Source: Terriglobales bacterium | Lineage (GTDB): Bacteria > Acidobacteriota > Terriglobia > Terriglobales > Acidobacteriaceae | Assembly: GCA_035262645.1 (NCBI GenBank) | Contig: DATFSK010000015.1 | Coordinates: forward strand, 22,729 to 86,728 | Length of the DNA stretch: 64,000 nucleotides | Reading direction: 5' to 3' | Part shown: one piece after another, positions 1 through 64,000 of the stretch | Position numbering within the stretch: the stretch's first letter is position 1 | How the letters are laid out: each line of letters starts with the position of its first letter | Made by a program: the position numbers and the translations under genes | Notes under the pieces: generated by a model | Seen by the model: only the letters and a program-made list of their open reading frames with translations | Database searches by the model: none | Told to the model about the DNA's origin: nothing

Positions 1-2036
1 TGGTTCGGGCCATCGCCGTTGAGGAAGCCTGAGCCGTAGTTGAAGGTGATCCCGGCGAAGCTGCGCCAGGGCAGGTCTCCTTCGGCCCCGGCAGAGAACG
101 TGTTCCGCTGGTCGTGATCGAGGAAGTAGCCGCCTTGCGGAGGAGGGGTGAAATCGGTGAGACCGCCGGTGACTGCTCCGAAGCCCTGGACGGTCTGGTT
201 GGAATAGACGGCGTGCGCGCGGAAGCGATGCAGCAGCAGAGGAGAACGCAGCGTGGTCTCGAAGCCTTCGACGCGGCCGGCTTGAATGGTGAGTGGGAGA
301 AAGATATTGGAGTTGCCGAGCGCATCGTGGTCGAAGTAGTTTTGCGCGCCGGTGTGGAAATAAGTTTCGCTGAGCGTCCAGCCGTGAAAGGGAATCGCGA
401 TGCCGTACTCCTGCTGAATATCGCGTTCGCCTTGCAGCGGCAGGAAGGTGAATCCCTGGCTGGCGGCGAACTGCACGAGGGGACCGGAGACAGTATCGAG
501 CGGCGGGGGCTGATAGAAGTACGAATAGGCCGCGCGCAGCACCCAGTTGAGCTTCGGGAGTTGAATGGAGACGCCAAGGCGCGGATCGGCGGCGTTCTCA
601 TTGAGCTCGCCGGCGAAATGCGTGAGGCGGATGCCGCCGCTCAGAGTCAGCCACCGGGTGGCTTTGAACTGGTCTTCCAGAAAGAGCGCTTCGAGATTGC
701 CGCCGGGAAAGACGCGCTGGCTGAACTGGTCGCCGGAGCCGTCGTTCGCAATCACGGAGAAGAACGAGTTGTCCTGCTGCGCGAAGGCGTATAGGCCGAC
801 GCGCGCATTGTTGCGCTGGTTGATGGCGGCGAGGGTGATCTGTCCGCCTTCGTAGTTGGAGGCGCGATTGTCGGTGGCGATGGGAACGTCGCTGAGACCG
901 CCTTCGTAAGCCGTGCGGTTGAAGTGATAAAAGGGCGAAACGATCAGGCTGAGGCCGGGACTGTAGCTGTGCGCCCAGGTGAAGGTGCTGAAGATGTCCT
1001 GCTCGCGCTCGCGATCGTCAACGCCGGCGGCTTGCATGTCGGGCGTGTTCGGGACCTGGTAGTAATCGAGGCGCAGGCCGGCGACGAAGCGAAGCTGGTC
1101 TTTGGAATTTGGATTGTAGAGCAGGGAAGTGAAGGCGCCGCCGCCTTGCGCCTGATTGTGCAGATTGACGGGCGTGGGCGGCTCGAGCCCCCACTCGGTG
1201 CTGTTGCCGCTGCCGCTGACGTAGTAGGCGAATTTTTCAGTGTGATCGCCGAAGCTGAGCCAGTCATCGGTCTGATTGTAGTTGCCGTAACCGGCGATCA
1301 ACTCCGCCTCACGATTGCGCTCGAAGCCGCTGTTGGGCGCCACGTTGAAGAGGCCGTAGATGCGATCGCCATATTCAGCGGCGTAGCTGCCCGTTTCGGC
1401 TTGCAGGTAGGAGATGTCTTTGGGATTGAATTGCGGACCGACGCTGGATGCGATGGCGGTGTTGGGAACGGGAACGCCGTCGATGGCCCAGGTGACCTGA
1501 TGACCGCCGCGGACATGCAGCTGGTCATGGACCATGTAGGAGCCGGGGACGAAGTTGGTGATCATTTTGAAGCTGGTGCTGGAGTCGACGCCGGCGTACT
1601 GGAAGATTTGTTTCTGCGAGATGAGGATGTCGCGACGGGGGGAATCGGGATCAACAGCTTCAGGCGAGGCGGTGACAGTAACTTCTTCCTTCGCGCCGGC
1701 GAGAGCGAGCGCGTAATGCAGAACTGGCGCCGATCCTGAGACGACGGTTAGCGCCTGCGATTGCGTGGTGAAACCGGAAGCGTCGACGGTGACGGTGTAC
1801 TTGCCGAGGGGGACGGCGTCGAAGTAGAACTCGCCGTCGTTGCTGGTGGCGATGGTCTGCTTGTATTGCGAGTCGGCGGCCTGGAGGGTGATCTGAGCGC
1901 CGGCGACGGGATGGTGCTGGGGGTCGTGAACAACACCGCGAACGTTGCCGAAGACCGTGGCCGCGGCCGGTAGATACGCGGCGAGGAGCAGCGCCAGGAG
2001 TCCACGGATAGGGAACGGTCGAGTCATGAGATTCAT
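1..2036 (-). CDS. TonB-dependent receptor with N-terminal carboxypeptidase-regulatory-like domain (partial; C-terminus lies beyond window start)
   Basis: Absent from the ORF track because it runs off the edge. Hand translation of the minus strand from the ATG at 2036 gives MNLMTRPFPIRGLLALLLAAYLPAAATVFGNVRGVVHDPQHHPVAGAQITLQAADSQYKQTIATSNDGEFYFDAVPLGKYTVTVDASGF (signal peptide plus CarboxypepD_reg-like fold). The frame stays open to position 1 and contains plug/barrel-like segments (LHVRGGHQVTWAIDGVPV, FLEDQFKATRWLTLSGGIRL). Confidence 0.85.
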   Translation of the reverse strand, partial: MNLMTRPFPIRGLLALLLAAYLPAAATVFGNVRGVVHDPQHHPVAGAQITLQAADSQYKQTIATSNDGEFYFDAVPLGKYTVTVDASGFTTQSQALTVVSGSAPVLHYALALAGAKEEVTVTASPEAVDPDSPRRDILISQKQIFQYAGVDSSTSFKMITNFVPGSYMVHDQLHVRGGHQVTWAIDGVPVPNTAIASSVGPQFNPKDISYLQAETGSYAAEYGDRIYGLFNVAPNSGFERNREAELIAGYGNYNQTDDWLSFGDHTEKFAYYVSGSGNSTEWGLEPPTPVNLHNQAQGGGAFTSLLYNPNSKDQLRFVAGLRLDYYQVPNTPDMQAAGVDDREREQDIFSTFTWAHSYSPGLSLIVSPFYHFNRTAYEGGLSDVPIATDNRASNYEGGQITLAAINQRNNARVGLYAFAQQDNSFFSVIANDGSGDQFSQRVFPGGNLEALFLEDQFKATRWLTLSGGIRLTHFAGELNENAADPRLGVSIQLPKLNWVLRAAYSYFYQPPPLDTVSGPLVQFAASQGFTFLPLQGERDIQQEYGIAIPFHGWTLSETYFHTGAQNYFDHDALGNSNIFLPLTIQAGRVEGFETTLRSPLLLHRFRAHAVYSNQTVQGFGAVTGGLTDFTPPPQGGYFLDHDQRNTFSAGAEGDLPWRSFAGITFNYGSGFLNGDGPN

Positions 2037-2127
2037 CCCACAATGTGGGATGGGGGAACAGCAATGGGCCGCCGGGTCGAGCTGTTATCGGCCGGCCGAA
2101 CGGCCCGCTGAAAACGTCGAACCGCAG

Positions 2128-2164
2128 GTCCCCTTCGCGCCGAAGCGCTCCGCGGGGATGACAA
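2128..2164 (-). repeat. TTGTCATCC-type hairpin repeat, copy in reverse orientation
   Basis: The reverse complement reads TTGTCATCCCCGCGGAGCGCTTCGGCGCGAAGGGGAC. It shares the TTGTCATCC...RGGGAY frame with copies at 21987, 23618, 23826, 52175 and 54766. Confidence 0.6.
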
Positions 2165-2231
2165 TAAGAAACGGCTTAGACGCCGGCCTGACGGCCAGCC
2201 CTACTCCGTAAACACGAAAAACAAGCAGGAA

Positions 2232-2570
2232 CTAAGCGAGGGGAGGGCCGCGTTTAGGAGGAACCAGCGACGAATTTTGCGAAACACGCGGTGACGGGAA
2301 AGGAGTGGAATCGCTCCAATTCGCATTCAGCAACAAAGTTTGCGCGGCAATGCGAAGTGCGGTCGTCGAGTGCGAAAGCAAAGCTGCGGAACGACGGTAT
2401 GGACAAATGGCCGCGACGGAAGAGAAGCCATCCGATTGCGCCGGAGCTGCACAGTGATGCCGGCCATTGCGGCGGCAGCAGGCGTGGACGGGTGCAGGCG
2501 CCGAGAAAAATGGCGGTGCAATCGGTCCAAGCAGCACTACCAGCAGCAAACTGGCGAACCACCGTCGCAT
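2232..2570 (-). CDS. hypothetical small secreted Cys/His-rich protein
   Basis: Internal Met of track ORF 2232..2645: MRRWFASLLLVVLLGPIAPPFFSAPAPVHACCRRNGRHHCAAP... A signal-peptide-like N-terminus is followed by 4 Cys. No family recognised. Confidence 0.4.
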   Translation of the reverse strand: MRRWFASLLLVVLLGPIAPPFFSAPAPVHACCRRNGRHHCAAPAQSDGFSSVAAICPYRRSAALLSHSTTALRIAAQTLLLNANWSDSTPFPSPRVSQNSSLVPPKRGPPLA

Positions 2571-2700
2571 GAGCAGGGATTTTACTATACGCACAAGGGC
2601 GACGTGTCTCGGAGTTGTGACAATCTCGCAAATCGCGCGTCTCATCCGCTGTGCCCATTACAATAAGGATCATTCAGACCACGTTAGCCGGAGAGACTGA

Positions 2701-3111
2701 GTGCGCTATCTGATCGTCATTCTTGCCGTGATTGGGATTGCGGTTTCGTCGCTTGCGTTGAAGGTGCATTACGACGATCCCGGCAAAGAGCCGTGCAGTA
2801 TCAACGAGAGGTGGGATTGCGGCGTGGTCAATCACAGCCCGTACGCGGTGATTCTAGGCGTGCCGGTGGCGGCGATCGGGATCGCGGGATATCTGCTGAT
2901 TGGGGTGCTGGGGTTTGCGCGGCGCAGAGGTTGGCTGCTGGCGGCGACGCTGGTTGGGTTCGCGTTTGCGTTGTATCTGACGAACGTCGAGGCACACGTG
3001 CTCGAGGTGTATTGCCTGTATTGCGTGATCTCGCAGGGGATCATTGCGTTGCTGGCGTTGCTGGCGATTGGGTGGGTGGTCTCGGTGCGGATGCGGGCGC
3101 GCACGGCGTAG
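2701..3111 (+). CDS. vitamin K epoxide reductase (VKOR) family membrane protein
   Basis: 136 aa with a GTG start and 4 predicted TM segments. Loop Cys pair CSINERWDC and membrane CxxC (CLYC) are typical of bacterial VKOR homologs. Confidence 0.85.
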   Translation: MRYLIVILAVIGIAVSSLALKVHYDDPGKEPCSINERWDCGVVNHSPYAVILGVPVAAIGIAGYLLIGVLGFARRRGWLLAATLVGFAFALYLTNVEAHVLEVYCLYCVISQGIIALLALLAIGWVVSVRMRARTA

Positions 3112-3153
3112 TCGGAACATCGAGGCGTCCCTGCCGGGACTACAGCTCAGCGG

Positions 3154-3519
3154 CTAGTCCAAACCAGATTCGTTGTTCGATTGCGCCGCTGAGGGCTGCA
3201 TGAGCTGGCGCAGGGCTTCGATGTAGGCCATCAACTGCGCGACCAGGTCGCCGGCGCGGGCTGCGTCTCTGGCCAGGCTGGCCTGTTCGACGGCGAGCGC
3301 CATCGCCTCACCGCTGGCCGCGCCCAGATAGCCGAGGCTTCCTTTGAGCGAATGTGCAGCCTCGCGCAGCGCCCCAAAATCCTTCTGCGAAAGCGATTGC
3401 GTGAGGCGGCTGGCGAACTTGGGATATTCTTCGAAGAAAATGGCGATCAGCTCAACTAACAGAGACTCGTCACCTCCGACCCGTTCCAACGCAGCCGCGT
3501 AATTCCAACCGCCGGACAT
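3154..3519 (-). CDS. Hpt (histidine phosphotransfer) domain protein
   Basis: AAHSLKGSLGYLGA motif with the phosphorylatable His in a four-helix-bundle-like sequence. ATG at 3519 is preferred over GTG at 3543 because GGAGG lies about 10 nt upstream. Confidence 0.8.
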   Translation of the reverse strand: MSGGWNYAAALERVGGDESLLVELIAIFFEEYPKFASRLTQSLSQKDFGALREAAHSLKGSLGYLGAASGEAMALAVEQASLARDAARAGDLVAQLMAYIEALRQLMQPSAAQSNNESGLD

Positions 3520-3593
3520 GGTAGCGGCGCCTCCGATGCGCACGGCAACTCAGTATTTTTATCGGCGGATGGAGCGCGAGCTTGAACGCGCGG

Positions 3594-6224
3594 TCACCAG
3601 CTGGAAGGCAATGCGTCAGCCAGTTCGGTGGTGAGCGACCACTCGATGGCGCGCATCTTTTCCGAGCCGAGCTTTTGGCCATCGAAGGTGATGTAAAAGA
3701 CGTCGTGGGCGACCGGGCCTTCGGTGTCGATCAGCGCGATCTCGATGCTGCAGCCTTCCGCCGTCAAAGCCGAGCTGATGGTGTGCAGCAGTCCAGGCCG
3801 GTCCTGGGTGACGACCTCCAGCATGGTGCTGCGCATAGAACAATCGTTGTCGTAGCGCAGGCGAGTTTCGATCGTAAGCTTAAGCGGCCGTTGATCGGCT
3901 TTCAGCCGCGATTCCACCAGGGGCTCGAGCGGAACTTCGCCCATGAGGACCTCGCGCACCGAGCGTTGAAAGCGCTCGCGCTCGGGAGGATTGAGTTCCA
4001 AAGTCTGGAACCGGTCCCTGAAGTGAAAGACGTCCACAACGGTTCCCGCACGATTGGAAAAGGCGGCGGCTTTGCTGATGTCCATTCCCCATGCATAGAG
4101 AATGCCGGCGATGGTACGGAAGAGGCCGGGGCGGTCAGTGGTGACGACGGTCAGCACATGATGTCCGTTGGTCTCTCGCGGTGCGAGCTGCACGGGCTCG
4201 CCGGCGAGGCGGCGGGCCAGGGCGAAGTGTCGCACGACTTCTTCCGCAGAGTGCGACAGCACGTAGCGCTGTGGCAGGCCGTCGAGGAAGTCCAGCATTT
4301 CGGAGCGACGCGCCGGCATGAGCGAGACAATCTTCTCAATGGCTTCGCTGGAGGCATCGGCATCGAGCCGCTCATCATCGGCACTGCGATCGAAGTAACT
4401 TGCCGTGCGCGTATACAGCCGCCACAGGTTCTCGGCTTTCCACGGAGTGAGCGCCTCGGGATTCACAGCCTTGATGTCGGCCAGCGTCATCAGGGTGAGC
4501 ATCTTCATGCGCTCCGGGGTGCCGATTTTGGCGGCAAGCTCGCGCACGGTTGTGGGGTCGTAGATATCGCGGCGGCGCATGGTGGAAGAGATTTCGAGAT
4601 GATGGGCGATGAGGAAGCAGACGGTGGCGGCGTCTTCTTCCGAAAGCTGCATCCGTTCGGTGGCAGAGGCAGCGAGTTGCAGGCTGCCGTGGACATGATC
4701 GGCGCCTTCCAGCCCTTTGCCGGTATCGTGCAACAGGAGCGCGAGGAAGAGCAGCTCCGGGTGCTCCAGCTCGGAGATGAGCTGCGCGAAGGGTTGCAGC
4801 GGACCTTCGCGCTCATGCTCGAGCTGATGCAGGACGCCAATGGCGGTGAACGTATGCTCGTCCACGGTGTAGCGGTGATAGAGATCGCGCAAGACCAGCA
4901 GGTCGATGGCTTCGAACTCGGGCAAGGCGCGGGTGAGCAGGTTCAGCGAATGCATGGTGCGCAGCGCATCGGCGGCGTGCGATTGGGTAAGAATTTCGCG
5001 CAAATGCTGCCAGAGAAAGCCGTCCTGGGGCATCGTTTCCGCCAGCCGTACGTGCGCATCGTTGAGGCGGCGCTCGGCATCGGCACTCAGCGCAAAGCCA
5101 TGGCGGCCAAGGAACGTGAACAGACGCAACACAACGGCGGCTTCGCGGGTGTCGGCGCTCTGCTGGAAGAACACGCGGCCATCGAGGACGGAGAACTCAG
5201 AGTTGGAGACGCGCGATCGCCAGTGCTGAAAGGAGCGGTAGAGCGACGAGCGTTCCTGCGACACCAGCGCCAGCAGTTGCGACGTGTTGCGATAGACGGC
5301 TTTCGCGTGTCGGAAATATAGGCGCATCCATTCCGAGGGAGAAACGGGGCCGGAGCCAGTGGCGATGCCGCGCGCAGCGAGCTCTTCCTGCGCCGCCCAG
5401 GTAATGGTGTTGTCGTCGCGGCCGTGGCGATAGTGGAGATGGCAGCGGGTGGAGCACAGAAACTCCGTCGCACTCAACATTTCGCTCGGCGAGGAGTTCT
5501 GGCGGACGCTGATGAGGTCCGGCCTGCGGCCTGCCGCGAGCGCGGCAATCATGCCGATCCACTTTGTGACATGGCAGTCGCGCAGGCCGCCAGGGCCGTC
5601 TTTCAGGTTCGGCTCCAGATGAAAGATGGTGTGCGCGAACCGCTCATGGCGAAGGCGGGTCATCTCAGAGAGCCGTTGCAGGAGGTCATCCGAATCGCGC
5701 GCAATGAGCTGGGGCAAAGTCCTGGCGTGCAGGCCCGCAAATAACTCCGAATCACCCGCAAGAAAGCGGCAGTCGAGGAGAGACAGGGTGAACTCGAGAT
5801 TGTTCTGCTCGAAGCGGCCGCAGTCCGTCAGCGTGCGCACGGTGGGGCTTACCCGGAGACCACAGTCCCACATTGTCTGACAAAAGGCGGTAACCCGGTC
5901 CTTGATGCGGTCGCGTGAAAGCTCGTCTTCCGTGAGGAAGAGCAGGTCAACGTCGGAATAAGGAAACAGCTCGCTTCTGCCAAAGCCACCGGTGGCGATC
6001 AGGGCGCAGTTGCGTTGTCCCGGGCCGAATTGCTGCTCCCACACTGTGAGAGCAAGCCTGTCGACAATGCGGGTGCGGCTGCTCAGGGAAGCCAGGCCGG
6101 AACCCGCAGCCTCAAAATCCCGCTGGACACGCAGGAAATCCTGGCGATATTGATCGCGCGAGGCGCCCGGGGCCGAAGGGAGAGCGGAGATGGGAACAGA
6201 AGGCGGCTGCGGCTGGGTGGTCAT
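3594..6224 (-). CDS. glnD: [protein-PII] uridylyltransferase / uridylyl-removing enzyme
   Basis: 876 aa. Nucleotidyltransferase motif GGFGRSELFPYSDVDLLFL, HD domain LLLHDTGKG, and two C-terminal ACT-like repeats. The start overlaps the glnK stop (ATGA). Confidence 0.95.
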   Translation of the reverse strand: MTTQPQPPSVPISALPSAPGASRDQYRQDFLRVQRDFEAAGSGLASLSSRTRIVDRLALTVWEQQFGPGQRNCALIATGGFGRSELFPYSDVDLLFLTEDELSRDRIKDRVTAFCQTMWDCGLRVSPTVRTLTDCGRFEQNNLEFTLSLLDCRFLAGDSELFAGLHARTLPQLIARDSDDLLQRLSEMTRLRHERFAHTIFHLEPNLKDGPGGLRDCHVTKWIGMIAALAAGRRPDLISVRQNSSPSEMLSATEFLCSTRCHLHYRHGRDDNTITWAAQEELAARGIATGSGPVSPSEWMRLYFRHAKAVYRNTSQLLALVSQERSSLYRSFQHWRSRVSNSEFSVLDGRVFFQQSADTREAAVVLRLFTFLGRHGFALSADAERRLNDAHVRLAETMPQDGFLWQHLREILTQSHAADALRTMHSLNLLTRALPEFEAIDLLVLRDLYHRYTVDEHTFTAIGVLHQLEHEREGPLQPFAQLISELEHPELLFLALLLHDTGKGLEGADHVHGSLQLAASATERMQLSEEDAATVCFLIAHHLEISSTMRRRDIYDPTTVRELAAKIGTPERMKMLTLMTLADIKAVNPEALTPWKAENLWRLYTRTASYFDRSADDERLDADASSEAIEKIVSLMPARRSEMLDFLDGLPQRYVLSHSAEEVVRHFALARRLAGEPVQLAPRETNGHHVLTVVTTDRPGLFRTIAGILYAWGMDISKAAAFSNRAGTVVDVFHFRDRFQTLELNPPERERFQRSVREVLMGEVPLEPLVESRLKADQRPLKLTIETRLRYDNDCSMRSTMLEVVTQDRPGLLHTISSALTAEGCSIEIALIDTEGPVAHDVFYITFDGQKLGSEKMRAIEWSLTTELADALPSSW

Positions 6225-6559
6225 AGGGCGTTCTCGCCGCGGTCGTCGTTGCGGATGCGAATGGCCTCGTCGACGCGCGCCAGGAAGATCTTGCCGTCAC
6301 CGATTTTGCCGGTGCGGGCAGCGCTGGTGATCGCCTGGACAGCGCGCTCGACGAGGTGGTCAGGGAGAACCATTTCGATCTTGATCTTGGGCAGCAGGTC
6401 GACGCTGTATTCGCGGCCGCGATAGAACTCGGTGTGGCCCTTCTGGCGGCCGTGGCCGCGGACCTCGGTCACGGTCATGCCTTCGACACCGATTTCGATG
6501 AGGGCGTCTTTGACGGCGTCGAATTTGGCGGGTTGGATCACGGTTTCGAGTTTGGTCAT
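6221..6559 (-). CDS. glnK: nitrogen regulatory protein P-II
   Basis: Internal Met of track ORF 6221..6700: MTKLETVIQPAKFDAVKDALIEIGVEGMTVTEVRGHGRQKGHTEFYRGREY. 112 aa, T-loop Tyr present, located next to amtB. Confidence 0.95.
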   Translation of the reverse strand: MTKLETVIQPAKFDAVKDALIEIGVEGMTVTEVRGHGRQKGHTEFYRGREYSVDLLPKIKIEMVLPDHLVERAVQAITSAARTGKIGDGKIFLARVDEAIRIRNDDRGENAL

Positions 6560-6613
6560 ATGCGTACGGATTGCGCCGTCCCTGCGGGACTCCGAATTCT
6601 TTTCCGACATTGC

Positions 6614-6633
6614 CCCAGCGCTTACGCGCTGGG
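6614..6633. repeat. GC-rich REP-like hairpin (CCCAGCGC-TTAC-GCGCTGGG) in amtB-glnK spacer
   Basis: Perfect 8-bp stem read directly. Related GGCGCT/AGCGCC hairpins occur at 39445 and 48718. Confidence 0.4.
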
Positions 6634-6724
6634 CTGCGATTGCTTCGCCCTTAGGGCTCGGCTCGAACTCCGGGTGCTTGATTCTGGACGCGCGCGGCAC
6701 ATTCTCCGGAGCAAGCTCTACCGA

Positions 6725-8122
6725 CTAGGGCATCGATGCCTCCCAGTAGTAACCTTCTTCGCCGTGTTGCGTGAGATCGAGGCCCTGGACTTCGTCTTCC
6801 GCCGAGACGCGGACGCCGAGGACGAGATTCACGATCTGCAAGATGACGTAAGTACCGACAACCGCCAGAACAATCGCGATCACGACGCCCACGGCCTGGT
6901 TCGCCAGCTGGCGAAAGTTGCCGTCGATCATGCCGGAAGGCAGCACCTGTCCATGCCCATCTTTGAATATCGGATTCACCGCGCTAGTGGCGAATACGCC
7001 GGTGAGGAGCGCGCCGATGGTCCCGCCTGCGCCGTGGACGCCGAAGGCATCGAGCGAGTCGTCGTAACCGAGGCGGGCTTTCACCATGGCGACCATCGTG
7101 TAGCAGAAGACGCCGGCGATGAGGCCGATGAGCAGTGCGGACATTGGGCCGACAAATCCTGCGGCGGGAGTAATCGCGACCAGTCCGGCGACGGAGCCGG
7201 AGATAGCGCCGAGCACGCTGGGCTTGCCGTTACGAATCCACTCGGCCACGGCCCAGCCGATGGCAGCGGTCGCGGCAGCGAAATGCGTTGCGACGAAGGC
7301 GCTGGTGGCGAGCGGGCCGGCGCTCAGCGCGCTGCCGGCGTTAAAGCCGAACCATCCCACCCACAGCAGACATGCGCCGATGAAGCTGAGTACCACACTG
7401 TGGGGAGGCATCGGCTCCTTGGGAAAGCCGACGCGATGGCCGAGAAAGAGGGCGCAGACGAGGGCGGAAACTCCCGAGGTAATGTGCACGACGGTACCAC
7501 CGGCGAAGTCGAGCGTGGGGAAGCGCCCGCCGAGGCCGGCGTTCAGCAGGCCGCCTTTGCCCCAGACCATGTGCGCCATGGGCGCGTAGACGACCAGCGA
7601 CCAGAGCGTCATGAAGAGCACCATGGCGCTGAACTTCATGCGCTCGGCAAAGGCGCCGCAGATGAGTGCCGGGGTGATGATGGCGAACATCAGCTGGTAG
7701 ACCATGAAGGTCTGCTGCGGGATGGTGGCAGCGTAATCGGCGTCCGGCGCTGCGCCGACGTTGTGCAGGAAGGCGTGCTCGACGCCGCCGATGAAGCTGG
7801 TGCCGGAGGCGAAGCAAAGGCTGTAGCCGATGACGGCCCACAGCACGGTGATGAGCGCCATCATGGCGAAGCTTTGCATCATGGTGGCCAGCACGTTCTT
7901 CTTGCGCACGAGGCCGCCGTAGAAGAGGGCGAGACCGGGACCGGTCATCAGCAGCACCAGCGCGGAACAGACCAGCATCCAGGCGTTGTCGGCGGAGCCT
8001 TTGGCGTCGGCAATCTGCTGCTGCAATTGCGCGATGCGGTCGGTCGGGACAGCTTGCGCCGCCAATGTGCCGGCGAAGGCTAAGGTCATAAAAATGGGTG
8101 CGAGTTTTCGGGACAACCTCAT
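6725..8122 (-). CDS. amtB: ammonium transporter (Amt family)
   Basis: Internal Met (MRLSRKLAPIFMTLAFAGTLAAQ) of track ORF 6725..8299, with GGGAG 7 nt upstream. Amt motifs DFAGGTVVHITSG and GVHGAGGTIGALLTG. Confidence 0.95.
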   Translation of the reverse strand: MRLSRKLAPIFMTLAFAGTLAAQAVPTDRIAQLQQQIADAKGSADNAWMLVCSALVLLMTGPGLALFYGGLVRKKNVLATMMQSFAMMALITVLWAVIGYSLCFASGTSFIGGVEHAFLHNVGAAPDADYAATIPQQTFMVYQLMFAIITPALICGAFAERMKFSAMVLFMTLWSLVVYAPMAHMVWGKGGLLNAGLGGRFPTLDFAGGTVVHITSGVSALVCALFLGHRVGFPKEPMPPHSVVLSFIGACLLWVGWFGFNAGSALSAGPLATSAFVATHFAAATAAIGWAVAEWIRNGKPSVLGAISGSVAGLVAITPAAGFVGPMSALLIGLIAGVFCYTMVAMVKARLGYDDSLDAFGVHGAGGTIGALLTGVFATSAVNPIFKDGHGQVLPSGMIDGNFRQLANQAVGVVIAIVLAVVGTYVILQIVNLVLGVRVSAEDEVQGLDLTQHGEEGYYWEASMP

Positions 8123-8324
8123 GCAGTACTCCCGCCAACGAAGCTGAATCGGTGGAGGCCCGGGTTCGGGCATGTGCAAATCCGGTTTCGAGAAATCGGG
8201 TTTGTGGTCTGCGGCGCGGCCATGGAATCGATTGCGTGCTAAGAGATTTTGAATATCCGGTTTTGCGGGAAATGAGAAATTCAAAGTATTTATGCGCAAG
8301 ATCAGTTTGGGTTATCGGAGGAGA

Positions 8325-8352
8325 GTCGCCGGTTGTCCGTTGCCGGTTGTCA
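8325..8352. repeat. 7-nt-period tandem array (GTTGYCN)x4
   Basis: gtcgccg gttgtcc gttgccg gttgtca, read directly in the amtB / 8498 divergent spacer. Confidence 0.7.
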
Positions 8353-8497
8353 GGTAAAACCTCGCTATGTAGCTGTTGCGGTTGCAGTTGGGCGACCCGG
8401 ATGCTTGGATGGGAAGGCAACGATGGCGGACTGGCTGGTCATCTTTTATAAGCAAGAGAGTATTATTCTGGCACGGACATAGGTGGTGGAGGTGGGG

Positions 8498-9178
8498 ATG
8501 TACAGGATCGTCACCGTGGAGCGCGAGTACGGCGCGGGCGGAAGCCTGGTGGCGGCTGACTTGGCGCGCCGCAAGGGCTGGCAACTGCTCGACCAGCAGC
8601 TGACGTGCGAGATCGCGAGGCTGGCATCGGTGGATGAGCATGCCGTCGCGCGCCGCGAGGAGCGCTGCGATCCGCTGCTGCATCGGCTGGCGAAGGTTTT
8701 CTGGCGCGGAAGTTATGAGCGTTCGCTACCCATCTCGGATGAGAAGCTTTTTGGCGCTGACGAACTGGTGGAGCACGCGCACGAGGTCATCGAGAAGAAG
8801 GCGAAGGAAGGGAACTGTGTGATCGTAGGGCGCGGCGCGCCGTACATTTTGCGCGCGCGGCCGGATGCGTTTCACGTTTTCGTCTATGGCTCGCGCGAGA
8901 AGAAGATCGAGCGGCTGGTGAAGCTGAAGATGAGTGAGAAGGAAGCCACGGAGATGGTCGACACCATCGACCGCGAGCGAGCGGCGTTCGTGCGCAAGTA
9001 CTTCAACGCGGAGTGGCCATGCCGGCGGTTGTATCACCTGATGTTGAACTCCGATCATGGAATTGAGCACGTTACCGACACCATCATGGCGACGATGGAG
9101 GCCCTGGAGCGGCAAGGGAAGCTGGAGCCGCCGGGCAAGGGCGTGAACCTTGAGCGGGTAAAGCAGCCTGTGGGATGA
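8498..9178 (+). CDS. cytidylate kinase-like family protein
   Basis: MYRIVTVEREYGAGGSLVAADLA... N-terminal EREYGAGG motif and an overall pattern typical of the Cytidylate_kin2-like family. Internal Met of track ORF 8483..9178. Confidence 0.7.
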   Translation: MYRIVTVEREYGAGGSLVAADLARRKGWQLLDQQLTCEIARLASVDEHAVARREERCDPLLHRLAKVFWRGSYERSLPISDEKLFGADELVEHAHEVIEKKAKEGNCVIVGRGAPYILRARPDAFHVFVYGSREKKIERLVKLKMSEKEATEMVDTIDRERAAFVRKYFNAEWPCRRLYHLMLNSDHGIEHVTDTIMATMEALERQGKLEPPGKGVNLERVKQPVG

Positions 9179-9221
9179 CGCCGCGCGTGTTTGCGCTCCC
9201 TCCTTTTTGAAACAGCGAATT

Positions 9222-9255
9222 AACCACAGAGACACAGAGTCACAGAGGGAAAAGC
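9222..9255 (+). repeat. CACAGAGA-type repeat arm (solo)
   Basis: aaccacagagacacagagtcacagagggaaaagc. Same motif as the inverted arms at 56171/56277 and the reversed arm at 58030. Confidence 0.6.
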
Positions 9256-9562
9256 TTCCCGCACGGCGGTCACCATTCACCTCCTCCCGAATTGAATTCG
9301 TCACAGCACACCTGTGACGGCTGTGCTTGCACTATGTTCCGCCAGGGCTAGACTGAGGATGCGCGAGGTTGCCGACCGCAAGGAGGTAGCCAGAATGCGA
9401 AAACTCTCCTCGAGAAGTCCGCGAGCGAAACGCGGAACCCCGACTACAAAGAGGTTTGTGAAAGACGTCTCCGGCGATTGAGGAGAGTTGTCAGTACTGC
9501 TCTTGTCGATTTATCTCAACTGCGGGTCGAGGGCCCGCCACAAACCTCTTTGGGAGGGCGCT

Positions 9563-10045
9563 ATGCCACTGAACAAGGTGAAGGCATTCCTCGATGGTCA
9601 TCGCACGAAATACGTCCTCATTTCGCACTCCAAGGCCTACACGGCGCAGGGCATCGCCGCCATCTCGCACATCCCGGGCAAGGAACTTGCCAAAACGGTC
9701 ATCTTGAAACTTGATGGTGCGCTTGCCATGGCGGTGCTGCCCGCGTCGTATCAAGTCGACCTGGAGGCGCTGCGCCGCGCCACCGGCGTGCAGGTGGCGG
9801 AGCTGGCCAGCGAGCGCGAGTTCAAACAGCACTTCGCCGATTGCGAGACGGGAGCGATGCCGCCTTTCGGCAATCTGTACAGCATCCCGGTGTACGTCGA
9901 CCAGACGCTGACGGAAGACCACGAGATCGCCTTCAACGCCGGCTCGCATTACGAGCTGATCAAGATGGCGTACCGCGATTTCGAGCGCCTGGTGAAGCCG
10001 GAGGTGATGGCGTTCTCCACCGCGCGCGAGCACGTGCTGGTGTGA
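9563..10045 (+). CDS. YbaK/aminoacyl-tRNA deacylase-like domain protein
   Basis: Internal ATG with GGGAGGG SD upstream. MPLNKVKAFLDGHRTKYVLISH...GAMPPFGNLY resembles the YbaK/ProX editing-domain family. Confidence 0.75.
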   Translation: MPLNKVKAFLDGHRTKYVLISHSKAYTAQGIAAISHIPGKELAKTVILKLDGALAMAVLPASYQVDLEALRRATGVQVAELASEREFKQHFADCETGAMPPFGNLYSIPVYVDQTLTEDHEIAFNAGSHYELIKMAYRDFERLVKPEVMAFSTAREHVLV

Positions 10046-10421
10046 GTGGAGCTTGACCGGACGGAGCGGCGCAAATTCCCGCATCGCCCGCAGGTCCAAG
10101 CCCCAGCAGGGGCTGCGGCGATGTTGCGCTGCTCCGCCGGCCGTAGAGTTCGCAGACGAGGGCCCGTGGTCGGGAGCAAGGCCGAGTCCCGATCTGCCGT
10201 TCGATCCGGTATCGAACAGGATCGCCCCTGCTGGCGAGGGCCCCGTCTGCGCTTGTCTTCTCGGGCAGCATCGTGTCCAGACTACCGACTGTTGGTGCAT
10301 CGGTGAGGGGCAATCCAGAAATTGCTCCAGGCTACAAGCCGGCCTGTGTTCCGTTAAGGCGCAGCGCTGCGTCGCATCTTCCCGAAGCCCGTTTCTGGGC
10401 AACTTGCAGCTGCCCGTATCT

Positions 10422-13400
10422 TCAGTGAAGTTTGGCGTATTCAGCTTTGGCTTGCTGATAGATCGGAATATCGGGATCGGCATCCTTCCAGAGAGTGAGA
10501 AACTCCTGATACGAGCTGCGCGCGGCCACCTTGTCGCCCATCATCAGCTGCGCGCGGGCAAGCTGCAAACGTGCCAGCGGTCCGTTGATGGAATTGCCGA
10601 TCAGCCCAGGATAGGCGAGCATCTTGCGAAATTCGCCAGCGGCTTTGTCAGGCTTTCCGGCACTCAAGTAGGCCTCACCACGCACGTAGGCGGATTCCAG
10701 CGAGAAAGCATCCCCAAACCTCAAGTCATAGGGTGCGGCGCGCTCGAGCGCCTGGAGTGCAGCTTCCGGGTGGTGTTGCTCAAGGGCGATCTGCGCGCGC
10801 AGCGTCGGCAAGTCACACCCCTGGATGAGCGTGTTTACCGGATTCTCCCGATCAATCCGCTCGCCGATTTTCCAGGCGTGATCTCTATCTCCAATCCGGG
10901 CGAGAGCGAGTGCAGTTAGCTGGGAGGCGCGCCGGTTGAGATTTAGCTTGAGGGCGTGCAAAGAAAAATTCCGCGCCTGCTTCATATCCCCGACTTTGGC
11001 GGCGCGCAGGGCGGCCACGGCCAGCCACTCGCCGCCGCGCTCTGCCGACTTGGCGGCTGCAGCTTGGTCGGCAGCGCGGCGCGAAAGTTCGTTGGCCTTC
11101 CGCAGACGGCCAAAATATCCTTCGGTCTCGGACTGCTCGCGCGTGAGGAAGTCCACAACCGCTGGTTTGTCCGCGGCCCAGCGAAGTTGCTCTTGCATCC
11201 CTTCCTCATCTTTGGCCAAAAACGCGAGACGATAGCTGCCCCAACGCAGGTTCCACGCGTCCAGCTTGTGGCGGTAGGCCTGATCGAGCGCCTGTTTGGC
11301 CTCTTCCACGCGGTTGAGGGCCATGTAAGAGAAAGCCAGGTTGCCATGCGCCGACATTTGGTCGGGCATGGCGCGGGCGCATTCCCGCTCGGCTTCGATA
11401 GAGCGCTCATATTCGCCCATCAGGCGCAGGACGTAACCGAGGTTGCTTCGCGACCGAATAGCGGCAGGAAGATCGCGGGTCACCTGTTCGAGGGTCGCAA
11501 TGGCTTTGTCGAACTCGCCTGTGACATCGATGTAGTAGAGGACTGCGGTGTCGAGCCGGTCGCGGACGGTGCTGCGCTCGCGCAGCTCGAAGGCTTTGGT
11601 GAAGTTCTGCACTTCGCCCTCGCGGTTGATGAGATTGTTGTAACAAGCTCCCAGCCAGCGGTAGGCAAGGGCAAAGTTGCCGTCGAGTTCGATGGCCCGC
11701 GAGAACGAGGCTACGGCTTCCGGGTTGCCGTAGCGCATTCTTCCCGCTGCGAAGGCCTGAAGCGATTCGAGGGAGGCGCTGGAAGCTTCCTCGAGCGGTT
11801 GGTTGTAGGTCTGCAAGGAAGCCTTCGGCTCGCCTAACTGCTGTCGCAGCGTAAAAGTCGCCGCATCGAGATTCTTAACGATGTGACCGCGCTCGGTCGC
11901 GCGTGACGAGCTTCGCGCCAGCAACCCACCGGTCTTGCAATTGTGTGCGGCGAGTTTGATTTCGTATTCGTTTCCGATGTCGGCGATCGAGCCCTCCACA
12001 TAAGCTGCGCTATTGGTGTGCAGGCAAACGTCGCGGGCAAGCCACGCGGTCAAGCGCTCGTCGCCAGGTTTGTTCATCGATTTCAAGGCTTCGGAAATCT
12101 TCTCCGGTAGCAGGAGATTGAGAAATGGCGTCTGTCCGAGCGAGATGTCTAGTGCCGGTTGCAACGCCGTGTCGAGCACGGGATCGTGGGTGAGATTGGT
12201 AAATTCCGCCAGTACGATGGTGTCGTCGGCGGTGAGGTGAACGGTATTCCTCGAGCGTATGAAGAACCAGGCTGTGACGAAGGCGATCGCGAGCGCGGCG
12301 GCCGCGAGAGCATATTGCCAGCGCACTCGCAGACGTGCGGGGGTGAGCAACGACTGAAGCTCGGCACGCATGTCGGCCGCGGACTGGTACCGCAGATTGC
12401 GGTCCTTTTGCAGCGCCTTGTTGAGGACGTTTTCAAGTTGCGGCGAGATGGCCGGGTTCACCTGCCGCGCCGGAAGTGGATCCTGGTGCAGGATGGCGTC
12501 TTGCACCTGGGCGGCAGTTTCGCCCGAAAATGCCTGCTGTCCGGTGGCCATCTGGTAGAGAACGAGCCCGAAGGCGAACAGGTCGGTTCGTGCATCGAGG
12601 GTCTCGCCACGCACCTGTTCCGGCGACATGTAGGAAGCCGTGCCCAAGGCACTGCCGGGTCGCGTCAGATGGGGAGCGATGCTTGTCTCAGGTGATGCGT
12701 AAAGGCCTGCATCGACAGCGCGCGCGGGCTCGTCTTCGAAATGAGATTCCAACAGTTTGGCCAGTCCGAAGTCGAGAACCTTTACCGCACCTTTACTCGT
12801 AAGGAAGATGTTCGCCGGCTTGATGTCGCGATGAATAATGCCCTGTTCGTGCGCAGCTTCCAGGGCGTTCGCTATTCCGGTGCCGATGCTCAGCAATTCC
12901 GGGAGAGCGATGCCTGCCTTCGGAGCCGATCCAGGCATTCGGTCGCGAAGGGTCTCACCTTCCAGCAGTTCCATCTCTATGAACGGCTGGCCCTCGTGCT
13001 CCTGCACCGAGTAAATGGTGCAGATGTTGGGATGGTTGAGTGACGAGGCCGTGCGGGCCTCGCGCTCGAATCGCTGCAACGCGCTGGGGTCGCCGGCGAG
13101 CTCCTCGGGAAGAAACTTCAGGGCGACGCGTCGTCCAAGCCTCAAGTCTTCGGCCTCGTAGACGACACCCATGCCACCACCACCGATCACCTGAAGCACG
13201 CGGTAGTGGGCGACCTTCTTGCCGATCAGACCACCTGAATCGGGAGGCGCCGGAGCAGGGGGGAGAACGTCATCGCCGGGAGCGCTCAGGTCGGGTAGCG
13301 GCTGGACAGCAACGATGAAGCGGTAGCCGCGGCGGCCGACGGTCTCGACGTATATCGGTTGATCGGCCGAGTCGCCCAAGGCGGAGCGCAGCCTGCGTAC

Positions 13401-13742
13401 GGCGGCGTAGATGCCGAGGTCGAACTCAACCTCCGTGCCGTTCGGCCATAGCTTGTTCCTGATCTGATCGCGGTCCACCACCTCACCTGGGTGGACGAGA
13501 AGCATCAGCAAAATTTGAAGCGGCTTCTCCTGCAGACGGACACGATTGCCGTCTTGGCAAAGCTCGCCCGCCTTTACGTCGAGCACGAAATTCCCGAATC
13601 GCAGTCGTTTTGGAAGATCGCCGGGTATAGGTGCCTCGCCCCTGTGGCCGTGGGTTGCTGTTTGTCTGGGGAGTTTAGCACCACGGAGAGCCGCTTCCCA
13701 GATTTCCGAGACTGCCAATTCGCTAGGAAAGCGTGACTTCAA
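10422..13742 (-). CDS. winged-helix (OmpR/CadC-type) DNA-binding domain fused to Ser/Thr protein kinase, TM segment and TPR repeats
   Basis: 1106 aa. wHTH (RFGNFVLDV...VGRRGYRF), kinase (GGGGMGVVYEAEDLRLGRRVALKFL, HRDIKPANIF, DFGLA), one TM, and a long TPR-like C-terminus. The TTG start at 13742 is uncertain. Confidence 0.9.
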   Translation of the reverse strand: MKSRFPSELAVSEIWEAALRGAKLPRQTATHGHRGEAPIPGDLPKRLRFGNFVLDVKAGELCQDGNRVRLQEKPLQILLMLLVHPGEVVDRDQIRNKLWPNGTEVEFDLGIYAAVRRLRSALGDSADQPIYVETVGRRGYRFIVAVQPLPDLSAPGDDVLPPAPAPPDSGGLIGKKVAHYRVLQVIGGGGMGVVYEAEDLRLGRRVALKFLPEELAGDPSALQRFEREARTASSLNHPNICTIYSVQEHEGQPFIEMELLEGETLRDRMPGSAPKAGIALPELLSIGTGIANALEAAHEQGIIHRDIKPANIFLTSKGAVKVLDFGLAKLLESHFEDEPARAVDAGLYASPETSIAPHLTRPGSALGTASYMSPEQVRGETLDARTDLFAFGLVLYQMATGQQAFSGETAAQVQDAILHQDPLPARQVNPAISPQLENVLNKALQKDRNLRYQSAADMRAELQSLLTPARLRVRWQYALAAAALAIAFVTAWFFIRSRNTVHLTADDTIVLAEFTNLTHDPVLDTALQPALDISLGQTPFLNLLLPEKISEALKSMNKPGDERLTAWLARDVCLHTNSAAYVEGSIADIGNEYEIKLAAHNCKTGGLLARSSSRATERGHIVKNLDAATFTLRQQLGEPKASLQTYNQPLEEASSASLESLQAFAAGRMRYGNPEAVASFSRAIELDGNFALAYRWLGACYNNLINREGEVQNFTKAFELRERSTVRDRLDTAVLYYIDVTGEFDKAIATLEQVTRDLPAAIRSRSNLGYVLRLMGEYERSIEAERECARAMPDQMSAHGNLAFSYMALNRVEEAKQALDQAYRHKLDAWNLRWGSYRLAFLAKDEEGMQEQLRWAADKPAVVDFLTREQSETEGYFGRLRKANELSRRAADQAAAAKSAERGGEWLAVAALRAAKVGDMKQARNFSLHALKLNLNRRASQLTALALARIGDRDHAWKIGERIDRENPVNTLIQGCDLPTLRAQIALEQHHPEAALQALERAAPYDLRFGDAFSLESAYVRGEAYLSAGKPDKAAGEFRKMLAYPGLIGNSINGPLARLQLARAQLMMGDKVAARSSYQEFLTLWKDADPDIPIYQQAKAEYAKLH

Positions 13743-13895
13743 CCGAACCTTGCTCTTCGCAAATCAAGCATTTGCAAGCACTTATGAGTGTCATGATCGC
13801 GTCAGGGAAAGGTCAGGCGCGCACCATAGACATCTCGCGTCCGGTTGGGCACAGTGGCGCAGCGCTCCCAAATCGAATTCCAAGGAGTAGCCAAA

Positions 13896-15422
13896 ATGAG
13901 GTCGACACAAATGAGATTGGCCATCGCGGTCACGCTGCTCGCCCTGCCGATGTGCCTGGCGGCGCAGAGCAACTCACCCGCAAATCCACTGCACCACACG
14001 TACCGACTCATTGACATAGGAACATTTGGTGGTGCTCAAAGTTTTGTAAACGAGCAGTTCAACGGTTCGCCGAGTCTGAACAACCACGGCGACCTTGTTG
14101 GCGCCGCTGAAACCCTTATTCCACTGAATCAATACAGCAATGGTTTCCCTTGCTTTCCCGGCCCCAACGTTAACCATGCGTTTCGATATCACGCTGGTGA
14201 GGTCGCCGATTTAGGTGCTCTATCCCCAGCGAGCACCAATTGCAGCAACGGCCAAAGCACGAATGAGATAGGAGACGTCGCAGGAGTTTCGGAGAATGGC
14301 GTCGTCGATCCCGTCCTGGGAATCAATGCAATGCACGGGTTCATCTTCAGGGATGGCGAGCTGGTCGACCTGGGAACGCTAGGGGGAAATATTAGTTATG
14401 GAGGTTCCATAAACACCCGTGGTCAAGTAGTCGGATTTACAACCAATGCAATACCGGACCCGTACTCGTTTTATTACGCCTTGGTGCAGGGGTCGCCGAA
14501 CGGAACCCAAACACGGGGATATGTATGGCAGAACGGGGGTATGCAAGACCTCGGTACGCTTGGGGGGCCAGATGGCAACGCGTTTTTCGTCAATGAAGGG
14601 GGCCAGATCTCAGGAGCGGCATACACAAATTCCACGCCAAACCAAACCACTGGAGTGCCGACTGTGGACCCCTTCCTTTGGCAGAACGGCAGGATGCTGG
14701 ATCTCGGCACGCTGGGAGGTGCCTTCGGCACCCCGGACGCTATGAACAATCGCGGACAGGTTGTAGGACCCTCGAATCTTGCGGGGGACCAAACCTTCCA
14801 TCCTTTCCTGTGGGACGGGCATGAACTGCTGGACCTTGGCACGTTGGGCGGGGACAACGGCGAGGCGCTTGCAATTAGTGATGCCGGAGAAGTTGTAGGC
14901 AAGGCGGACTTGCCCGATCAGACCCATGATGCATTTCTTTGGAGCGGCGGGGTTATGACCGACCTCGGATCATTTCCCGGTTATCCGTGTACTCGCGCCA
15001 ATCACATTAACGGCCAACGCCAAATTGTAGGAAACACCTCCGACTGTGAGCATGCATTGCGGGCTGTCCTCTGGGAACACGGGCAACCCGGAGTCGACTT
15101 GAACGAGCTTATCCCGCCAGATTCACCCTTACTCTTGACAGACGCCGTGGAGATCAATGATCGCGGTGAGATCGCCGGCGCTGGCGTACCTGCCGGCTGC
15201 CAGCCTCAGGATGCGGACACCTGCGGACACGCGTATCTGTTGATTCCCAATGGTGACTGCGACAGCAATTGCGAACAGAGGATCGCCGATAGCGAACGCG
15301 CAGCCCTAAGTGCGCCCGCGAATATCAAACGAACAGTGCCACAGACACCCGCGGAGCGCGCCCGCGGTACCATGCGCCAGCGCTACCATCTTCCCGGCCA
15401 GCCAGCCGCACCGCGAGGTTGA
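13896..15422 (+). CDS. HAF-family extracellular repeat protein
   Basis: AAGGAG SD 8 nt upstream of the ATG and a signal peptide (MRSTQMRLAIAVTLLALPMCLAAQ). About 8 repeats of the pattern hAFlW.nG.m.DLGTLGG....a.iN..GqVVG (HAF repeat). Confidence 0.85.
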   Translation: MRSTQMRLAIAVTLLALPMCLAAQSNSPANPLHHTYRLIDIGTFGGAQSFVNEQFNGSPSLNNHGDLVGAAETLIPLNQYSNGFPCFPGPNVNHAFRYHAGEVADLGALSPASTNCSNGQSTNEIGDVAGVSENGVVDPVLGINAMHGFIFRDGELVDLGTLGGNISYGGSINTRGQVVGFTTNAIPDPYSFYYALVQGSPNGTQTRGYVWQNGGMQDLGTLGGPDGNAFFVNEGGQISGAAYTNSTPNQTTGVPTVDPFLWQNGRMLDLGTLGGAFGTPDAMNNRGQVVGPSNLAGDQTFHPFLWDGHELLDLGTLGGDNGEALAISDAGEVVGKADLPDQTHDAFLWSGGVMTDLGSFPGYPCTRANHINGQRQIVGNTSDCEHALRAVLWEHGQPGVDLNELIPPDSPLLLTDAVEINDRGEIAGAGVPAGCQPQDADTCGHAYLLIPNGDCDSNCEQRIADSERAALSAPANIKRTVPQTPAERARGTMRQRYHLPGQPAAPRG

Positions 15423-15563
15423 AAAACAACGCTCATCGCCGACGGGAGCGGCGTCTCTCCCCTGTATTGCGTTCCGCTCCGACAATTCTGATTAGGCTCA
15501 AGAGTATTTCGCGACCAGCTGAAGGGGAGAGCTTGCGTCGCCCTAACCGCAAAGGAGAATGAC

Positions 15564-17026
15564 ATGCAACACCAGATCAGGATGTGGAGTATCGCAACAA
15601 CATTGTTGGCCATGGTGGTGATGCCCATAGGCACCGCGGCGCAGAGCAGTTCCTCGCCGGTGGTACATCACACTTACACCTTGATTGACATGGGTACGTT
15701 CGGAGGGCCGCAGACCTACCCGAATATCGTTCAGGGTGTTCAGTCACTCAGCCAGACTGGAGTGCTCTCGGGCTGTTCGGAGACGGCGATGTCGAACCCG
15801 AAGTATCCAACGGCAATCCCTTTCTGTTTCCGCCGCCCGAGCCCGACCCGTACATTGTCCATGCTTTTCAGTACAGCAATGACGTTGTGACGGATATGGG
15901 AGCTTTGCCGGGCTCTAATACGAGCTGCGCGCTCTGGACAAACGACTAAGGCCTAACAACCGGCGCTTCGGAGAATGGGCAGATCGATCCGCTCACGGGT
16001 TGGCCCGAGATCGAAGCGGTGCTGTGGCGGAATGGACAACTGCTCCCCCTGGGCACGCTCGGCGGCTACGAGAGCTTTCCGGTGTCGGTAAATAACGGTG
16101 GGCAAGTGACCGGATTTGCGACCAACTCCGTACCCGACGATCTGTTCGGCTTTGGTACGCAGGTGCGTGCCTTCCTGTGGCAAGGAGGGACAATGCGGGA
16201 CCTGGGAACTCTGGGCGGTCCGGATGCGTTTGGGATCGTCGTGAACGATGGCGGCCAGGTGCTCGGCTTCTCGCTCACCGCGGACCTGCGAGGCGATGCG
16301 TTTCTCTGGCAGAACGGTGTCTTCAGCGACATCCCGGATGCGATCGGCGGAACTGAGATCAATCCTTTTTTCCTCAATAACCAGGGCATGGTGATCGGAA
16401 ACGCCAGCGTCGTCGATGACCAGGTGTTCCATCCCTTTCTGTGGCAAAACGGAGTCATGCAGGACCTCGGGACTTTCGGCGGGACCGATGGGGAGGCGGT
16501 TTGGGTGAATCAACGCGGCCAGGTTGTCGGCACCGCCAACTTCGCAGGCGATACCACCCATCATGCGTTCCTATGGCAGAACGGTACGCTGATCGATCTT
16601 GTTCCGGCACCCGGCTATAATTGCAGCGGCGGTGCCGCCATTAATTCGGTAGGCCAGGCGGTAGGTTTCTCATCCGATTGTCACCAATCCCACGCTCCGA
16701 TGCTGTGGGAGGGAGGAGAGGCCATCGACCTCAGTACCCTCACCAATGTCCCGCCCAATATGTACATCGCAGGGGCACTCAATATCAACAACCAGGGACA
16801 GATTGCGGCGGTGGGAGTTGTGGACAACGCCTACCTGCATGCGCTGTTACTGGTCCCCAGCGGCATCTGCAGCGGCAGCTGCCAAAACAATATCGCGGCA
16901 TCGAAGGCAGCCAAGGCACTCAGCACTCCGGGTCCCAAGTCCTCGGCGGGCTTTTCGGATCCATATGCCAATGGCTCACGCGGCCACTCAGCAATATCGC
17001 GGCTCTTGCGCAACACAGTCAGGTGA
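15564..17026 (+). pseudogene. disrupted tandem paralog of the HAF-repeat protein (frameshift plus in-frame TAA)
   Basis: The N-terminus (track ORF 15564..15890) parallels the upstream gene (HHTYTLIDMGTFGG vs HHTYRLIDIGTFGG). The frame switches between about 15786 and 15806 (SET... then ...VSNGNPFLFPPPEPDPYIVHAFQY in another frame). TAA at 15947-15949 interrupts ...CALWTND*GLTTGASENGQIDP. The rest is track ORF 16019..17026. Confidence 0.75.
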
Positions 17027-17109
17027 AGCGCGACCTCAGCCCGGCCGAGGCATGGGCACGAGCGGCAAGCATCGGCATAAAGGCGGGACGGGACAGATAC
17101 TCATAGGAG

Positions 17110-17150
17110 CGGCAGGGCGCGGGCGTTGTGGCGCTCTGCCGTTTTTTGTT
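17110..17150 (+). terminator. rho-independent terminator downstream of HAF genes
   Basis: CGGCAGGGCGC-gggcgttgtg-GCGCTCTGCCG (11-bp stem with one G-U) followed by TTTTTTGTTT. Confidence 0.65.
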
Positions 17151-17175
17151 TATGGGAAAAGGTTGCCGGGAAGGA

Positions 17176-17210
17176 GTCGTCAGTTGTCGGTTGTCAGTTG
17201 TCGGTGGTCA
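17176..17210. repeat. 7-nt-period tandem array (GTNGTCR)x5
   Basis: gtcgtca gttgtcg gttgtca gttgtcg gtggtca. On the minus strand, TGA recurs every 14 nt and so falls in all three frames. Confidence 0.75.
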
Positions 17211-17359
17211 GACGGTGCGGCCTCGCGCTCAACGTCAGGAGACAACGATGACGTGCCGGAGCCTACTTCTCTGCAGCATCCGGCGACAAAGGTAAGCATC
17301 ACAATCGCACTGCGTCGCTCTGCGGTACAATTTCCTCGCAACATACGAGGAGAACTCAC

Positions 17360-17854
17360 ATGCGTCGGTTGGTATTGATCGCACTCTTACTCTTCTGCAT
17401 TGGTGGCGTGGCGATGGCACAGCAATCCATGACAGGATCGATGCAGAACGCTCCCGCGCGCAAGTCGCCGCTGGCCGAATACGCGGGCGCGTGGATTGGG
17501 ACCTTCGAAGGCCACGCCTGGCTGACGCTTCGCCTGACGCTACAGGGCGCCGAGATCACCGGGACCGTTCAGCATCCGCACGACGTGAAGTTTACCGATC
17601 AGGGCGAGCTGAAGAGCGTGAGCGAGGAGCAGGCGACGGCGGCGGTGCAGAATTCTGTGCTGACCAACGATGGGCTGCTGCTGACGGTGAAGGATCCAGA
17701 CACGCAGGAGACCGATCGCTACCTGCTGCGCCTGACCAGCGCCGGCACGGGCGAGGTGAAGATGGTGGCGATGTCGATGCCGCCGGGAATGCCGAAGCCC
17801 AAGCCATGGAAGGTGACGAAGGTCGGGGCGAACGCGGTCACGCCGACGCGTTGA
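17360..17854 (+). CDS. hypothetical secreted protein
   Basis: 164 aa with GAGGAG SD upstream and signal peptide MRRLVLIALLLFCIGGVAMAQQ. No family recognised. Confidence 0.6.
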   Translation: MRRLVLIALLLFCIGGVAMAQQSMTGSMQNAPARKSPLAEYAGAWIGTFEGHAWLTLRLTLQGAEITGTVQHPHDVKFTDQGELKSVSEEQATAAVQNSVLTNDGLLLTVKDPDTQETDRYLLRLTSAGTGEVKMVAMSMPPGMPKPKPWKVTKVGANAVTPTR

Positions 17855-17867
17855 TCGCTGCCGCTGG

Positions 17868-18122
17868 TCAGCGGGCGATTTCTGCAGCCACACCGATGAG
17901 CAGCGACAGCAGGCCCGCGAGCACCAGTCCTATCGCCAGTCCGGGCGCGCGGCTCTTCGGAAACAGCTGCCGGTATTGCTGGATCAGTTCCCGCCCATGC
18001 AGCACGGGCGCTCCGCTCGGCGTTGCATCGCTGGAGCGCATCATCAGCACGGTGCGCAGCGCGACTCCCGAGATCAGCAGAAGAACGCCGGCGATGATGA
18101 GCCACGTGGCTGCGGTCGCCAT
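17868..18122 (-). CDS. hypothetical small membrane protein (2 TM)
   Basis: 84 aa with two hydrophobic helices (WLIIAGVLLLISGVAL, LAIGLVLAGLLSLLIGVAA). Confidence 0.45.
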   Translation of the reverse strand: MATAATWLIIAGVLLLISGVALRTVLMMRSSDATPSGAPVLHGRELIQQYRQLFPKSRAPGLAIGLVLAGLLSLLIGVAAEIAR

Positions 18123-18238
18123 TTTCCCGTACTCCCTGCTCTGTTACGGCGATGATAACCCGGCAGGGGAAGATGCGCGCCAGGTTTCCTCGCGCTTCCG
18201 CCGCCCAGAGAGCCGCTGGTACACTGCTACGCATACCA

Positions 18239-18541
18239 ATGACCTCCCCAATTCTGCGGCTGCTCGGGGCGCTGGCCGGACTTGGCAGCGCCATCCTGTG
18301 CTGGTTCTTGGGAACTACTCTGGCAGGGCCGCTGCGGCTGCACACCTTGTTCAAGCTGGATGGAGCGCACTACGCGCTGATGGCGTTCCTGCTCGTGCCG
18401 GCGCTGATCCTCGCCGTGGTCGCGCTGTTCTGGGTGCCGCCGCGCGTCTCCGGCGGAGGCCCGCTGCCTGAAGGCCGACGCTGGCGCATCGCGCTGGTGC
18501 TGCTGTTTGTCGCTGCACTGGCTCTGGGATTGGCTCGCTGA
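18239..18541 (+). CDS. hypothetical membrane protein (3 TM)
   Basis: Internal Met MTSPILRLLGALAGLGSAILCWFLG of track ORF 18152..18541. Hydrophobic helices. No family recognised. Confidence 0.45.
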   Translation: MTSPILRLLGALAGLGSAILCWFLGTTLAGPLRLHTLFKLDGAHYALMAFLLVPALILAVVALFWVPPRVSGGGPLPEGRRWRIALVLLFVAALALGLAR

Positions 18542-18829
18542 ACTGCGCTTTGCGATCGACAGGAGCGGCGTGGTCCAGCCTGACACCGTTCTTCTTCAGC
18601 TCGACCCAAGCGGAGAAACGGTAAAAATCCGCGCCACCGCTCCCTGTCGAATGTCTGGAGGCACCTGCTGCTGCGGTCCGAGGAGAAAAGACCACCCCCA
18701 GACAATGAAATAGGTTGGATCCGGATTCAAACAGAAGGGATGCGGCGATGCAAGGACGGAATCGGAATGGCGCAAAATTGCGCGGGAATTACGAATAGCG
18801 CCGTAGCCGCACAATCCATCGCAGAAATA

Positions 18830-19255
18830 CTAGTGTTTCGGCGCGACAAGTCCTGCGCGCCCGGCGACTTCCAGCCGTACTTCGGCCCGCCGCAAGGCGA
18901 AGAGAGTCGCATCGTAGTCGAGATCCGGCGCAGCCCGGCGAAGGGCTTCTTCCGCTCGCGCCTTGGCTTCCTGCGCGCGCTTCACGTCGATCTCCTCGGC
19001 GCGTTCGGCTGTATCAGCCAGGATCGTGACTTTGTCGGGCAGCACCTCGGCGAATCCCCACGAGACCGCGAGGTACTGCGTCGTGGCTCCGTGAGTGTAG
19101 CTGATCTCGCCGATCATCAACTCGGTGAGCAGCGGTGCGTGTCCCGGCAGCACGCCGAGATAACCGCTCTTGCCGGGAATCTGCACCTGGTCGACCTCTT
19201 CGCTCACCAGTTGCTTGTCCGGCGTCACGATCTGTAGATGTAGTGTCTCAGCCAT
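18830..19255 (-). CDS. atpC: F1 ATP synthase subunit epsilon
   Basis: 141 aa. MAETLHLQIVTPDKQLVSEEVDQVQIPGKSGYLGVLPGHAPLLT is a typical epsilon N-terminal beta-sandwich, followed by a helical hairpin. Confidence 0.95.
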   Translation of the reverse strand: MAETLHLQIVTPDKQLVSEEVDQVQIPGKSGYLGVLPGHAPLLTELMIGEISYTHGATTQYLAVSWGFAEVLPDKVTILADTAERAEEIDVKRAQEAKARAEEALRRAAPDLDYDATLFALRRAEVRLEVAGRAGLVAPKH

Positions 19256-19261
19256 AAAGAA

Positions 19262-19282
19262 GTTGTCGGTTGTCCGTTGTCA
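19262..19282. repeat. 7-nt-period tandem array (GTTGTCN)x3
   Basis: gttgtcg gttgtcc gttgtca, 6 nt from the atpC start codon. Confidence 0.7.
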
Positions 19283-19313
19283 GCGACGGGCCTGCGCGCG
19301 TCCCGCCGTCGGC

Positions 19314-19355
19314 AAATTACTAATTACTAATTGCTAATTGCTAATTGCTAATTGC
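19314..19355. repeat. 7-nt-period tandem array (TAATTRC)x6
   Basis: aaattac taattac taattgc x4, beginning 5 nt beyond the atpD stop codon. Confidence 0.85.
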
Positions 19356-19360
19356 TTTTT

Positions 19361-20839
<1,479 letters not shown>

Positions 20840-20917
20840 CTAAATCTCGAATCTGAACCCTCAACCAGTACTGCGCGAAGCGTTTGCTTTGGCCGACAGC
20901 CGATAGCGGCTGCTGCC

Positions 20918-21952
20918 TTACAGCGCCGCAGCGCCACTCACGATCTCGATAATTTCCTTCGTGATCGCGGCCTGGCGTGCGCGGTTCATCGTCAGCGTCA
21001 GCGAGTCGATCACCTCGCTGGCATTGTTGCTGGCCGAATCCATCGCCGTCATGCGCGCCGCGTTCTCCGCCGCCACCGACTCCAGCATTGACTGGAAAAT
21101 TTGCAGCACCACGTAGCGCGGCAAAATGCCGGCAAAAATCTCTCCCGGCGGCTGCTCGTAGATGTAGTCGACGTTCGCTGGAAATTCCTTCGCCTGCCGT
21201 TCCAGTTCCGTTTCGCCCGGTTCCCTCAGACTTATGCCGGCGCCGAGCGCCGCCTCGCCCATGCGCTCTCGCTCTTCCACCGGAAATTCTTCCGTCAGGG
21301 CCACCTCGCGCCGTCCGATCTCCTGCACCGGCAAGATACGTTGCGCGATCAGGCGCTGCGAGATCACCGACTTGAACTCGTTGTAAATCACATAAATCGA
21401 GTCAATCTCGGCATCCTTATAAGCCTGAATAATGCGCTCGACGATCTCGGATACCGCCTCGTACTCCAATTTCCCCAGCACGTTCAAGTGTTCGCCGATG
21501 ATCTCAATCCTGCCCGCGCGGTCCTTGCTTCCGGCAGGCCGCACCGGATACCGGCGCCGCATGTAATCGCGTCCCTTACGGCCCACCGCCGCGATGCTGA
21601 CGTTCTTATCTTTAAAGAATGCGATGAACTTCGCGGCCGCCTTCAACACGTTTGCATTGAACGCCCCAGCCAGCCCGCGATCGCCAGTCACCAGTACCAG
21701 CAGAATGTTCTGCTCGGGCCTCTTGGCCAGCAGCGGATGTTTGGGCTCGCCCGTCTTCTCATCCATCAGATCGCCGCGCTCGATCAGCGAGCGTAGAACG
21801 TTGGTGATCATCAGCGCATACGGCCGCGATGCCAGTGCGCGCTCCTGGGCCCGGCGCAGCTTCGCTGCTGCCACCATCTTCATGGCTTTGGTGATCTGCC
21901 GCGTGTTCTTCACGCTGCGGATACGCCGCCGGATGTCTCGTATGTTCGCCAT
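20918..21952 (-). CDS. atpG: F1 ATP synthase subunit gamma (long form, 344 aa)
   Basis: N-terminus MANIRDIRRRIRSVKNTRQITKAMKMVAAAKLRRAQ and C-terminus ARQAAITKEIIEIVSGAAAL are canonical. Extra internal segment before DYIYEQPP. Confidence 0.95.
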   Translation of the reverse strand: MANIRDIRRRIRSVKNTRQITKAMKMVAAAKLRRAQERALASRPYALMITNVLRSLIERGDLMDEKTGEPKHPLLAKRPEQNILLVLVTGDRGLAGAFNANVLKAAAKFIAFFKDKNVSIAAVGRKGRDYMRRRYPVRPAGSKDRAGRIEIIGEHLNVLGKLEYEAVSEIVERIIQAYKDAEIDSIYVIYNEFKSVISQRLIAQRILPVQEIGRREVALTEEFPVEERERMGEAALGAGISLREPGETELERQAKEFPANVDYIYEQPPGEIFAGILPRYVVLQIFQSMLESVAAENAARMTAMDSASNNASEVIDSLTLTMNRARQAAITKEIIEIVSGAAAL

Positions 21953-21986
21953 GTTCGTCTACAATCCGAAATCCAACATCAACCTG

Positions 21987-22044
21987 TGTCATCCTGAGCG
22001 GAGGTGCGCTTCTTTCGCGCACCGGAGTCGAAGGACCCTATTCC
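21987..22044 (+). repeat. TTGTCATCC-type repeat, long variant with embedded GGTGCGC/GCGCACC hairpin
   Basis: tgtcatcctgagcggaggtgcgcttctttcgcgcaccggagtcgaaggaccctattcc, in the atpA-atpG spacer. Confidence 0.8.
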
Positions 22045-22053
22045 GCCAGACTC

Positions 22054-23595
22054 CTACGCCGTCGCCTTTGCTACTTCCCGATGCTCGCTCGCGAAGCGCT
22101 CCTTATATTCCTTGATGGTCTTCGTCAGCCCCGCGCGCAAATCATCATCGAGAACTTTCTTCTCCTCGATACTCCGGAGTAGCCCGGCGTTCGTGCTCTC
22201 CACGTACGAGTACAGCCCCTTTTCGAACTCGCGCAACTGCTCCACCGGCATATCGTCAAGCAATCCCTGCGTGCCGGCATAAATAATCAGAATCTGCCTG
22301 GAGAAGGGAAGCGGCGCGTACTGCCCCTGCTTCAGGATCTCCGTCAGTCGCTGACCGCGCGCCAGCTGCGCCTGCGTCGCTTTGTCCAGATCGCTGCCGA
22401 ACTGCGAGAACGCCGCCAGCTCGCGGAACTGCGCCAGGTCCAGTCGCAACGTGCCCGCCACCTGCCGCATAGCCTTGATCTGCGCGTTGCCGCCCACGCG
22501 GCTCACCGACAGACCCACGTTCACTGCCGGACGCACCCCCGAGTTGAACAGGTCAGTCTCCAGATAAATCTGCCCATCGGTAATCGAAATCACGTTCGTC
22601 GGAATGTACGCCGAAACGTCGCCCGCTTGCGTTTCGATGATCGGCAGCGCCGTCAGCGAGCCGCCGCCAAGATCGTTGCTCAGCTTTGCCGCGCGCTCCA
22701 GCAACCGCGAGTGGAGATAGAACACATCGCCCGGATACGCCTCGCGTCCCGGCGGACGCCGCAGCAGCAGCGAGATCTCGCGATACGCCACGGCGTGCTT
22801 GGAAAGATCGTCGTAGATGCAAAGCGCGTGCCGCTTGTTGTCGCGGAAGTACTCGCCCATCGCGCACGCCGCGTAGGGTGCGATGTACTGCATCGGCGCC
22901 GGATCGGACGCTGACGCCGAGACGACGATGGTGTACTCCATCGCGCCGTAATCTTCCAGCGTCTTCACAACCTGGGCCACCGACGAGCGCTTCTGCCCGA
23001 TCGCGCAATAAATGCAGATCAGGTCGCGGCCCTTGCTGTTGATGATGGTGTCGAGCGCGACTGCGGTCTTGCCCGTCTGCCGGTCGCCGATGATCAGCTC
23101 GCGCTGTCCACGGCCAATCGGAATCATCGAGTCGATGGCCTTCAGACCTGTCGCCATCGGCTCCTTCACCGGCTGGCGATCGATGACGCCCGGTGCCAGA
23201 CGCTCCAACGCGATGTAGTCACTGGTATTGATCGGACCTTTATCGTCAATCGGCTGGCCAAGCGAATCGACCACGCGCCCGATCAGCGCATCGCCCACCG
23301 GCACGCTCATGATGCGGCCCGTGCGCTTCACCTCGTCGCCTTCTTCGACTTCGGTGTAGTCACCCATCAGCACCACGCCCACCTGGTCTTCTTCCAGGTT
23401 CATGGCGATGCCCGCGACATCGTGCGGGAAGGAAATTAGCTCGCCGGCCATGACCTTGTCGAGGCCATACACGCGCGCGATACCATCGCCGATGGACATG
23501 ACCGTGCCGACCTCGTCGACCGCGATCTTCGATTCGTAGTTATCGATCTGCTCGCGAATGAGCTTTGTGATCTCGTCTGCTTTGATCTGCGCCAT
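22054..23595 (-). CDS. atpA: F1 ATP synthase subunit alpha
   Basis: 513 aa with Walker A GDRQTGKT. Canonical alpha sequence. Confidence 0.98.
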
Positions 23596-23617
23596 AAGAT
23601 TCCGTTCACCCTAATCT

Positions 23618-23674
23618 TGTCATCCTGAGCGGAGGTGCGCTTCTTGCGCACCGGAGTCGAAGGACCCCTATTCC
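23618..23674 (+). repeat. TTGTCATCC-type repeat, long variant (near-identical to 21987..22044)
   Basis: tgtcatcctgagcggaggtgcgcttcttgcgcaccggagtcgaaggacccctattcc. Confidence 0.8.
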
Positions 23675-23687
23675 GTTCAACTTTCCT

Positions 23688-23705
23688 CTCATCCCGAGCG
23701 GAGTG
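23688..23705 (+). repeat. TTGTCATCC-type repeat, partial left half
   Basis: ctcatcccgagcggagtg. The left half only is recognisable. Confidence 0.4.
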
Positions 23706-23761
23706 CCCGCCGCTTTGAAAGGGGACGCCTTCAGCTGTGCCGTCGCGCCCCTATTTAGTTG

Positions 23762-23783
23762 GTCATCTCGTCGAGGGACCTGC
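23762..23783 (+). repeat. TTGTCATCC-type repeat, compact variant
   Basis: gtcatctcgtcgagggacctgc. Confidence 0.5.
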
Positions 23784-23825
23784 TTTTGCTCTGCGCGTTC
23801 ACCGTCAGTGCTAGCATCCCTAAAA

Positions 23826-23862
23826 TTGTCATCCCGAGCGAAGCGAGGGATCTGCGGTTCGG
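23826..23862 (+). repeat. TTGTCATCC-type repeat, short canonical variant
   Basis: ttgtcatcccgagcgaagcgagggatctgcggttcgg, with inner stem ATCCC/GGGAT. Confidence 0.8.
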
Positions 23863-23876
23863 CCGCGAGGCAATGC

Positions 23877-24416
23877 CTACGCCAGACTCAACTCCTGCCG
23901 CATCTTCTCCAGCTGCCCGCGCACTGAGCCGTCATAAATCGTGCTGCCCGCCCGCACCACAACTCCACCCAGCAAATCCGGGTTCGACACATACTTCGTG
24001 CGAACTTTCTTCCCGGTCATGCGCTCAACCCGCTGCTCCAACTCGCGCTTCTCTTCTGCCGACAGCGGCCGCGCGCTGGAAACTTCCACTTCCGTGAACC
24101 CCAGCTGCGCATCCAGCTCGCTCTCGAACGCTCGCACGATGTCGTCCAGAATCCCAATCCGCCGGTGATCGATCAGCACGGCCATGAAGTTCCGGATCGG
24201 TTTCACCGCTCCAATCTGCTTCACGATGGCGTCCAGCACTGCGCGCTTCTGCTCGGGAGGAATTGCCGGCGACTCCCACACCTTCCGCAGCTCAATGCTC
24301 TCGTGCACCGCATCCACAATCGAGCGCAGCTGCTGGCGTGCGCTCTCGCCGTCGATATGCTGCTCGAGGATCACCTCGACCAATGCTCGCGCGTAACGGC
24401 TGGCAACGGCGGCCAT
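23877..24416 (-). CDS. atpH: F1 ATP synthase subunit delta (OSCP)
   Basis: 179 aa. ASRYARALVEV... N-terminus and the ...GGVVVRAGSTIYDGSVRGQLEKM C-terminus are typical of delta. Confidence 0.9.
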   Translation of the reverse strand: MAAVASRYARALVEVILEQHIDGESARQQLRSIVDAVHESIELRKVWESPAIPPEQKRAVLDAIVKQIGAVKPIRNFMAVLIDHRRIGILDDIVRAFESELDAQLGFTEVEVSSARPLSAEEKRELEQRVERMTGKKVRTKYVSNPDLLGGVVVRAGSTIYDGSVRGQLEKMRQELSLA

Positions 24417-25148
24417 CTATTTGCCATCCTTTCCGAGCTGCTCGACAAACTCGCGCACCAGCGCCTGGTCGGTCCGGTCATCGACGCGAATCTCGCTCGC
24501 CGCCAGGTCAACCGCCAGCGAGGCGGCATAACCCTTCAACTCGCGACGCGCATTGCGCGCGATGGCATCGATCTCGGCTTCCGCCGCCGCCACGATCTTT
24601 TGCTTGTCTTCTTCCGCAGCCTGCCGGATGCGCTGTTCTTCCGCGGCCGCTTCGCGCTCGGCCGATGCGCGAATCTCGCCAACCTCGGCATCGAGCTTAC
24701 TCAAGCGCGACTCAATTTCGCTCAGCCGGCGCGATGCATCGGCGCTGGCAGCCTCCGCGTCCTTGATGCCCTTCTGAATGGCAGCGGTACGGTCGCGAAA
24801 GGCCTGCGGCAATTTCGCTTTCAGCAGTATGTAGAAAAACCCGGCGACGCCGAGGAAATTCAGAAGAATAGAAATCAGGAAGGAAGCATCAGGACCGATG
24901 CCAAGCTTGTGGCCCCACTTCTCAGCGGTGTGCGCCGCCTGCTCCGTCGTCTGCCCCAGGATCCCGCCGATGCCGGTGTTTCCGTCGCCGCCGCTGTGCT
25001 CTTCAGCAGTGGCTTGGTGGGCAGCAGCGTTGCGCTGCTCGGCCTGCTGTTTGGTCGATTCGTCAGAATTCTGAGCCGCAAGGCTACCCACCAGCATGCA
25101 AGCTGCAAAGAGGATTGCCGCCCAGCGGCCGAGGATTCGCCGCTTCAT
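24417..25148 (-). CDS. atpF: Fo ATP synthase subunit b (long form with N-terminal extension)
   Basis: 243 aa. TM helix (FLISILLNFLGVAGFFYILL) plus a long charged coiled coil. The start overlaps the b-prime stop by 4 nt. Confidence 0.85.
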   Translation of the reverse strand: MKRRILGRWAAILFAACMLVGSLAAQNSDESTKQQAEQRNAAAHQATAEEHSGGDGNTGIGGILGQTTEQAAHTAEKWGHKLGIGPDASFLISILLNFLGVAGFFYILLKAKLPQAFRDRTAAIQKGIKDAEAASADASRRLSEIESRLSKLDAEVGEIRASAEREAAAEEQRIRQAAEEDKQKIVAAAEAEIDAIARNARRELKGYAASLAVDLAASEIRVDDRTDQALVREFVEQLGKDGK

Positions 25149-25618
25149 GCCGGACCGCCTACTGCGGGCGCCGCCCCGGCGGGCTTCAGAATGGTGCGGA
25201 TGATCTCCGATGCGAGGCGTTGCGCTTCGCCCTGCAAGCCCGCGCGTGCCGCTGCCGTGTCCTGCTCAATGCTCTGTTTGGCTTGCCGGATCTGCTCCTG
25301 CGCGCGCTGCCGCGCTTCGGTCTGCGCCTGCGCGCGCATCTGCTGCGCCTGCTGGCGTCGTGCCTCCTGCGCCTTGAACACCGCCAGCTTCGCCTCGCGC
25401 AGCTTCAGCTCATACTCCTGGGTACGCGCCTCAGCCGAGGCTACATCCGTACGCGCTTTCGCCACTGCGCCTTCCGTGCGCTCGCGACGCTCCGTCAACA
25501 CCCGCTGCAGCGGCTTTCGCAGAATGTTTTGGTAGATGGCATAGATCAACAGCAGCATTACCGCTGTAGGAATGGCGTCGAGCAGTAATTGGCCCGCTTG
25601 TTGAAGAGTGGTATCCAT
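25145..25618 (-). CDS. Fo ATP synthase subunit b-prime
   Basis: 157 aa. N-terminal TM (IPTAVMLLLIYAIYQNIL) followed by an Ala/Gln/Arg/Glu coiled coil typical of b/b-prime. Confidence 0.85.
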   Translation of the reverse strand: MDTTLQQAGQLLLDAIPTAVMLLLIYAIYQNILRKPLQRVLTERRERTEGAVAKARTDVASAEARTQEYELKLREAKLAVFKAQEARRQQAQQMRAQAQTEARQRAQEQIRQAKQSIEQDTAAARAGLQGEAQRLASEIIRTILKPAGAAPAVGGPA

Positions 25619-25795
25619 TCTTTGTCGTTGAGTGCCTACTGCTGAAGATGCACTGAGGGCGCTAGGGAAATAACTGGAACTATTGAAACTAACAGAGGTT
25701 AATGGCCAATGTCAACGAACGCCGGCATCGCTTGTGCCCTTAATTTGACGCTTTGGCAGCCTTGTTGCATAGTCTGTTGCGGAGAGGAGCCTTCT

Positions 25796-26158
25796 GTGAA
25801 CGCGAAAGAGAAACTGACCTCTATTGGCCAGCCAGTTCCGGAGCTGCCGGTCGCTGATGTTGAACGCGCGCAACAGCATTATCGTGATGCCCTAGGCTTT
25901 GAGATAGGGTGGCTTTACCCGGGCAAAGGGATCGGAGCCGTCTCCCGCGGTCACGTCGCGATTTTTTTTCGCAGGAGGGAGCCGCCCTTCGAACCGGCCA
26001 TTCACTGGATATTCGCCGAAGACATCGATGCCTCGTATAAGGAGCTGCGATCCTCAGGCGCGAACATCGTGGAACCTCTGGAAAAAAAGCCTTGGGGACT
26101 GCGTCAGTTCACCGTGCAGGACCTGGACGGCAACCTCTTCTACTTCCATCATGACTGA
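25796..26158 (+). CDS. glyoxalase/bleomycin-resistance (VOC) family protein
   Basis: GTG start with GGAGAGGAG SD upstream. ...VADVERAQQHYRDALGFEIGW...PWGLRQFTVQDLDGNLFYFHH is a VOC-fold pattern. Confidence 0.75.
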   Translation: MNAKEKLTSIGQPVPELPVADVERAQQHYRDALGFEIGWLYPGKGIGAVSRGHVAIFFRRREPPFEPAIHWIFAEDIDASYKELRSSGANIVEPLEKKPWGLRQFTVQDLDGNLFYFHHD

Positions 26159-26223
26159 CCAAATCGAGCTGATCGTCTTTCCTTATATTGTCGTCAGGAA
26201 GCTTCACGAGAGAAAGGAAAGCG

Positions 26224-27354
26224 CTACCTCTCCTGCAATACCTGGCACGAATACGTCTTCACCACCAGCCACACGCTCCCGCCCTCACGCAATTGCAACG
26301 CCTCCCGCGCCGCCGGCGTAATGTGCACTTCCAACTCCACTCCGCAATCCACCCTCGCAATCACCATCACATCGCGCTGCTCCAGTAACCCAATCGTCCC
26401 CTGAAAAACATTGCGCGCGCTCAGCCCCTGCGGCACGGCCGATGCCAGCAAAATGTCTCCCGCCCTGATCCCGACCGTCAACCGTCGCGATACATCCACG
26501 CGCGACAGCGGAACCTCAAGATCCAGCGTCGTACCCGCAACCCGGCACGTCATCGTCCCCTGCTCGGGATGGTCAGCGGAGAAGATGCACTCGAAGATGT
26601 TCTCGAATCCCGCCAGCTGCGCGACGGTTTCCGATTGCGGCCGCCGCAGCACTTCATGCGGCGATCCCCGCGCCACAATCCGTCCCGCATCCATCGCAAT
26701 CACGTTCTCGCCCAGCGCAAAGACCTCCTCGCGCTGATGCGTGACATAAAGTATTGGAATCTGCTGCTCGCGATTCCATACGCGAAGGTCGTCCACGATC
26801 TGCGACTTCGTCACCGCATCCAGCGCCGTCAGCGGCTCGTCCAGCAGCAGCAGTTGCGGCCGCGTCACCAGTGTGCGCGCAAGTGCCACGCGTTGACGCT
26901 CGCCCCCGGAGAGCTCCCCCGGCCGCCGCTCCGCCAGCGCCGCAATCCGAAATGCCTCCAGCACCTGACCAACACGCGCCTGCCGCTCCGCGCCGCCAAG
27001 CCCGTTCAGCCCGTACTCCACGTTGCTCCGAACATCCATGTGAGGAAATAGCGCCAGCGATTGCATCAGATATCCCAGAGCTCGCCGGTTCGGCGGCAGA
27101 TTCAGCGCCGTTGCCGAATCAAACAGCGTGCTCGCGCCGATCGCGATCCGTCCTGCTCCCGGCCGTTGCAGCCCGGCGATGCAATCGAGCACCGTCGTCT
27201 TGCCTGCGCCCGATGCGCCGAAAAGTATGGTGAACCCCGCTGCCGCCGTAAACTCCACATCCAGTGTGAACGACAATCGCTCGCCGCCGGCGAAACTCTT
27301 GCGCAGCCGTACGCTGAGTTCTGGCCCTGCGACAGGAGGGCCGCTCATTTCCAT
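26224..27354 (-). CDS. modC: molybdate ABC transporter ATP-binding protein
   Basis: Walker A GASGAGKTT, signature LSGGERQRVALAR, and a C-terminal TOBE/Mop-like domain. Follows modB. Confidence 0.9.
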   Translation of the reverse strand: MEMSGPPVAGPELSVRLRKSFAGGERLSFTLDVEFTAAAGFTILFGASGAGKTTVLDCIAGLQRPGAGRIAIGASTLFDSATALNLPPNRRALGYLMQSLALFPHMDVRSNVEYGLNGLGGAERQARVGQVLEAFRIAALAERRPGELSGGERQRVALARTLVTRPQLLLLDEPLTALDAVTKSQIVDDLRVWNREQQIPILYVTHQREEVFALGENVIAMDAGRIVARGSPHEVLRRPQSETVAQLAGFENIFECIFSADHPEQGTMTCRVAGTTLDLEVPLSRVDVSRRLTVGIRAGDILLASAVPQGLSARNVFQGTIGLLEQRDVMVIARVDCGVELEVHITPAAREALQLREGGSVWLVVKTYSCQVLQER

Positions 27355-28022
27355 CCCCACATGCTCAAGGCCGCTCGGCCGCGTAATCCGTACAGCGCTG
27401 CCAGCAGCACGAAGCAAAGTACGAGCAGCAATAACGCAGCATGATTTGCCGCCGCATAATCCAGCGCTTCCACTTGATCAAAGATGAGAATGGAGATGGT
27501 GCGTGTCGCACCCGGAATGTTGCCGCCGATCATCAGCACCACGCCGAACTCGCCCAGCGTATGCGCGAAGCTCAGCACGAATCCCGTGATCACGCCCGGC
27601 GCACCCAGGGGCAGCACGATGCGCCAGAACGTTCTCCACCGCGACGCCCCCAGCAACGCCGATGCCTCCATCAACTTGCGGTCGATCGCCGCGAACGATG
27701 TCGCCATCGGCTGCACCGCGAATGGCAGGCTATATAGCACCGATCCCACAACCAGGCCCGCGAAGGTGAAGGCCAGCGGCTGGCCGGTGAGCGCCTGATA
27801 CCAGCGCCCCACTGGGCTCTGCGTCCCGATCGCCACCAGAACATAGAAGCCGAGCACCGTCGGGGGCAATACGATCGGCAGGGAGACGATGGCTTCGAGG
27901 AAGAACTTCCATCGCCGCCGCGAATACGCCAGCCAGTACGCCAGCGGCACTCCGATGATCAGCAGAATCACCGACACGGTGAGCGACAGCCGAAGACTCA
28001 GACCCAGTGCTTCGCCGATCAT
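27345..28022 (-). CDS. modB: molybdate ABC transporter permease
   Basis: 225 aa, 5 TM, with the ModB-like motif HTLGEFGVVLMIGGNIPGATRT. Confidence 0.9.
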   Translation of the reverse strand: MIGEALGLSLRLSLTVSVILLIIGVPLAYWLAYSRRRWKFFLEAIVSLPIVLPPTVLGFYVLVAIGTQSPVGRWYQALTGQPLAFTFAGLVVGSVLYSLPFAVQPMATSFAAIDRKLMEASALLGASRWRTFWRIVLPLGAPGVITGFVLSFAHTLGEFGVVLMIGGNIPGATRTISILIFDQVEALDYAAANHAALLLLVLCFVLLAALYGLRGRAALSMWGWK

Positions 28023-28807
28023 GGACGTGACGGAACGCGGAAGCCATATTGCTCCAGCACCGCCCCTCCCTCGGGCGAAGTCACGTAATCAAGGAATGCC
28101 TGCGCCGCCTGCTTCTGCTTCGACGATGACACAATCCCCGCGTCCTGCCGGATCTCCGGATACGCATCCTGGGGCAACTCCCAGTACTTGCCTTTGTCCT
28201 TCATTGTGGGAGACATCGCCAGCGAAAGCGCGATCAGCCCCGCCTGTGCATTTTCAGACTCCACAAACTGCGCAGCCTGGCCGATGTCCTCGCCCAGCAC
28301 CAGTTTGTCCTTGACCAGGCCTTGAATGATGTAGTGATCCAGCGCAGCCATCGCAGCTCGTCCATAGGGTGCATGCTCAGGATTCGCGATCGCAATCCTC
28401 TTCACCGACGAATCGAGCAGCAGATCCATCTTCATCTTCTGGGGATCGAGCTTCGAGCCGGCCGGCACCCACAGAACCAGCCGCCCAAGCGCATACGTGC
28501 GCAGGGAAGCGCTGTCCATCTTTCCCGCCACGGCAAGCTTCTTGGGATATTCGGCGTCGGCGGAGAAGAAAAGATCGAACGGCGCCCCATTCTCGATCTC
28601 CGAATAGAAGTTGCCTGATGCCCCAAACGACGACGCTACCTTATTACCTGTCTTCTGCCCGAAGCGCGACGCCAGATCGTTCATGGCAAAGTTAAGGTCG
28701 GTTGCCGCCCCCACACGAATCTTCTGTGCAGCCAGAGGAGTCAGCAGGCAGAGCGACGCCATGAAGATCAGCAGCTTGTTCACGTGAGGCAGGCCGACTC
28801 CTTCCAT
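28019..28807 (-). CDS. modA: molybdate ABC transporter periplasmic binding protein
   Basis: Signal peptide, then AATDLNFAMNDL...SFGASGNFYSEIENGAPFDLFFSAD, typical of ModA. The start is either ATG 28807 or GTG 28783. Confidence 0.85.
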   Translation of the reverse strand: MEGVGLPHVNKLLIFMASLCLLTPLAAQKIRVGAATDLNFAMNDLASRFGQKTGNKVASSFGASGNFYSEIENGAPFDLFFSADAEYPKKLAVAGKMDSASLRTYALGRLVLWVPAGSKLDPQKMKMDLLLDSSVKRIAIANPEHAPYGRAAMAALDHYIIQGLVKDKLVLGEDIGQAAQFVESENAQAGLIALSLAMSPTMKDKGKYWELPQDAYPEIRQDAGIVSSSKQKQAAQAFLDYVTSPEGGAVLEQYGFRVPSRP

Positions 28808-29079
28808 CCCATTGGATAGCTTACACGGATCGCTAAAGCACAACGATTTTAGCCGATTCCTGGGGAGATGCAGAGCAGGCGGTAACCCGCAGCGGATTAC
28901 TAGCAGAACGTTACAACCCATCCGCTCTCTGGCACGAAAAGGCTGCAGTCCACGGTCGCTTTGTGCTTTCCTGCTTGACCGCCTTCACGTTTTCTGTAAA
29001 AGTATGCCCACGAAGCTCATGTGGGGGAGCCGTTGTGGAGTCCAGCTGTCCTACAGTGGAGTTCGACCGCTCCAAATTA

Positions 29080-29478
29080 ATGATACGCATTGAGGTAACT
29101 CTCAACGCCGATCCCACCGCTATCAGTCCTGTGGTGGAAGGCATCATGGAGATGGCGCGCGGATTGGAATGCGCGTCAGGCAAGGAATTTGAGATCGAGA
29201 CCGCGCTCCGCGAGGCTCTCGCCAATGCCATCGTCCATGGCTGCAAGAACGATCCCAGCAAGAAAGTCCAATGCTGCGTAGGTTGCGACGACGAGCGCGG
29301 CATGCTCATCGTTGTTCGCGATCCCGGCGCCGGCTTCGACCCCTTCGAGATTCCCGACCCATGCCGTGGCGAAAATGTCTTCTCCAACCACGGCCGCGGC
29401 ATCTACCTGATCAACCAGCTGATGGACGAGGTGAAGTTCGAGAAGAACGGCACCGAAATTCACATGCGGAAGTACTAA
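29080..29478 (+). CDS. anti-sigma regulatory factor (RsbW/SpoIIAB-like Ser/Thr kinase, HATPase_c_2)
   Basis: Internal Met MIRIEVTLNAD. Motifs EALANAIVHG, VRDPGAGFDP and GRGIYLINQLMDEV. Confidence 0.8.
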   Translation: MIRIEVTLNADPTAISPVVEGIMEMARGLECASGKEFEIETALREALANAIVHGCKNDPSKKVQCCVGCDDERGMLIVVRDPGAGFDPFEIPDPCRGENVFSNHGRGIYLINQLMDEVKFEKNGTEIHMRKY

Positions 29479-29547
29479 GCGCCTATTTTGTTGCGCCGGT
29501 CTCCAGACCGGCTGTATCGCAGACCTCTGGATCCGCGATCAAAGTTC

Positions 29548-30666
29548 CTAGCCCGCGAACGCCTTCGCCAGGAATCGCGAGATGTGCCACGCGTCCATGT
29601 ACTTGTACGGTGTCTCGCCCAGCGAATAATGCCCGCACGGCAGCGCCTTGATCGTGGTATCCAACCCGCGCCGCAAGAATTCGCCCGCCGTCTGCACGGA
29701 GAATTCGGGCAGAAACGTCAGGTCATACCGCCCATAGATCATCAGCGACTTCTTCGGCCAGCGCTTGAACTTGTCGAAGTACACGATCGGGCTGATGCAC
29801 AGCCAAACCCGGCGCAACTGCTCCTGCGTCAGCACCGGCTCCACGCCCTTGCGGATGTGCTGCGTCGACTGGCCCGTCCACACCACATCGCCGAACGCCG
29901 TCGACGCGTGGTTGAACACGTTCACGCGAATCCGTGGATCATGCGCGCTCGCCAAAAATGCGTAGCACGATCCCAGGCTCGTCCCTACAATCCCTAGCCG
30001 CGAATACCCGCGCTGCTCCAGCCAATCCATGCAGGCGCGGATGTCGGCGATACCTTGCCGCGTCGCATCGATCGTCCGTCCCACATTGGCTGACACCGCA
30101 TAGTCCGCCCGCGTAATCCCCGCAGGCCGCCGGATGTCGTGATACGGCATGCTCAGTCTCAGGGCCGCAATGCCCAGCATGTTGAACAGCCGGCACAACG
30201 CGTTCTGGCTCACCCCATCGGCGTTCCACTGCGGCAGAAGCACCACCGCGCGATGTCCATTGGCCGGAAACCAGCGCGCATTGACGCGATTGTTCTCGTG
30301 ATAAGGCGACGGCACTGGCGAGGTAAAGCGCAGGAACTTGCCCCACTCGTCTTTGATCGGCTTCTTGGGAGGCTCGCTGCCGGTGTGGAAAAGTTCGACC
30401 TTCCGATGCTCGATATGAAAGTCGGCCGGCGTCTTGTACGCAAAGAACTCGTCGCTGTTGTGGATCAACTGCTCATTGACCGCGCCGAAGTACTCGACCA
30501 TCGCCGCATGGTCAGTCTGGTCCTGCGGCACGGCAACGCGACCAACCCCGGGCCACTGCGTCGTCCAATCCGCCCCCCACTCAAACGGGCGCACGACGCG
30601 ATTGTTGTCGCGCGAAGTCATGCGCGACTCCCAGTCATGGATCCAGCGGCGGTAGCGTTCTCGCAT
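29548..30666 (-). CDS. alpha/beta hydrolase family protein
   Basis: 372 aa with nucleophile elbow GTSLGS and an alpha/beta-fold pattern. Specific activity unknown. Confidence 0.7.
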   Translation of the reverse strand: MRERYRRWIHDWESRMTSRDNNRVVRPFEWGADWTTQWPGVGRVAVPQDQTDHAAMVEYFGAVNEQLIHNSDEFFAYKTPADFHIEHRKVELFHTGSEPPKKPIKDEWGKFLRFTSPVPSPYHENNRVNARWFPANGHRAVVLLPQWNADGVSQNALCRLFNMLGIAALRLSMPYHDIRRPAGITRADYAVSANVGRTIDATRQGIADIRACMDWLEQRGYSRLGIVGTSLGSCYAFLASAHDPRIRVNVFNHASTAFGDVVWTGQSTQHIRKGVEPVLTQEQLRRVWLCISPIVYFDKFKRWPKKSLMIYGRYDLTFLPEFSVQTAGEFLRRGLDTTIKALPCGHYSLGETPYKYMDAWHISRFLAKAFAG

Positions 30667-31044
30667 CTGAGAGGATGTTATCGCGCCGGGCAGTCAATCA
30701 CAGAGGGCACGCCAATAAACACGGGCATTTCCACGCCGAACGGCGCTCACGCGCACTGAGTGGAAACTGAAAATACCGCCGCGGGCTGCACATCATGCTG
30801 AACTCCCATGACCCAGAGGTTGTATCCCCCTCCTACCCTCAGGGGATGTCCACAACTCCCGCCTCGGCTACTCTGCCCCCATGCAACTCATACAGATTGG
30901 GGAAATCAGACAGAAGACGGTTCTCGACCTGGTGCAAGAGATGGCCGCACGCCAGCTCGCCGAGATCGATCAGCTCAAAGCTAACGCACAGAAGCGCGCC
31001 AACGACCGTTCTCATCGCCGTCGCCGGCGCTGCACGGCCGCGCG

Positions 31045-32715
31045 TTAATGGCCCTTGCCGATCTTGTTCTCCAGGATTGAAGTGTCCTGCTTCTTCGTGG
31101 TGGGCAGCACGGTGTACTTGGGATCGCTATACGTCCCGCCAATCTTCAGAGTAACAATCGACCCCTGCTGCTTCTTCGCCGAAGTCAACGGCTGAATAAC
31201 CTTCAACAAGAACGATTTCACCCCGGTGGTCGCCTTCGACAGCTGCGTCTCGAGGTGCATATACCCTTGCAGATCGATGTCTTCGTTTTTTAGATTGTAG
31301 GTGCCGTTGACGTGTGCCGTAGCCCCGGGCACATCGAAGGAGACGTCGCTCAGATGCGCCACTCCCTCGCGTAGCGCGACATGACCTTTGATATTCGACA
31401 GCACTCGTCCGGGATCATAGCTGTCATTCCCGCGCCTGTCGTTCTCATCCTCCACTTCATCGGCCTTGCCTCGCGCGCGCGCGCTCAGCACATCGATATC
31501 TTTCTGCGTTTCAGGATGCGGGTATTGTGCCCCCGAAATTCCGAAGTCGCCCTCCAGGCGAATTTTGTCGATGAACGGCCGGTCGTCAGGCGGAAACGTC
31601 GCCTTGGCGCGGAAGATGATCGGTCCCGACATCGCCGGCTTCTTATCGTTCACGAATAGCCATAGCAGATCCTGTACGCGAGCATGATCCGAATACAACT
31701 GCAGTGCGGCGGTCTTGCCCTTGGCGTTTCCCTCTGACTCGATTGGGCCAGCCGCGACCACGGTTGTACGCCCAAACTGCGCCGTAACCGACTCGAGCAC
31801 CACGTCTCCATTCAGTCCATCAACAAGGGCCTTGTAATGCGTCACCAGATGCAGCGGATGGCCGCTTCTCGTCACCTGGAAGTCCGGCGTATTCGTGGCA
31901 CCCTGCACCGTGATGTGCTGCAGCAGGCCATCGAAGCTGCCCTTCGACGCCAATGTTCCCGCAATCCCGTGAAACACTCCCAGGTTCATACGCTCGACGT
32001 CATAGGTGCCGGACATGATCGTCTGTCCAGCGGCGCCGGGTCTCACCGGACTGAACTTTCCTTCAACGAAGATCTCTGCCGGGGGCAGGGGCAGAAAAAT
32101 CGTCGCGCGATACAGCAACGGCTGTCCTTGCACCAAATTGTGCAGCGCGAGCTTAGGAATGCGATACACCAGAGGCTGCTTGCCCGCCTTGTCGGGCAAG
32201 AACTCAACTTCGGCGCCGTCGGCAATGATCTTGCCAATCGTCACGCCCACTCCCAATTTGCCAAGCTCGACCGGCAATAGCGCCGCTCCGCTCGTCTCCG
32301 ACTGCGCTTGCGAGCTCCCTTTCGCCGGGATCGTGATGTGGATGCGCTCCGCGCGAACAAGGGTGATGTGGTGAAAGAGCAGCGTGTGATAGCTGCCCAT
32401 GATTCTGAGCTTGTCGATCGTCGCGAGCGACGGGCCCGGCGTACTGCCACGACGAAACGTCACGCCTTGCGCAATACAGCCGGGATGAGGAAAGTAAATC
32501 CGCTGAAACCTGGCAATTTGGACTGTGCTGCCCGATTGCTGTTGCAACGCCTGCGCTACCGCATTTCGTGTGAATGGCCAGTTCACTACAGTCAGAATGG
32601 CGAGTACGATGACCGCAACAACGATGACAGCAGCCGCAATCGCCATCCAGCGCCAGCGTCGTACTGGACGGCCGGCAACACTCGCGGATTGGCGTTCCTC
32701 AATCTGTAGCGGCAT
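31045..32715 (-). CDS. AsmA family protein
   Basis: Internal Met MPLQIEERQ, an N-terminal TM anchor (WMAIAAAVIVVAVIVLAILTVV), then a long beta-rich AsmA-like region. Confidence 0.6.
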   Translation of the reverse strand: MPLQIEERQSASVAGRPVRRWRWMAIAAAVIVVAVIVLAILTVVNWPFTRNAVAQALQQQSGSTVQIARFQRIYFPHPGCIAQGVTFRRGSTPGPSLATIDKLRIMGSYHTLLFHHITLVRAERIHITIPAKGSSQAQSETSGAALLPVELGKLGVGVTIGKIIADGAEVEFLPDKAGKQPLVYRIPKLALHNLVQGQPLLYRATIFLPLPPAEIFVEGKFSPVRPGAAGQTIMSGTYDVERMNLGVFHGIAGTLASKGSFDGLLQHITVQGATNTPDFQVTRSGHPLHLVTHYKALVDGLNGDVVLESVTAQFGRTTVVAAGPIESEGNAKGKTAALQLYSDHARVQDLLWLFVNDKKPAMSGPIIFRAKATFPPDDRPFIDKIRLEGDFGISGAQYPHPETQKDIDVLSARARGKADEVEDENDRRGNDSYDPGRVLSNIKGHVALREGVAHLSDVSFDVPGATAHVNGTYNLKNEDIDLQGYMHLETQLSKATTGVKSFLLKVIQPLTSAKKQQGSIVTLKIGGTYSDPKYTVLPTTKKQDTSILENKIGKGH

Positions 32716-33030
32716 TGCAGTGAGTTCCTTGCGCAAGGACCGCGCGCGAAGGCTGATGTCTTTTAGGATGGCGCGTCCGTGACATCGGTTTTCCGCGTGA
32801 GGCCTTTCTCGGCGCACGAATTTCACCCTCCGCATCACGCCGTGACCTTAGACTTTCATCTTCTGTACTCACAGATGCCTAAGTAGAAATTTCGGCCACA
32901 GATCAGTCATTGATGGGGAACCCCGCTCGTGTTCCCGCTCCTATACTCGTCGCGTACGACCCAAGTTCTGTGCAGGCACATTTTCATCGCGCGCCGCTGA
33001 TGTATTTGCTGCGTCCGCCGGAGTCCTTGG

Positions 33031-34389
33031 ATGTCGAGAATTTACGCCGCTTCCTGCGTGGCCGTTACGCTAAGCCTCGCATTCTCTATTCACGCCGCCA
33101 ATTACAATCAGGTCATCCCAAACACCACGCTCACGGCTCAGACCACCAACAACACTTCAGCTGCTGATACGTTCCCCGGATGCGAGATCACCACCGTCAC
33201 CAACGGCCAATGCGTCGACAATGGCAACCTCGCTGCCAGCAACGTCAGCAAGGTCAACGTCCATACTTTGCTTTCGGAAACGCAACAGGGAGCGAAGATC
33301 TACACCACGTACATTCCGTACTGGGTCCACGGGACGCATCCAAACATCGGCTACAGCTCCAGCGATCCCGCGCAGGTCACGCGATAGATCACCGACCTGA
33401 CGAGCCGAGGCTTCGATGGCGTACTGGTGGATTGGTACGGTCCGGGCAGCTACGAGGAGAGCGCGACCGAGATTCTGAAGACACAGATCGAGCAGCAGTC
33501 CATACTCGACTTCGCGCTGATGATCGACCAGGGCGCCATCGAGTGGCACTCCTGCTATCCCACTTGTTCGGCCACACAGGCGCTGCTGAACATCATTGCC
33601 TACGCGCGCCAGCAGGGCTACTTCAGCTCACCAGCGGCCATTCGCAACAGCGACGGCAAAAGCATCGTTGTGCAATTTGGCATGGGGTCTTACAATATCA
33701 ACTGGTCGACGATCGAGAACCAGAACTCGGACCTGGAGTGGATCTTCCAGAACGCCAGTAGCTTTACGAACGCCTACACGATCGGCGCCTTCGGCTGGCT
33801 TTCGCCGAAGAATCCGCTGCAGGACGGCTACGAGGGCCTGGACTACACGCAGTACTTCGAGTCCATCGCCGGCCAGTACCCATCGAAGAAGAACTGGGCG
33901 TCCACGTGGAAGGGCTTCGACGACACCGTCGCGAGCTGGTCGCCGCCCGGCGGCCGCCACATCCAGCAGTTGTGCGGCAAGACCTGGTTCGACTCCTGGG
34001 GCGCGGTGCGCGCCTACACTGGCCGCCTCGATGCCGTGCAGGTTGTTACCTGGCACGACTACGAAGAAGGCACCGAGGTCCAGACCGGCATCGACAACTG
34101 CCTCAGCATCTCGGCCAGCATGAGTGGCAATACGCTGAGCTGGAGCGTGCCGGATGAATCGACGCTCGATCACTATACCGCTTACATCTCGACCGATGGC
34201 CAGAACCTGATGTCGCTGGGCGACTACTACGTCGGCACGAACTCCCTGGACCTGTCGCAGTTCAACTTTGATTCGGGAGTGTATCGGGTGTTCGTTCAGG
34301 CGGTAGGCAAACCGAGCGTCAAAAACCAGATGTCAAACGGCGCGCTTTACAGGATTGTCAGGCGGCTGCCGATCACAAACGCCAATTAG
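33031..34389 (+). pseudogene. secreted glycoside-hydrolase-like protein interrupted by a single in-frame TAG (33385..33387)
   Basis: Track ORFs 33031..33387 and 33427..34389 are in the same frame. Reading through gives ...SSSDPAQVTR*ITDLTSRGFDGVLVDWYGPGSYEE..., so the stop falls inside a continuous domain. Signal peptide at the N-terminus and a beta-sandwich-like C-terminus. The family assignment (GH71/GH99-like) is tentative. Confidence 0.65.
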
Positions 34390-34472
34390 AGGCCGCTGCC
34401 TCGGCTGATCGGAACATTGCTTTCAGGTAGTGCTGTGGGGGTCGGCCAACAACCGGGCGCTGCCTGCAGTTG

Positions 34473-34518
34473 GGTTTCAGTCGTGCGAATCATCAACCAG
34501 TGACGCACGACTGAAACC
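34473..34518. other. perfect 15-bp stem / 16-nt loop hairpin
   Basis: GGTTTCAGTCGTGCG-aatcatcaaccagtga-CGCACGACTGAAACC, in a convergent spacer. Confidence 0.6.
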
Positions 34519-34613
34519 TGTTGTCCTTTGTCCCGGCCACACCGCACTCCCAGCCGCTTAGCGCTGGCAAGCACAGCGATCCAGGTATTGTGAGAAAGTT
34601 GCTGCTTACCAGA

Positions 34614-34648
34614 CCCTGGCCACTAGCCACTAGCCACTAGCCACTGCT
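34614..34648. repeat. 7-nt-period tandem array (CCACTAG-type)x5, overlapping hom stop codon
   Basis: ccctggc cactagc cactagc cactagc cactgct. The hom TAG stop (34630-34632, minus strand) lies inside the array. Confidence 0.8.
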
Positions 34649-35646
34649 TTTACAAAATCCGCCAGCAATCCATACGCCGTGGTCATTAACGTCGGATCCT
34701 TCTCGGTGATGATCAGCTCCGGCAGCACATCGGTTTCGAAACTGATCATCGACGATGTCCCCTTCACCTGTGCCAAAGGATCCTCCAGGCGCAACCGCTG
34801 CGGCCTCACCTCGGCCGTGATGCTCCCCTCGGCTGACCGTCGCGCGCTGCATACCAGCTTCCATGCGTTGCCGTTCGCGCCCGCCTCCCGCAGTTGATCC
34901 GCTGTGATGCCGCGAATGCCCTGGCGCCGCACATCACCGATCTTCAGTTCGGCATCCATCAGTACATTCGCCAGCGCGACCACCTTCACTGCCGCATCCA
35001 CGCCCTCGATGTCGTCGGTCGGATCGCTTTCCGCGACTCCCAGTGCCTGCGCCTGGCGCACCGCGTCATCAAAAGTCATCCCCGATTCCATGCCTTCCAG
35101 GATCACATTGGTCGTGGAATTGAGCACCCCGCGAAAGGCGCGAATCTCCACTGCCGGCATGGTCTCGCGAAACAGCGAAAAGATCGGCACGCCATCCATC
35201 ACCGCCGACTCAAAGAGAAACCTGCGCCCCTTCGCGGCCGCCAGTTCGGTCAGCTCACGATAGGCGTGGATGACGGGCCCCTTGTTGGCGCTGATCGCGT
35301 GTGCGCCCATTTCCAGCGCCGCACGAATGTGATCGATGGCGGGCTGCCCGCTTGCCGCATTTAGGGAACTCATTTCAAACAGGGCATCAGCCTCGCCAGA
35401 CTTTAGCCACTCGCGAACATCCCCAGCCCTCTCACCTTCGGAGACATCGCCCCCCATCAGCTTCTCCGGCGTGAACCCATCGCGAGCTACCAGCCAGCCC
35501 AGCCGCCGCGACGCTACTCCGGTCAGCCGCCATGCGATCCCGTACTTGTTTCTGAGCTCCTGCCGTTTTTCCAGAAGCAGAGCGACGAACGCCCGCCCCA
35601 CATTCCCCAAGCCAACGATGCATAGGTTGTGCGTGCAAATATCCAT
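34630..35646 (-). CDS. hom: homoserine dehydrogenase (no ACT domain)
   Basis: 338 aa. NAD-binding GLGNVGRAF, with ANKGPV and LNSTTNVIL motifs. Confidence 0.85.
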   Translation of the reverse strand: MDICTHNLCIVGLGNVGRAFVALLLEKRQELRNKYGIAWRLTGVASRRLGWLVARDGFTPEKLMGGDVSEGERAGDVREWLKSGEADALFEMSSLNAASGQPAIDHIRAALEMGAHAISANKGPVIHAYRELTELAAAKGRRFLFESAVMDGVPIFSLFRETMPAVEIRAFRGVLNSTTNVILEGMESGMTFDDAVRQAQALGVAESDPTDDIEGVDAAVKVVALANVLMDAELKIGDVRRQGIRGITADQLREAGANGNAWKLVCSARRSAEGSITAEVRPQRLRLEDPLAQVKGTSSMISFETDVLPELIITEKDPTLMTTAYGLLADFVKAVASG

Positions 35647-35991
35647 TTTGTCTGGACACTTCAGGGCAGCTCGATTGTAAACACGGCATCCGCTCCCAAC
35701 CTACCGGCCAAACGCGCCCCCCACTCGATTTCCGCTCGTTTTTCGTACCCCGGCCGCCGCCTTCTGCATCCATTCTGGTGAAGCTGGTCACGCCCGGGCA
35801 GCCGTCACAAAATTCGCTGGCGTCGGCGGGGCGAGCCTCGGATATAATCACGAGTTAAACTGAATACGGAATGCTGCCGATCTCTCGACCCTCGCCGACC
35901 AACATCAACGTGGATTGCCATCTGCTTGCATCAGCCACGGCCCCGCAGCAAAAAAGATTTGTACTCACTCCGCTTTTCAAGGAGCTTCGGA

Positions 35992-36936
35992 ATGGCCATT
36001 AAAGCAAGTGAATTCGTTTGGCACAACGGTCACCTGGTCCCCTGGGATGACGCCAAGATCCACGTCATGTCGCACGTGGTCAATTACGGCTCGTCGGTGT
36101 TCGAGGGCATCCGTTGCTACCACACGGCAAAGGGGCCCGCGATCTTCCGCCTGCGGGACCACATGCTTCGCCTGCTGCAATCGAGCAAGGTCTACCGCAT
36201 CGACGTCGACTACTCGCTCGACGAGCTGGTGCGGGCAACCGTGGACCTGGTCGCCGCCAACAAGGTCGCGCCCTGCTACATCCGCCCCATCGTGCTGCGC
36301 GGATACGGCCAGGTCGGCGTCAACCCGTTCAACTCGCCAACCGAGGTTTACATTGCCAACTACGAGTGGGGCAAATATCTCGGCAGCCCCGACTCCGACG
36401 ACGGCGTCGACGTCTGCGTCTCCTCCTGGACGCGCCTTGCTCCCAACACCTTGCCGACCATGGCCAAGGCCGGCGCGAATTACATGAACTCGCAGCTCAT
36501 CAAGATGGAAGCCATCGTCAATGGTTATGCTGAAGGCATCGCCCTCGACGTCAACGGCTACGTCAGCGAAGGCTCGGGCGAGAACGTCTTCGTCGTACAC
36601 AAAGACCGCATCTACACTCCGCCGCTCGGCACCAGCGTGTTGCCCGGCATCACCCGCAACTCGGTGTTGCACATCGCGCATGAGCTCGGCATTCCCGTGA
36701 TCGAGCAGATCATTCCGCGCGAGATGCTTTACATCTGCGACGAGCTCTTCTTCAGCGGAACGGCAGCGGAGATCACGCCGATCCGCTCGGTCGACAAGAT
36801 CACCGTCGGCCGCGGCGTCGCCGGCCCGATTACGAAAGCCGTGCGCAAGGAGTTCTACGGCATCGTAAACGGCGTTGCCGAAGACCGCTTCGGCTGGATG
36901 ACGAGTGTCCCAATCAAGCAGCCTGTCAGCGTGTAA
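35992..36936 (+). CDS. ilvE: branched-chain amino acid aminotransferase
   Basis: Internal Met with AAGGAG SD. The class IV aminotransferase pattern is SSVFEGIRCY, ANYMNSQLIKMEA, EGSGENVFVV. Confidence 0.9.
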   Translation: MAIKASEFVWHNGHLVPWDDAKIHVMSHVVNYGSSVFEGIRCYHTAKGPAIFRLRDHMLRLLQSSKVYRIDVDYSLDELVRATVDLVAANKVAPCYIRPIVLRGYGQVGVNPFNSPTEVYIANYEWGKYLGSPDSDDGVDVCVSSWTRLAPNTLPTMAKAGANYMNSQLIKMEAIVNGYAEGIALDVNGYVSEGSGENVFVVHKDRIYTPPLGTSVLPGITRNSVLHIAHELGIPVIEQIIPREMLYICDELFFSGTAAEITPIRSVDKITVGRGVAGPITKAVRKEFYGIVNGVAEDRFGWMTSVPIKQPVSV

Positions 36937-36956
36937 GCGAAATCGGTGCAAAAGAG

Positions 36957-36983
36957 AAGGGCGCAAGCAATTGCGCCCTTTTT
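36957..36983 (+). terminator. rho-independent terminator after ilvE
   Basis: AAGGGCGCAA-GCAA-TTGCGCCCTT (10-bp stem, GNRA loop) followed by TTT. An A-rich upstream flank makes it potentially bidirectional. Confidence 0.75.
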
Positions 36984-37068
36984 CATGCATGCGTAACGAA
37001 ATACCTGGGTGAAGCGGAACGTTCCCGCAGCTTTCGAAGTCCCGTCTTTCAACAATGCTGCCTGATCA

Positions 37069-37617
37069 TCAGGCTTGAACTCGCCGGTCCGGCCGCCAAT
37101 CCTGCCACGGAAGGGCGATGCCGTTGAACCGCAGATACGCGATCATCTGGCCCATGTGTTCATGGGTGTGCGACAGCAGGCGGAGGTAGGCGCGTCGCAC
37201 CGTTGTGTCTTCGCCGAAGAAACGCAGCCGCCTTTCAAGCTCTGCATCGCCGGCTTCGGTGAAGGACTGCGACACCTTCTGCAGCGACCGTTTCAACAAC
37301 GTTACGATGGCATCCTTCTCGCGCATGCTTGCCGCCAAGCCGTCATTCCTGCGGATGAGCCCCGTAAATCTCGCCTCCCCCTCGGGCGGAAGGCCGGCGT
37401 ACAAGTCCGCAGGAGCAGCTACGCCGATCACATCGAGAAGCATGAAGTTGCCGGTCGCCACGTGGACGAACACCTCGCCGATTGAGCGCGCCTTCGCCGC
37501 CGGGCGCCAGTCGTACTGGCCGGCGGGAATGCATTCCGCCATGGCGACCGTCTGCCGCTCGGCAATTTCCAGCTCCCACAGGAACTCACCGCGAAAACCC
37601 GCAATGCGCGTTGTCAT
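37069..37617 (-). CDS. DinB family protein
   Basis: 182 aa with a DinB-like four-helix pattern and His residues (FVHVATGN, SHTHEHMGQMIAY). Confidence 0.75.
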   Translation of the reverse strand: MTTRIAGFRGEFLWELEIAERQTVAMAECIPAGQYDWRPAAKARSIGEVFVHVATGNFMLLDVIGVAAPADLYAGLPPEGEARFTGLIRRNDGLAASMREKDAIVTLLKRSLQKVSQSFTEAGDAELERRLRFFGEDTTVRRAYLRLLSHTHEHMGQMIAYLRFNGIALPWQDWRPDRRVQA

Positions 37618-38124
37618 GCAACCAAGAATACAACCGCAAAAGCCGATCAGAATCCTACTAAGCTACCCTGGCCTTCCCGGGCAAGGAGGGACGGGCCTCC
37701 GACAAAATTTGCAGAGTTGGCGGCTACAGGGACCATATAAAGACCAAGGCCATTCCACAGAGATGCCGACTTAAGTGCCGGTGCGGCTTAGGGTTCCGGT
37801 TACACGGTTTCGGAAGGCCTCTGGGCCTGCAAGGGCGAATTTGCAGGAGCCAAAAGGCTTGCTGTTTTGCGAGCTGAGACAGATTGTAATTATCAGTAAG
37901 TTAACACCACGTTAGATGTAGTAATTTACGACATAAGCGCTATAGACTTTGGGACTAAGGCTCGCCTACACTTTTCCGCAATTGTTCAGGGCATCATGGT
38001 GCACTCGGTTATTGGCCGTTGATGCCCGAACGGGGATCCCGCATTGAATTAGGCATCGCTTGCCTTAGCTGGCCGCTGTTCAAGGCGCGATGCGCTCGAG
38101 ATTCGTTCGCGCGGAGGCGTCACT

Positions 38125-39429
38125 GTGAAAAGTTTGTTTCTGGCCGTTCGTCTATCTCTCACCCGACAACTCAATCAATTTGGCAGAGGCGAAGAAGGTC
38201 AAGCGCTGGTGCTCACGGCTCTTGGACTGCTGGTTCTGCTGCTCATGGCTGGACTTGGTGTCGATGTCGGCTACCTGCGTTATCAGAAGCAACAAATGCA
38301 GAAAGCCGCGGATGCCGGCGCCATAGCCGGCGCCTCCGCCATGATCTACGACGGCTCGAGCTCGCCTAACATCACTACCGCTGCTCAGGCCGACGCCGCT
38401 GCCAACGGATACACCAACGGCACGAACGGCATCTCGGTGCAGGTGAACGTGCCGCCGCAGACCCCAGGCGATCCCTTCCAGGGCAAAGACAACTACGTGG
38501 AAGTAATCGTCGCGCAGACGCGCCCGACGTTCTTCATGCGCGTGGGCGGCTTCGACAACGTTTATGTCCGCAGCCGCGCGATCGCGTCCTCGGTGGGCAG
38601 CTCCGACGGTTGCATCTATGCCCTGGATCCTGTCGACAAGAAGACCTTCTTGATCAACGGTAACGTGGGTATCAGCTCCAATTGCGGCATCCTGGTGAAC
38701 TCCAGCGACGGTGACGCGCTGCACAAGAATGGCGTCAGCGGGACTGTTGACGCCAGCTCCATTGGTGTTGTCGGTGGCTATAGCGGCTCTGGATTCAATC
38801 CCACGCCGGTCGCCGGCATCGCGCCTTTCACCGATCCTCTGGCCTCGGTGCAAGCTCCTACCGATTACCCGACCACGTGTGACTCTGCCCACACCAACGT
38901 CGTCATCAACAACAACAACAACCTACAAAACCTCACTCAAGGTACCTATTGCGGCGGCATCACCATAGGCGGCAACGCGAATGTCACCTTCGGCGCCGGT
39001 ACCTACGTTCTACTTGGTGGAGGACTGACGGTCACTGGCGGGGCGACAATAACCGGCGGCGGCGTCACCTTCTACAACACTGGAAATTCGACATACCCCT
39101 ATGCGCCAATCAAAGTAGCTGGTTCCTCCAGCACGACCCTCACCGCTCCCAGCGCTGGCCCGCTGGCCGGAATCCTCTTCTTCCAGGACCGCTCCATAAC
39201 GGACCACACGTTACTGAACACCATCAACGGTTCCAATGGAGCGATTTACACCGGTGTTCTCTATTTCCCGACCACGCCTTTGCGGTACACCGGCACGCCG
39301 GTGAACAATGCCTACGAGATCATCATCGCGTGGACGCTGGAATTCAACGGGAATACCACAATTACGAACCATTACACGACGCTGCCGAACGGCGCATCGC
39401 CGATCCAAAGCGCAGTGCTGGTGGAGTAG
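38125..39429 (+). CDS. TadG/TadE-like (Tad_N) putative pilus-assembly protein
   Basis: GTG start. N-terminus RGEEGQALVLTALGLLVLLLMAGLGVDVGYLRYQKQQMQKAADAGAIAGA is typical of Tad_N. The C-terminus is Gly/Thr-rich and beta-helix-like. Confidence 0.75.
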   Translation: MKSLFLAVRLSLTRQLNQFGRGEEGQALVLTALGLLVLLLMAGLGVDVGYLRYQKQQMQKAADAGAIAGASAMIYDGSSSPNITTAAQADAAANGYTNGTNGISVQVNVPPQTPGDPFQGKDNYVEVIVAQTRPTFFMRVGGFDNVYVRSRAIASSVGSSDGCIYALDPVDKKTFLINGNVGISSNCGILVNSSDGDALHKNGVSGTVDASSIGVVGGYSGSGFNPTPVAGIAPFTDPLASVQAPTDYPTTCDSAHTNVVINNNNNLQNLTQGTYCGGITIGGNANVTFGAGTYVLLGGGLTVTGGATITGGGVTFYNTGNSTYPYAPIKVAGSSSTTLTAPSAGPLAGILFFQDRSITDHTLLNTINGSNGAIYTGVLYFPTTPLRYTGTPVNNAYEIIIAWTLEFNGNTTITNHYTTLPNGASPIQSAVLVE

Positions 39430-39444
39430 GCGGGATTTGTAGAG

Positions 39445-39460
39445 CGGCGCTTCAGCGCCG
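39445..39460. repeat. GC-rich REP-like hairpin (CGGCGC-TTCA-GCGCCG)
   Basis: Read directly within ggatttgtagagcggcgcttcagcgccgtgtgaag. Confidence 0.4.
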
Positions 39461-39482
39461 TGTGAAGAAACGGTTTGCGATA

Positions 39483-39530
39483 CAGGCTTTCCCTCGCTGC
39501 TTAATGCTGCGGCGGAAAGCCTGAATTTTT
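39483..39530 (+). terminator. candidate terminator after TadG-like gene
   Basis: CAGGCTTTCC-21 nt-GGAAAGCCTG followed by AATTTTT. Confidence 0.5.
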
Positions 39531-39610
39531 GCGCGAGCGCCCTGGGACGCCGGGCGTGAAGGCCGGCTCTACCGGACCCGAGAATACCCGCTTCCATCGC
39601 CCGCCCTTGC

Positions 39611-42316
39611 TTACTTCCCCCGGCGGGCTTGTTTGTTATTTACGGCCGATTTCTTTCCCTTCGGCAGGCCATCGCTACCGTCTCTCTGCGCGTCCGAAAC
39701 CTCTACCACGCTCAGCACCACGCCGTCGATGCGGTTGTCCAGAGTCTTGTAAGGCGAGAGCCGAAAGCGATACCAGCGCTTGTCTTTGTCCTGCACGTCA
39801 TATTGCTGCGTTTGCGCGTCCCGGACGATGTCCACCATCACCTGCTCCAGCCAGGGCAGGTCTATATTGAACTTGAGGCGCGGAATCGGCCTTCCGATGT
39901 CCGTATTCATCAGGCCCAGCAACGTGCCGGCCTGCGCAGTAAAGCGCCGCACGGTCAGGTCGGAACCCACCATCAGCATCGGCAGATCGACGTTGTTCAG
40001 CAGGTTGTTCAGATCATTATTAATCTGCGTCAGCATGTCATTACGGTGCTGCATCTCCTCGTTGACCGTGTGCAGCTCTTCATTTGCCGATTCCAACTCC
40101 TCCTTCGAAGTCTGGAGCTCTTCATTGGTGCTTTGCAGCTCCTCGTTGCCCGACTGGATCTCTTCGTTAGCCGACTGCAACTCCTCGTTCGTCGCCTCCT
40201 GCGCCTCGATGATCGACTGCAGATATTCCTTGGTCGCCGTCAGTTCTTGCCGCAGCTGGGCAATCTGCTCATCCTTGGCTGCTCGCTCCGCGTCGGTCAG
40301 TGGACCGGCGGTCACGGGCGCGACTGCGATATGTTCTGCCTCCGGGGCCTGTGGCTCAAACACGATCAGGTAATTGCCCGCCTCCTGCGGCGAGGGATTA
40401 AACGGTACGACGCGAATGGTGACTACCTTGGATTCTCCGTTCGTATCGACATGAATGTTGGGCCGCCTGCTCTCACCCTTGCTTTTGCGCGCTTCCTCAA
40501 CGACCCTTTGCAGCTCGAACAACAATCCAGGCTTCGCCATCTTCAGCAGATGCAGGCTGGCCTTGCCATGAGGCAACTCGAGAAATGACCCCGTGCGGCC
40601 CCGCGTCTGCAGAATTTCCATCTGCTCATTCACCACAACGGCCGGCGGCGCATAATGGGCCAGCAAGAGCCGGTCGGCTTCCCGCTGCAGCTCGATGGGC
40701 GCCTTGATTGTGTCATGCGGCTTGGCGGCCGGTGTGCCCCCGCCGCTTCCTTCCGGGCTTGTGTCGGGCACTCCGACCGCCAGGCCGAAGGTTACCGGGG
40801 AGGAAACCATCCGTTTGCGATAAATTTTTTGTTTTTTGTCGACCATATCGAACAGCTCGGATCCCGCTCCCAACAAGCCTTCCGTACTGCCGATGATCAG
40901 GAAGCCAGTCGGGTTCAGGGCGTAATGAAAGATCGGAATGACCTTCTTCTGCAGGGCCTGGCTGAGATAGATCATCACGTTGCGGCAGCTGATCAGGTCC
41001 ATCCGCGAGAACGGCGGATCACTAAAGACATTCTGTGTGGAAAAAATGCACAGGTCGCGAACCGTCTTGCCAATCTGGTACCCGGCATCGGTCTTATGGA
41101 AGAACCGTCGCAGGCGGGCCGGCGAAATATCGGCGCCAATACTCTCCTTGTAAATGCCTACCCGCGCCTTCTGGATCGCTCCCTCGCTCAGATCGGTGCC
41201 GAAGATTTGCACCGGAACTTCCGTCTTTTCCTCGCCCAAATACTCCATCAGCGAAATTGCGATCGAGTACGTTTCCTCTCCCGTCGAGCAGCCTGGCACC
41301 CATATGCGAATGGGATTTGCGGGCGTCATTCGCGCCTTCACGATGGCTGGATAAACTTCCTTCTTCAGCGCCTCAAATGCCTCCGGGTTGCGGAAGAAGC
41401 TGGTGACATTAATCAGCAGGTCCTGATAGAGGGAATTCACTTCGTTGCGATCGCGATGCAGGATTGCTGTGTATTCGCTGAGCTTGTGGACGCGATTGAG
41501 CGCCATGCGCCGCTGGATGCGGCGTCCGATTGTCGGCGGCTTGTATTCGGAAAAATCAACTCCCGTGGCTCGCCGCAGCAGGCGGAAAACCTGCCCCATA
41601 AAGGCGTCGGTCGTTTCCTGGCTTTCCGCTCCTGGCTCCAGCAGTTTTCCCGCGACGTAGGGGTGCTGCCGGATGCGGTCCAGTTCCTTGGCAATGCCTT
41701 CGGGCGGCAAAATAAAATCGACAGCACCGGCGGAAATAGCGCTGGCAGGCATGCCATCGTACTTCGCCGTGCGTGGGTCCTGTGCGAAGGTAATGCCACC
41801 CTCGCCCTTAATCGCGGCCAAGCCGAGCGTGCCGTCCGTAGCCGTACCCGACAACACCACACCAATGGCATTTCTGCTCTGGTCGGTGGCCAGCGAGCGC
41901 AGGAAGATATCGATCGTGGTATTGACCGTGTGTGGTTCCTGCCGCTCCGACAAAACCAGCACGCCCGCTTGGATGGTCATGTCGCAGTTGGGCGGGATCA
42001 CGTACACGTGGTCTGGCTGTACACGCATTCCGTTCTGCGCCGTCAGCACGGGTATCGACGTTGTTCGCGAAAGGATCTGCGAGAACGCGCTCTCGCGCGA
42101 GGGGTCAAGGTGCGGCACCAGGATGAGCGATAACCCAGGATGTGGCGAAAGCGCCTTGAGAAACGAGGTGAACGCTTCCAATCCGCCGGCGGAGGCGCCG
42201 ATCCCTACGATAGGAAAGCTGTCTCTGGCGTGATCGCCAGACGAGTTCGCGGCCTTCCCCTTGGTTTTTTCCTTTCCGGCGCCTTCCGATTTACGAGTTG
42301 AGCGCGAGGGTGTCAT
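39611..42316 (-). CDS. CheB methylesterase - CheR methyltransferase - PAS - coiled coil - PAS fusion protein
   Basis: 901 aa. CheB-like GIGASAGGLEAF, CheR SAM-binding IWVPGCSTGEETYSIA, NEELQS heptad coiled coil, and a C-terminal PAS-like domain. Confidence 0.9.
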   Translation of the reverse strand: MTPSRSTRKSEGAGKEKTKGKAANSSGDHARDSFPIVGIGASAGGLEAFTSFLKALSPHPGLSLILVPHLDPSRESAFSQILSRTTSIPVLTAQNGMRVQPDHVYVIPPNCDMTIQAGVLVLSERQEPHTVNTTIDIFLRSLATDQSRNAIGVVLSGTATDGTLGLAAIKGEGGITFAQDPRTAKYDGMPASAISAGAVDFILPPEGIAKELDRIRQHPYVAGKLLEPGAESQETTDAFMGQVFRLLRRATGVDFSEYKPPTIGRRIQRRMALNRVHKLSEYTAILHRDRNEVNSLYQDLLINVTSFFRNPEAFEALKKEVYPAIVKARMTPANPIRIWVPGCSTGEETYSIAISLMEYLGEEKTEVPVQIFGTDLSEGAIQKARVGIYKESIGADISPARLRRFFHKTDAGYQIGKTVRDLCIFSTQNVFSDPPFSRMDLISCRNVMIYLSQALQKKVIPIFHYALNPTGFLIIGSTEGLLGAGSELFDMVDKKQKIYRKRMVSSPVTFGLAVGVPDTSPEGSGGGTPAAKPHDTIKAPIELQREADRLLLAHYAPPAVVVNEQMEILQTRGRTGSFLELPHGKASLHLLKMAKPGLLFELQRVVEEARKSKGESRRPNIHVDTNGESKVVTIRVVPFNPSPQEAGNYLIVFEPQAPEAEHIAVAPVTAGPLTDAERAAKDEQIAQLRQELTATKEYLQSIIEAQEATNEELQSANEEIQSGNEELQSTNEELQTSKEELESANEELHTVNEEMQHRNDMLTQINNDLNNLLNNVDLPMLMVGSDLTVRRFTAQAGTLLGLMNTDIGRPIPRLKFNIDLPWLEQVMVDIVRDAQTQQYDVQDKDKRWYRFRLSPYKTLDNRIDGVVLSVVEVSDAQRDGSDGLPKGKKSAVNNKQARRGK

Positions 42317-42523
42317 GAGAAATCCGCAGCCTGGGCATGGAGACTGCTAACGGCCAGAATGTACAGGAGTGGTACATCTAGACCACTCCGGCATAGGTGT
42401 CATATTGTCGAAGATTATAACTCCCGATTTTCTTCTGCCTCCTGCTATCCCGCTTGCGATTGCACCTGCATCAAACCTTGTGAAAACGCTTATACCGCCC
42501 CTTCGTCAGTAGGATGCCTGGCA

Positions 42524-42709
42524 ATGCCCGCGGGAGAATACAAACCGGCAAAACGCGCTAATACCATTGCAGACGAAGAAGAAGCCAGGCACCTCCTGGA
42601 ACGGGCAGAGAAGCTGGCGGTTAAGACCCGGCTTCTGATAGAACAAACCGAACAATTGCTCGCCCAAACCAGAAAGCTGCTGGCGAAATCCGATGTCAAG
42701 TTGATGTGA
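42524..42709 (+). CDS. hypothetical small coiled-coil protein
   Basis: 61 aa, from the internal Met of track ORF 42359..42709: MPAGEYKPAKRANTIADEEEARHLLERAEKLAVKTRLLIEQTEQLLAQTRKLLAKSDVKLM. AGGA lies 9 nt upstream. Confidence 0.35.
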   Translation: MPAGEYKPAKRANTIADEEEARHLLERAEKLAVKTRLLIEQTEQLLAQTRKLLAKSDVKLM

Positions 42710-42998
42710 GAATGGCCCGGGCGTTATGCCTGTGCTGTCTTACGGCCAATAAAGCGGCAGACGGGACGCAGACAATTTTTTTCTCGTCTTGGATGACGCT
42801 GCCCGCACCCTCTCCGACGTTGCACGCAACATCCGCGCATGGCGTCGCAGCCGGCGCGCCTGGTCCATTAGCAACAGCATGCGCTCTCACCTCATGCCGG
42901 TTTCTTCCAGAACTCGGAGCACCGACTCTGCGTGTGTTTCTACGGGCAGCATTAGCTTCCAGCTTCCGTGAATCGGGCGTCCAGCCTCTTGCCGTCGA

Positions 42999-43451
42999 TC
43001 AGTTTACTTTGCTCGCGTGCAGCGGCTTATTGCCAGCATCGCCATCACGATTCCGATTCATGTTCCACTCGTCATAAAGCGACCTGAACCTTCGGACCTC
43101 CTCGCGCAGTACGGCACGGCTGATGGCAACGTCCTGGACCAATCCTTCTATCTCTTTCATGGCTCTGCGAAATTCCTCTAGACCCGCCGCAAGCTGGAGC
43201 CTCGCCTCCTCGTCTTTCTTCAACGACGCGTTCGCCTGCGGGCGGAATGCGCGCCGTCCCCTCTGTACCCACGCCTCCAAGTCGTCGCGGTGCGCCATTA
43301 CCACATTTCGTGGCGCGCCATCGGGACGAAGGATAGGAAGCCCCAGCGTCGCCTCCCAACGTTGCACAGTCCGTACTCCCTTGCCGAGGAAGGCGGCAAT
43401 TTCTTTCCACGAAGTCAGAAGTTTGCTTCCCGCCAGATTAGCTTCGGACAT
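42999..43451 (-). CDS. helix-turn-helix (excisionase/MerR-like) DNA-binding protein with C-terminal coiled coil
   Basis: 150 aa. LLTSWKEIAAFLGKGVRTVQRWEATLGLPILR is an HTH motif. Confidence 0.65.
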   Translation of the reverse strand: MSEANLAGSKLLTSWKEIAAFLGKGVRTVQRWEATLGLPILRPDGAPRNVVMAHRDDLEAWVQRGRRAFRPQANASLKKDEEARLQLAAGLEEFRRAMKEIEGLVQDVAISRAVLREEVRRFRSLYDEWNMNRNRDGDAGNKPLHASKVN

Positions 43452-43692
43452 TCCAGAACCCCCGCGCCTCTGGTTTTCGAACGGATATTTGATCGAATTC
43501 TACGCCGGAATTGCGTTGCGGGAAATGGTCCGGATTAAGGTAACCGTCCAGCATCAATGAGGTGCGGCCTTTCCGGCTGCTCACCTTGATTCTGGGTATA
43601 AGCCATTTGGCCGCTTATTCCTCGCTCGCAAACTTCATGCTTGTGACTATCCGCCTCCACCCATTCGATTGTTTTCGAATGAGTGAGCCCTA

Positions 43693-44082
43693 CTACCGAA
43701 CCCGTGGCAGCAGCTCGGCATCAGGCACCAGGTTCTCAATCAGGTCCAACATGTCGTTAGGACTGCTGGCGCCCTTGATCAGCAGCGCATCCACGCTTTC
43801 CCTCGCGCTGACGGGAACATTCGGATCCCCGGTCAACATGATCAGTGCGACCTTCGGCCAGCTTTCCCGAATGGTGCGCGACAGTTCTTCGCCATTCACC
43901 TTTCCGGAAAGGTGGTAATCGATAAGGATGAGATCGATGGGATGCTGATCAAGGGCGTCCAGGCAGGCGGGGGCGTCAGTAACGGTGACGACTTCGCATC
44001 CGAACTGCTGAAGCATCAACTTGCGAATCAGCAGACTGTCTGCCCGGTCGTCGACGCAGAGGATGGTCGGCTTCCTGGCCAT
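43693..44082 (-). CDS. single-domain response regulator (receiver)
   Basis: 129 aa with the canonical residues ILCVDD, LILIDYHL, IMLTG and LLIKG. Confidence 0.85.
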   Translation of the reverse strand: MARKPTILCVDDRADSLLIRKLMLQQFGCEVVTVTDAPACLDALDQHPIDLILIDYHLSGKVNGEELSRTIRESWPKVALIMLTGDPNVPVSARESVDALLIKGASSPNDMLDLIENLVPDAELLPRVR

Positions 44083-44182
44083 AGTTTGCCACCTGGCAAC
44101 TCAGATGCCAGATCGCACCCCGACCGTTGTTTGACACGGGCCCTGCGCGCCCTATATCCCACGAAGGGAGGGTGTAAGTGCA

Positions 44183-44632
44183 TCACTTCTGTTGCATCGA
44201 GGCGATGTATTTCGTCAGGTTTCGCACCCGCAGCTGCGTGGCTGCGGTGTCGTGCCCGCTCAAGTTCGAAAACACCGGTCCCCACACCGGCATCTCCTTG
44301 CTTCCGTGAGCCGGCATCGTCGAGTCGCCCTTGATGACCTGAGCCACGTGCTGCTCCGGGAAGGTGCCGCCGTTTTTCGCCGCTAATTGCGTGAGATCCG
44401 TCGGCGTAGCTTTCAGCGCCGATGCGGCCGGGCCATTGCCTTTTCCGCCTTGCCCGTGACAGGACGCGCAATACGCGTCATACATCTGCCGTCCAGATGT
44501 GGGGTTTGTGTACCCCGCGGGAACGTTCTTGATTTCAGTCTTGCCGGCCTGTGCTGGGGCAGTATTTTGCGCGCTAAGACAGGCGGCGGATAGAAGCAGG
44601 AGAGCGATCAGGCAGAAAATGCGAACGCGCAT
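44183..44632 (-). CDS. c-type cytochrome (secreted)
   Basis: Internal Met MRVRIFCLIALLLLSAACLSAQ gives the signal peptide. Heme motif CASCHG and a distal Met candidate. Confidence 0.8.
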   Translation of the reverse strand: MRVRIFCLIALLLLSAACLSAQNTAPAQAGKTEIKNVPAGYTNPTSGRQMYDAYCASCHGQGGKGNGPAASALKATPTDLTQLAAKNGGTFPEQHVAQVIKGDSTMPAHGSKEMPVWGPVFSNLSGHDTAATQLRVRNLTKYIASMQQK

Positions 44633-44751
44633 AGAACCTTCTTTCGGGCGCGAAGATGCGGTTACACCAACCCACAACTATGAAACACGCCCCGCAACCC
44701 CACAAGGCTCTACATCACACCACCTTCGGTTATGCAACCGCCGCTGATGCT

Positions 44752-45441
44752 TTAGAACGCCATCTCCTTCAACTCCGGGCTCACCATCAGCGGCGCCTCC
44801 GTCGCCTGCTGAACATCTTCCACCGTCAACCCCGGCGCGATCTCCTCCAGCACCAGCCCGCTCTGTGTCACCCGGATGTACGCCATCTCCGTCACAATCG
44901 TATCCACCACGCGCAACCCGGTGATCGGCAGTGTGCACCGCTTCAGAATCTTGGGACCTCCATCGCGCGTGGTGTGCTCCATGGCGACGATCACGCGCTT
45001 GGCGCTGGCCACCAGGTCCATCGCGCCGCCCATGCCCTTGACCATCTTGCCGGGGATCATCCAGTTGGCGAGATTGCCGTCCTCGTCCACTTCCATCGCG
45101 CCCAGCACGCTCAGGTCGATGTGCCCGCCGCGAATCATCGCAAACGATTCCGCGCTGGAGAAGAATGCCGTGCCCGGCAGCTCGGTCACCGTCTCTTTGC
45201 CGGCATTAATGAGATCGGGATCCTCGGTGCCGGACATCGGATACGGCCCCACGCCCATCATCCCGTTCTCGCTTTGCAATACGACTTCAATTCCCGGCGG
45301 CACGCAGTTGGCCACCAGCGTGGGCATGCCAATGCCGAGATTGACGTAGAAGCCATCGCGCAACTCGCGCGCCACGCGCCGCACAATGCGATCGCGCTTC
45401 TCAGTGTCCTTCTGCTTTGCGATATTCGGAGTCGTCGCCAT
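44752..45441 (-). CDS. scoB: 3-oxoacid CoA-transferase subunit B
   Basis: 229 aa, typical subunit B sequence ([22 protein letters not shown]). Adjacent to subunit A. Confidence 0.9.
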
Positions 45442-45450
45442 AATCTCAAG

Positions 45451-45484
45451 CCCCTAATCCCTAATCCCCAGCCCCTTACCCCTT
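45451..45484. repeat. 7-nt-period tandem array (YCCCYWR)x5 in scoA-scoB junction
   Basis: cccctaa tccctaa tccccag cccctta cccctt. The array contains the scoA stop codon. Confidence 0.6.
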
Positions 45485-46171
45485 CCGCACCGTCCGACGC
45501 TCAATCCGCTTCTCGTAATCCTGGCCCTGAAAAATGCGATGCACGTACACACTCGGCGTGTGCACCTGATCGGCATCGATCTCCCCCGGCTCAACCAGAT
45601 GCTCGACCTCGACAATCGTGACCTCTGCCGCCGTCGCCATCATGGGATTAAAATTCCGCGCCGTCTTGCGGTACACAAGGTTTCCCCACTTGTCGCCCTT
45701 CCACGCCTTGATGAGCGCGAAGTCGGCCGTCATGCCGCGTTCCAGCACATAGGGCTTGCCATCGAAGTCGCGCGTCTCTTTCCCTTCGGCGACCACCGTA
45801 CCGAATCCCGTTGGCGTGAAGAACGCCGGAATCCCCGCGCCACCAGCGCGAATCCTCTCCGCCAGCGTTCCCTGCGGAACCAGTTCGAGATCGATGCGTC
45901 CGGTCAGCACCATGTCTTCCAGCAGCTTATTCTCGCCAACGTAGCTGCCTTTGTGAGACTTGATCTGCCCGGCTGCAAGCATGAGCCCCAGCCCAAAGTC
46001 GTCTACGCCGACGTTGTTGCTGATGGTATTCAGGTTCTTCACGCCCTTCTTCACCAGCGCGCGAATCAGGTTCTCCGGAATACCGCACAGCCCGAAGCCG
46101 CCGACCATGATGGTCGCGCCGTCCTGAATGTCGTGCACCGCATCATCGGCGTTCGCGACTACTTTGTTCAT
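45476..46171 (-). CDS. scoA: 3-oxoacid CoA-transferase subunit A
   Basis: Internal Met [36 protein letters not shown], typical of subunit A. Confidence 0.9.
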
Positions 46172-46344
46172 TGGCATAAGCGTTTTCGTCCGACCCGCGA
46201 TTGTACCGAGCCGCATCGGCCTCGTGCAAAACGCAGCCCCTGTGATTGCTCCCGTAGGAAGTGCTGGCCCTGGTGAGTTGTTGAAACCCTTTGATTGTGA
46301 GTGAATATCGCAAGCCCCACCCGGTTCCGAAAAGGAGACCAGCC

Positions 46345-46710
46345 GTGTCCGACAGCGTATCGACCTTGCTGACTCGCAATCTTCAGGACGTCTTCGGTGA
46401 AAACGACCCCGCGCGTCGTCGTGCGGCCATCGACGAGATCTACACCGAAGATGGCGTGTTCTACGACCCCAACAGGGGCGTGTACCGTGGCCGCGATGAG
46501 ATCGATCGCGTCGCAGGCGCGATAAGGGCTACTCACCCTGACTTTCGATATCAGCCAATTGCCGCGCCCGAGGAATCGGGCAACGGCGGGCGAGTCAAAT
46601 GGGTGGCGGGCAGCCCTGGTGAGGCGCCAGCTTACGCCGGGACTGATTTCATCATTGACCGTGACGGCCGCATTGCCGCCGTCTATCTGTTTTTCGACAA
46701 GCTACCCTGA
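46345..46710 (+). CDS. SnoaL-like / NTF2 family protein
   Basis: GTG start with AAGGAG 7 nt upstream. ...[20 protein letters not shown]...[20 protein letters not shown] is an NTF2-like pattern. Confidence 0.65.
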
Positions 46711-46755
46711 GCGGGACTCTGCCGTGGGATGTCTCCGCCCCCGTACAACCGGCGT

Positions 46756-47253
46756 TTACGTCAGGATCTTCCGAATCTGCTCCAGATGATTCACATCATG
46801 CCCGGCGATCTGCTGCGCCAGGTCGCGAACGCTCATCTTTCCGCGCTCCGCATGCATGCCGTAACGCTCCCACTGCTCCGGAGTGAGCCGCTCAAACATC
46901 CGCAGATTGCTCGCACGCAACAACCGAAACAGCTCCAGCGATTCGGCCGGGCTAGCCGACGCGTAATTTCCCAACTTATGCCACAGCTCCTGATCGAACG
47001 GTGACAGCGGACCGCCATTGTGCTCGATCATCTGTCGATATCGCCACGCAGCTCCGATTTCCGCGTCCGCCAGGTGCGCCAGCACCTCCGCCACCGACCA
47101 CTTCGCCGGATCAGGCCGCTTCGTGAGCTTGTCCGACGAAGCCCCGGCGATCAACTGCGCGAGCGCACTGGCTGTTTCGCGCTGCACAGCCATCGCATCC
47201 TTACCCTCTACGTAAGACATAATGCGGGCCTTGTATTCCGCTACTGTTTCCAC
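46756..47253 (-). CDS. DinB family protein
   Basis: 165 aa with a DinB_2-like pattern (WSVAEVLAHLADAE, AGHDVNHLEQI). Confidence 0.75.
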   Translation of the reverse strand: METVAEYKARIMSYVEGKDAMAVQRETASALAQLIAGASSDKLTKRPDPAKWSVAEVLAHLADAEIGAAWRYRQMIEHNGGPLSPFDQELWHKLGNYASASPAESLELFRLLRASNLRMFERLTPEQWERYGMHAERGKMSVRDLAQQIAGHDVNHLEQIRKILT

Positions 47254-47395
47254 GAGAGTCCTCCAAGGGGAATATTCCTTCAGTTTAGACGCTCGATTGC
47301 AAATCGTGCATCTGCCCCACGACGCGTGCTCCGCTCCGTAGTTCGTTTACAATCCAGAATCGACTGAATTTCAGTTCGGAGCCCTCAACTCTCGG

Positions 47396-48631
47396 ATGCG
47401 CACCCTACATCGCCTCGCCTTCGTTCTCTTCGTCGCCACAGCTGCCTTCTCTCAAACGTCCCAATCATCGCCTTCAACACCTCAAGACTGGCGCGCCATT
47501 CACAACTCGGCCATCATCATCGACACCCATGCCGACACGCCGGGCCGCCTCGTCGACGAGAACTTCGATCTTGCGCAGGACGCGGGCACCGGCTATCTCG
47601 ACTTCAACAAGATCAAGGCCGGCAATCTCGGCGCCCAATTCTTCTCCATCTGGGTTGAACCCAAGGCCAACAAGGGCAACGAGGCCAAGCGCGCCCTCGA
47701 CATGATCGACGCGGTCTATGAGCAGGCGCGCCGCCATCCCGACAAGATGATGATGGCCTACGGGACGCACGACATCGTCGTCGCGCATCAAGAGCACAAG
47801 CTCGCCGCGCTGCTCGGAGTGGAAGGTGGTCACGCAATCGAGGGCGACATCCGCATCCTGCGCGACTACTACCGTCTCGGCGTCCGCTACATGACTCTGA
47901 CCTGGTCGAATACCAACGAGATCGGCGATTCCAGCGGTGATATGGATGACAAGAACATCCAGCGCCATGGCGGCCTCACTCCCTTCGGACGCGAAGTGGT
48001 CGAGGAGATGAACCGCCTGGGCATGATCGTCGACATCTCGCATGTTGCCGACTCGACGTTCTACCAGGCGCTGGAGTTGAGCAAGGCGCCGGTTATCGCG
48101 TCGCATTCGTCGTCACGCGCGCTCACCAACGCCCCGCGCAATATGACCGACGACATGTTGCGCGCCCTCGCCGCCAAGAACGGCGTCGCACAGGTGAACT
48201 TCTATTGCGCCTTCGTCTCACAGAAGTATCTGGACGCCGCGAAGCAGCTCAGAGTCCAGCATGACCCGGATTATGAGAAGGTGCAATCACTGTTCATCAA
48301 GCCGCAGACGCCGGAGACCGCGAAAGAATTAGCTGAGGCCAAGGCGAAGCTCGCACCCAAGCTGCCACGACCGCCGCTCAGCGATCTGATCGACCATATC
48401 GACCATATGGCGAAGGTCGCCGGTGTTGACCATGTCGGACTGGGCTCGGATTTCGACGGCATTGACTGCTCGCCGCAGGGGCTCGACTCGGTTGCCGATT
48501 TGCCGAAAATCACCGAGGCCTTGTCCCAGCGCGGCTACACAGCCGCCGATCTTGATAAGATTCTTGGCGGCAATCTGCTGCGCGTATTCGGCCAGGTAGA
48601 AAAGGTCTCGCGGCAGATGCAAAGGCAGTGA
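47396..48631 (+). CDS. membrane dipeptidase (peptidase M19)
   Basis: 411 aa with a signal peptide. Motifs IIDTHADTP, GVEGGHAIEG, DISHV, HSSSRAL and GLGSDFDGI. Confidence 0.9.
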   Translation: MRTLHRLAFVLFVATAAFSQTSQSSPSTPQDWRAIHNSAIIIDTHADTPGRLVDENFDLAQDAGTGYLDFNKIKAGNLGAQFFSIWVEPKANKGNEAKRALDMIDAVYEQARRHPDKMMMAYGTHDIVVAHQEHKLAALLGVEGGHAIEGDIRILRDYYRLGVRYMTLTWSNTNEIGDSSGDMDDKNIQRHGGLTPFGREVVEEMNRLGMIVDISHVADSTFYQALELSKAPVIASHSSSRALTNAPRNMTDDMLRALAAKNGVAQVNFYCAFVSQKYLDAAKQLRVQHDPDYEKVQSLFIKPQTPETAKELAEAKAKLAPKLPRPPLSDLIDHIDHMAKVAGVDHVGLGSDFDGIDCSPQGLDSVADLPKITEALSQRGYTAADLDKILGGNLLRVFGQVEKVSRQMQRQ

Positions 48632-48673
48632 CTAGTGGTCAGTGGCCAGTGGCTAGTTGCTGGCGGATAGTTG
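48625..48673. repeat. 7-nt-period tandem array (CTAGTGG-type)x7, overlapping dipeptidase stop codon
   Basis: gcagtga ctagtgg tcagtgg ccagtgg ctagttg ctggcgg atagttg. Confidence 0.8.
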
Positions 48674-48717
48674 TTGTGAAATAAGAAGCCGCGTTGACCT
48701 GCATCGGTTGGTGCCGG

Positions 48718-48734
48718 GGCGCTGCTTGAGCGCC
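48718..48734. repeat. GC-rich REP-like hairpin (GGCGCT-gcttg-AGCGCC)
   Basis: Read directly. Lies between the two inverted heptamer arrays. Confidence 0.4.
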
Positions 48735-48782
48735 GTGACCGCAACCGGCCGTGGACTCCAACGTGGTCGCGCGATCGTCTTA

Positions 48783-48810
48783 CTAACCACTAGCCACTAG
48801 CCACTGATTT
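48783..48810. repeat. 7-nt-period tandem array (CTAGCCA-type)x4
   Basis: ctaacca ctagcca ctagcca ctgattt. This is the reverse complement of the 48625 array unit and the same unit as 34614. Confidence 0.75.
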
Positions 48811-48820
48811 TGGAGACATC

Positions 48821-49516
48821 ATGCACAAACTCATCATCGCTGTCCTCGCACTCACCACCTTCGCTGCCGCCCAAGCTACAACCTCGCAGCAGCACGCCGC
48901 CAGCGAAAAGAGCGCCCAGAAGGCGGCCGAGCCGACCGCTGTCATTGAAACCAGCATGGGCAACATCACCTGCACGCTGTTTCCTGACAAAGCGTCACAG
49001 TCGGTGGCCAACTTCATCGGCCTTGCCACCGGCACCAAGGAATGGAAGGACCCCAAGACCGGCAAGATGATGAAGGGCGTGCCGCTCTACAACGGAACCA
49101 TCTTCCATCGGGTCATCCCCAACTTCATGATCCAGGGTGGCGATCCTCTGGGTACCGGCAGCGGCGATCCCGGCTACCAGATCAAGGACGAGACCAGCCC
49201 CGACCTGACCTTCGATCAGCCTGGCCGTCTCGCCTACGCCAACAGCGGCCCCAACACCAACGGCTCGCAGTTCTTCATTACCGAGGCGGCCACGCCGTGG
49301 CTCAACGGCCACTACAGCATCTTCGGGCAGTGCCAGGATATCGACCTGGTGAAGAAGATCGCGCGCCTGCCCAGGAACGGTAACGACAAACCGGACAGTC
49401 CGCCGAAAATCATTACCATCAAGATCAGTGGGGCAGGCCACACGGCTGGGGCTGCAACTCATAAGAGCATGAGCTCACAAACAGGCGCGAAGAAGTCCGC
49501 GCCGGCTTCGCAGTAG
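48821..49516 (+). CDS. peptidyl-prolyl cis-trans isomerase (cyclophilin type), secreted
   Basis: 231 aa with a signal peptide. Motifs FHRVIPNFMIQGGDP and LAYANSGPNTNGSQFFIT. Confidence 0.9.
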   Translation: MHKLIIAVLALTTFAAAQATTSQQHAASEKSAQKAAEPTAVIETSMGNITCTLFPDKASQSVANFIGLATGTKEWKDPKTGKMMKGVPLYNGTIFHRVIPNFMIQGGDPLGTGSGDPGYQIKDETSPDLTFDQPGRLAYANSGPNTNGSQFFITEAATPWLNGHYSIFGQCQDIDLVKKIARLPRNGNDKPDSPPKIITIKISGAGHTAGAATHKSMSSQTGAKKSAPASQ

Positions 49517-49693
49517 GCGGCGCGCCGCTACCGCGTATGGACGCAAGCCCGTGCTCGAAGGCCCTTCCCGATTCGAGACGTTTTTTCCCGGCGGGCAATA
49601 ATCACCGTTGCAAGTGAGGTGCGTCACAGCACCCCAGTGCGCTCTCATTCACAATGACTCAGGGATGGGTAGCCAGAGGGGTACCTGCCGGGA

Positions 49694-50089
49694 GTGTCGA
49701 TCATGTCTGAAGATAAGCGCGATGTGCTGGAAGTCCTTCGTTATGAACTGAATTTCCTCGAACAGGGCGGCTACGGCAACTGGTACAGCACGCCTTGGGG
49801 GCCGGCCTCCATCTTCCAGGATTCCCTTACCTGCCCCAATCATGGCGATCCCACGCGCCCTCATGCCTGCCGCGAGTGCCTGCTCTGGGACTTCGTGCCC
49901 GAGCAGTACCGCACCGAAGATGTTCCCTGCCACCACATTCCACTGAATCGCAACGGCGTCACCATTGCCACCCCAAACCAGACCGAAGAGGATCTGCGCG
50001 AAAACGTTAAACATTGGCTGAAGCGCACCATTGCACGAATCGAGGCTGAGCGCGCAGCCCAGACCAGGAACTCAAAGAAGTCGGCCTGA
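49694..50089 (+). CDS. hypothetical Cys/His-containing protein
   Basis: 131 aa. CPNHGDPTRPHACRECLLWDF...CHH suggests metal binding. No family recognised. Confidence 0.55.
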   Translation: MSIMSEDKRDVLEVLRYELNFLEQGGYGNWYSTPWGPASIFQDSLTCPNHGDPTRPHACRECLLWDFVPEQYRTEDVPCHHIPLNRNGVTIATPNQTEEDLRENVKHWLKRTIARIEAERAAQTRNSKKSA

Positions 50090-50218
50090 GCCGACAGCCG
50101 CGCCGTCATTTGGATTCCCATTTTGGAACAAGCAACCGTTTCCTTCTGTTCTTTACCGTCCCATCCCCTTGCTTTGCAATTACAATCCCCCTGATCTTTT
50201 CACTCGGGGGATTTCTTC

Positions 50219-50734
50219 ATGCAACGCAGCTTTGCCTCCTTGAGACCGCAAGAGGTCTTGCACATTGCTCTCTGCATCGAGCAGCGCAACGCCGGTATCT
50301 ATCATCGCTTCGCCGAAATGTTCACCGAGTTTGGCGATCCCGAGTCGCTGGAGATCGCAGCTGTGTTCTGGGAGATGGCGGTCGAAGAGCGCGAGCATCA
50401 TGCCTTGCTTGAGCGCCAGTACATACAACAGTACGGCAATCCCGTCCGCTCGTTCTCCGAGGAAGAACTGGTTGAGTTTATCGAGGTGCCCCGTCTGGAG
50501 CACGGCGACGTCTTCGGCGCCGTGGATGGCCTCGCCGCGCGCCAGGCCGCCCTGCAGGTGGCATTGCAGGCCGAGGTCAGCGCGCAACTCTTCTACACCA
50601 GGATGACCGAGCAAACCGCCGATGCCGCCCTCCGCCAGACTTATTACAACCTGGCGCAGATGGAGGACGGTCACGTCGCGTTTCTCGAAGCGAAGCTGTC
50701 TCAGGACACCACCGCCAAACCTATTCTGCAGTGA
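50219..50734 (+). CDS. ferritin-like / rubrerythrin-family diiron protein
   Basis: 171 aa with two ExxH motifs (EEREHHALLE, MEDGHVAFLE) in a four-helix pattern. Confidence 0.7.
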   Translation: MQRSFASLRPQEVLHIALCIEQRNAGIYHRFAEMFTEFGDPESLEIAAVFWEMAVEEREHHALLERQYIQQYGNPVRSFSEEELVEFIEVPRLEHGDVFGAVDGLAARQAALQVALQAEVSAQLFYTRMTEQTADAALRQTYYNLAQMEDGHVAFLEAKLSQDTTAKPILQ

Positions 50735-50758
50735 GCAGGCCGGCCCTTGGAAACACTA

Positions 50759-50911
50759 TCAGCGTTCCGGCTCATTAGAGTCCTTCTTGCCGCGCAGTTC
50801 TTCTTTCACTTTACGGCGCACGATTCCGTGAAACCGCTTCTTGCCCTCCGGCCGTAAGTGCTTTGCCCATTCGCCCGAGGCAGTGTCGGTCGGCTTATCT
50901 GTGCGTGCCAT
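50759..50911 (-). CDS. hypothetical small basic protein (50 aa)
   Basis: Below the ORF-track cutoff. GGGAGG lies 5 nt upstream of the ATG, and the ORF starts 13 nt after the DinB gene stop. Hand translation: MARTDKPTDTASGEWAKHLRPEGKKRFHGIVRRKVKEELRGKKDSNEPER. Confidence 0.5.
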   Translation of the reverse strand: MARTDKPTDTASGEWAKHLRPEGKKRFHGIVRRKVKEELRGKKDSNEPER

Positions 50912-50924
50912 GTTTGCCTCCCGC

Positions 50925-51494
50925 CTATCGCACCTTCAGCCCATACTTCTGCGTTGAAGGCGGCACAATCCCGTTCATCCGCAGATACTCGACAAGCTGC
51001 CCATAATGATCGGAGACATGCCACACCGCTGCCACGGCCACCCCCAGCTTCGTGTTCGGCGCCGCATACCGTCCATTCACGCGGGCCAAAGCGTTCTGCG
51101 TGTTGATGGTCGTCAGCACCTTGTTACCGTAGTCGAACGATTCGCGCAGGTATTGCAGCAATTCCTCTTTACTCTGCGCCTTCGCTGGCCCGCCCCTCTC
51201 GCATCCTTCCGGCGGCGTTTTGCCCTCGATCTCGTTGAAGAACGCAAAATTCGCGCAGGCCACGTGTTTTACCTGCTCGCCAAACGAGCGCGCGTCCTTG
51301 AAACTTCCCGCGGTCGGGATGAATGAATACTTGTCGGCGGGCATTGCTTCAGCCAACGCAAGAAACTGTCGCTGGGCGAGCTCCAGCATTTCCCCCACGC
51401 TCTCCGCGATGTTCTTCGGAATCTCATCCTGCTGAGCCCAGGCGGGAGAAGCAGCCAATATCAAAGCCAAGGCCAAGCGCGCGGCAGTCTTCAT
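50925..51494 (-). CDS. DinB family protein with signal peptide
   Basis: 189 aa. Signal peptide MKTAARLALALILAASPAWAQQ and a DinB-like His pattern (VKHVACANF, WHVSDHYGQLVEYL). Confidence 0.75.
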   Translation of the reverse strand: MKTAARLALALILAASPAWAQQDEIPKNIAESVGEMLELAQRQFLALAEAMPADKYSFIPTAGSFKDARSFGEQVKHVACANFAFFNEIEGKTPPEGCERGGPAKAQSKEELLQYLRESFDYGNKVLTTINTQNALARVNGRYAAPNTKLGVAVAAVWHVSDHYGQLVEYLRMNGIVPPSTQKYGLKVR

Positions 51495-51657
51495 CTGTTC
51501 CTCCTCATCGACCGCAAGAAATCATATTTGATCGTAGCCATTCGCCTATCGTCATCCTGCGATTCGCACGCATTGTCCCACACTAGTGGCACGCAAAAAT
51601 GTCTGGCATTGCCTGTTCTCGTGATAGGATGCGCTATCCTTATAGGCAGGAGTAGAC

Positions 51658-51834
51658 ATGCTCGATAATCTGTTTCAGCCCACCCACCTGCTGGTGATTC
51701 TCTTTATCGCCTTGCTGGTGTTCGGACCCAAGAAGCTTCCCGAACTTGGAAAGGGATTAGGCGAAGCCATCCGTGGCTTCAAAGAGTCGATGAACAGCAA
51801 TGACGCCGCTGCAGATCAGGAAAAGAAGGCGTAA
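51658..51834 (+). CDS. tatA: twin-arginine translocase subunit TatA/E
   Basis: 58 aa, below the ORF-track cutoff. AGGAG lies 6 nt upstream. MLDNLFQPTHLLVILFIALLVFGPKKLPELGKGLGEAIRGFKESMN. Confidence 0.85.
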   Translation: MLDNLFQPTHLLVILFIALLVFGPKKLPELGKGLGEAIRGFKESMNSNDAAADQEKKA

Positions 51835-51873
51835 TCGCTCGCCCCAGCGCCCCTCCGGACAAGGCGCAATTCG

Positions 51874-52137
51874 ATGCCTGACATTCTCTTCATTTTGCTA
51901 TTGGCTCTGGTGATCTTCGGTCCCAAGCGGCTGCCGGAGATCGCCCGCCAGCTGGCGAAGTTCATGGTGCAGTTTCGCATGATGCGTGACGATCTGAAGC
52001 GCCAATTAAACGCCGAGCTGCTTAAGATCGACCTGGAAGAGAAGCAGAAAGCTGCCGCGCTCCCACCTCGACCCGTGCAAACTGAACCGCAACCTGTCCC
52101 GACCGACCAACTGGCGGAAAACTCACCCACCGGGTGA
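51874..52137 (+). CDS. tatB: twin-arginine translocase TatA/TatB family protein (probable TatB)
   Basis: 87 aa. MPDILFILLLALVIFGPKRLPEIARQLAKFMVQFR, then an amphipathic helix. Confidence 0.75.
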   Translation: MPDILFILLLALVIFGPKRLPEIARQLAKFMVQFRMMRDDLKRQLNAELLKIDLEEKQKAAALPPRPVQTEPQPVPTDQLAENSPTG

Positions 52138-52174
52138 CATCGCTGTCGCCGACAGGATCCTCTTTCCTCCGCAA

Positions 52175-52213
52175 TTGTCATCCCGAGCGCAGCCGAGGGA
52201 TCTGTGGTTCGCC
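52175..52213 (+). repeat. TTGTCATCC-type repeat, short canonical variant
   Basis: ttgtcatcccgagcgcagccgagggatctgtggttcgcc. Confidence 0.8.
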
Positions 52214-52310
52214 CGAGCTCGCATGATGTTTTGTGCCGAAATTATTGCCCCGTTTCTTGCTCCACAGTGATACATTGTCTGAAATTTCACTACTCGGGGT
52301 TCACTGAACG

Positions 52311-53012
52311 ATGTCTCTCTCCCTGGAATCTCGTCCCTGCGGCAAGGTCTATCTCATCAAATGCTCCGGTCGAATCGTCACCGGTGAAGAAAGCGCCGTC
52401 CTGCAGGCCGCCATCAATCGCGCCCTGATGGAATTCAACCGTCTGGTGCTCGACGTCTCCGACGTCGAACGCGTTGACAGTAGCGGCTTGGGACTGCTGG
52501 TGCGTTTCCTCTCGCACACTCGCAATCACGGCGGCGACCTTCGCCTCGCCGCGCCTCAAAATTTCTTTCGCAGTTTGCTCGAAATGACGAAGCTGTCCAC
52601 AATTTTTCGCATCTACGACAGCGAGGAAGAAGCCGTCATCTCTTTCCTGAAAGAGCCTGCCACCCAAAATCCGGCCGCCGGAAAACCCGGCCCGCTGGTG
52701 CTCTTCGTCGATCAGTCGCCTGACCTCTGTGCCTTCGTACGATCCATGCTGAACCGCCATGGATATGAGGTGCTTTCCACCTGCCGTATGCGCGATGCCA
52801 GGACGCTCCTCAGCGCGGCGGACGTCGACTACATCGTGCTCGGCCCAGAGAGCTCGCAGCTGCCTTCCGACAATATCGCGGCTTCGCTCAAGCTGCTGGC
52901 GCCCAAAGCAGTGACCGTGCAGCTGGAAACCGGTTTCCAACTCGGCGACCCCGAAAGCGCAAGCGCCGAGTTGCTGCAGCGAATGCAGGCCGGCACCGGC
53001 GCCTCACGCTGA
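52311..53012 (+). CDS. STAS domain (anti-sigma-factor antagonist-like) fused to a degenerate receiver-like domain
   Basis: 233 aa. STAS pattern LVLDVSDVERVDSSGLGLLV. The C-terminal half resembles REC (LVLFVDQS...) but has Gly where the phospho-acceptor Asp is expected (DYIVLGP). Confidence 0.7.
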   Translation: MSLSLESRPCGKVYLIKCSGRIVTGEESAVLQAAINRALMEFNRLVLDVSDVERVDSSGLGLLVRFLSHTRNHGGDLRLAAPQNFFRSLLEMTKLSTIFRIYDSEEEAVISFLKEPATQNPAAGKPGPLVLFVDQSPDLCAFVRSMLNRHGYEVLSTCRMRDARTLLSAADVDYIVLGPESSQLPSDNIAASLKLLAPKAVTVQLETGFQLGDPESASAELLQRMQAGTGASR

Positions 53013-53046
53013 ACCGGGGAAGGAGCGACTCCCAATCTGTCATCGG

Positions 53047-53109
53047 CCAACTGCCATTTGCTGATTGCTAATTGTCAATTACTAATTACTAGCTACCAAC
53101 TACCGACAT
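53047..53109. repeat. 7-nt-period tandem array (CYNAYTR)x9 ending in the start codon of the next gene
   Basis: ccaactg ccatttg ctgattg ctaattg tcaatta ctaatta ctagcta ccaacta ccgacat. Confidence 0.8.
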
Positions 53110-53473
53110 GCCACCCACACTCATCGCAAAACCCACGCGCATCACCGCTGCCGGAAATAAACCCAAGCTGATCGACGAATACATCGGACGCGTGAACTCG
53201 AAGCACTCCGCCGTCAGCGTCGCTCACATGCGCAGCCCGCAAGGCTGGATCGAGCCCTGCCAGAAGCCTGACTTCGACGAATTCACCATCGTGCTGCGCG
53301 GCATGTTGCGGGTGAAATCCGATTCCGGTGAGCTCGACATCAATGCCGGCCAGGCCGTGGTCACACATGCAGGCGAATGGGTACAGTATTCGACTCCTGC
53401 TGCCGATGGCGCGGAGTACATTGCTGTCTGCCTTCCAGCGTTCTCCATGGACACGGTGCATCGCGATGAATGA
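53108..53473 (+). CDS. cupin domain protein
   Basis: 121 aa with a beta-barrel cupin-like pattern (FDEFTIVLRGMLRVKSDSGELDINAGQAVV). Confidence 0.65.
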   Translation: MPPTLIAKPTRITAAGNKPKLIDEYIGRVNSKHSAVSVAHMRSPQGWIEPCQKPDFDEFTIVLRGMLRVKSDSGELDINAGQAVVTHAGEWVQYSTPAADGAEYIAVCLPAFSMDTVHRDE

Positions 53474-53867
53474 CCATCAGGCCGTCCGCTTCGCCCGCGG
53501 GATCTTCCTCGTCGCCGGAGTGCTCGGCCTGATGGAGATCGTTCCGCTCTATTTCCTCGAAGCCACCATCGGCATCAAGCAACCGCCTCCGATCACGCAC
53601 CCCGGCTTCTACTACGGCTTTGTCGGCGTCACCCTCGCCTGGCAGATTGCGTTCCTCATCATTTCGCGCGATCCCCTACGCTACCTGCCGCTCATGCCTG
53701 CGCTTTTTCTGGAGAAAGTGCTGTATCCGATTGCCGTGTTCACCCTGTTCGCACAGGGCCGCACGCCGGCGCAAAACCTGCCAACGGCGATCATCGACTT
53801 GATCTGGTTCGTGCTGTTCGTGATTGTATGGGTGCGGCTCCGCTCCGTTCAGCGGGAGGTCGTGTGA
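53466..53867 (+). CDS. hypothetical membrane protein (4 TM)
   Basis: Internal Met MNDHQAVRFARGIFLVAGVLGLMEIVPLYF. The start overlaps the cupin gene stop and the stop overlaps the panE start. Confidence 0.55.
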   Translation: MNDHQAVRFARGIFLVAGVLGLMEIVPLYFLEATIGIKQPPPITHPGFYYGFVGVTLAWQIAFLIISRDPLRYLPLMPALFLEKVLYPIAVFTLFAQGRTPAQNLPTAIIDLIWFVLFVIVWVRLRSVQREVV

Positions 53868-54748
53868 AGCACGCAGTCTTGGGAGTTGGCGCGATCGGAG
53901 GCCTCATAGGAGTGGCCCTCGTCTCTGCCGGTGAGGACGTGACATTTATTGTTCGCGCAGAGAAGGCGGCTGATTATCCCGACCACCTGACACTGGAACA
54001 GCCCACCGACAGCATCACTGTCGCGGCGCCGGCGGTTACGAAATTAACCGATTCCGTTGACGTGCTCTGGATCGCAACCAAAGCCTACCAGCTCGAGTCC
54101 GCGCTGCTATCCGTGAATGCCATCCCGCGACTCATCGTGCCGCTATTGAACGGAGTCGATCACATTGCGCTCTTACGATCGCGCTTCGGTCATGACCGCG
54201 TCATACCTGCCACCATAGCAGTGGAAGCAGACCGCACTGCGCAAGATCGCTTCGTCCAACGCTCGATGGTTCGCCTCAGCCTGGCGGCAAGTGGACGCGC
54301 TTTGCTGAGTTCGCTTTTTGCAACGTTGCAGGAGCGCCTCGGTTTTATCTGTCGCTTTGTTGAAAATGAGCAGACGTTGCTCTGGACCAAGCTCTGCTTT
54401 CTCGCTCCGTTCGCGCTGGCTTCGTCCGCCTCAGGCAAGAACAAGGGCGACATCATCTCCGATCCCGAATGGAAGTCGACGCTATACTCCACTATTGCGG
54501 AAGCCACCGCCGTCGCGAAAGCTTATGGCGCAGAGATTGACGCCACCGCAATCCAGACCATCCTCGATACTTCACCGGACACGATGCGTAGTTCCATGTT
54601 GAAGGACTTGATCGCAGGCCGCCAGCCTGAGCTCGACGCCATCGGCGGCCCCATCGTTCGCGGCGGCGAGAAGTTCCATATACCGACGCCTATGACGAAG
54701 AGGTTAATCGCGGAGATCACCGCAAGTGCGAGCGCTGTCAGGCTTTGA
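53864..54748 (+). CDS. panE: 2-dehydropantoate 2-reductase (ketopantoate reductase family)
   Basis: GTG start with GGGAGG upstream. Rossmann VLGVGAIGGLIG and an ApbA-like C-terminal domain. Confidence 0.75.
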   Translation: MKHAVLGVGAIGGLIGVALVSAGEDVTFIVRAEKAADYPDHLTLEQPTDSITVAAPAVTKLTDSVDVLWIATKAYQLESALLSVNAIPRLIVPLLNGVDHIALLRSRFGHDRVIPATIAVEADRTAQDRFVQRSMVRLSLAASGRALLSSLFATLQERLGFICRFVENEQTLLWTKLCFLAPFALASSASGKNKGDIISDPEWKSTLYSTIAEATAVAKAYGAEIDATAIQTILDTSPDTMRSSMLKDLIAGRQPELDAIGGPIVRGGEKFHIPTPMTKRLIAEITASASAVRL

Positions 54749-54765
54749 TTTGGTTAGGCTTTGAT

Positions 54766-54804
54766 TTGTCATCCCGAGCGGAGCCGAGGGATCTGCGGCT
54801 TCGC
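54766..54804 (+). repeat. TTGTCATCC-type repeat, short canonical variant
   Basis: ttgtcatcccgagcggagccgagggatctgcggcttcgc. Confidence 0.8.
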
Positions 54805-54812
54805 GCGCAGCG

Positions 54813-56105
54813 TTAGAACTTCTTGGCCGTAATCCGCTCCACCCCAAGGTAGGGACGCAACACCTCCGGAACAACGACGCTCCCATCGGCCTGCTGATAG
54901 TTCTCCACAATCGCCACCCAAGTCCGCCCGATCGCCAACCCGCTGCCGTTGAGCGTGTGCACCAGTTCCGTCTTCTTCCCGCCTTCAGGCCGATAGCGGA
55001 TATTCGCACGCCGCGCCTGATAATCCAGAAAATTCGAGCATGATGAAATCTCGCGATAGAGCTGCTGGCCCGGGAGCCACACTTCCAGATCGTATGTTTT
55101 GGCCGATGACGCTCCCATGTCGGCCGTGCTCAAAACCATGACGCGATAAGGCAGCCCCAGCTTTTGCAGCACCTCTTCCGCGTCGTGCGTAAGCTTTTCG
55201 TGTTCTTCCCATGACTGCTCGGGTTTCGTGAACTTCACCAGTTCGACTTTCTGGAACTGGTGCTGGCGAATGATGCCGCGCACATCTTTGCCGTACGATC
55301 CAGCTTCGCTGCGAAAGCATGGTGTGTACGCCGTGAGCGAAATCGGCAACCGCGCGCCATCCAGCGTCTCGTCACGATAGAGATTCGTCACCGGAACTTC
55401 GGCGGTGGGAATCAGGTAGAAGTTCTTGTCGCCGTGCGGTACTTTGAACGAGTCTGCCTCAAACTTCGGCAGCTGCCCAGTGCCGTACATTGAGTCGGCG
55501 TTGACCATGAACGGCGGCAGCACCTCGGTATACCCGTGCTCGCGCGTATGCAGGTCGAGCATGAAGTTCATCAGCGCACGTTCCAGCTTCGCACCCAAGT
55601 CCCAATAGACCGCAAATCGCGCACCACTCAGCTTGGCCGCGCGCTCCAGATCGAGCACGCCCAACTCCTCACCAAGCTCCCAATGAGGCTTAGGCGTGAA
55701 GTCGAACTGAGGCAGAGTCCCCCATCGCCGCACCTCAACGTTATTCGCCTCACTGGTGCCGACAGGCACGCTGTCATCTGGGAGGTTGGGCAGGCCGACG
55801 AGAATATTCCGTAAGCGGGCATCCGCCTCCTCGGCCTTCTTTTCAGCGTCTGCGATCTTCTCCCGTAGCTCTTTCGTCTCGTTGATCAGCGCCGTCGCGT
55901 CCTGCTTTTCCTTCTTGAGCCGTGCAATCTCCTCCGTTGCCTTATTACGACGAGCCTTCAGAGTCTCAGCTTCTGTGATTGCGGTACGGCGTTCCGCATC
56001 GATCGCATGGAAGTCTCCGAGGATGGCCTCCGGATTCATCCCGCGCTGACGGATTTTTTCCTGGACTAAAGGCAGATGATCGCGGACAAAGGCGAGATCG
56101 AGCAT
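54813..56105 (-). CDS. serS: serine--tRNA ligase
   Basis: 430 aa with an N-terminal coiled-coil arm and class II motifs ([25 protein letters not shown]). Confidence 0.97.
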
Positions 56106-56170
56106 AGAAGATCAGAGTAATTGAAGAAGGTGCGCATCACCAAACCGCCTCGAACCAACCAAACTGTTTT

Positions 56171-56299
56171 GAACCACAGAGACACAGAGACACAGAGAAA
56201 AAGCGAAGGCAGGTTTTTCAGGATCAAATCAGTAAGCATCGCTCTTAGGCAAACCACATCACTGGAAGACTTTCAGTTTTCTCTGTGTCTCTGTGGTTC
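56171..56299. repeat. 129-bp element bounded by CACAGAGA-type terminal inverted repeats (MITE-like or long hairpin)
   Basis: The left arm is gaaccacagagacacagagacacagagaaaaa (56171-56202). The right arm is ttttctctgtgtctctgtggttc (56277-56299). Its reverse complement matches the left arm apart from one 8-nt unit. Confidence 0.7.
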
Positions 56300-56300
56300 A

Positions 56301-57086
56301 CTAGCTCTTTCTTACAACCGACTCAAAATCCCGCTGCTTCTGAGCCAGCCGCTCGTGCCACTGGGCGGCAGCGCGCACAAAGGCCTGGAACATTGCTTGC
56401 GACGCTGCCTCGCTGTCGTAGGTGCGCTCGGGATGCCACTGTACGCCCAGCACAAAGTGATCGGGCGCCGTGCCTTCCACCGCCTCCTTCACGCCGTCGT
56501 CAGAACACCATCCCACCAGCCGCAATCCATCACCCAGTGCCTCCACCGCCTGGCGATGGCTGGAATTTACCGGAATTTGCAACGGCTTGCTCTCCGGCAG
56601 CGCTTCAGCTTCCCGCAGAATCGTAGCGAGATGCGAGTCAGGCTCAATCTGCACCTGGTGGGCCCGCGCTACCCTGCGGCCAGGCTTATGATTCACTCCT
56701 CCCGGCAGCGCCTGCTGCAGCGTGCCCGTTCGCCACACGTTCAGCGACTGAAGTCCATAGCAGATCCCGAACACCGGCTTGCGCATGTTGTAGGCATCCT
56801 GCAACAGCAGCTCGTCCGTGTTGTCGCGGAAAGGATCGGAGGGCGCCGTCTCAGGATGCCGCGCTGCGCCGTACTTCTCAGGATCGACATCGGCCGGACT
56901 GCCGGGCAGCAGCACGCCATCGCACGACTTCACTGCCTGTGCAATCTCTGAGGGTGTCGCCTCAACCGCAATGATCACCGGCTCGCCGCCTGCATTGCGA
57001 ACGGCCCGTTCGTATTCCGGCAGGGAAGTGCTCACGTAATTCGGCCGCGTCGAGTTCGGCACCGGAATGGCAATGCGAGGTTTCAT
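56301..57086 (-). CDS. gamma-glutamyl-gamma-aminobutyrate hydrolase family protein (class I glutamine amidotransferase, peptidase C26)
   Basis: Internal Met MKPRIAIPVP. Nucleophile motif GICYGLQSLN and GVQWHPE. Confidence 0.8.
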   Translation of the reverse strand: MKPRIAIPVPNSTRPNYVSTSLPEYERAVRNAGGEPVIIAVEATPSEIAQAVKSCDGVLLPGSPADVDPEKYGAARHPETAPSDPFRDNTDELLLQDAYNMRKPVFGICYGLQSLNVWRTGTLQQALPGGVNHKPGRRVARAHQVQIEPDSHLATILREAEALPESKPLQIPVNSSHRQAVEALGDGLRLVGWCSDDGVKEAVEGTAPDHFVLGVQWHPERTYDSEAASQAMFQAFVRAAAQWHERLAQKQRDFESVVRKS

Positions 57087-57093
57087 GAATCGC

Positions 57094-57954
57094 TCAGGTA
57101 TGCAACATGGGCCGAGGCTCGCCCTCGCCGCTCTCACTCAGTTGCGGCAAGCGCTTCGTCTGAGAATCGTACAAGTCCGCGATCACCTGCCGAACCTGCG
57201 TCGCAAGCTTCTCCATATCGCGCAGGCGAAGTCCGGCCGTAGGAATCGGCTCGCCGATCACCAGCGCGACCTCTCCCGGAACCATGTGGAAACTGTTTAT
57301 CGGCAGCAGTTCGTAGCTGCCGACGATCGCCATCGGCACCACGGGCGCCTGGGCGCGAATCGCAACGTAAAACGCTCCGCCCATGAACTCCTGCAGTTCA
57401 CCCGTCGCCGAGCGCCCGCCTTCAGGGAAGACGACCAGCGGCATGCCGCGCTTCAACGCGTCACCCGCACGGTTCAGGCTCCGTAGCGACGCGTGCGCAT
57501 CGCCGAACACAATCGGAATCTGGCCCGAGCGCTTCAAATACCATCCCAGAAACGGATATCGAAACAGCGACCGCTTCGCCATGATGCGAAACTGCCCCGG
57601 CAGGCTGGAATACAGCACCGGTATATCGATCGCGGAAAGATGATTCGCCGCATAGATCGCCGGCTGCGGCGGGTGAAGATGCTGGAGCCCTTCAACGCGC
57701 ACACGAATGCCGACCGTCTTCAGTATCACCCGCGCCCAGATGTGGGCGATGCGATGCTGCACCCGGCCCGTCCCGTCGAACACCGAAGCCAGCAGCGCCA
57801 GCGACCCCAGGATCCCCGTATACAGATAAACGATCGGCACACAGAAGAGGTAGGAGCGCAGGCGTGTCAGCAGCGATCCTCGCCGCCGGCTTTGATTCTT
57901 TCGTTCTGCGTAAGACGGGGTCATTCTGTTGTTTGCGTAGTGCCTTTCAGCCAA
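57094..57954 (-). CDS. plsC: 1-acyl-sn-glycerol-3-phosphate acyltransferase
   Basis: HX4D motif (NHLSAID) and FPEGGRS. The start is ATG 57954 or 57921. Confidence 0.85.
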   Translation of the reverse strand: MAERHYANNRMTPSYAERKNQSRRRGSLLTRLRSYLFCVPIVYLYTGILGSLALLASVFDGTGRVQHRIAHIWARVILKTVGIRVRVEGLQHLHPPQPAIYAANHLSAIDIPVLYSSLPGQFRIMAKRSLFRYPFLGWYLKRSGQIPIVFGDAHASLRSLNRAGDALKRGMPLVVFPEGGRSATGELQEFMGGAFYVAIRAQAPVVPMAIVGSYELLPINSFHMVPGEVALVIGEPIPTAGLRLRDMEKLATQVRQVIADLYDSQTKRLPQLSESGEGEPRPMLHT

Positions 57955-58029
57955 TTCTTACCGATAACGATCGGGTAGGAGCATCGATTTAACCTGGAGA
58001 TGCCAAAACTCTCTCAGGTTTTACTTTAA

Positions 58030-58057
58030 CTCTGTGCTCTCAGTGTCTCTGTGGTTA
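58030..58057 (-). repeat. CACAGAGA-type repeat arm (solo, reversed)
   Basis: ctctgtgctctcagtgtctctgtggtta, which is the reverse complement of taaccacagagacactgagagcacagag. Lies 15 nt from the folC stop. Confidence 0.55.
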
Positions 58058-58071
58058 GGTCAGCGCCTCCT

Positions 58072-59430
58072 CTAACCTGCAATCCCCATCGCGCTCTTCG
58101 CCTCCCCTACAAGGTAAATCGACCCGGTAACCACGATCAGCCCATCCGGCTTGCTTACCTCGCACGCACGGGAGAGCGCCGCAGGCACGCTCGGCTCCTC
58201 ATACACCACCGCTCCCGTACGCAAGGCAGCTTGTGCCAGTTCGGCAGTCGTGGCGCTCCGCGGATTGTTCGGCTGCGTCAGTACCACCCGCTCCGCCATA
58301 GGGAAGAGGACCTCGGCGATCTCCTGGATCGCCTTGTCTCGCATCGCGGCGAACACAAACGTCAACTCGCGTCCGGGAAAATTCTCCGACAGCGCAGAGC
58401 GCAACGCCCATGCTCCTGCGGGATTGTGGGCCACATCCAGCACCATCTCGCGCTGATGCGTTGCCGGCGATGGCGCTAGTACCTGGAAGCGCCCGGGCCA
58501 ATGCGTCTCGCGAATCCCTTGCTCAACCTGCTTCGGCGTCACTTTGAACCCGAACTGCGCCAGCTCTTCCGCCGTCGCGATCGCGAGTGCGATATTGCGG
58601 AACTGATGGCGTCCGACAAGCGGCGAGTCTATTTCGATCTCTTCTCCCATGACGGCCAGCGGATATCGGCTCCGCCCCGGCGCCGGAACCACGCGTCCGG
58701 CCAAATACGCAGCAGCGCCCGGCGACACCGGCGGAACATACTTCGCCGCACTCACTCCGCGCGCCTCATGCTCCAGGATTGCGTGCCCGATCACGTCATT
58801 GGCCTGCGGATGCTGCGGCAGCGTCACCACCACCCCGTCCCGACGAATGATGCCGGACTTCTCGCGCGCAATCTCGCCAATGGTGTTTCCCAGATACTTC
58901 TGATGGTCGAGCGAGATGTCGGCGATGACCGATATCACCGGCTCAACGACGTTGGTTGCATCCAGCCGGCCGCCCATCCCGACCTCAAGCACGGCGATCT
59001 CCACGCCGACGCTCGCGAAGTACTCGAACGCCATGGCTGTCAGCATCTCGAAGAAGCTAGGATGCCATGGCAACTTGGCCGAGCGGAGAAGTCGCTCCGC
59101 CGTGCTCTCCACGCGCTCATGAATGGCGCCAAACTCCACATCGGAGATCATCTCGCCATTCACGCGAATACGTTCGTTGATGCTCACCAGATGCGGCGAG
59201 CTGTAAAGCCCGGTCTTGTATCCAGCCGCGCGCAGAATGGATGCCAGCGTCGCCGCCGTCGAACCCTTGCCGTTCGTGCCGGCAATCAGCACGCTGGCAA
59301 AGCGCCGCTCCGGATGTCCAAGCGCCTCCAGCATCTCCCGCACATAAGCTAGATCGAACTTGTGCGAAGGCGTCGAGGCCAGCTCGTGCCCCAGCGCGTA
59401 CAGCTGTTCAACTGTCTCTTGGTAGGACAT
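58072..59430 (-). CDS. folC: bifunctional folylpolyglutamate synthase / dihydrofolate synthase
   Basis: Internal Met MSYQETVEQLYAL. P-loop GTNGKGST and the Mur-ligase family pattern. Confidence 0.9.
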   Translation of the reverse strand: MSYQETVEQLYALGHELASTPSHKFDLAYVREMLEALGHPERRFASVLIAGTNGKGSTAATLASILRAAGYKTGLYSSPHLVSINERIRVNGEMISDVEFGAIHERVESTAERLLRSAKLPWHPSFFEMLTAMAFEYFASVGVEIAVLEVGMGGRLDATNVVEPVISVIADISLDHQKYLGNTIGEIAREKSGIIRRDGVVVTLPQHPQANDVIGHAILEHEARGVSAAKYVPPVSPGAAAYLAGRVVPAPGRSRYPLAVMGEEIEIDSPLVGRHQFRNIALAIATAEELAQFGFKVTPKQVEQGIRETHWPGRFQVLAPSPATHQREMVLDVAHNPAGAWALRSALSENFPGRELTFVFAAMRDKAIQEIAEVLFPMAERVVLTQPNNPRSATTAELAQAALRTGAVVYEEPSVPAALSRACEVSKPDGLIVVTGSIYLVGEAKSAMGIAG

Positions 59431-59495
59431 CAGGACTGATATCAGATTACAGCAATTCGGCTGTGCGGCCATCACCGCAGGCCTTCGGCCCGGAG

Positions 59496-59855
59496 CTAGA
59501 CGCCCTTTAGTTGCTCTTCGTTCATGCCGAAATAGTGTCCCATCTCGTGAATGACAGTTCGCCGGATTTGTTCCCGCACTTCATCCTCCGAGGAGCAAAC
59601 CGCCTCGATGTTCTTCTTGTAAAGAACCACGTAGTCAGGGCTGCCGATGGGCCCGTGAAAGAAGCTCTTCTGCGTCATCGGTACTCCGTGGAACAACCCC
59701 AGCAGGATTCGCCTCGGCTGGCCGGGCTCTGTCGGTATCGGCTCAGGCGGGAGGTCTTCGACCAGCACAGCGACATTGCGGATGCGACGGCGAAATTGCT
59801 GCGGCAAGGAATCCAGGGCGTCGCCGACTGCATGGTTGAAATCCTCGCGCGTCAT
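59496..59855 (-). CDS. metallopeptidase family protein (zincin-like, HExxH)
   Basis: HEMGHYFG motif in a small zincin-like protein. Start at the internal Met MTREDF. Confidence 0.7.
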   Translation of the reverse strand: MTREDFNHAVGDALDSLPQQFRRRIRNVAVLVEDLPPEPIPTEPGQPRRILLGLFHGVPMTQKSFFHGPIGSPDYVVLYKKNIEAVCSSEDEVREQIRRTVIHEMGHYFGMNEEQLKGV

Positions 59856-59984
59856 GCTGTACACAGCGGTCTCCTGCTCCAGCCGGCCAAAAACCATCCA
59901 CGGCGAGGTTTGGTCGCTCCCTCAGCCCGGCCTTTGCCACTTCGTTGTTTGAGTGTCCGAGGGTTCCCGACTGATGATACGCGT

Positions 59985-60323
59985 CTACCCGGCAGCCTGA
60001 GATGCGGCCTGGTCTTCGACATCTTCCGGCATCCGCAGTGCAGTGCCGCATTTGCGGCAGATTACGGATGAGCACTCGCCGCAGGTGAGTGGGTCATCCA
60101 CCTCGCGATCACAGTGAGGACAATACGCCCTGCCTGATCCTTCCGCCGCTTCTTCTTCTCGCGCAAGCTCGAGCTTGAGCCCTCGCTTGTTCAGCTCTTC
60201 GCCAAGGGCTTCCTTGGCGGCCGGAACCAGATCGGAAGCGTCGCGCGCCACGTCCAGCAATTCCTCGTCCAGCATCTCCGAGTAGGTTTCTGCGTAGTTG
60301 AAATCTTCTGACATGATCTGCAT
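59985..60323 (-). CDS. hypothetical acidic protein with C-terminal zinc-ribbon
   Basis: 112 aa. CPHC...CGEC...CRKC cysteine pairs. Confidence 0.55.
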   Translation of the reverse strand: MQIMSEDFNYAETYSEMLDEELLDVARDASDLVPAAKEALGEELNKRGLKLELAREEEAAEGSGRAYCPHCDREVDDPLTCGECSSVICRKCGTALRMPEDVEDQAASQAAG

Positions 60324-60334
60324 TCCTCCTGGGA

Positions 60335-60790
60335 CTAGCTGCTTGCCGGCAACTGCTTCTTCACCGCCTCGCTCAGCAGCTTGCCATCCACCCTTGCGTC
60401 GCCAAACTTAGCCTTCACATTCTTCATCACCACGCCCATGTCCTTCATTGTGGGAGAGCCCATTTCAGCGATCACGGCGCGCACGGTGGCTACAATTTCC
60501 TCTTCACCGCCCGCCTTCGGCATGTAGCCCTCGATAATGGCGATCTCGTCCGACTCTTTTTTCGCCAGTTCAAGACGATTACCTTTAGTGAACTGCTCGA
60601 CCGAGTCCTTGCGCTGCTTGATCATGGTCGTGAAGACCTGCAGCTCTTCTTTCTCGTCCAGGTCGGCACGTTTTTCAATGCGCTTGTTCTGCAACGCCGC
60701 CTTCATCATACGCAGGGTAGAGAGACGCAACTCTTCCTTGTTGCGCATGGCGTCAACCATGTCTTTCTGCACACGTTCGGTCAGGGTCAT
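60335..60790 (-). CDS. GatB/YqeY domain protein
   Basis: 151 aa. MTLTERVQKDMVDAMRNKEELRLSTLRMMKAALQNKRIEK is typical of the YqeY family. Confidence 0.85.
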   Translation of the reverse strand: MTLTERVQKDMVDAMRNKEELRLSTLRMMKAALQNKRIEKRADLDEKEELQVFTTMIKQRKDSVEQFTKGNRLELAKKESDEIAIIEGYMPKAGGEEEIVATVRAVIAEMGSPTMKDMGVVMKNVKAKFGDARVDGKLLSEAVKKQLPASS

Positions 60791-60895
60791 TGGGCAATTA
60801 TAGGGATTGAGCCGTACCGCACAAAATATTCAAACTGTGGCGGCGTGAAGTCCTGCGCGGAGCAATTGCTCCGCCAGTTCCAAAGCGTCTACAGG

Positions 60896-61828
60896 CTAGT
60901 AACAGCTTGGCCGCGGACACGCGACATTAGGTTTGCCTTGTTCCGGCCGGCAAGTTAACAGCTTCTCTTCCCACCGTTTCGGGATCCCGTCCCGTCCATG
61001 GACGGCTCCCAACAGTGCACCAGCGATAGCGGCATTCGTGTCAGTATCGCCACCACGCATCACGGAGTTGATAACACCATCTTCCAGATTTGCTGCATGA
61101 ACGAGCTGCCAAAGAGCATTCTGAAAGGCGATGAGAACCCATCCTTGCTGAGAGACATAATCTCCAGGCACACTCTTGGAAGCTTCATGGACGCACTTGA
61201 GCACTGCCGGCCCAACCCGAATCTCCTCCGCCCAGTGTTCAATTTTTGCAAACAACTGCGCTGGTGCGACTTCACGCGAGATTGCGTATGCGACCGCCAT
61301 GGCAAAGAGTGCGTTCGAATCGACACACACATGATGAGAGTGGGTAAGCGCAGCGTCCTGCTGGGCCCATCGCGAAACACGTTCAAGTTCGAACTTTGCC
61401 CCGAAAATACCTAGCGGGCTTATGCGCATCATCGCGCCATTTGCCTGGCTGCTGCTATTGGGATCGCCAGTCAGGCCCCCGTAGACCGTGCTGCCGCAGT
61501 CAAAAGGCTGCGAATTCAGCCAATCAACATACGCAGCTCGCACCGCATTCGGATCATAGGTGCCACAATCCACCAACGTTCTCGCCAAAGCGAGAGCCAT
61601 TTCAGAATCGTCTGTCGGTTGCCCTGCAATTGTGTTCCATGAGCCGCCGTCCGCGAGTTCACGCACGCCGTAGGGATACCGCCGAAGGATCTCTTTAGGC
61701 GTCTGAAATTCAACCAGGCTGCCCAAGGCATCCCCGGCCAACTGACCGAGCAAACAACCTTGAGCACGCGAGAGAACGCGGCTGTCTATGAGCGTGCTCG
61801 ACACGGGTGCCTCTTCATCAGACGCCAT
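60896..61828 (-). CDS. ADP-ribosylglycohydrolase family protein
   Basis: 310 aa. Motifs GDALGS and GGDTDTNAAIAGALLGA. Confidence 0.85.
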   Translation of the reverse strand: MASDEEAPVSSTLIDSRVLSRAQGCLLGQLAGDALGSLVEFQTPKEILRRYPYGVRELADGGSWNTIAGQPTDDSEMALALARTLVDCGTYDPNAVRAAYVDWLNSQPFDCGSTVYGGLTGDPNSSSQANGAMMRISPLGIFGAKFELERVSRWAQQDAALTHSHHVCVDSNALFAMAVAYAISREVAPAQLFAKIEHWAEEIRVGPAVLKCVHEASKSVPGDYVSQQGWVLIAFQNALWQLVHAANLEDGVINSVMRGGDTDTNAAIAGALLGAVHGRDGIPKRWEEKLLTCRPEQGKPNVACPRPSCY

Positions 61829-61961
61829 CCTAAATCACCCCCAGCTGTGACTCACGGCACAGCGAGTCCGCCAATCTGTGGTAGCCTCCACGCTCGCCGA
61901 GTTCTATAGTTATCTGTCGGCGCTCTCCCAAGGCCGGCAATCTACCAGCAGGGGAATCCCT

Positions 61962-63143
61962 ATGTTACGTAAGACACGGCTATTTACTCCCGGTCCTACT
62001 CCTCTTCTTCCGGCCGCGCAAAACGCCATTGCGGCGGCGGACATGCATCACCGCACAGCCGAGTTCCGCGAGATCTTCAGCCGTACCCTCGCTGATCTCA
62101 AGACCTTCATCGGTACCAATAACGACGTTCTGATCCTCGCCTCTTCCGGCACCGGCGCCATGGAAGCCGCAATCTCCAACCTCACCTCGCCGGGTGAAAA
62201 GGTTGTTGTCCTGAGCGCCGGCAAATTTGGTGAGCGCTGGCGCGACCTGGCCAAGGCCTTCGGCTGCCAGATTGAGCTGATCACCGCCCCCTACGGCGAG
62301 ACCTTCAACCTTCGCGACGTGCAGTCCAAGATCGACGGCGCCAGCGTCCTCTTTATTCAGGCGACGGAAACTTCCACCGGCGCACGCCACGACGTGAAGG
62401 CGATCGCCTCGTTACTGAAGGGCACCAATACGCTCCTGGTGGTCGACGGCATCACGGGTCTCGGCACCACCCACTTCGAAGTCGACAACTGGGGCATCGA
62501 CATGCTTATCGGCGGCTCGCAGAAGGCTGTGATGATTCCTCCGGGCCTGGCCTACCTTTCCGTCAGCGAGCGCGCCTGGCAGCGCATGGAAACCGCCAAG
62601 CAGCCGCGCTTTTACTTCGACCTTCGCAAGGAACGCAAGTCGCAGGTCAAGGGCGAAACCGCATTCACCCCCGCGGTCGCGCTGGTTGTCGGGCTGGGCG
62701 CAGCGCTGGACTACATCCGCCGTGCCGGCAACGGTAATCTTGCCGATGGCCGTGACGCCCTCATCCACAACGCTGAAACTTCCGCTGCCATGATTCGCGC
62801 CGGCGTGCAGGCGCTGGGACTTGGGCTCTTCGCGCCGACGTGTCCCGCCGCAGCGGTTACCGCCGTTCTGCCTCCAAAGGGGGTGGACTCGGGCGCGATC
62901 GTGAAGGAGTTCCGCGAGCGCTTCTCGATGGTGGTCGCCAATGGTCAGGGCGAGATGAAGGGCCAGCTGTTCCGCATCGCCCACCTCGGCTACTACGACT
63001 ATCTGGATGCGATCGGCGTCATCGGCGCCCTCGAGCATGTGTTGCTGAAGGTTGCGCCGTCTCACAGGTTTGAAATGGGCGCGGGCGTGCGCGCCGTGCA
63101 AGAAGTCTTTGCAGGGCAAGTCGCGGAGGTGGCTAAGGTATGA
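61962..63143 (+). CDS. class V aminotransferase (serine-pyruvate/alanine-glyoxylate family; possible phosphoserine aminotransferase role)
   Basis: Internal Met MLRKTRLFTPGPTP. PLP-Lys motif GGSQKAVMIPPG. The stop overlaps the serA start (ATGA). Confidence 0.85.
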   Translation: MLRKTRLFTPGPTPLLPAAQNAIAAADMHHRTAEFREIFSRTLADLKTFIGTNNDVLILASSGTGAMEAAISNLTSPGEKVVVLSAGKFGERWRDLAKAFGCQIELITAPYGETFNLRDVQSKIDGASVLFIQATETSTGARHDVKAIASLLKGTNTLLVVDGITGLGTTHFEVDNWGIDMLIGGSQKAVMIPPGLAYLSVSERAWQRMETAKQPRFYFDLRKERKSQVKGETAFTPAVALVVGLGAALDYIRRAGNGNLADGRDALIHNAETSAAMIRAGVQALGLGLFAPTCPAAAVTAVLPPKGVDSGAIVKEFRERFSMVVANGQGEMKGQLFRIAHLGYYDYLDAIGVIGALEHVLLKVAPSHRFEMGAGVRAVQEVFAGQVAEVAKV

Positions 63144-64000
63144 AGATCGTAATCGCAGACAAAGTCTCTCCGTCTACGCTCAAGGTCTTTGCCGAGCACC
63201 CGGACTGGAGCGTAGTCCAGCCTGACAAAGAAGCCCTTCCCGGCGAACTCGGGAATGCCGATGCCATCGTGGTCCGCTCAGCAACCTTTGTCGACGCGGC
63301 AATGATGGACAAGGCCCCGAAGCTGCGTGTGATCGGACGCGCGGGCGTGGGTGTCGACAATGTCGATCTCGACGCCGCCACCAAGCGTGGCATCGTCGTC
63401 ATGAACACTCCCGGCGGCAATGCCGTTGCCGTCGCCGAGCACACCTTCGGCCTGATGCTCTCCATGGCCCGCTTCCTGACCCGCGCCGACGCCACGATGA
63501 AAGCCGGCAAGTGGGAGAAGAAGACGCTGCAGGGAACCGAGCTCAAGGGTAAAACCCTGGGCATCGTGGGCCTCGGGCGCGTTGGCGTGGAAGTATCGCG
63601 TCGAGCGCAGTCCTTCGGCATGAAGGTCATCGCACATGATCCCTACGTCGCTCCCAGCCAGGCGCAGCAGCTCAACGTGACCATGGTCCCCATGGACGAG
63701 CTCTACACCCACTCGGACTACATCACGCTGCACGTCGGCCTCACGCCGCAGACACAGGGCATGATCAACGCCGACTCAATCGCCAAGATGAAGAAGGGCG
63801 TTCGCCTGGTGAACTGTGCGCGCGGCGAGCTGCTGAATGAAGCAGCCGTGATCGAGGCGCTGCAGTCCGGGCAACTCGGCGGCGCGGCGCTGGACGTCTA
63901 TAGCCACGAGCCGTTGAAAGACTCGCCCCTGATGACGCAGCCGAACGTGATCCTGACCCCGCACATCGCAGGCTCGACGCACGAGGCGCAGGAAGCTGTC
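63140..64000 (+). CDS. serA: D-3-phosphoglycerate dehydrogenase (partial; continues past window end)
   Basis: Absent from the ORF track because of the edge. Hand translation: MKIVIADKVSPSTLKVFAEHP...GRAGVGVDNVD...GIVGLGRVG...NCARGEL...TPHIAGST, a 2-hydroxyacid dehydrogenase pattern. Confidence 0.9.
   Translation, partial: MKIVIADKVSPSTLKVFAEHPDWSVVQPDKEALPGELGNADAIVVRSATFVDAAMMDKAPKLRVIGRAGVGVDNVDLDAATKRGIVVMNTPGGNAVAVAEHTFGLMLSMARFLTRADATMKAGKWEKKTLQGTELKGKTLGIVGLGRVGVEVSRRAQSFGMKVIAHDPYVAPSQAQQLNVTMVPMDELYTHSDYITLHVGLTPQTQGMINADSIAKMKKGVRLVNCARGELLNEAAVIEALQSGQLGGAALDVYSHEPLKDSPLMTQPNVILTPHIAGSTHEAQEAV

Follow-up and report, generated by a model that had tools for sequence, protein, structure and literature searches.

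Seven-nucleotide tandem arrays between genes of a Terriglobales bacterium as candidate arms of palindromic insertions at gene junctions

What are the short tandem arrays with a 7-nt period that lie between the genes of this Terriglobales bacterium, a Korobacteraceae-like acidobacterium, and why do they stand so close to start and stop codons? In the window (the whole stretch of DNA analysed, 64,000 nt) the original prediction had listed eleven of them, with a strict period of 7 nt. Tandem Repeats Finder (TRF) and inspection of the sequences gave period 7 in ten of the eleven, far above chance. At a self-match score of at least 12 the window holds five period-7 arrays versus 0.0 in 30 dinucleotide shuffles, while each other period from 4 to 15 gives zero to three arrays, the hits being period 14 (twice 7) and period 8. 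The candidate at 44671-44705 has no periodicity in TRF or in a self-diagonal scan and was rejected. The statement that no array lies in a gene body proved correct: all ten are outside, the non-coding share of the window being 18.8% (chance about 6e-8). As predicted too, most arrays are close to a gene end: the distance is at most 15 nt for eight of the ten, where random non-coding placement would give 2.4 (P about 2e-4). The starts of atpC and the cupin gene have no Shine-Dalgarno (SD) motif, and that of atpD has only a weak one, again as first read. The strictness of the period did not survive, since octamer arrays at 9225-9247 and 56175-56198 share the same architecture, the second being paired with an inverted array at 56280-56300. 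The arrays and adjoining features are as follows.

8325-8352 (TRF 8328-8349), no strand assigned: four GTYGYCN units, a solo array, between the divergent genes for an ammonium transporter (minus strand) and a cytidylate-kinase-like protein (plus strand); the amt TTG start is 26 nt away.
9225-9247, plus strand: solo period-8 array CACAGAGA x3 after the cytidylate-kinase-like gene.
17176-17210 (TRF 17175-17211), plus strand: solo array GTTGTCR x5 of the stop-side arm type (G/T-rich, CAGT-core), with a period-14 ABAB superstructure; the stop of gene 16019-17026 is 150 nt upstream, and a terminator-like hairpin stands in between.
19262-19282 (TRF 19262-19281), minus strand: start-side array 6 nt upstream of the SD-less atpC ATG, sense TGACAAC GGACAAC CGACAAC.
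19283-19313, minus strand: short GC-rich hairpin between the two atpD-atpC arrays.
19314-19355 (TRF 19315-19356), minus strand: stop-side array, sense GCAATTA x4 plus GTAATTA x2, beginning 5 nt past the atpD stop; the most perfect array of the window.
20812-20839 (TRF 20811-20833), minus strand: start-side arm 8 nt upstream of the atpD ATG, sense CTGACGG CCGAGAG CCGACAG CCGAGAG.
20891-20907, minus strand: short complementary stop-side arm, sense GCTATCGGCTGTCGGCC, 10 nt past the atpG stop.
34614-34648 (TRF 34619-34645), minus strand: solo array of stop-side type, sense CAGTGGC TAGTGGC and so on, encoding the final codons and TAG stop of the homoserine dehydrogenase gene.
45451-45484 (TRF 45452-45468), minus strand: G-rich array, sense TAGGGAT/TAGGGGC-like; the CoA-transferase A and B genes are 34 nt apart, and the array takes up this whole spacer and runs into the upstream stop.
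48625-48673 (TRF 48626-48657), plus strand: stop-side arm that overlaps the M19 dipeptidase stop codon, with CAGTGRY-type units.
48783-48810 (TRF 48782-48805), plus strand: start-side arm of CCACTAR units, 10 nt upstream of the cyclophilin ATG.
53047-53109 (TRF 53058-53091), plus strand: degenerate start-side array of CTAATTR / CCAACTA units, abutting the SD-less cupin gene ATG.
56170-56198, minus strand: period-8 start-side arm, sense TCTCTGTG x3, half of an inverted octamer pair.
56280-56300, minus strand: period-8 stop-side arm, sense CACAGAGA x2 plus flank, 0-4 nt past the upstream stop.

Some of these arrays belong together. The window contains two heptad pairs and one octamer pair, all ORF-less, in which one arm lies just past a stop codon and the complementary one just before the next start. 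The arrays at 48625-48673 and 48783-48810, previously listed as separate, are two arms of one hairpin: 20 of 24 positions form Watson-Crick pairs, and the arms together close a spacer of 189 nt (z = -4.73). The array at 20812-20839 had been recognised without its short partner at 20891-20907, and their pairing closes the whole atpG-atpD spacer (z = -2.45). The octamer arms form a perfect 21-bp stem (z = -6.12). Seven of the ten heptad arrays of the window have no partner arm and are solitary. The two atpD-atpC arrays are not complementary to each other, and their spacer folds no better than shuffled sequence (z = -0.13). In 18 of the 28 array pairs that share one co-directional spacer, Watson-Crick complementarity is 70% or more, and variant units of one arm are mirrored in the other. 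Among the mismatches of paired arms G:U is no commoner than A:C, either in co-directional spacers (16 vs 19) or at the S23p loci described below (28 vs 39), and therefore nothing in them shows selection for an RNA stem. We infer that the complementarity is maintained by DNA-level copying between arms rather than by selection on RNA structure.

What may lie between such arms? There is no S23p gene in the window. The atpG-atpD spacer of relatives L006, L010-L013, L066 and L046 holds an ORF which matches PF05635 (E = 1.8e-34) and TIGR02436. It is flanked by GTTGTCR and YGACAAC arrays in all of these loci but L046, where the unit is different and the 3' array alone was detected. The product is a four-helix-bundle protein of about 130 aa from the 23S-rRNA-intervening-sequence family (PF05635, S23p, Avd-like), and its C-terminus, QLTTDN before the stop, is the array read in frame. 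In an independent test set of 73 soil-metagenome S23p loci, arrays were present upstream at 54, downstream at 59 and on both sides at 46, with arm complementarity reaching 31/31, 37/38 and 38/41. Array density was 4.43 per kb in S23p flanks versus 0.25 per kb elsewhere in the same loci (18-fold). In 36 of 40 cases the 5' arm begins -7 to +9 nt from the stop of the gene upstream. This upstream neighbour has the same orientation in 51 of 60 cases, and the upstream neighbours of 58 loci represent at least 34 unrelated families.

The unit families at S23p loci are those of the window (AGTTGTC, AGTGGYC, TAGTTGC), the family of 19262-19282 being that of the 3' arm of S23p elements, and a few families with a CAGT/ACTG core recur. 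The same design exists with other unit sequences in cyanobacteria and some proteobacteria. Of 12 plasmid S23p genes from cyanobacteria, Azospirillum and Gemmatirosa, 10 lie between complementary arrays, which are heptamers at nine of these genes and octamers in Gemmatirosa. Since the window lacks S23p and most arrays of atp loci are ORF-less, this relationship may run either way: S23p elements may have given rise to the arms, or older hairpins may have taken in the gene as cargo. The inverted pairing, the link to S23p and to intervening sequences, the period-8 analogues and the published heptamer repeats were all overlooked in the original prediction.

If the arrays are parts of insertions, then we can ask: How do they behave in the same spacer of related genomes? 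Across 80 atpC loci there are 90 period-7 arrays and at most 16 of any other period from 4 to 12; they occur in many loci of Terriglobia and Acidobacteriota and are largely missing from non-acidobacterial ones. In the window 105 nt separate atpD from atpC; of 66 acidobacterial loci, 43 have a spacer shorter than 40 nt there, typically one of 3-7 nt. The closest relatives are among these, so that the atpD-atpC arrays of the window represent a lineage-specific insertion, and the expectation that presence and period are kept in orthologous spacers found no support as a general property. Arrays were found in 13 of 23 long atpD-atpC spacers, and the 3' end of the 19262-19282 array is also present in relative L009. 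Copy-number polymorphism was seen directly: contigs 99.6-99.8% identical to the window differ by one GCAATTA unit in 19314-19355 (4 vs 5 units), this 7-nt indel is the sole length difference of the region between these strains, and spacer lengths form a series of 98/105/112 nt. Thus the arms gain and lose whole units through slippage. Nothing similar to the element interiors of the window was found among 180 related loci, and neither a target-site duplication nor a clean boundary between empty and filled sites could be defined in this comparison.

Do these changes reduce the arrays to plain simple-sequence repeats, for which slippage favours 7-nt units (Mrazek's polymerase-footprint idea), without element identity or function? 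Since 7 is not divisible by 3, selection would, under this reading, purge the repeats from ORFs. The one-unit polymorphism between near-identical strains, the period-14 ABAB superstructures, unequal copy numbers of arms (e.g., 37 vs 4 in L168), the absence of conservation in orthologous spacers and the general rank of heptamers as the commonest intergenic tandem repeat of prokaryotes all agree with it. The earlier suggestion of slippage-prone repeats tolerated only outside ORFs thus holds as one component. As the whole explanation it is unlikely, since slippage alone leaves several things unexplained: reverse-complementary pairs with mirrored variant units, 18-fold enrichment beside one protein family, recurrence of a few unit families with one core, placement at gene ends far tighter than random, and growth of 3-7 nt junctions to 100-500 nt.

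The proximity to start codons raises the question of translation. Start-side arrays stop 4-12 nt short of verified atp start codons, their arms are A/C-rich and G-poor, and the ending ACTGATTnATG is frequent, with its TGA 2-5 nt before the ATG. At atp starts with an array no more than 20 nt upstream the SD motif is present in 11% versus 30% of those without, and anti-SD pairing is weaker (p = 4.5e-4); the idea of SD-less initiation leaders fits these data. These features would suit host cis-regulatory RNA elements, acting as SD-independent ribosome landing pads or S1/Csp/CsrA-like binding sites, with multi-frame stops that end stray translation and a stem that gives translational coupling. Published reporter effects of heptamer deletion in Nostoc and the TAACTGA precedent of Beggiatoaceae point the same way. 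We nevertheless regard a host regulatory role as rather unlikely. Essential genes such as atpC lack arrays in most close relatives; arrays also stand in a divergent spacer, past a terminator-like hairpin and after the last genes of operons; the wobble signature of RNA-level selection is absent; and low SD content could stem simply from an insertion that displaced the SD. Among 63-65 arms flanking S23p genes, all three frames are blocked by just 29% of start-side arms and none by 51% of stop-side arms, which does not support the proposed frame-independent translation barrier as a general property.

A role at the DNA level, as platforms for a transcription factor or nucleoid protein or as non-B DNA (cruciform, G4) affecting transcription, seems very improbable. 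Heptameric direct repeats bound by SARP regulators would be its model, 21 nt make two helical turns, the 8325 array lies in a divergent promoter region, the G-rich 45451 units resemble published G4-forming GGGGAYT and GGGAATC repeats, and complementarity without wobble bias behaves as a DNA-level property. Most arrays, however, lie inside operons between a stop and a start and not at promoters, a single genome contains too wide a range of units for one protein to bind them all, and presence and copy number vary freely between relatives.

We therefore prefer, with a probability of roughly 55%, to see the arrays as arms of palindromic "heptad-repeat" insertions that colonise gene junctions in Acidobacteriota and, with the same design and other units, elsewhere. 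A complete element runs from the stop codon through 0-10 nt, a G/T-rich arm of 3-10 tandem 7-nt units, a variable interior, the reverse-complementary A/C-rich arm and 0-12 nt to the next start codon. Transcribed within an operon, paired arms would fold into a stem of 17-35 bp that would rejoin the upstream stop and the downstream start, and we propose that an insertion of 100-500 nt is tolerated for this reason at a junction that measures 3-7 nt in relatives. Such a stem is probably a substrate of RNase III, by analogy with the stems of rRNA intervening sequences (IVSs), and a solitary A/C-rich arm before a start codon would replace the SD sequence. The window copies are best read as palindromic insertions that resemble IVSs, lack an ORF and have arms altered by slippage. 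This reading may help to explain why 7-nt tandem repeats are so abundant between bacterial genes.

How do these elements compare with known systems? Like REP/BIME, REPIN and MITE sequences, they are short extragenic palindromic insertions, often just past stop codons within operons, present in many copies, missing at orthologous sites of relatives and able to form RNA hairpins. REPs differ as imperfect palindromes of about 35 nt, without tandem heptads, and depend on RAYT transposases for their mobility. In MITEs the interior is conserved and the target site duplicated, whereas here interiors are unique and neither duplication nor transposase is evident. Strict STRRs, with units such as CCCCAGT, TTGGTCA and CAACAGT, are a cyanobacterial marker with particular units, unlike the families of the window. 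STRRs (Mazel 1990) and heptanucleotide SSRs (Mrazek 2007; Rehm 2015, PMC4692102; SPADE survey 10.1101/309039) are tandem 7-nt repeats, strongly intergenic, with several unit families per genome as in the window. Related strains have them between the same genes, with varying length and sequence, and inverted heptamer-repeat pairs were noted in Xanthomonas. The view that these arrays have no described function stands in that none is accepted in the literature; intergenic heptamer repeats as such were already described in other phyla. In the searchable literature we found neither an acidobacterial case nor a link of heptamer repeats to four-helix-bundle genes.

TAACTGA direct repeats are intergenic in marine Beggiatoaceae, some cyanobacteria and Bacteroidetes (MacGregor 2015, PMC4679880). 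Two to six tandem "forward" heptamers end a few nt before starts with few SDs, the functions of downstream genes follow no pattern, and a role in translation was proposed for Beggiatoaceae (PMC4679880). TAACTGA is one base from the CAACTGA/CAACCGA of the window (the sense of GTTGTCR), the ACTG core being common to both. In contrast to the window, it was reported as essentially one unit, almost always solitary (with one "indirect repeat"), in another phylum, and the report mentions no link to S23p or to hairpins (PMC4679880).

There is also a likeness to the S23p-carrying IVSs of 23S rRNA in Coxiella, Leptospira, Brucella and others, which have terminal inverted repeats with a stem of 20-30 bp and a variable interior. 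This interior may hold a PF05635 gene, as it does between the same arm types in relatives of the window, and ORF-less IVSs are also known. The Coxiella IVS has an S23p ORF and a 28-bp terminal stem with 2-3 tandem GACAGAT heptamers, whose copy number varies between strains, and RNase III cuts it at the first repeat (PMC4990558); cleavage reported there is predicted here by analogy. The differences are in location and composition: IVSs lie in helix 25 or 45 of 23S rRNA, while the present elements lie between protein-coding cistrons, hold no ORF in the window and have arms built wholly of tandem heptads.

Tandem Repeats Finder (TRF) detected ten period-7 arrays in the window, of 2.4-6 copies each, and their unit sequences agree with those transcribed in the original prediction. 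The arrays are thus real.

Period-7 arrays found in the window by TRF
8328-8349, period-7 array
17175-17211, period-7 array
19262-19281, period-7 array
19315-19356, period-7 array
20811-20833, period-7 array
34619-34645, period-7 array
45452-45468, period-7 array
48626-48657, period-7 array
48782-48805, period-7 array
53058-53091, period-7 array

In a self-diagonal scan of the window five arrays scored 12 or more at period 7, against 0.0 in the 30 dinucleotide-preserving shuffles that served as the chance baseline. The other periods from 4 to 15 gave 0-3 hits, at period 14 (twice 7) and at period 8. A weaker candidate at 44671-44705 was dropped, as it has no periodicity by TRF, by sequence reading or by the self-diagonal scan.

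On a gene map made with a codon-model caller and corrected with Pfam, none of the ten arrays falls within a gene body (P about 6e-8, given 18.8% non-coding DNA), and eight of the ten are at most 15 nt from a gene end, versus 2.4 expected under random non-coding placement (P about 2e-4). Both the avoidance of gene bodies and the closeness to gene ends had already been noted from the sequence. The arrays at 19262, 20812, 48783 and 53047 end 0-10 nt ahead of start codons, and the homoserine dehydrogenase gene (hom) takes its final codons and its TAG stop from the array at 34614-34648. No Rfam family covers any array in the window, and the window has no rRNA. The sole Rfam match is a CyVA-1 RNA (RF02965; 18565-18640, minus strand), which begins about 190 nt past the atpC stop and has a bit score of 62.9 (gathering score 41.4, E = 3.6e-12). 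A CheB-CheR-PAS fusion gene (39611-42316, minus strand) contains, at 40050-40189, 3.3 tandem copies of a 42-nt (14-aa) unit; this is a coding repeat and has no relation to the heptad arrays. Some real genes are overlapped by long antisense ORFs. One of 579 aa (19352-21091, plus strand), opposite atpD, was chosen over the true gene by a naive GC3/length gene caller.

The window has a G+C content of about 60%, and its atpA, atpG, atpD and atpC genes are contiguous on the minus strand. The nearest atpC relatives (up to 85% identity) are MAGs of Terriglobales and Ca. Korobacteraceae, and the contigs with proteins identical to those of the window come from soil metagenomes. Because of these relatives and the contiguous atp genes, a cyanobacterial origin, with membership of the arrays in the STRR repeats, was ruled out. 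How widely are such arrays distributed? Eighty atpC loci (872 kb) contain 90 period-7 arrays, and no other period from 4 to 12 has more than 16. The arrays are present in many loci of Terriglobia and Acidobacteriota and largely missing from non-acidobacterial ones, except for one Dehalococcoidia locus and one unclassified locus with one or two arrays each. Taking the window and the 80 related loci together, 90 of 99 arrays lie outside called genes, and arrays occur in 24% of co-directional spacers (at least 30 nt) versus 6-8% of convergent or divergent ones. One locus titled as a Verrucomicrobiia MAG (L004) has an atpC 82% identical to that of the window and, in its atpD-atpC spacer, CCACTGG/CAACTGA arrays as in Korobacteraceae-like loci; this contig is probably mis-binned.

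Many arrays, in the window and in related loci, have a reverse-complementary partner within the same spacer. One arm of such a pair begins 0-10 nt past the upstream stop and the other ends 4-19 nt ahead of the downstream start. The arrays sit at gene boundaries and are frequently inverted-paired. Watson-Crick complementarity reaches at least 70% in 18 of 28 same-spacer pairs. Three pairs were found in the window.

Inverted pairs in the window
48625-48673 with 48783-48810, heptad pair in the M19 dipeptidase-cyclophilin spacer, z = -4.73
20891-20907 with 20812-20839, heptad pair in the atpG-atpD spacer, z = -2.45
56280-56300 with 56170-56198, octamer pair with a 21-bp perfect stem, z = -6.12

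The third pair shares the architecture of the heptad pairs, and the family is therefore not strictly 7-periodic, contrary to what had been supposed. Arrays of the octamer CACAGAGA (9225-9247 and 56175-56198) show the same behaviour as the heptad arrays, and the octamer arm at 56280-56300 begins 0-4 nt past a stop codon. Seven of the ten heptad arrays in the window are solitary, and most arrays are ORF-less. The two atpD-atpC arrays show no mutual complementarity, and their spacer is unstructured (z = -0.13). Terminal inverted repeats with a long stem, of the type seen in intervening sequences (IVSs) of 23S rRNA, are thus present in the three window pairs and absent from the seven solitary arrays. 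With respect to transcription, start-side arms are all of the 3' type and stop-side arms mostly of the 5' type. For pairs, the order with the G/T-rich arm first is strand-symmetric and therefore uninformative on transcription direction; the polarity result shows merely that solitary arrays are placed where half-elements would sit.

The atpD-atpC junction made it possible to compare filled and empty sites. Of 66 acidobacterial loci, 43 have a spacer shorter than 40 nt here (typically 3-7 nt), among them the nearest relatives of the window (L002, L003, L005-L007, L011 and L013); the window spacer measures 105 nt. Among the 23 long acidobacterial spacers 13 contain arrays, and one related atpC locus, L009, has the same spacer 3' end as the window (...CTGACAACGGACAACCGACAACTTCTTTATG), so this insertion is common to some lineages only. 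The arrays of the window are lineage-specific insertions and not conserved features, and the expected conservation in orthologous spacers has found no support. They are also slippage-polymorphic. At 19314-19355, contigs 99.6-99.8% identical over 3.5-6.1 kb have five GCAATTA units versus four in the window, and this 7-nt indel is the sole length difference in the atpD-atpC region. Another contig has a 98-nt spacer, which gives a series of 98, 105 and 112 nt. Less perfect arrays were unchanged across the few contigs found.

Mobile palindromes of the MITE or REPIN type occur in many copies and have a conserved interior, target-site duplications and a cognate transposase, and the window elements show no such interior, duplication or transposase. 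Comparison of filled and empty atpD-atpC junctions gave no visible target-site duplication or empty-site boundary, and the flanks fail to align with the TCTGCC junction of relatives. In blastn searches of the window element interiors against all loci only chance matches appeared, each interior being unique, and no transposase or other mobility mechanism was evident. This explanation was rejected.

The relatives have provided full-length versions of the same arrangement. The atpG-atpD spacer is about 480 nt long in L006, L010 (frameshifted), L011-L013, L066 and L046. Except in L046, which has ACGAGTC units and in which the 3' array alone was detected, the order is stop codon, GTTGTCR array, small ORF, CAACTGA/CAACCGA array and atpD start. 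The small ORF encodes an S23p protein, a four-helix bundle of the 23S rRNA IVS family (PF05635, E = 1.8e-34; also TIGR02436, and more weakly bAvd), with a PDB match to 2GSC, XCC0516 of Xanthomonas campestris, which has five chains. PADLOC defence models did not match it, and six-frame translation of the window contained no PF05635-like ORF. The conserved C-terminus 'QLTTDN*', found in the S23p ORFs of L010-L013, L066, L081-L084 and others, is the in-frame reading of the array CAA CTG ACA ACC GAC AAC TGA up to its TGA, and the repeat therefore provides the tail and the stop of the protein. In L010 (4196-4531) the ORF is frameshifted or truncated (90 aa plus a second fragment in another frame) and the heptad arms are kept; this state may be an intermediate on the way to ORF-less copies. 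In L002, a close relative, the atpG-atpD spacer (4166-4551, 386 nt) lacks heptad arrays, and its small ORF is a different one (MNNLSTVLTITIPTFVV..., in which LNGKLDGSIERL motifs recur).

We collected 80 soil-metagenome loci encoding S23p relatives and counted the 73 that extend 100 nt or more to each side of the gene. A period-7 array lies upstream of the gene in 54 of them, downstream in 59 and on both sides in 46, and there are 4.43 arrays per kb in the S23p flanks versus 0.25 per kb in the remainder of these loci. In two-armed loci the arms are near-perfect reverse complements with mirrored variant units (31/31, 37/38, 38/41). Measured from the upstream stop, 36 of 40 5' arms begin at -7 to +9 nt, and about two thirds of the 3' arms end 0-12 nt ahead of the next start. 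In 51 of 60 cases the gene upstream has the same orientation. Upstream neighbours of 58 loci belong to at least 34 unrelated families, which implies many distinct insertion sites. The core CAGT is present in 57 of 63 5' arms and ACTG in 61 of 65 3' arms, and the units include the window families AGTTGTC, AGTGGYC/CCACTRG and TAGTTGC (compare TAATTGC). The units of the window arrays are thus of the families found on both sides of PF05635 genes in relatives.

In the best explanation, the arrays are palindromic heptad-repeat insertions that resemble IVSs, lack an ORF and lie at cistron junctions. Deviations from the consensus cluster at one heptad phase (115 of 204, null 90.6 +/- 4), so that older stems are 6-bp blocks split by single mismatches. 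Selection on the stems at the RNA level left no signal in a wobble test, with G:U not above A:C in either the same-spacer pairs (16 vs 19) or the S23p loci (28 vs 39). Since variant units are mirrored and mismatches lack this G:U excess, arm complementarity would be kept by DNA-level copying and not by RNA selection. A transcribed stem would bring stop and start together, preserving coupling at junctions that were once 3-7 nt, and by analogy with IVSs it may be cut by RNase III; the predicted stem length of 17-35 bp is compatible with such excision. A solitary A/C-rich arm may take the place of the SD sequence. SD motifs are found at 11% of atp starts behind arrays versus 30% of those without (anti-SD pairing weaker, p = 4.5e-4), and starts behind arrays are often preceded by the ending '...ACTGATTnATG'. 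Of the ideas first proposed for the arrays, slippage-prone repeats are supported by the GCAATTA polymorphism, and SD-less leaders fit the data. Orthologous conservation found no support, and neither did a general presence of stop codons in every frame, which only 29% of start-side arms have. The S23p genes may drive the arms, or may be passengers within such hairpins.

The association extends to other phyla. A tblastn search of plasmids with the S23p protein gave 25 records, mostly from heterocystous cyanobacteria, which are the classic STRR organisms, the rest including Gemmatirosa and Azospirillum. In 10 of 12 plasmid regions complementary arrays bracket the S23p gene, which usually lies between co-oriented genes (cas6/cas4, cas10/cmr3 and others).

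Arms flanking plasmid S23p genes
AGGGTGT / CTACACC
AGTAGGG / TCCCTAC
AAAAGGG / CTTTTCC
ACAGGTG x37 / CTGTCAC x4
TCAGGAG / CTGACTC
GGGAAAA / CCCTTTT
GACGGAT-GACAGAG / GTCCTCT (Azospirillum)
GAGGGCAG / CTCCTGCC, octamers (Gemmatirosa)

In cyanobacterial plasmid regions (L165, L168, L169), array-flanked S23p genes are inserted inside CRISPR-cas operons, at cas6-cas4 and cas10-cmr3, and in Nostoc edaphicum one lies antisense between the two ribonucleotide reductase genes. The Gemmatirosa gene (L167) has its octamer arms on both flanks.

A wider reading, which we consider tentative and rather unlikely, is that a large part of prokaryotic intergenic heptamers are arms or orphan remnants of a single class of palindromic elements that spans phyla and encodes, in its full-length members, an S23p/Avd-like protein. 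The 23S rRNA IVSs would then be a special case, in which an element inserted into an rRNA helix, and the same elements would invade operon stop/start junctions in Acidobacteria, cyanobacteria and others. Insertions at junctions would be tolerated because the hairpin restores the junction or RNase III removes it, and the S23p pentamer could be the element's own nucleic-acid-binding factor, for spread or maintenance.

These results link the arrays to a definite genetic entity: heptad arms in inverted orientation, set exactly at stop/start junctions and often around a PF05635 gene. They join heptamer repeats to the likewise unexplained rRNA intervening sequences and to the S23p family, and may connect the abundance of intergenic heptamers with S23p/Avd-like elements. 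They open hypotheses on RNase III processing of operon mRNAs, hairpin-preserved translational coupling, S23p binding to heptad hairpins and the mechanism of spread. For annotation, the arrays provide stop codons and C-terminal tails (hom in the window, 'QLTTDN' in S23p), displace SD sequences and give rise to long antisense ORFs that mislead gene callers.

Heptamer tandem repeats (STRR) have reportedly been noted since 1990. Heptamers are the commonest intergenic tandem repeat across prokaryotes, and a survey of 7,006 genomes called their function unknown. Heptanucleotide elements are documented in Geobacter, and GGGAATC and GGGGAYT repeats of Xanthomonas and Nostoc were noted as inverted pairs with variability at orthologous sites. 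For Nostoc, one preprint reports reporter effects on heptamer deletion. In the literature searched, which did not extend to many subscription papers, we found neither heptamer repeats in Acidobacteria nor an S23p-heptamer link beyond Coxiella. Window units share only the CAGT core with two STRR units. STRRs (Mazel 1990) are repeats of heterocystous cyanobacteria with STRR1-3 units, whereas the window is acidobacterial and its units are different. Heptamers are documented as over-represented intergenic SSRs, for which polymerase slippage has been proposed (Mrazek 2007, as cited elsewhere); with tandem 7-nt units above chance, mainly intergenic and changing copy number by whole units, the window arrays are heptanucleotide LSSRs in the sense of Mrazek. 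The TAACTGA repeats of Beggiatoaceae (MacGregor 2015, PMC4679880) end just before start codons with few SDs, and in the window, too, sense-orientation arrays end a few nucleotides before starts with no SD between. The closest sense unit of the window is CAACYGA/GACAACN instead of TAACTGA, and the other families are CCACTAG, CTAATTR and CCGASAG. IVSs are sited in helix 25 or 45 of the 23S rRNA gene, whereas the window arrays all lie between protein-coding genes. The interior PF05635/TIGR02436 ORF of some IVSs is missing in the window and present in L006, L010-L013, L066 and 73 metagenome loci. The Coxiella 23S IVS (PMC4990558), with an S23p ORF inside, a terminal stem of 28 bp that RNase III cleaves and two to three GACAGAT heptamers whose number varies by strain, resembles the full-length elements of the relatives in ORF, stem and heptamers. 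We file the heptad insertions of Acidobacteria as a variant of heptamer SSRs/STRR-like repeats and IVSs, which the literature searched does not describe in this phylum.
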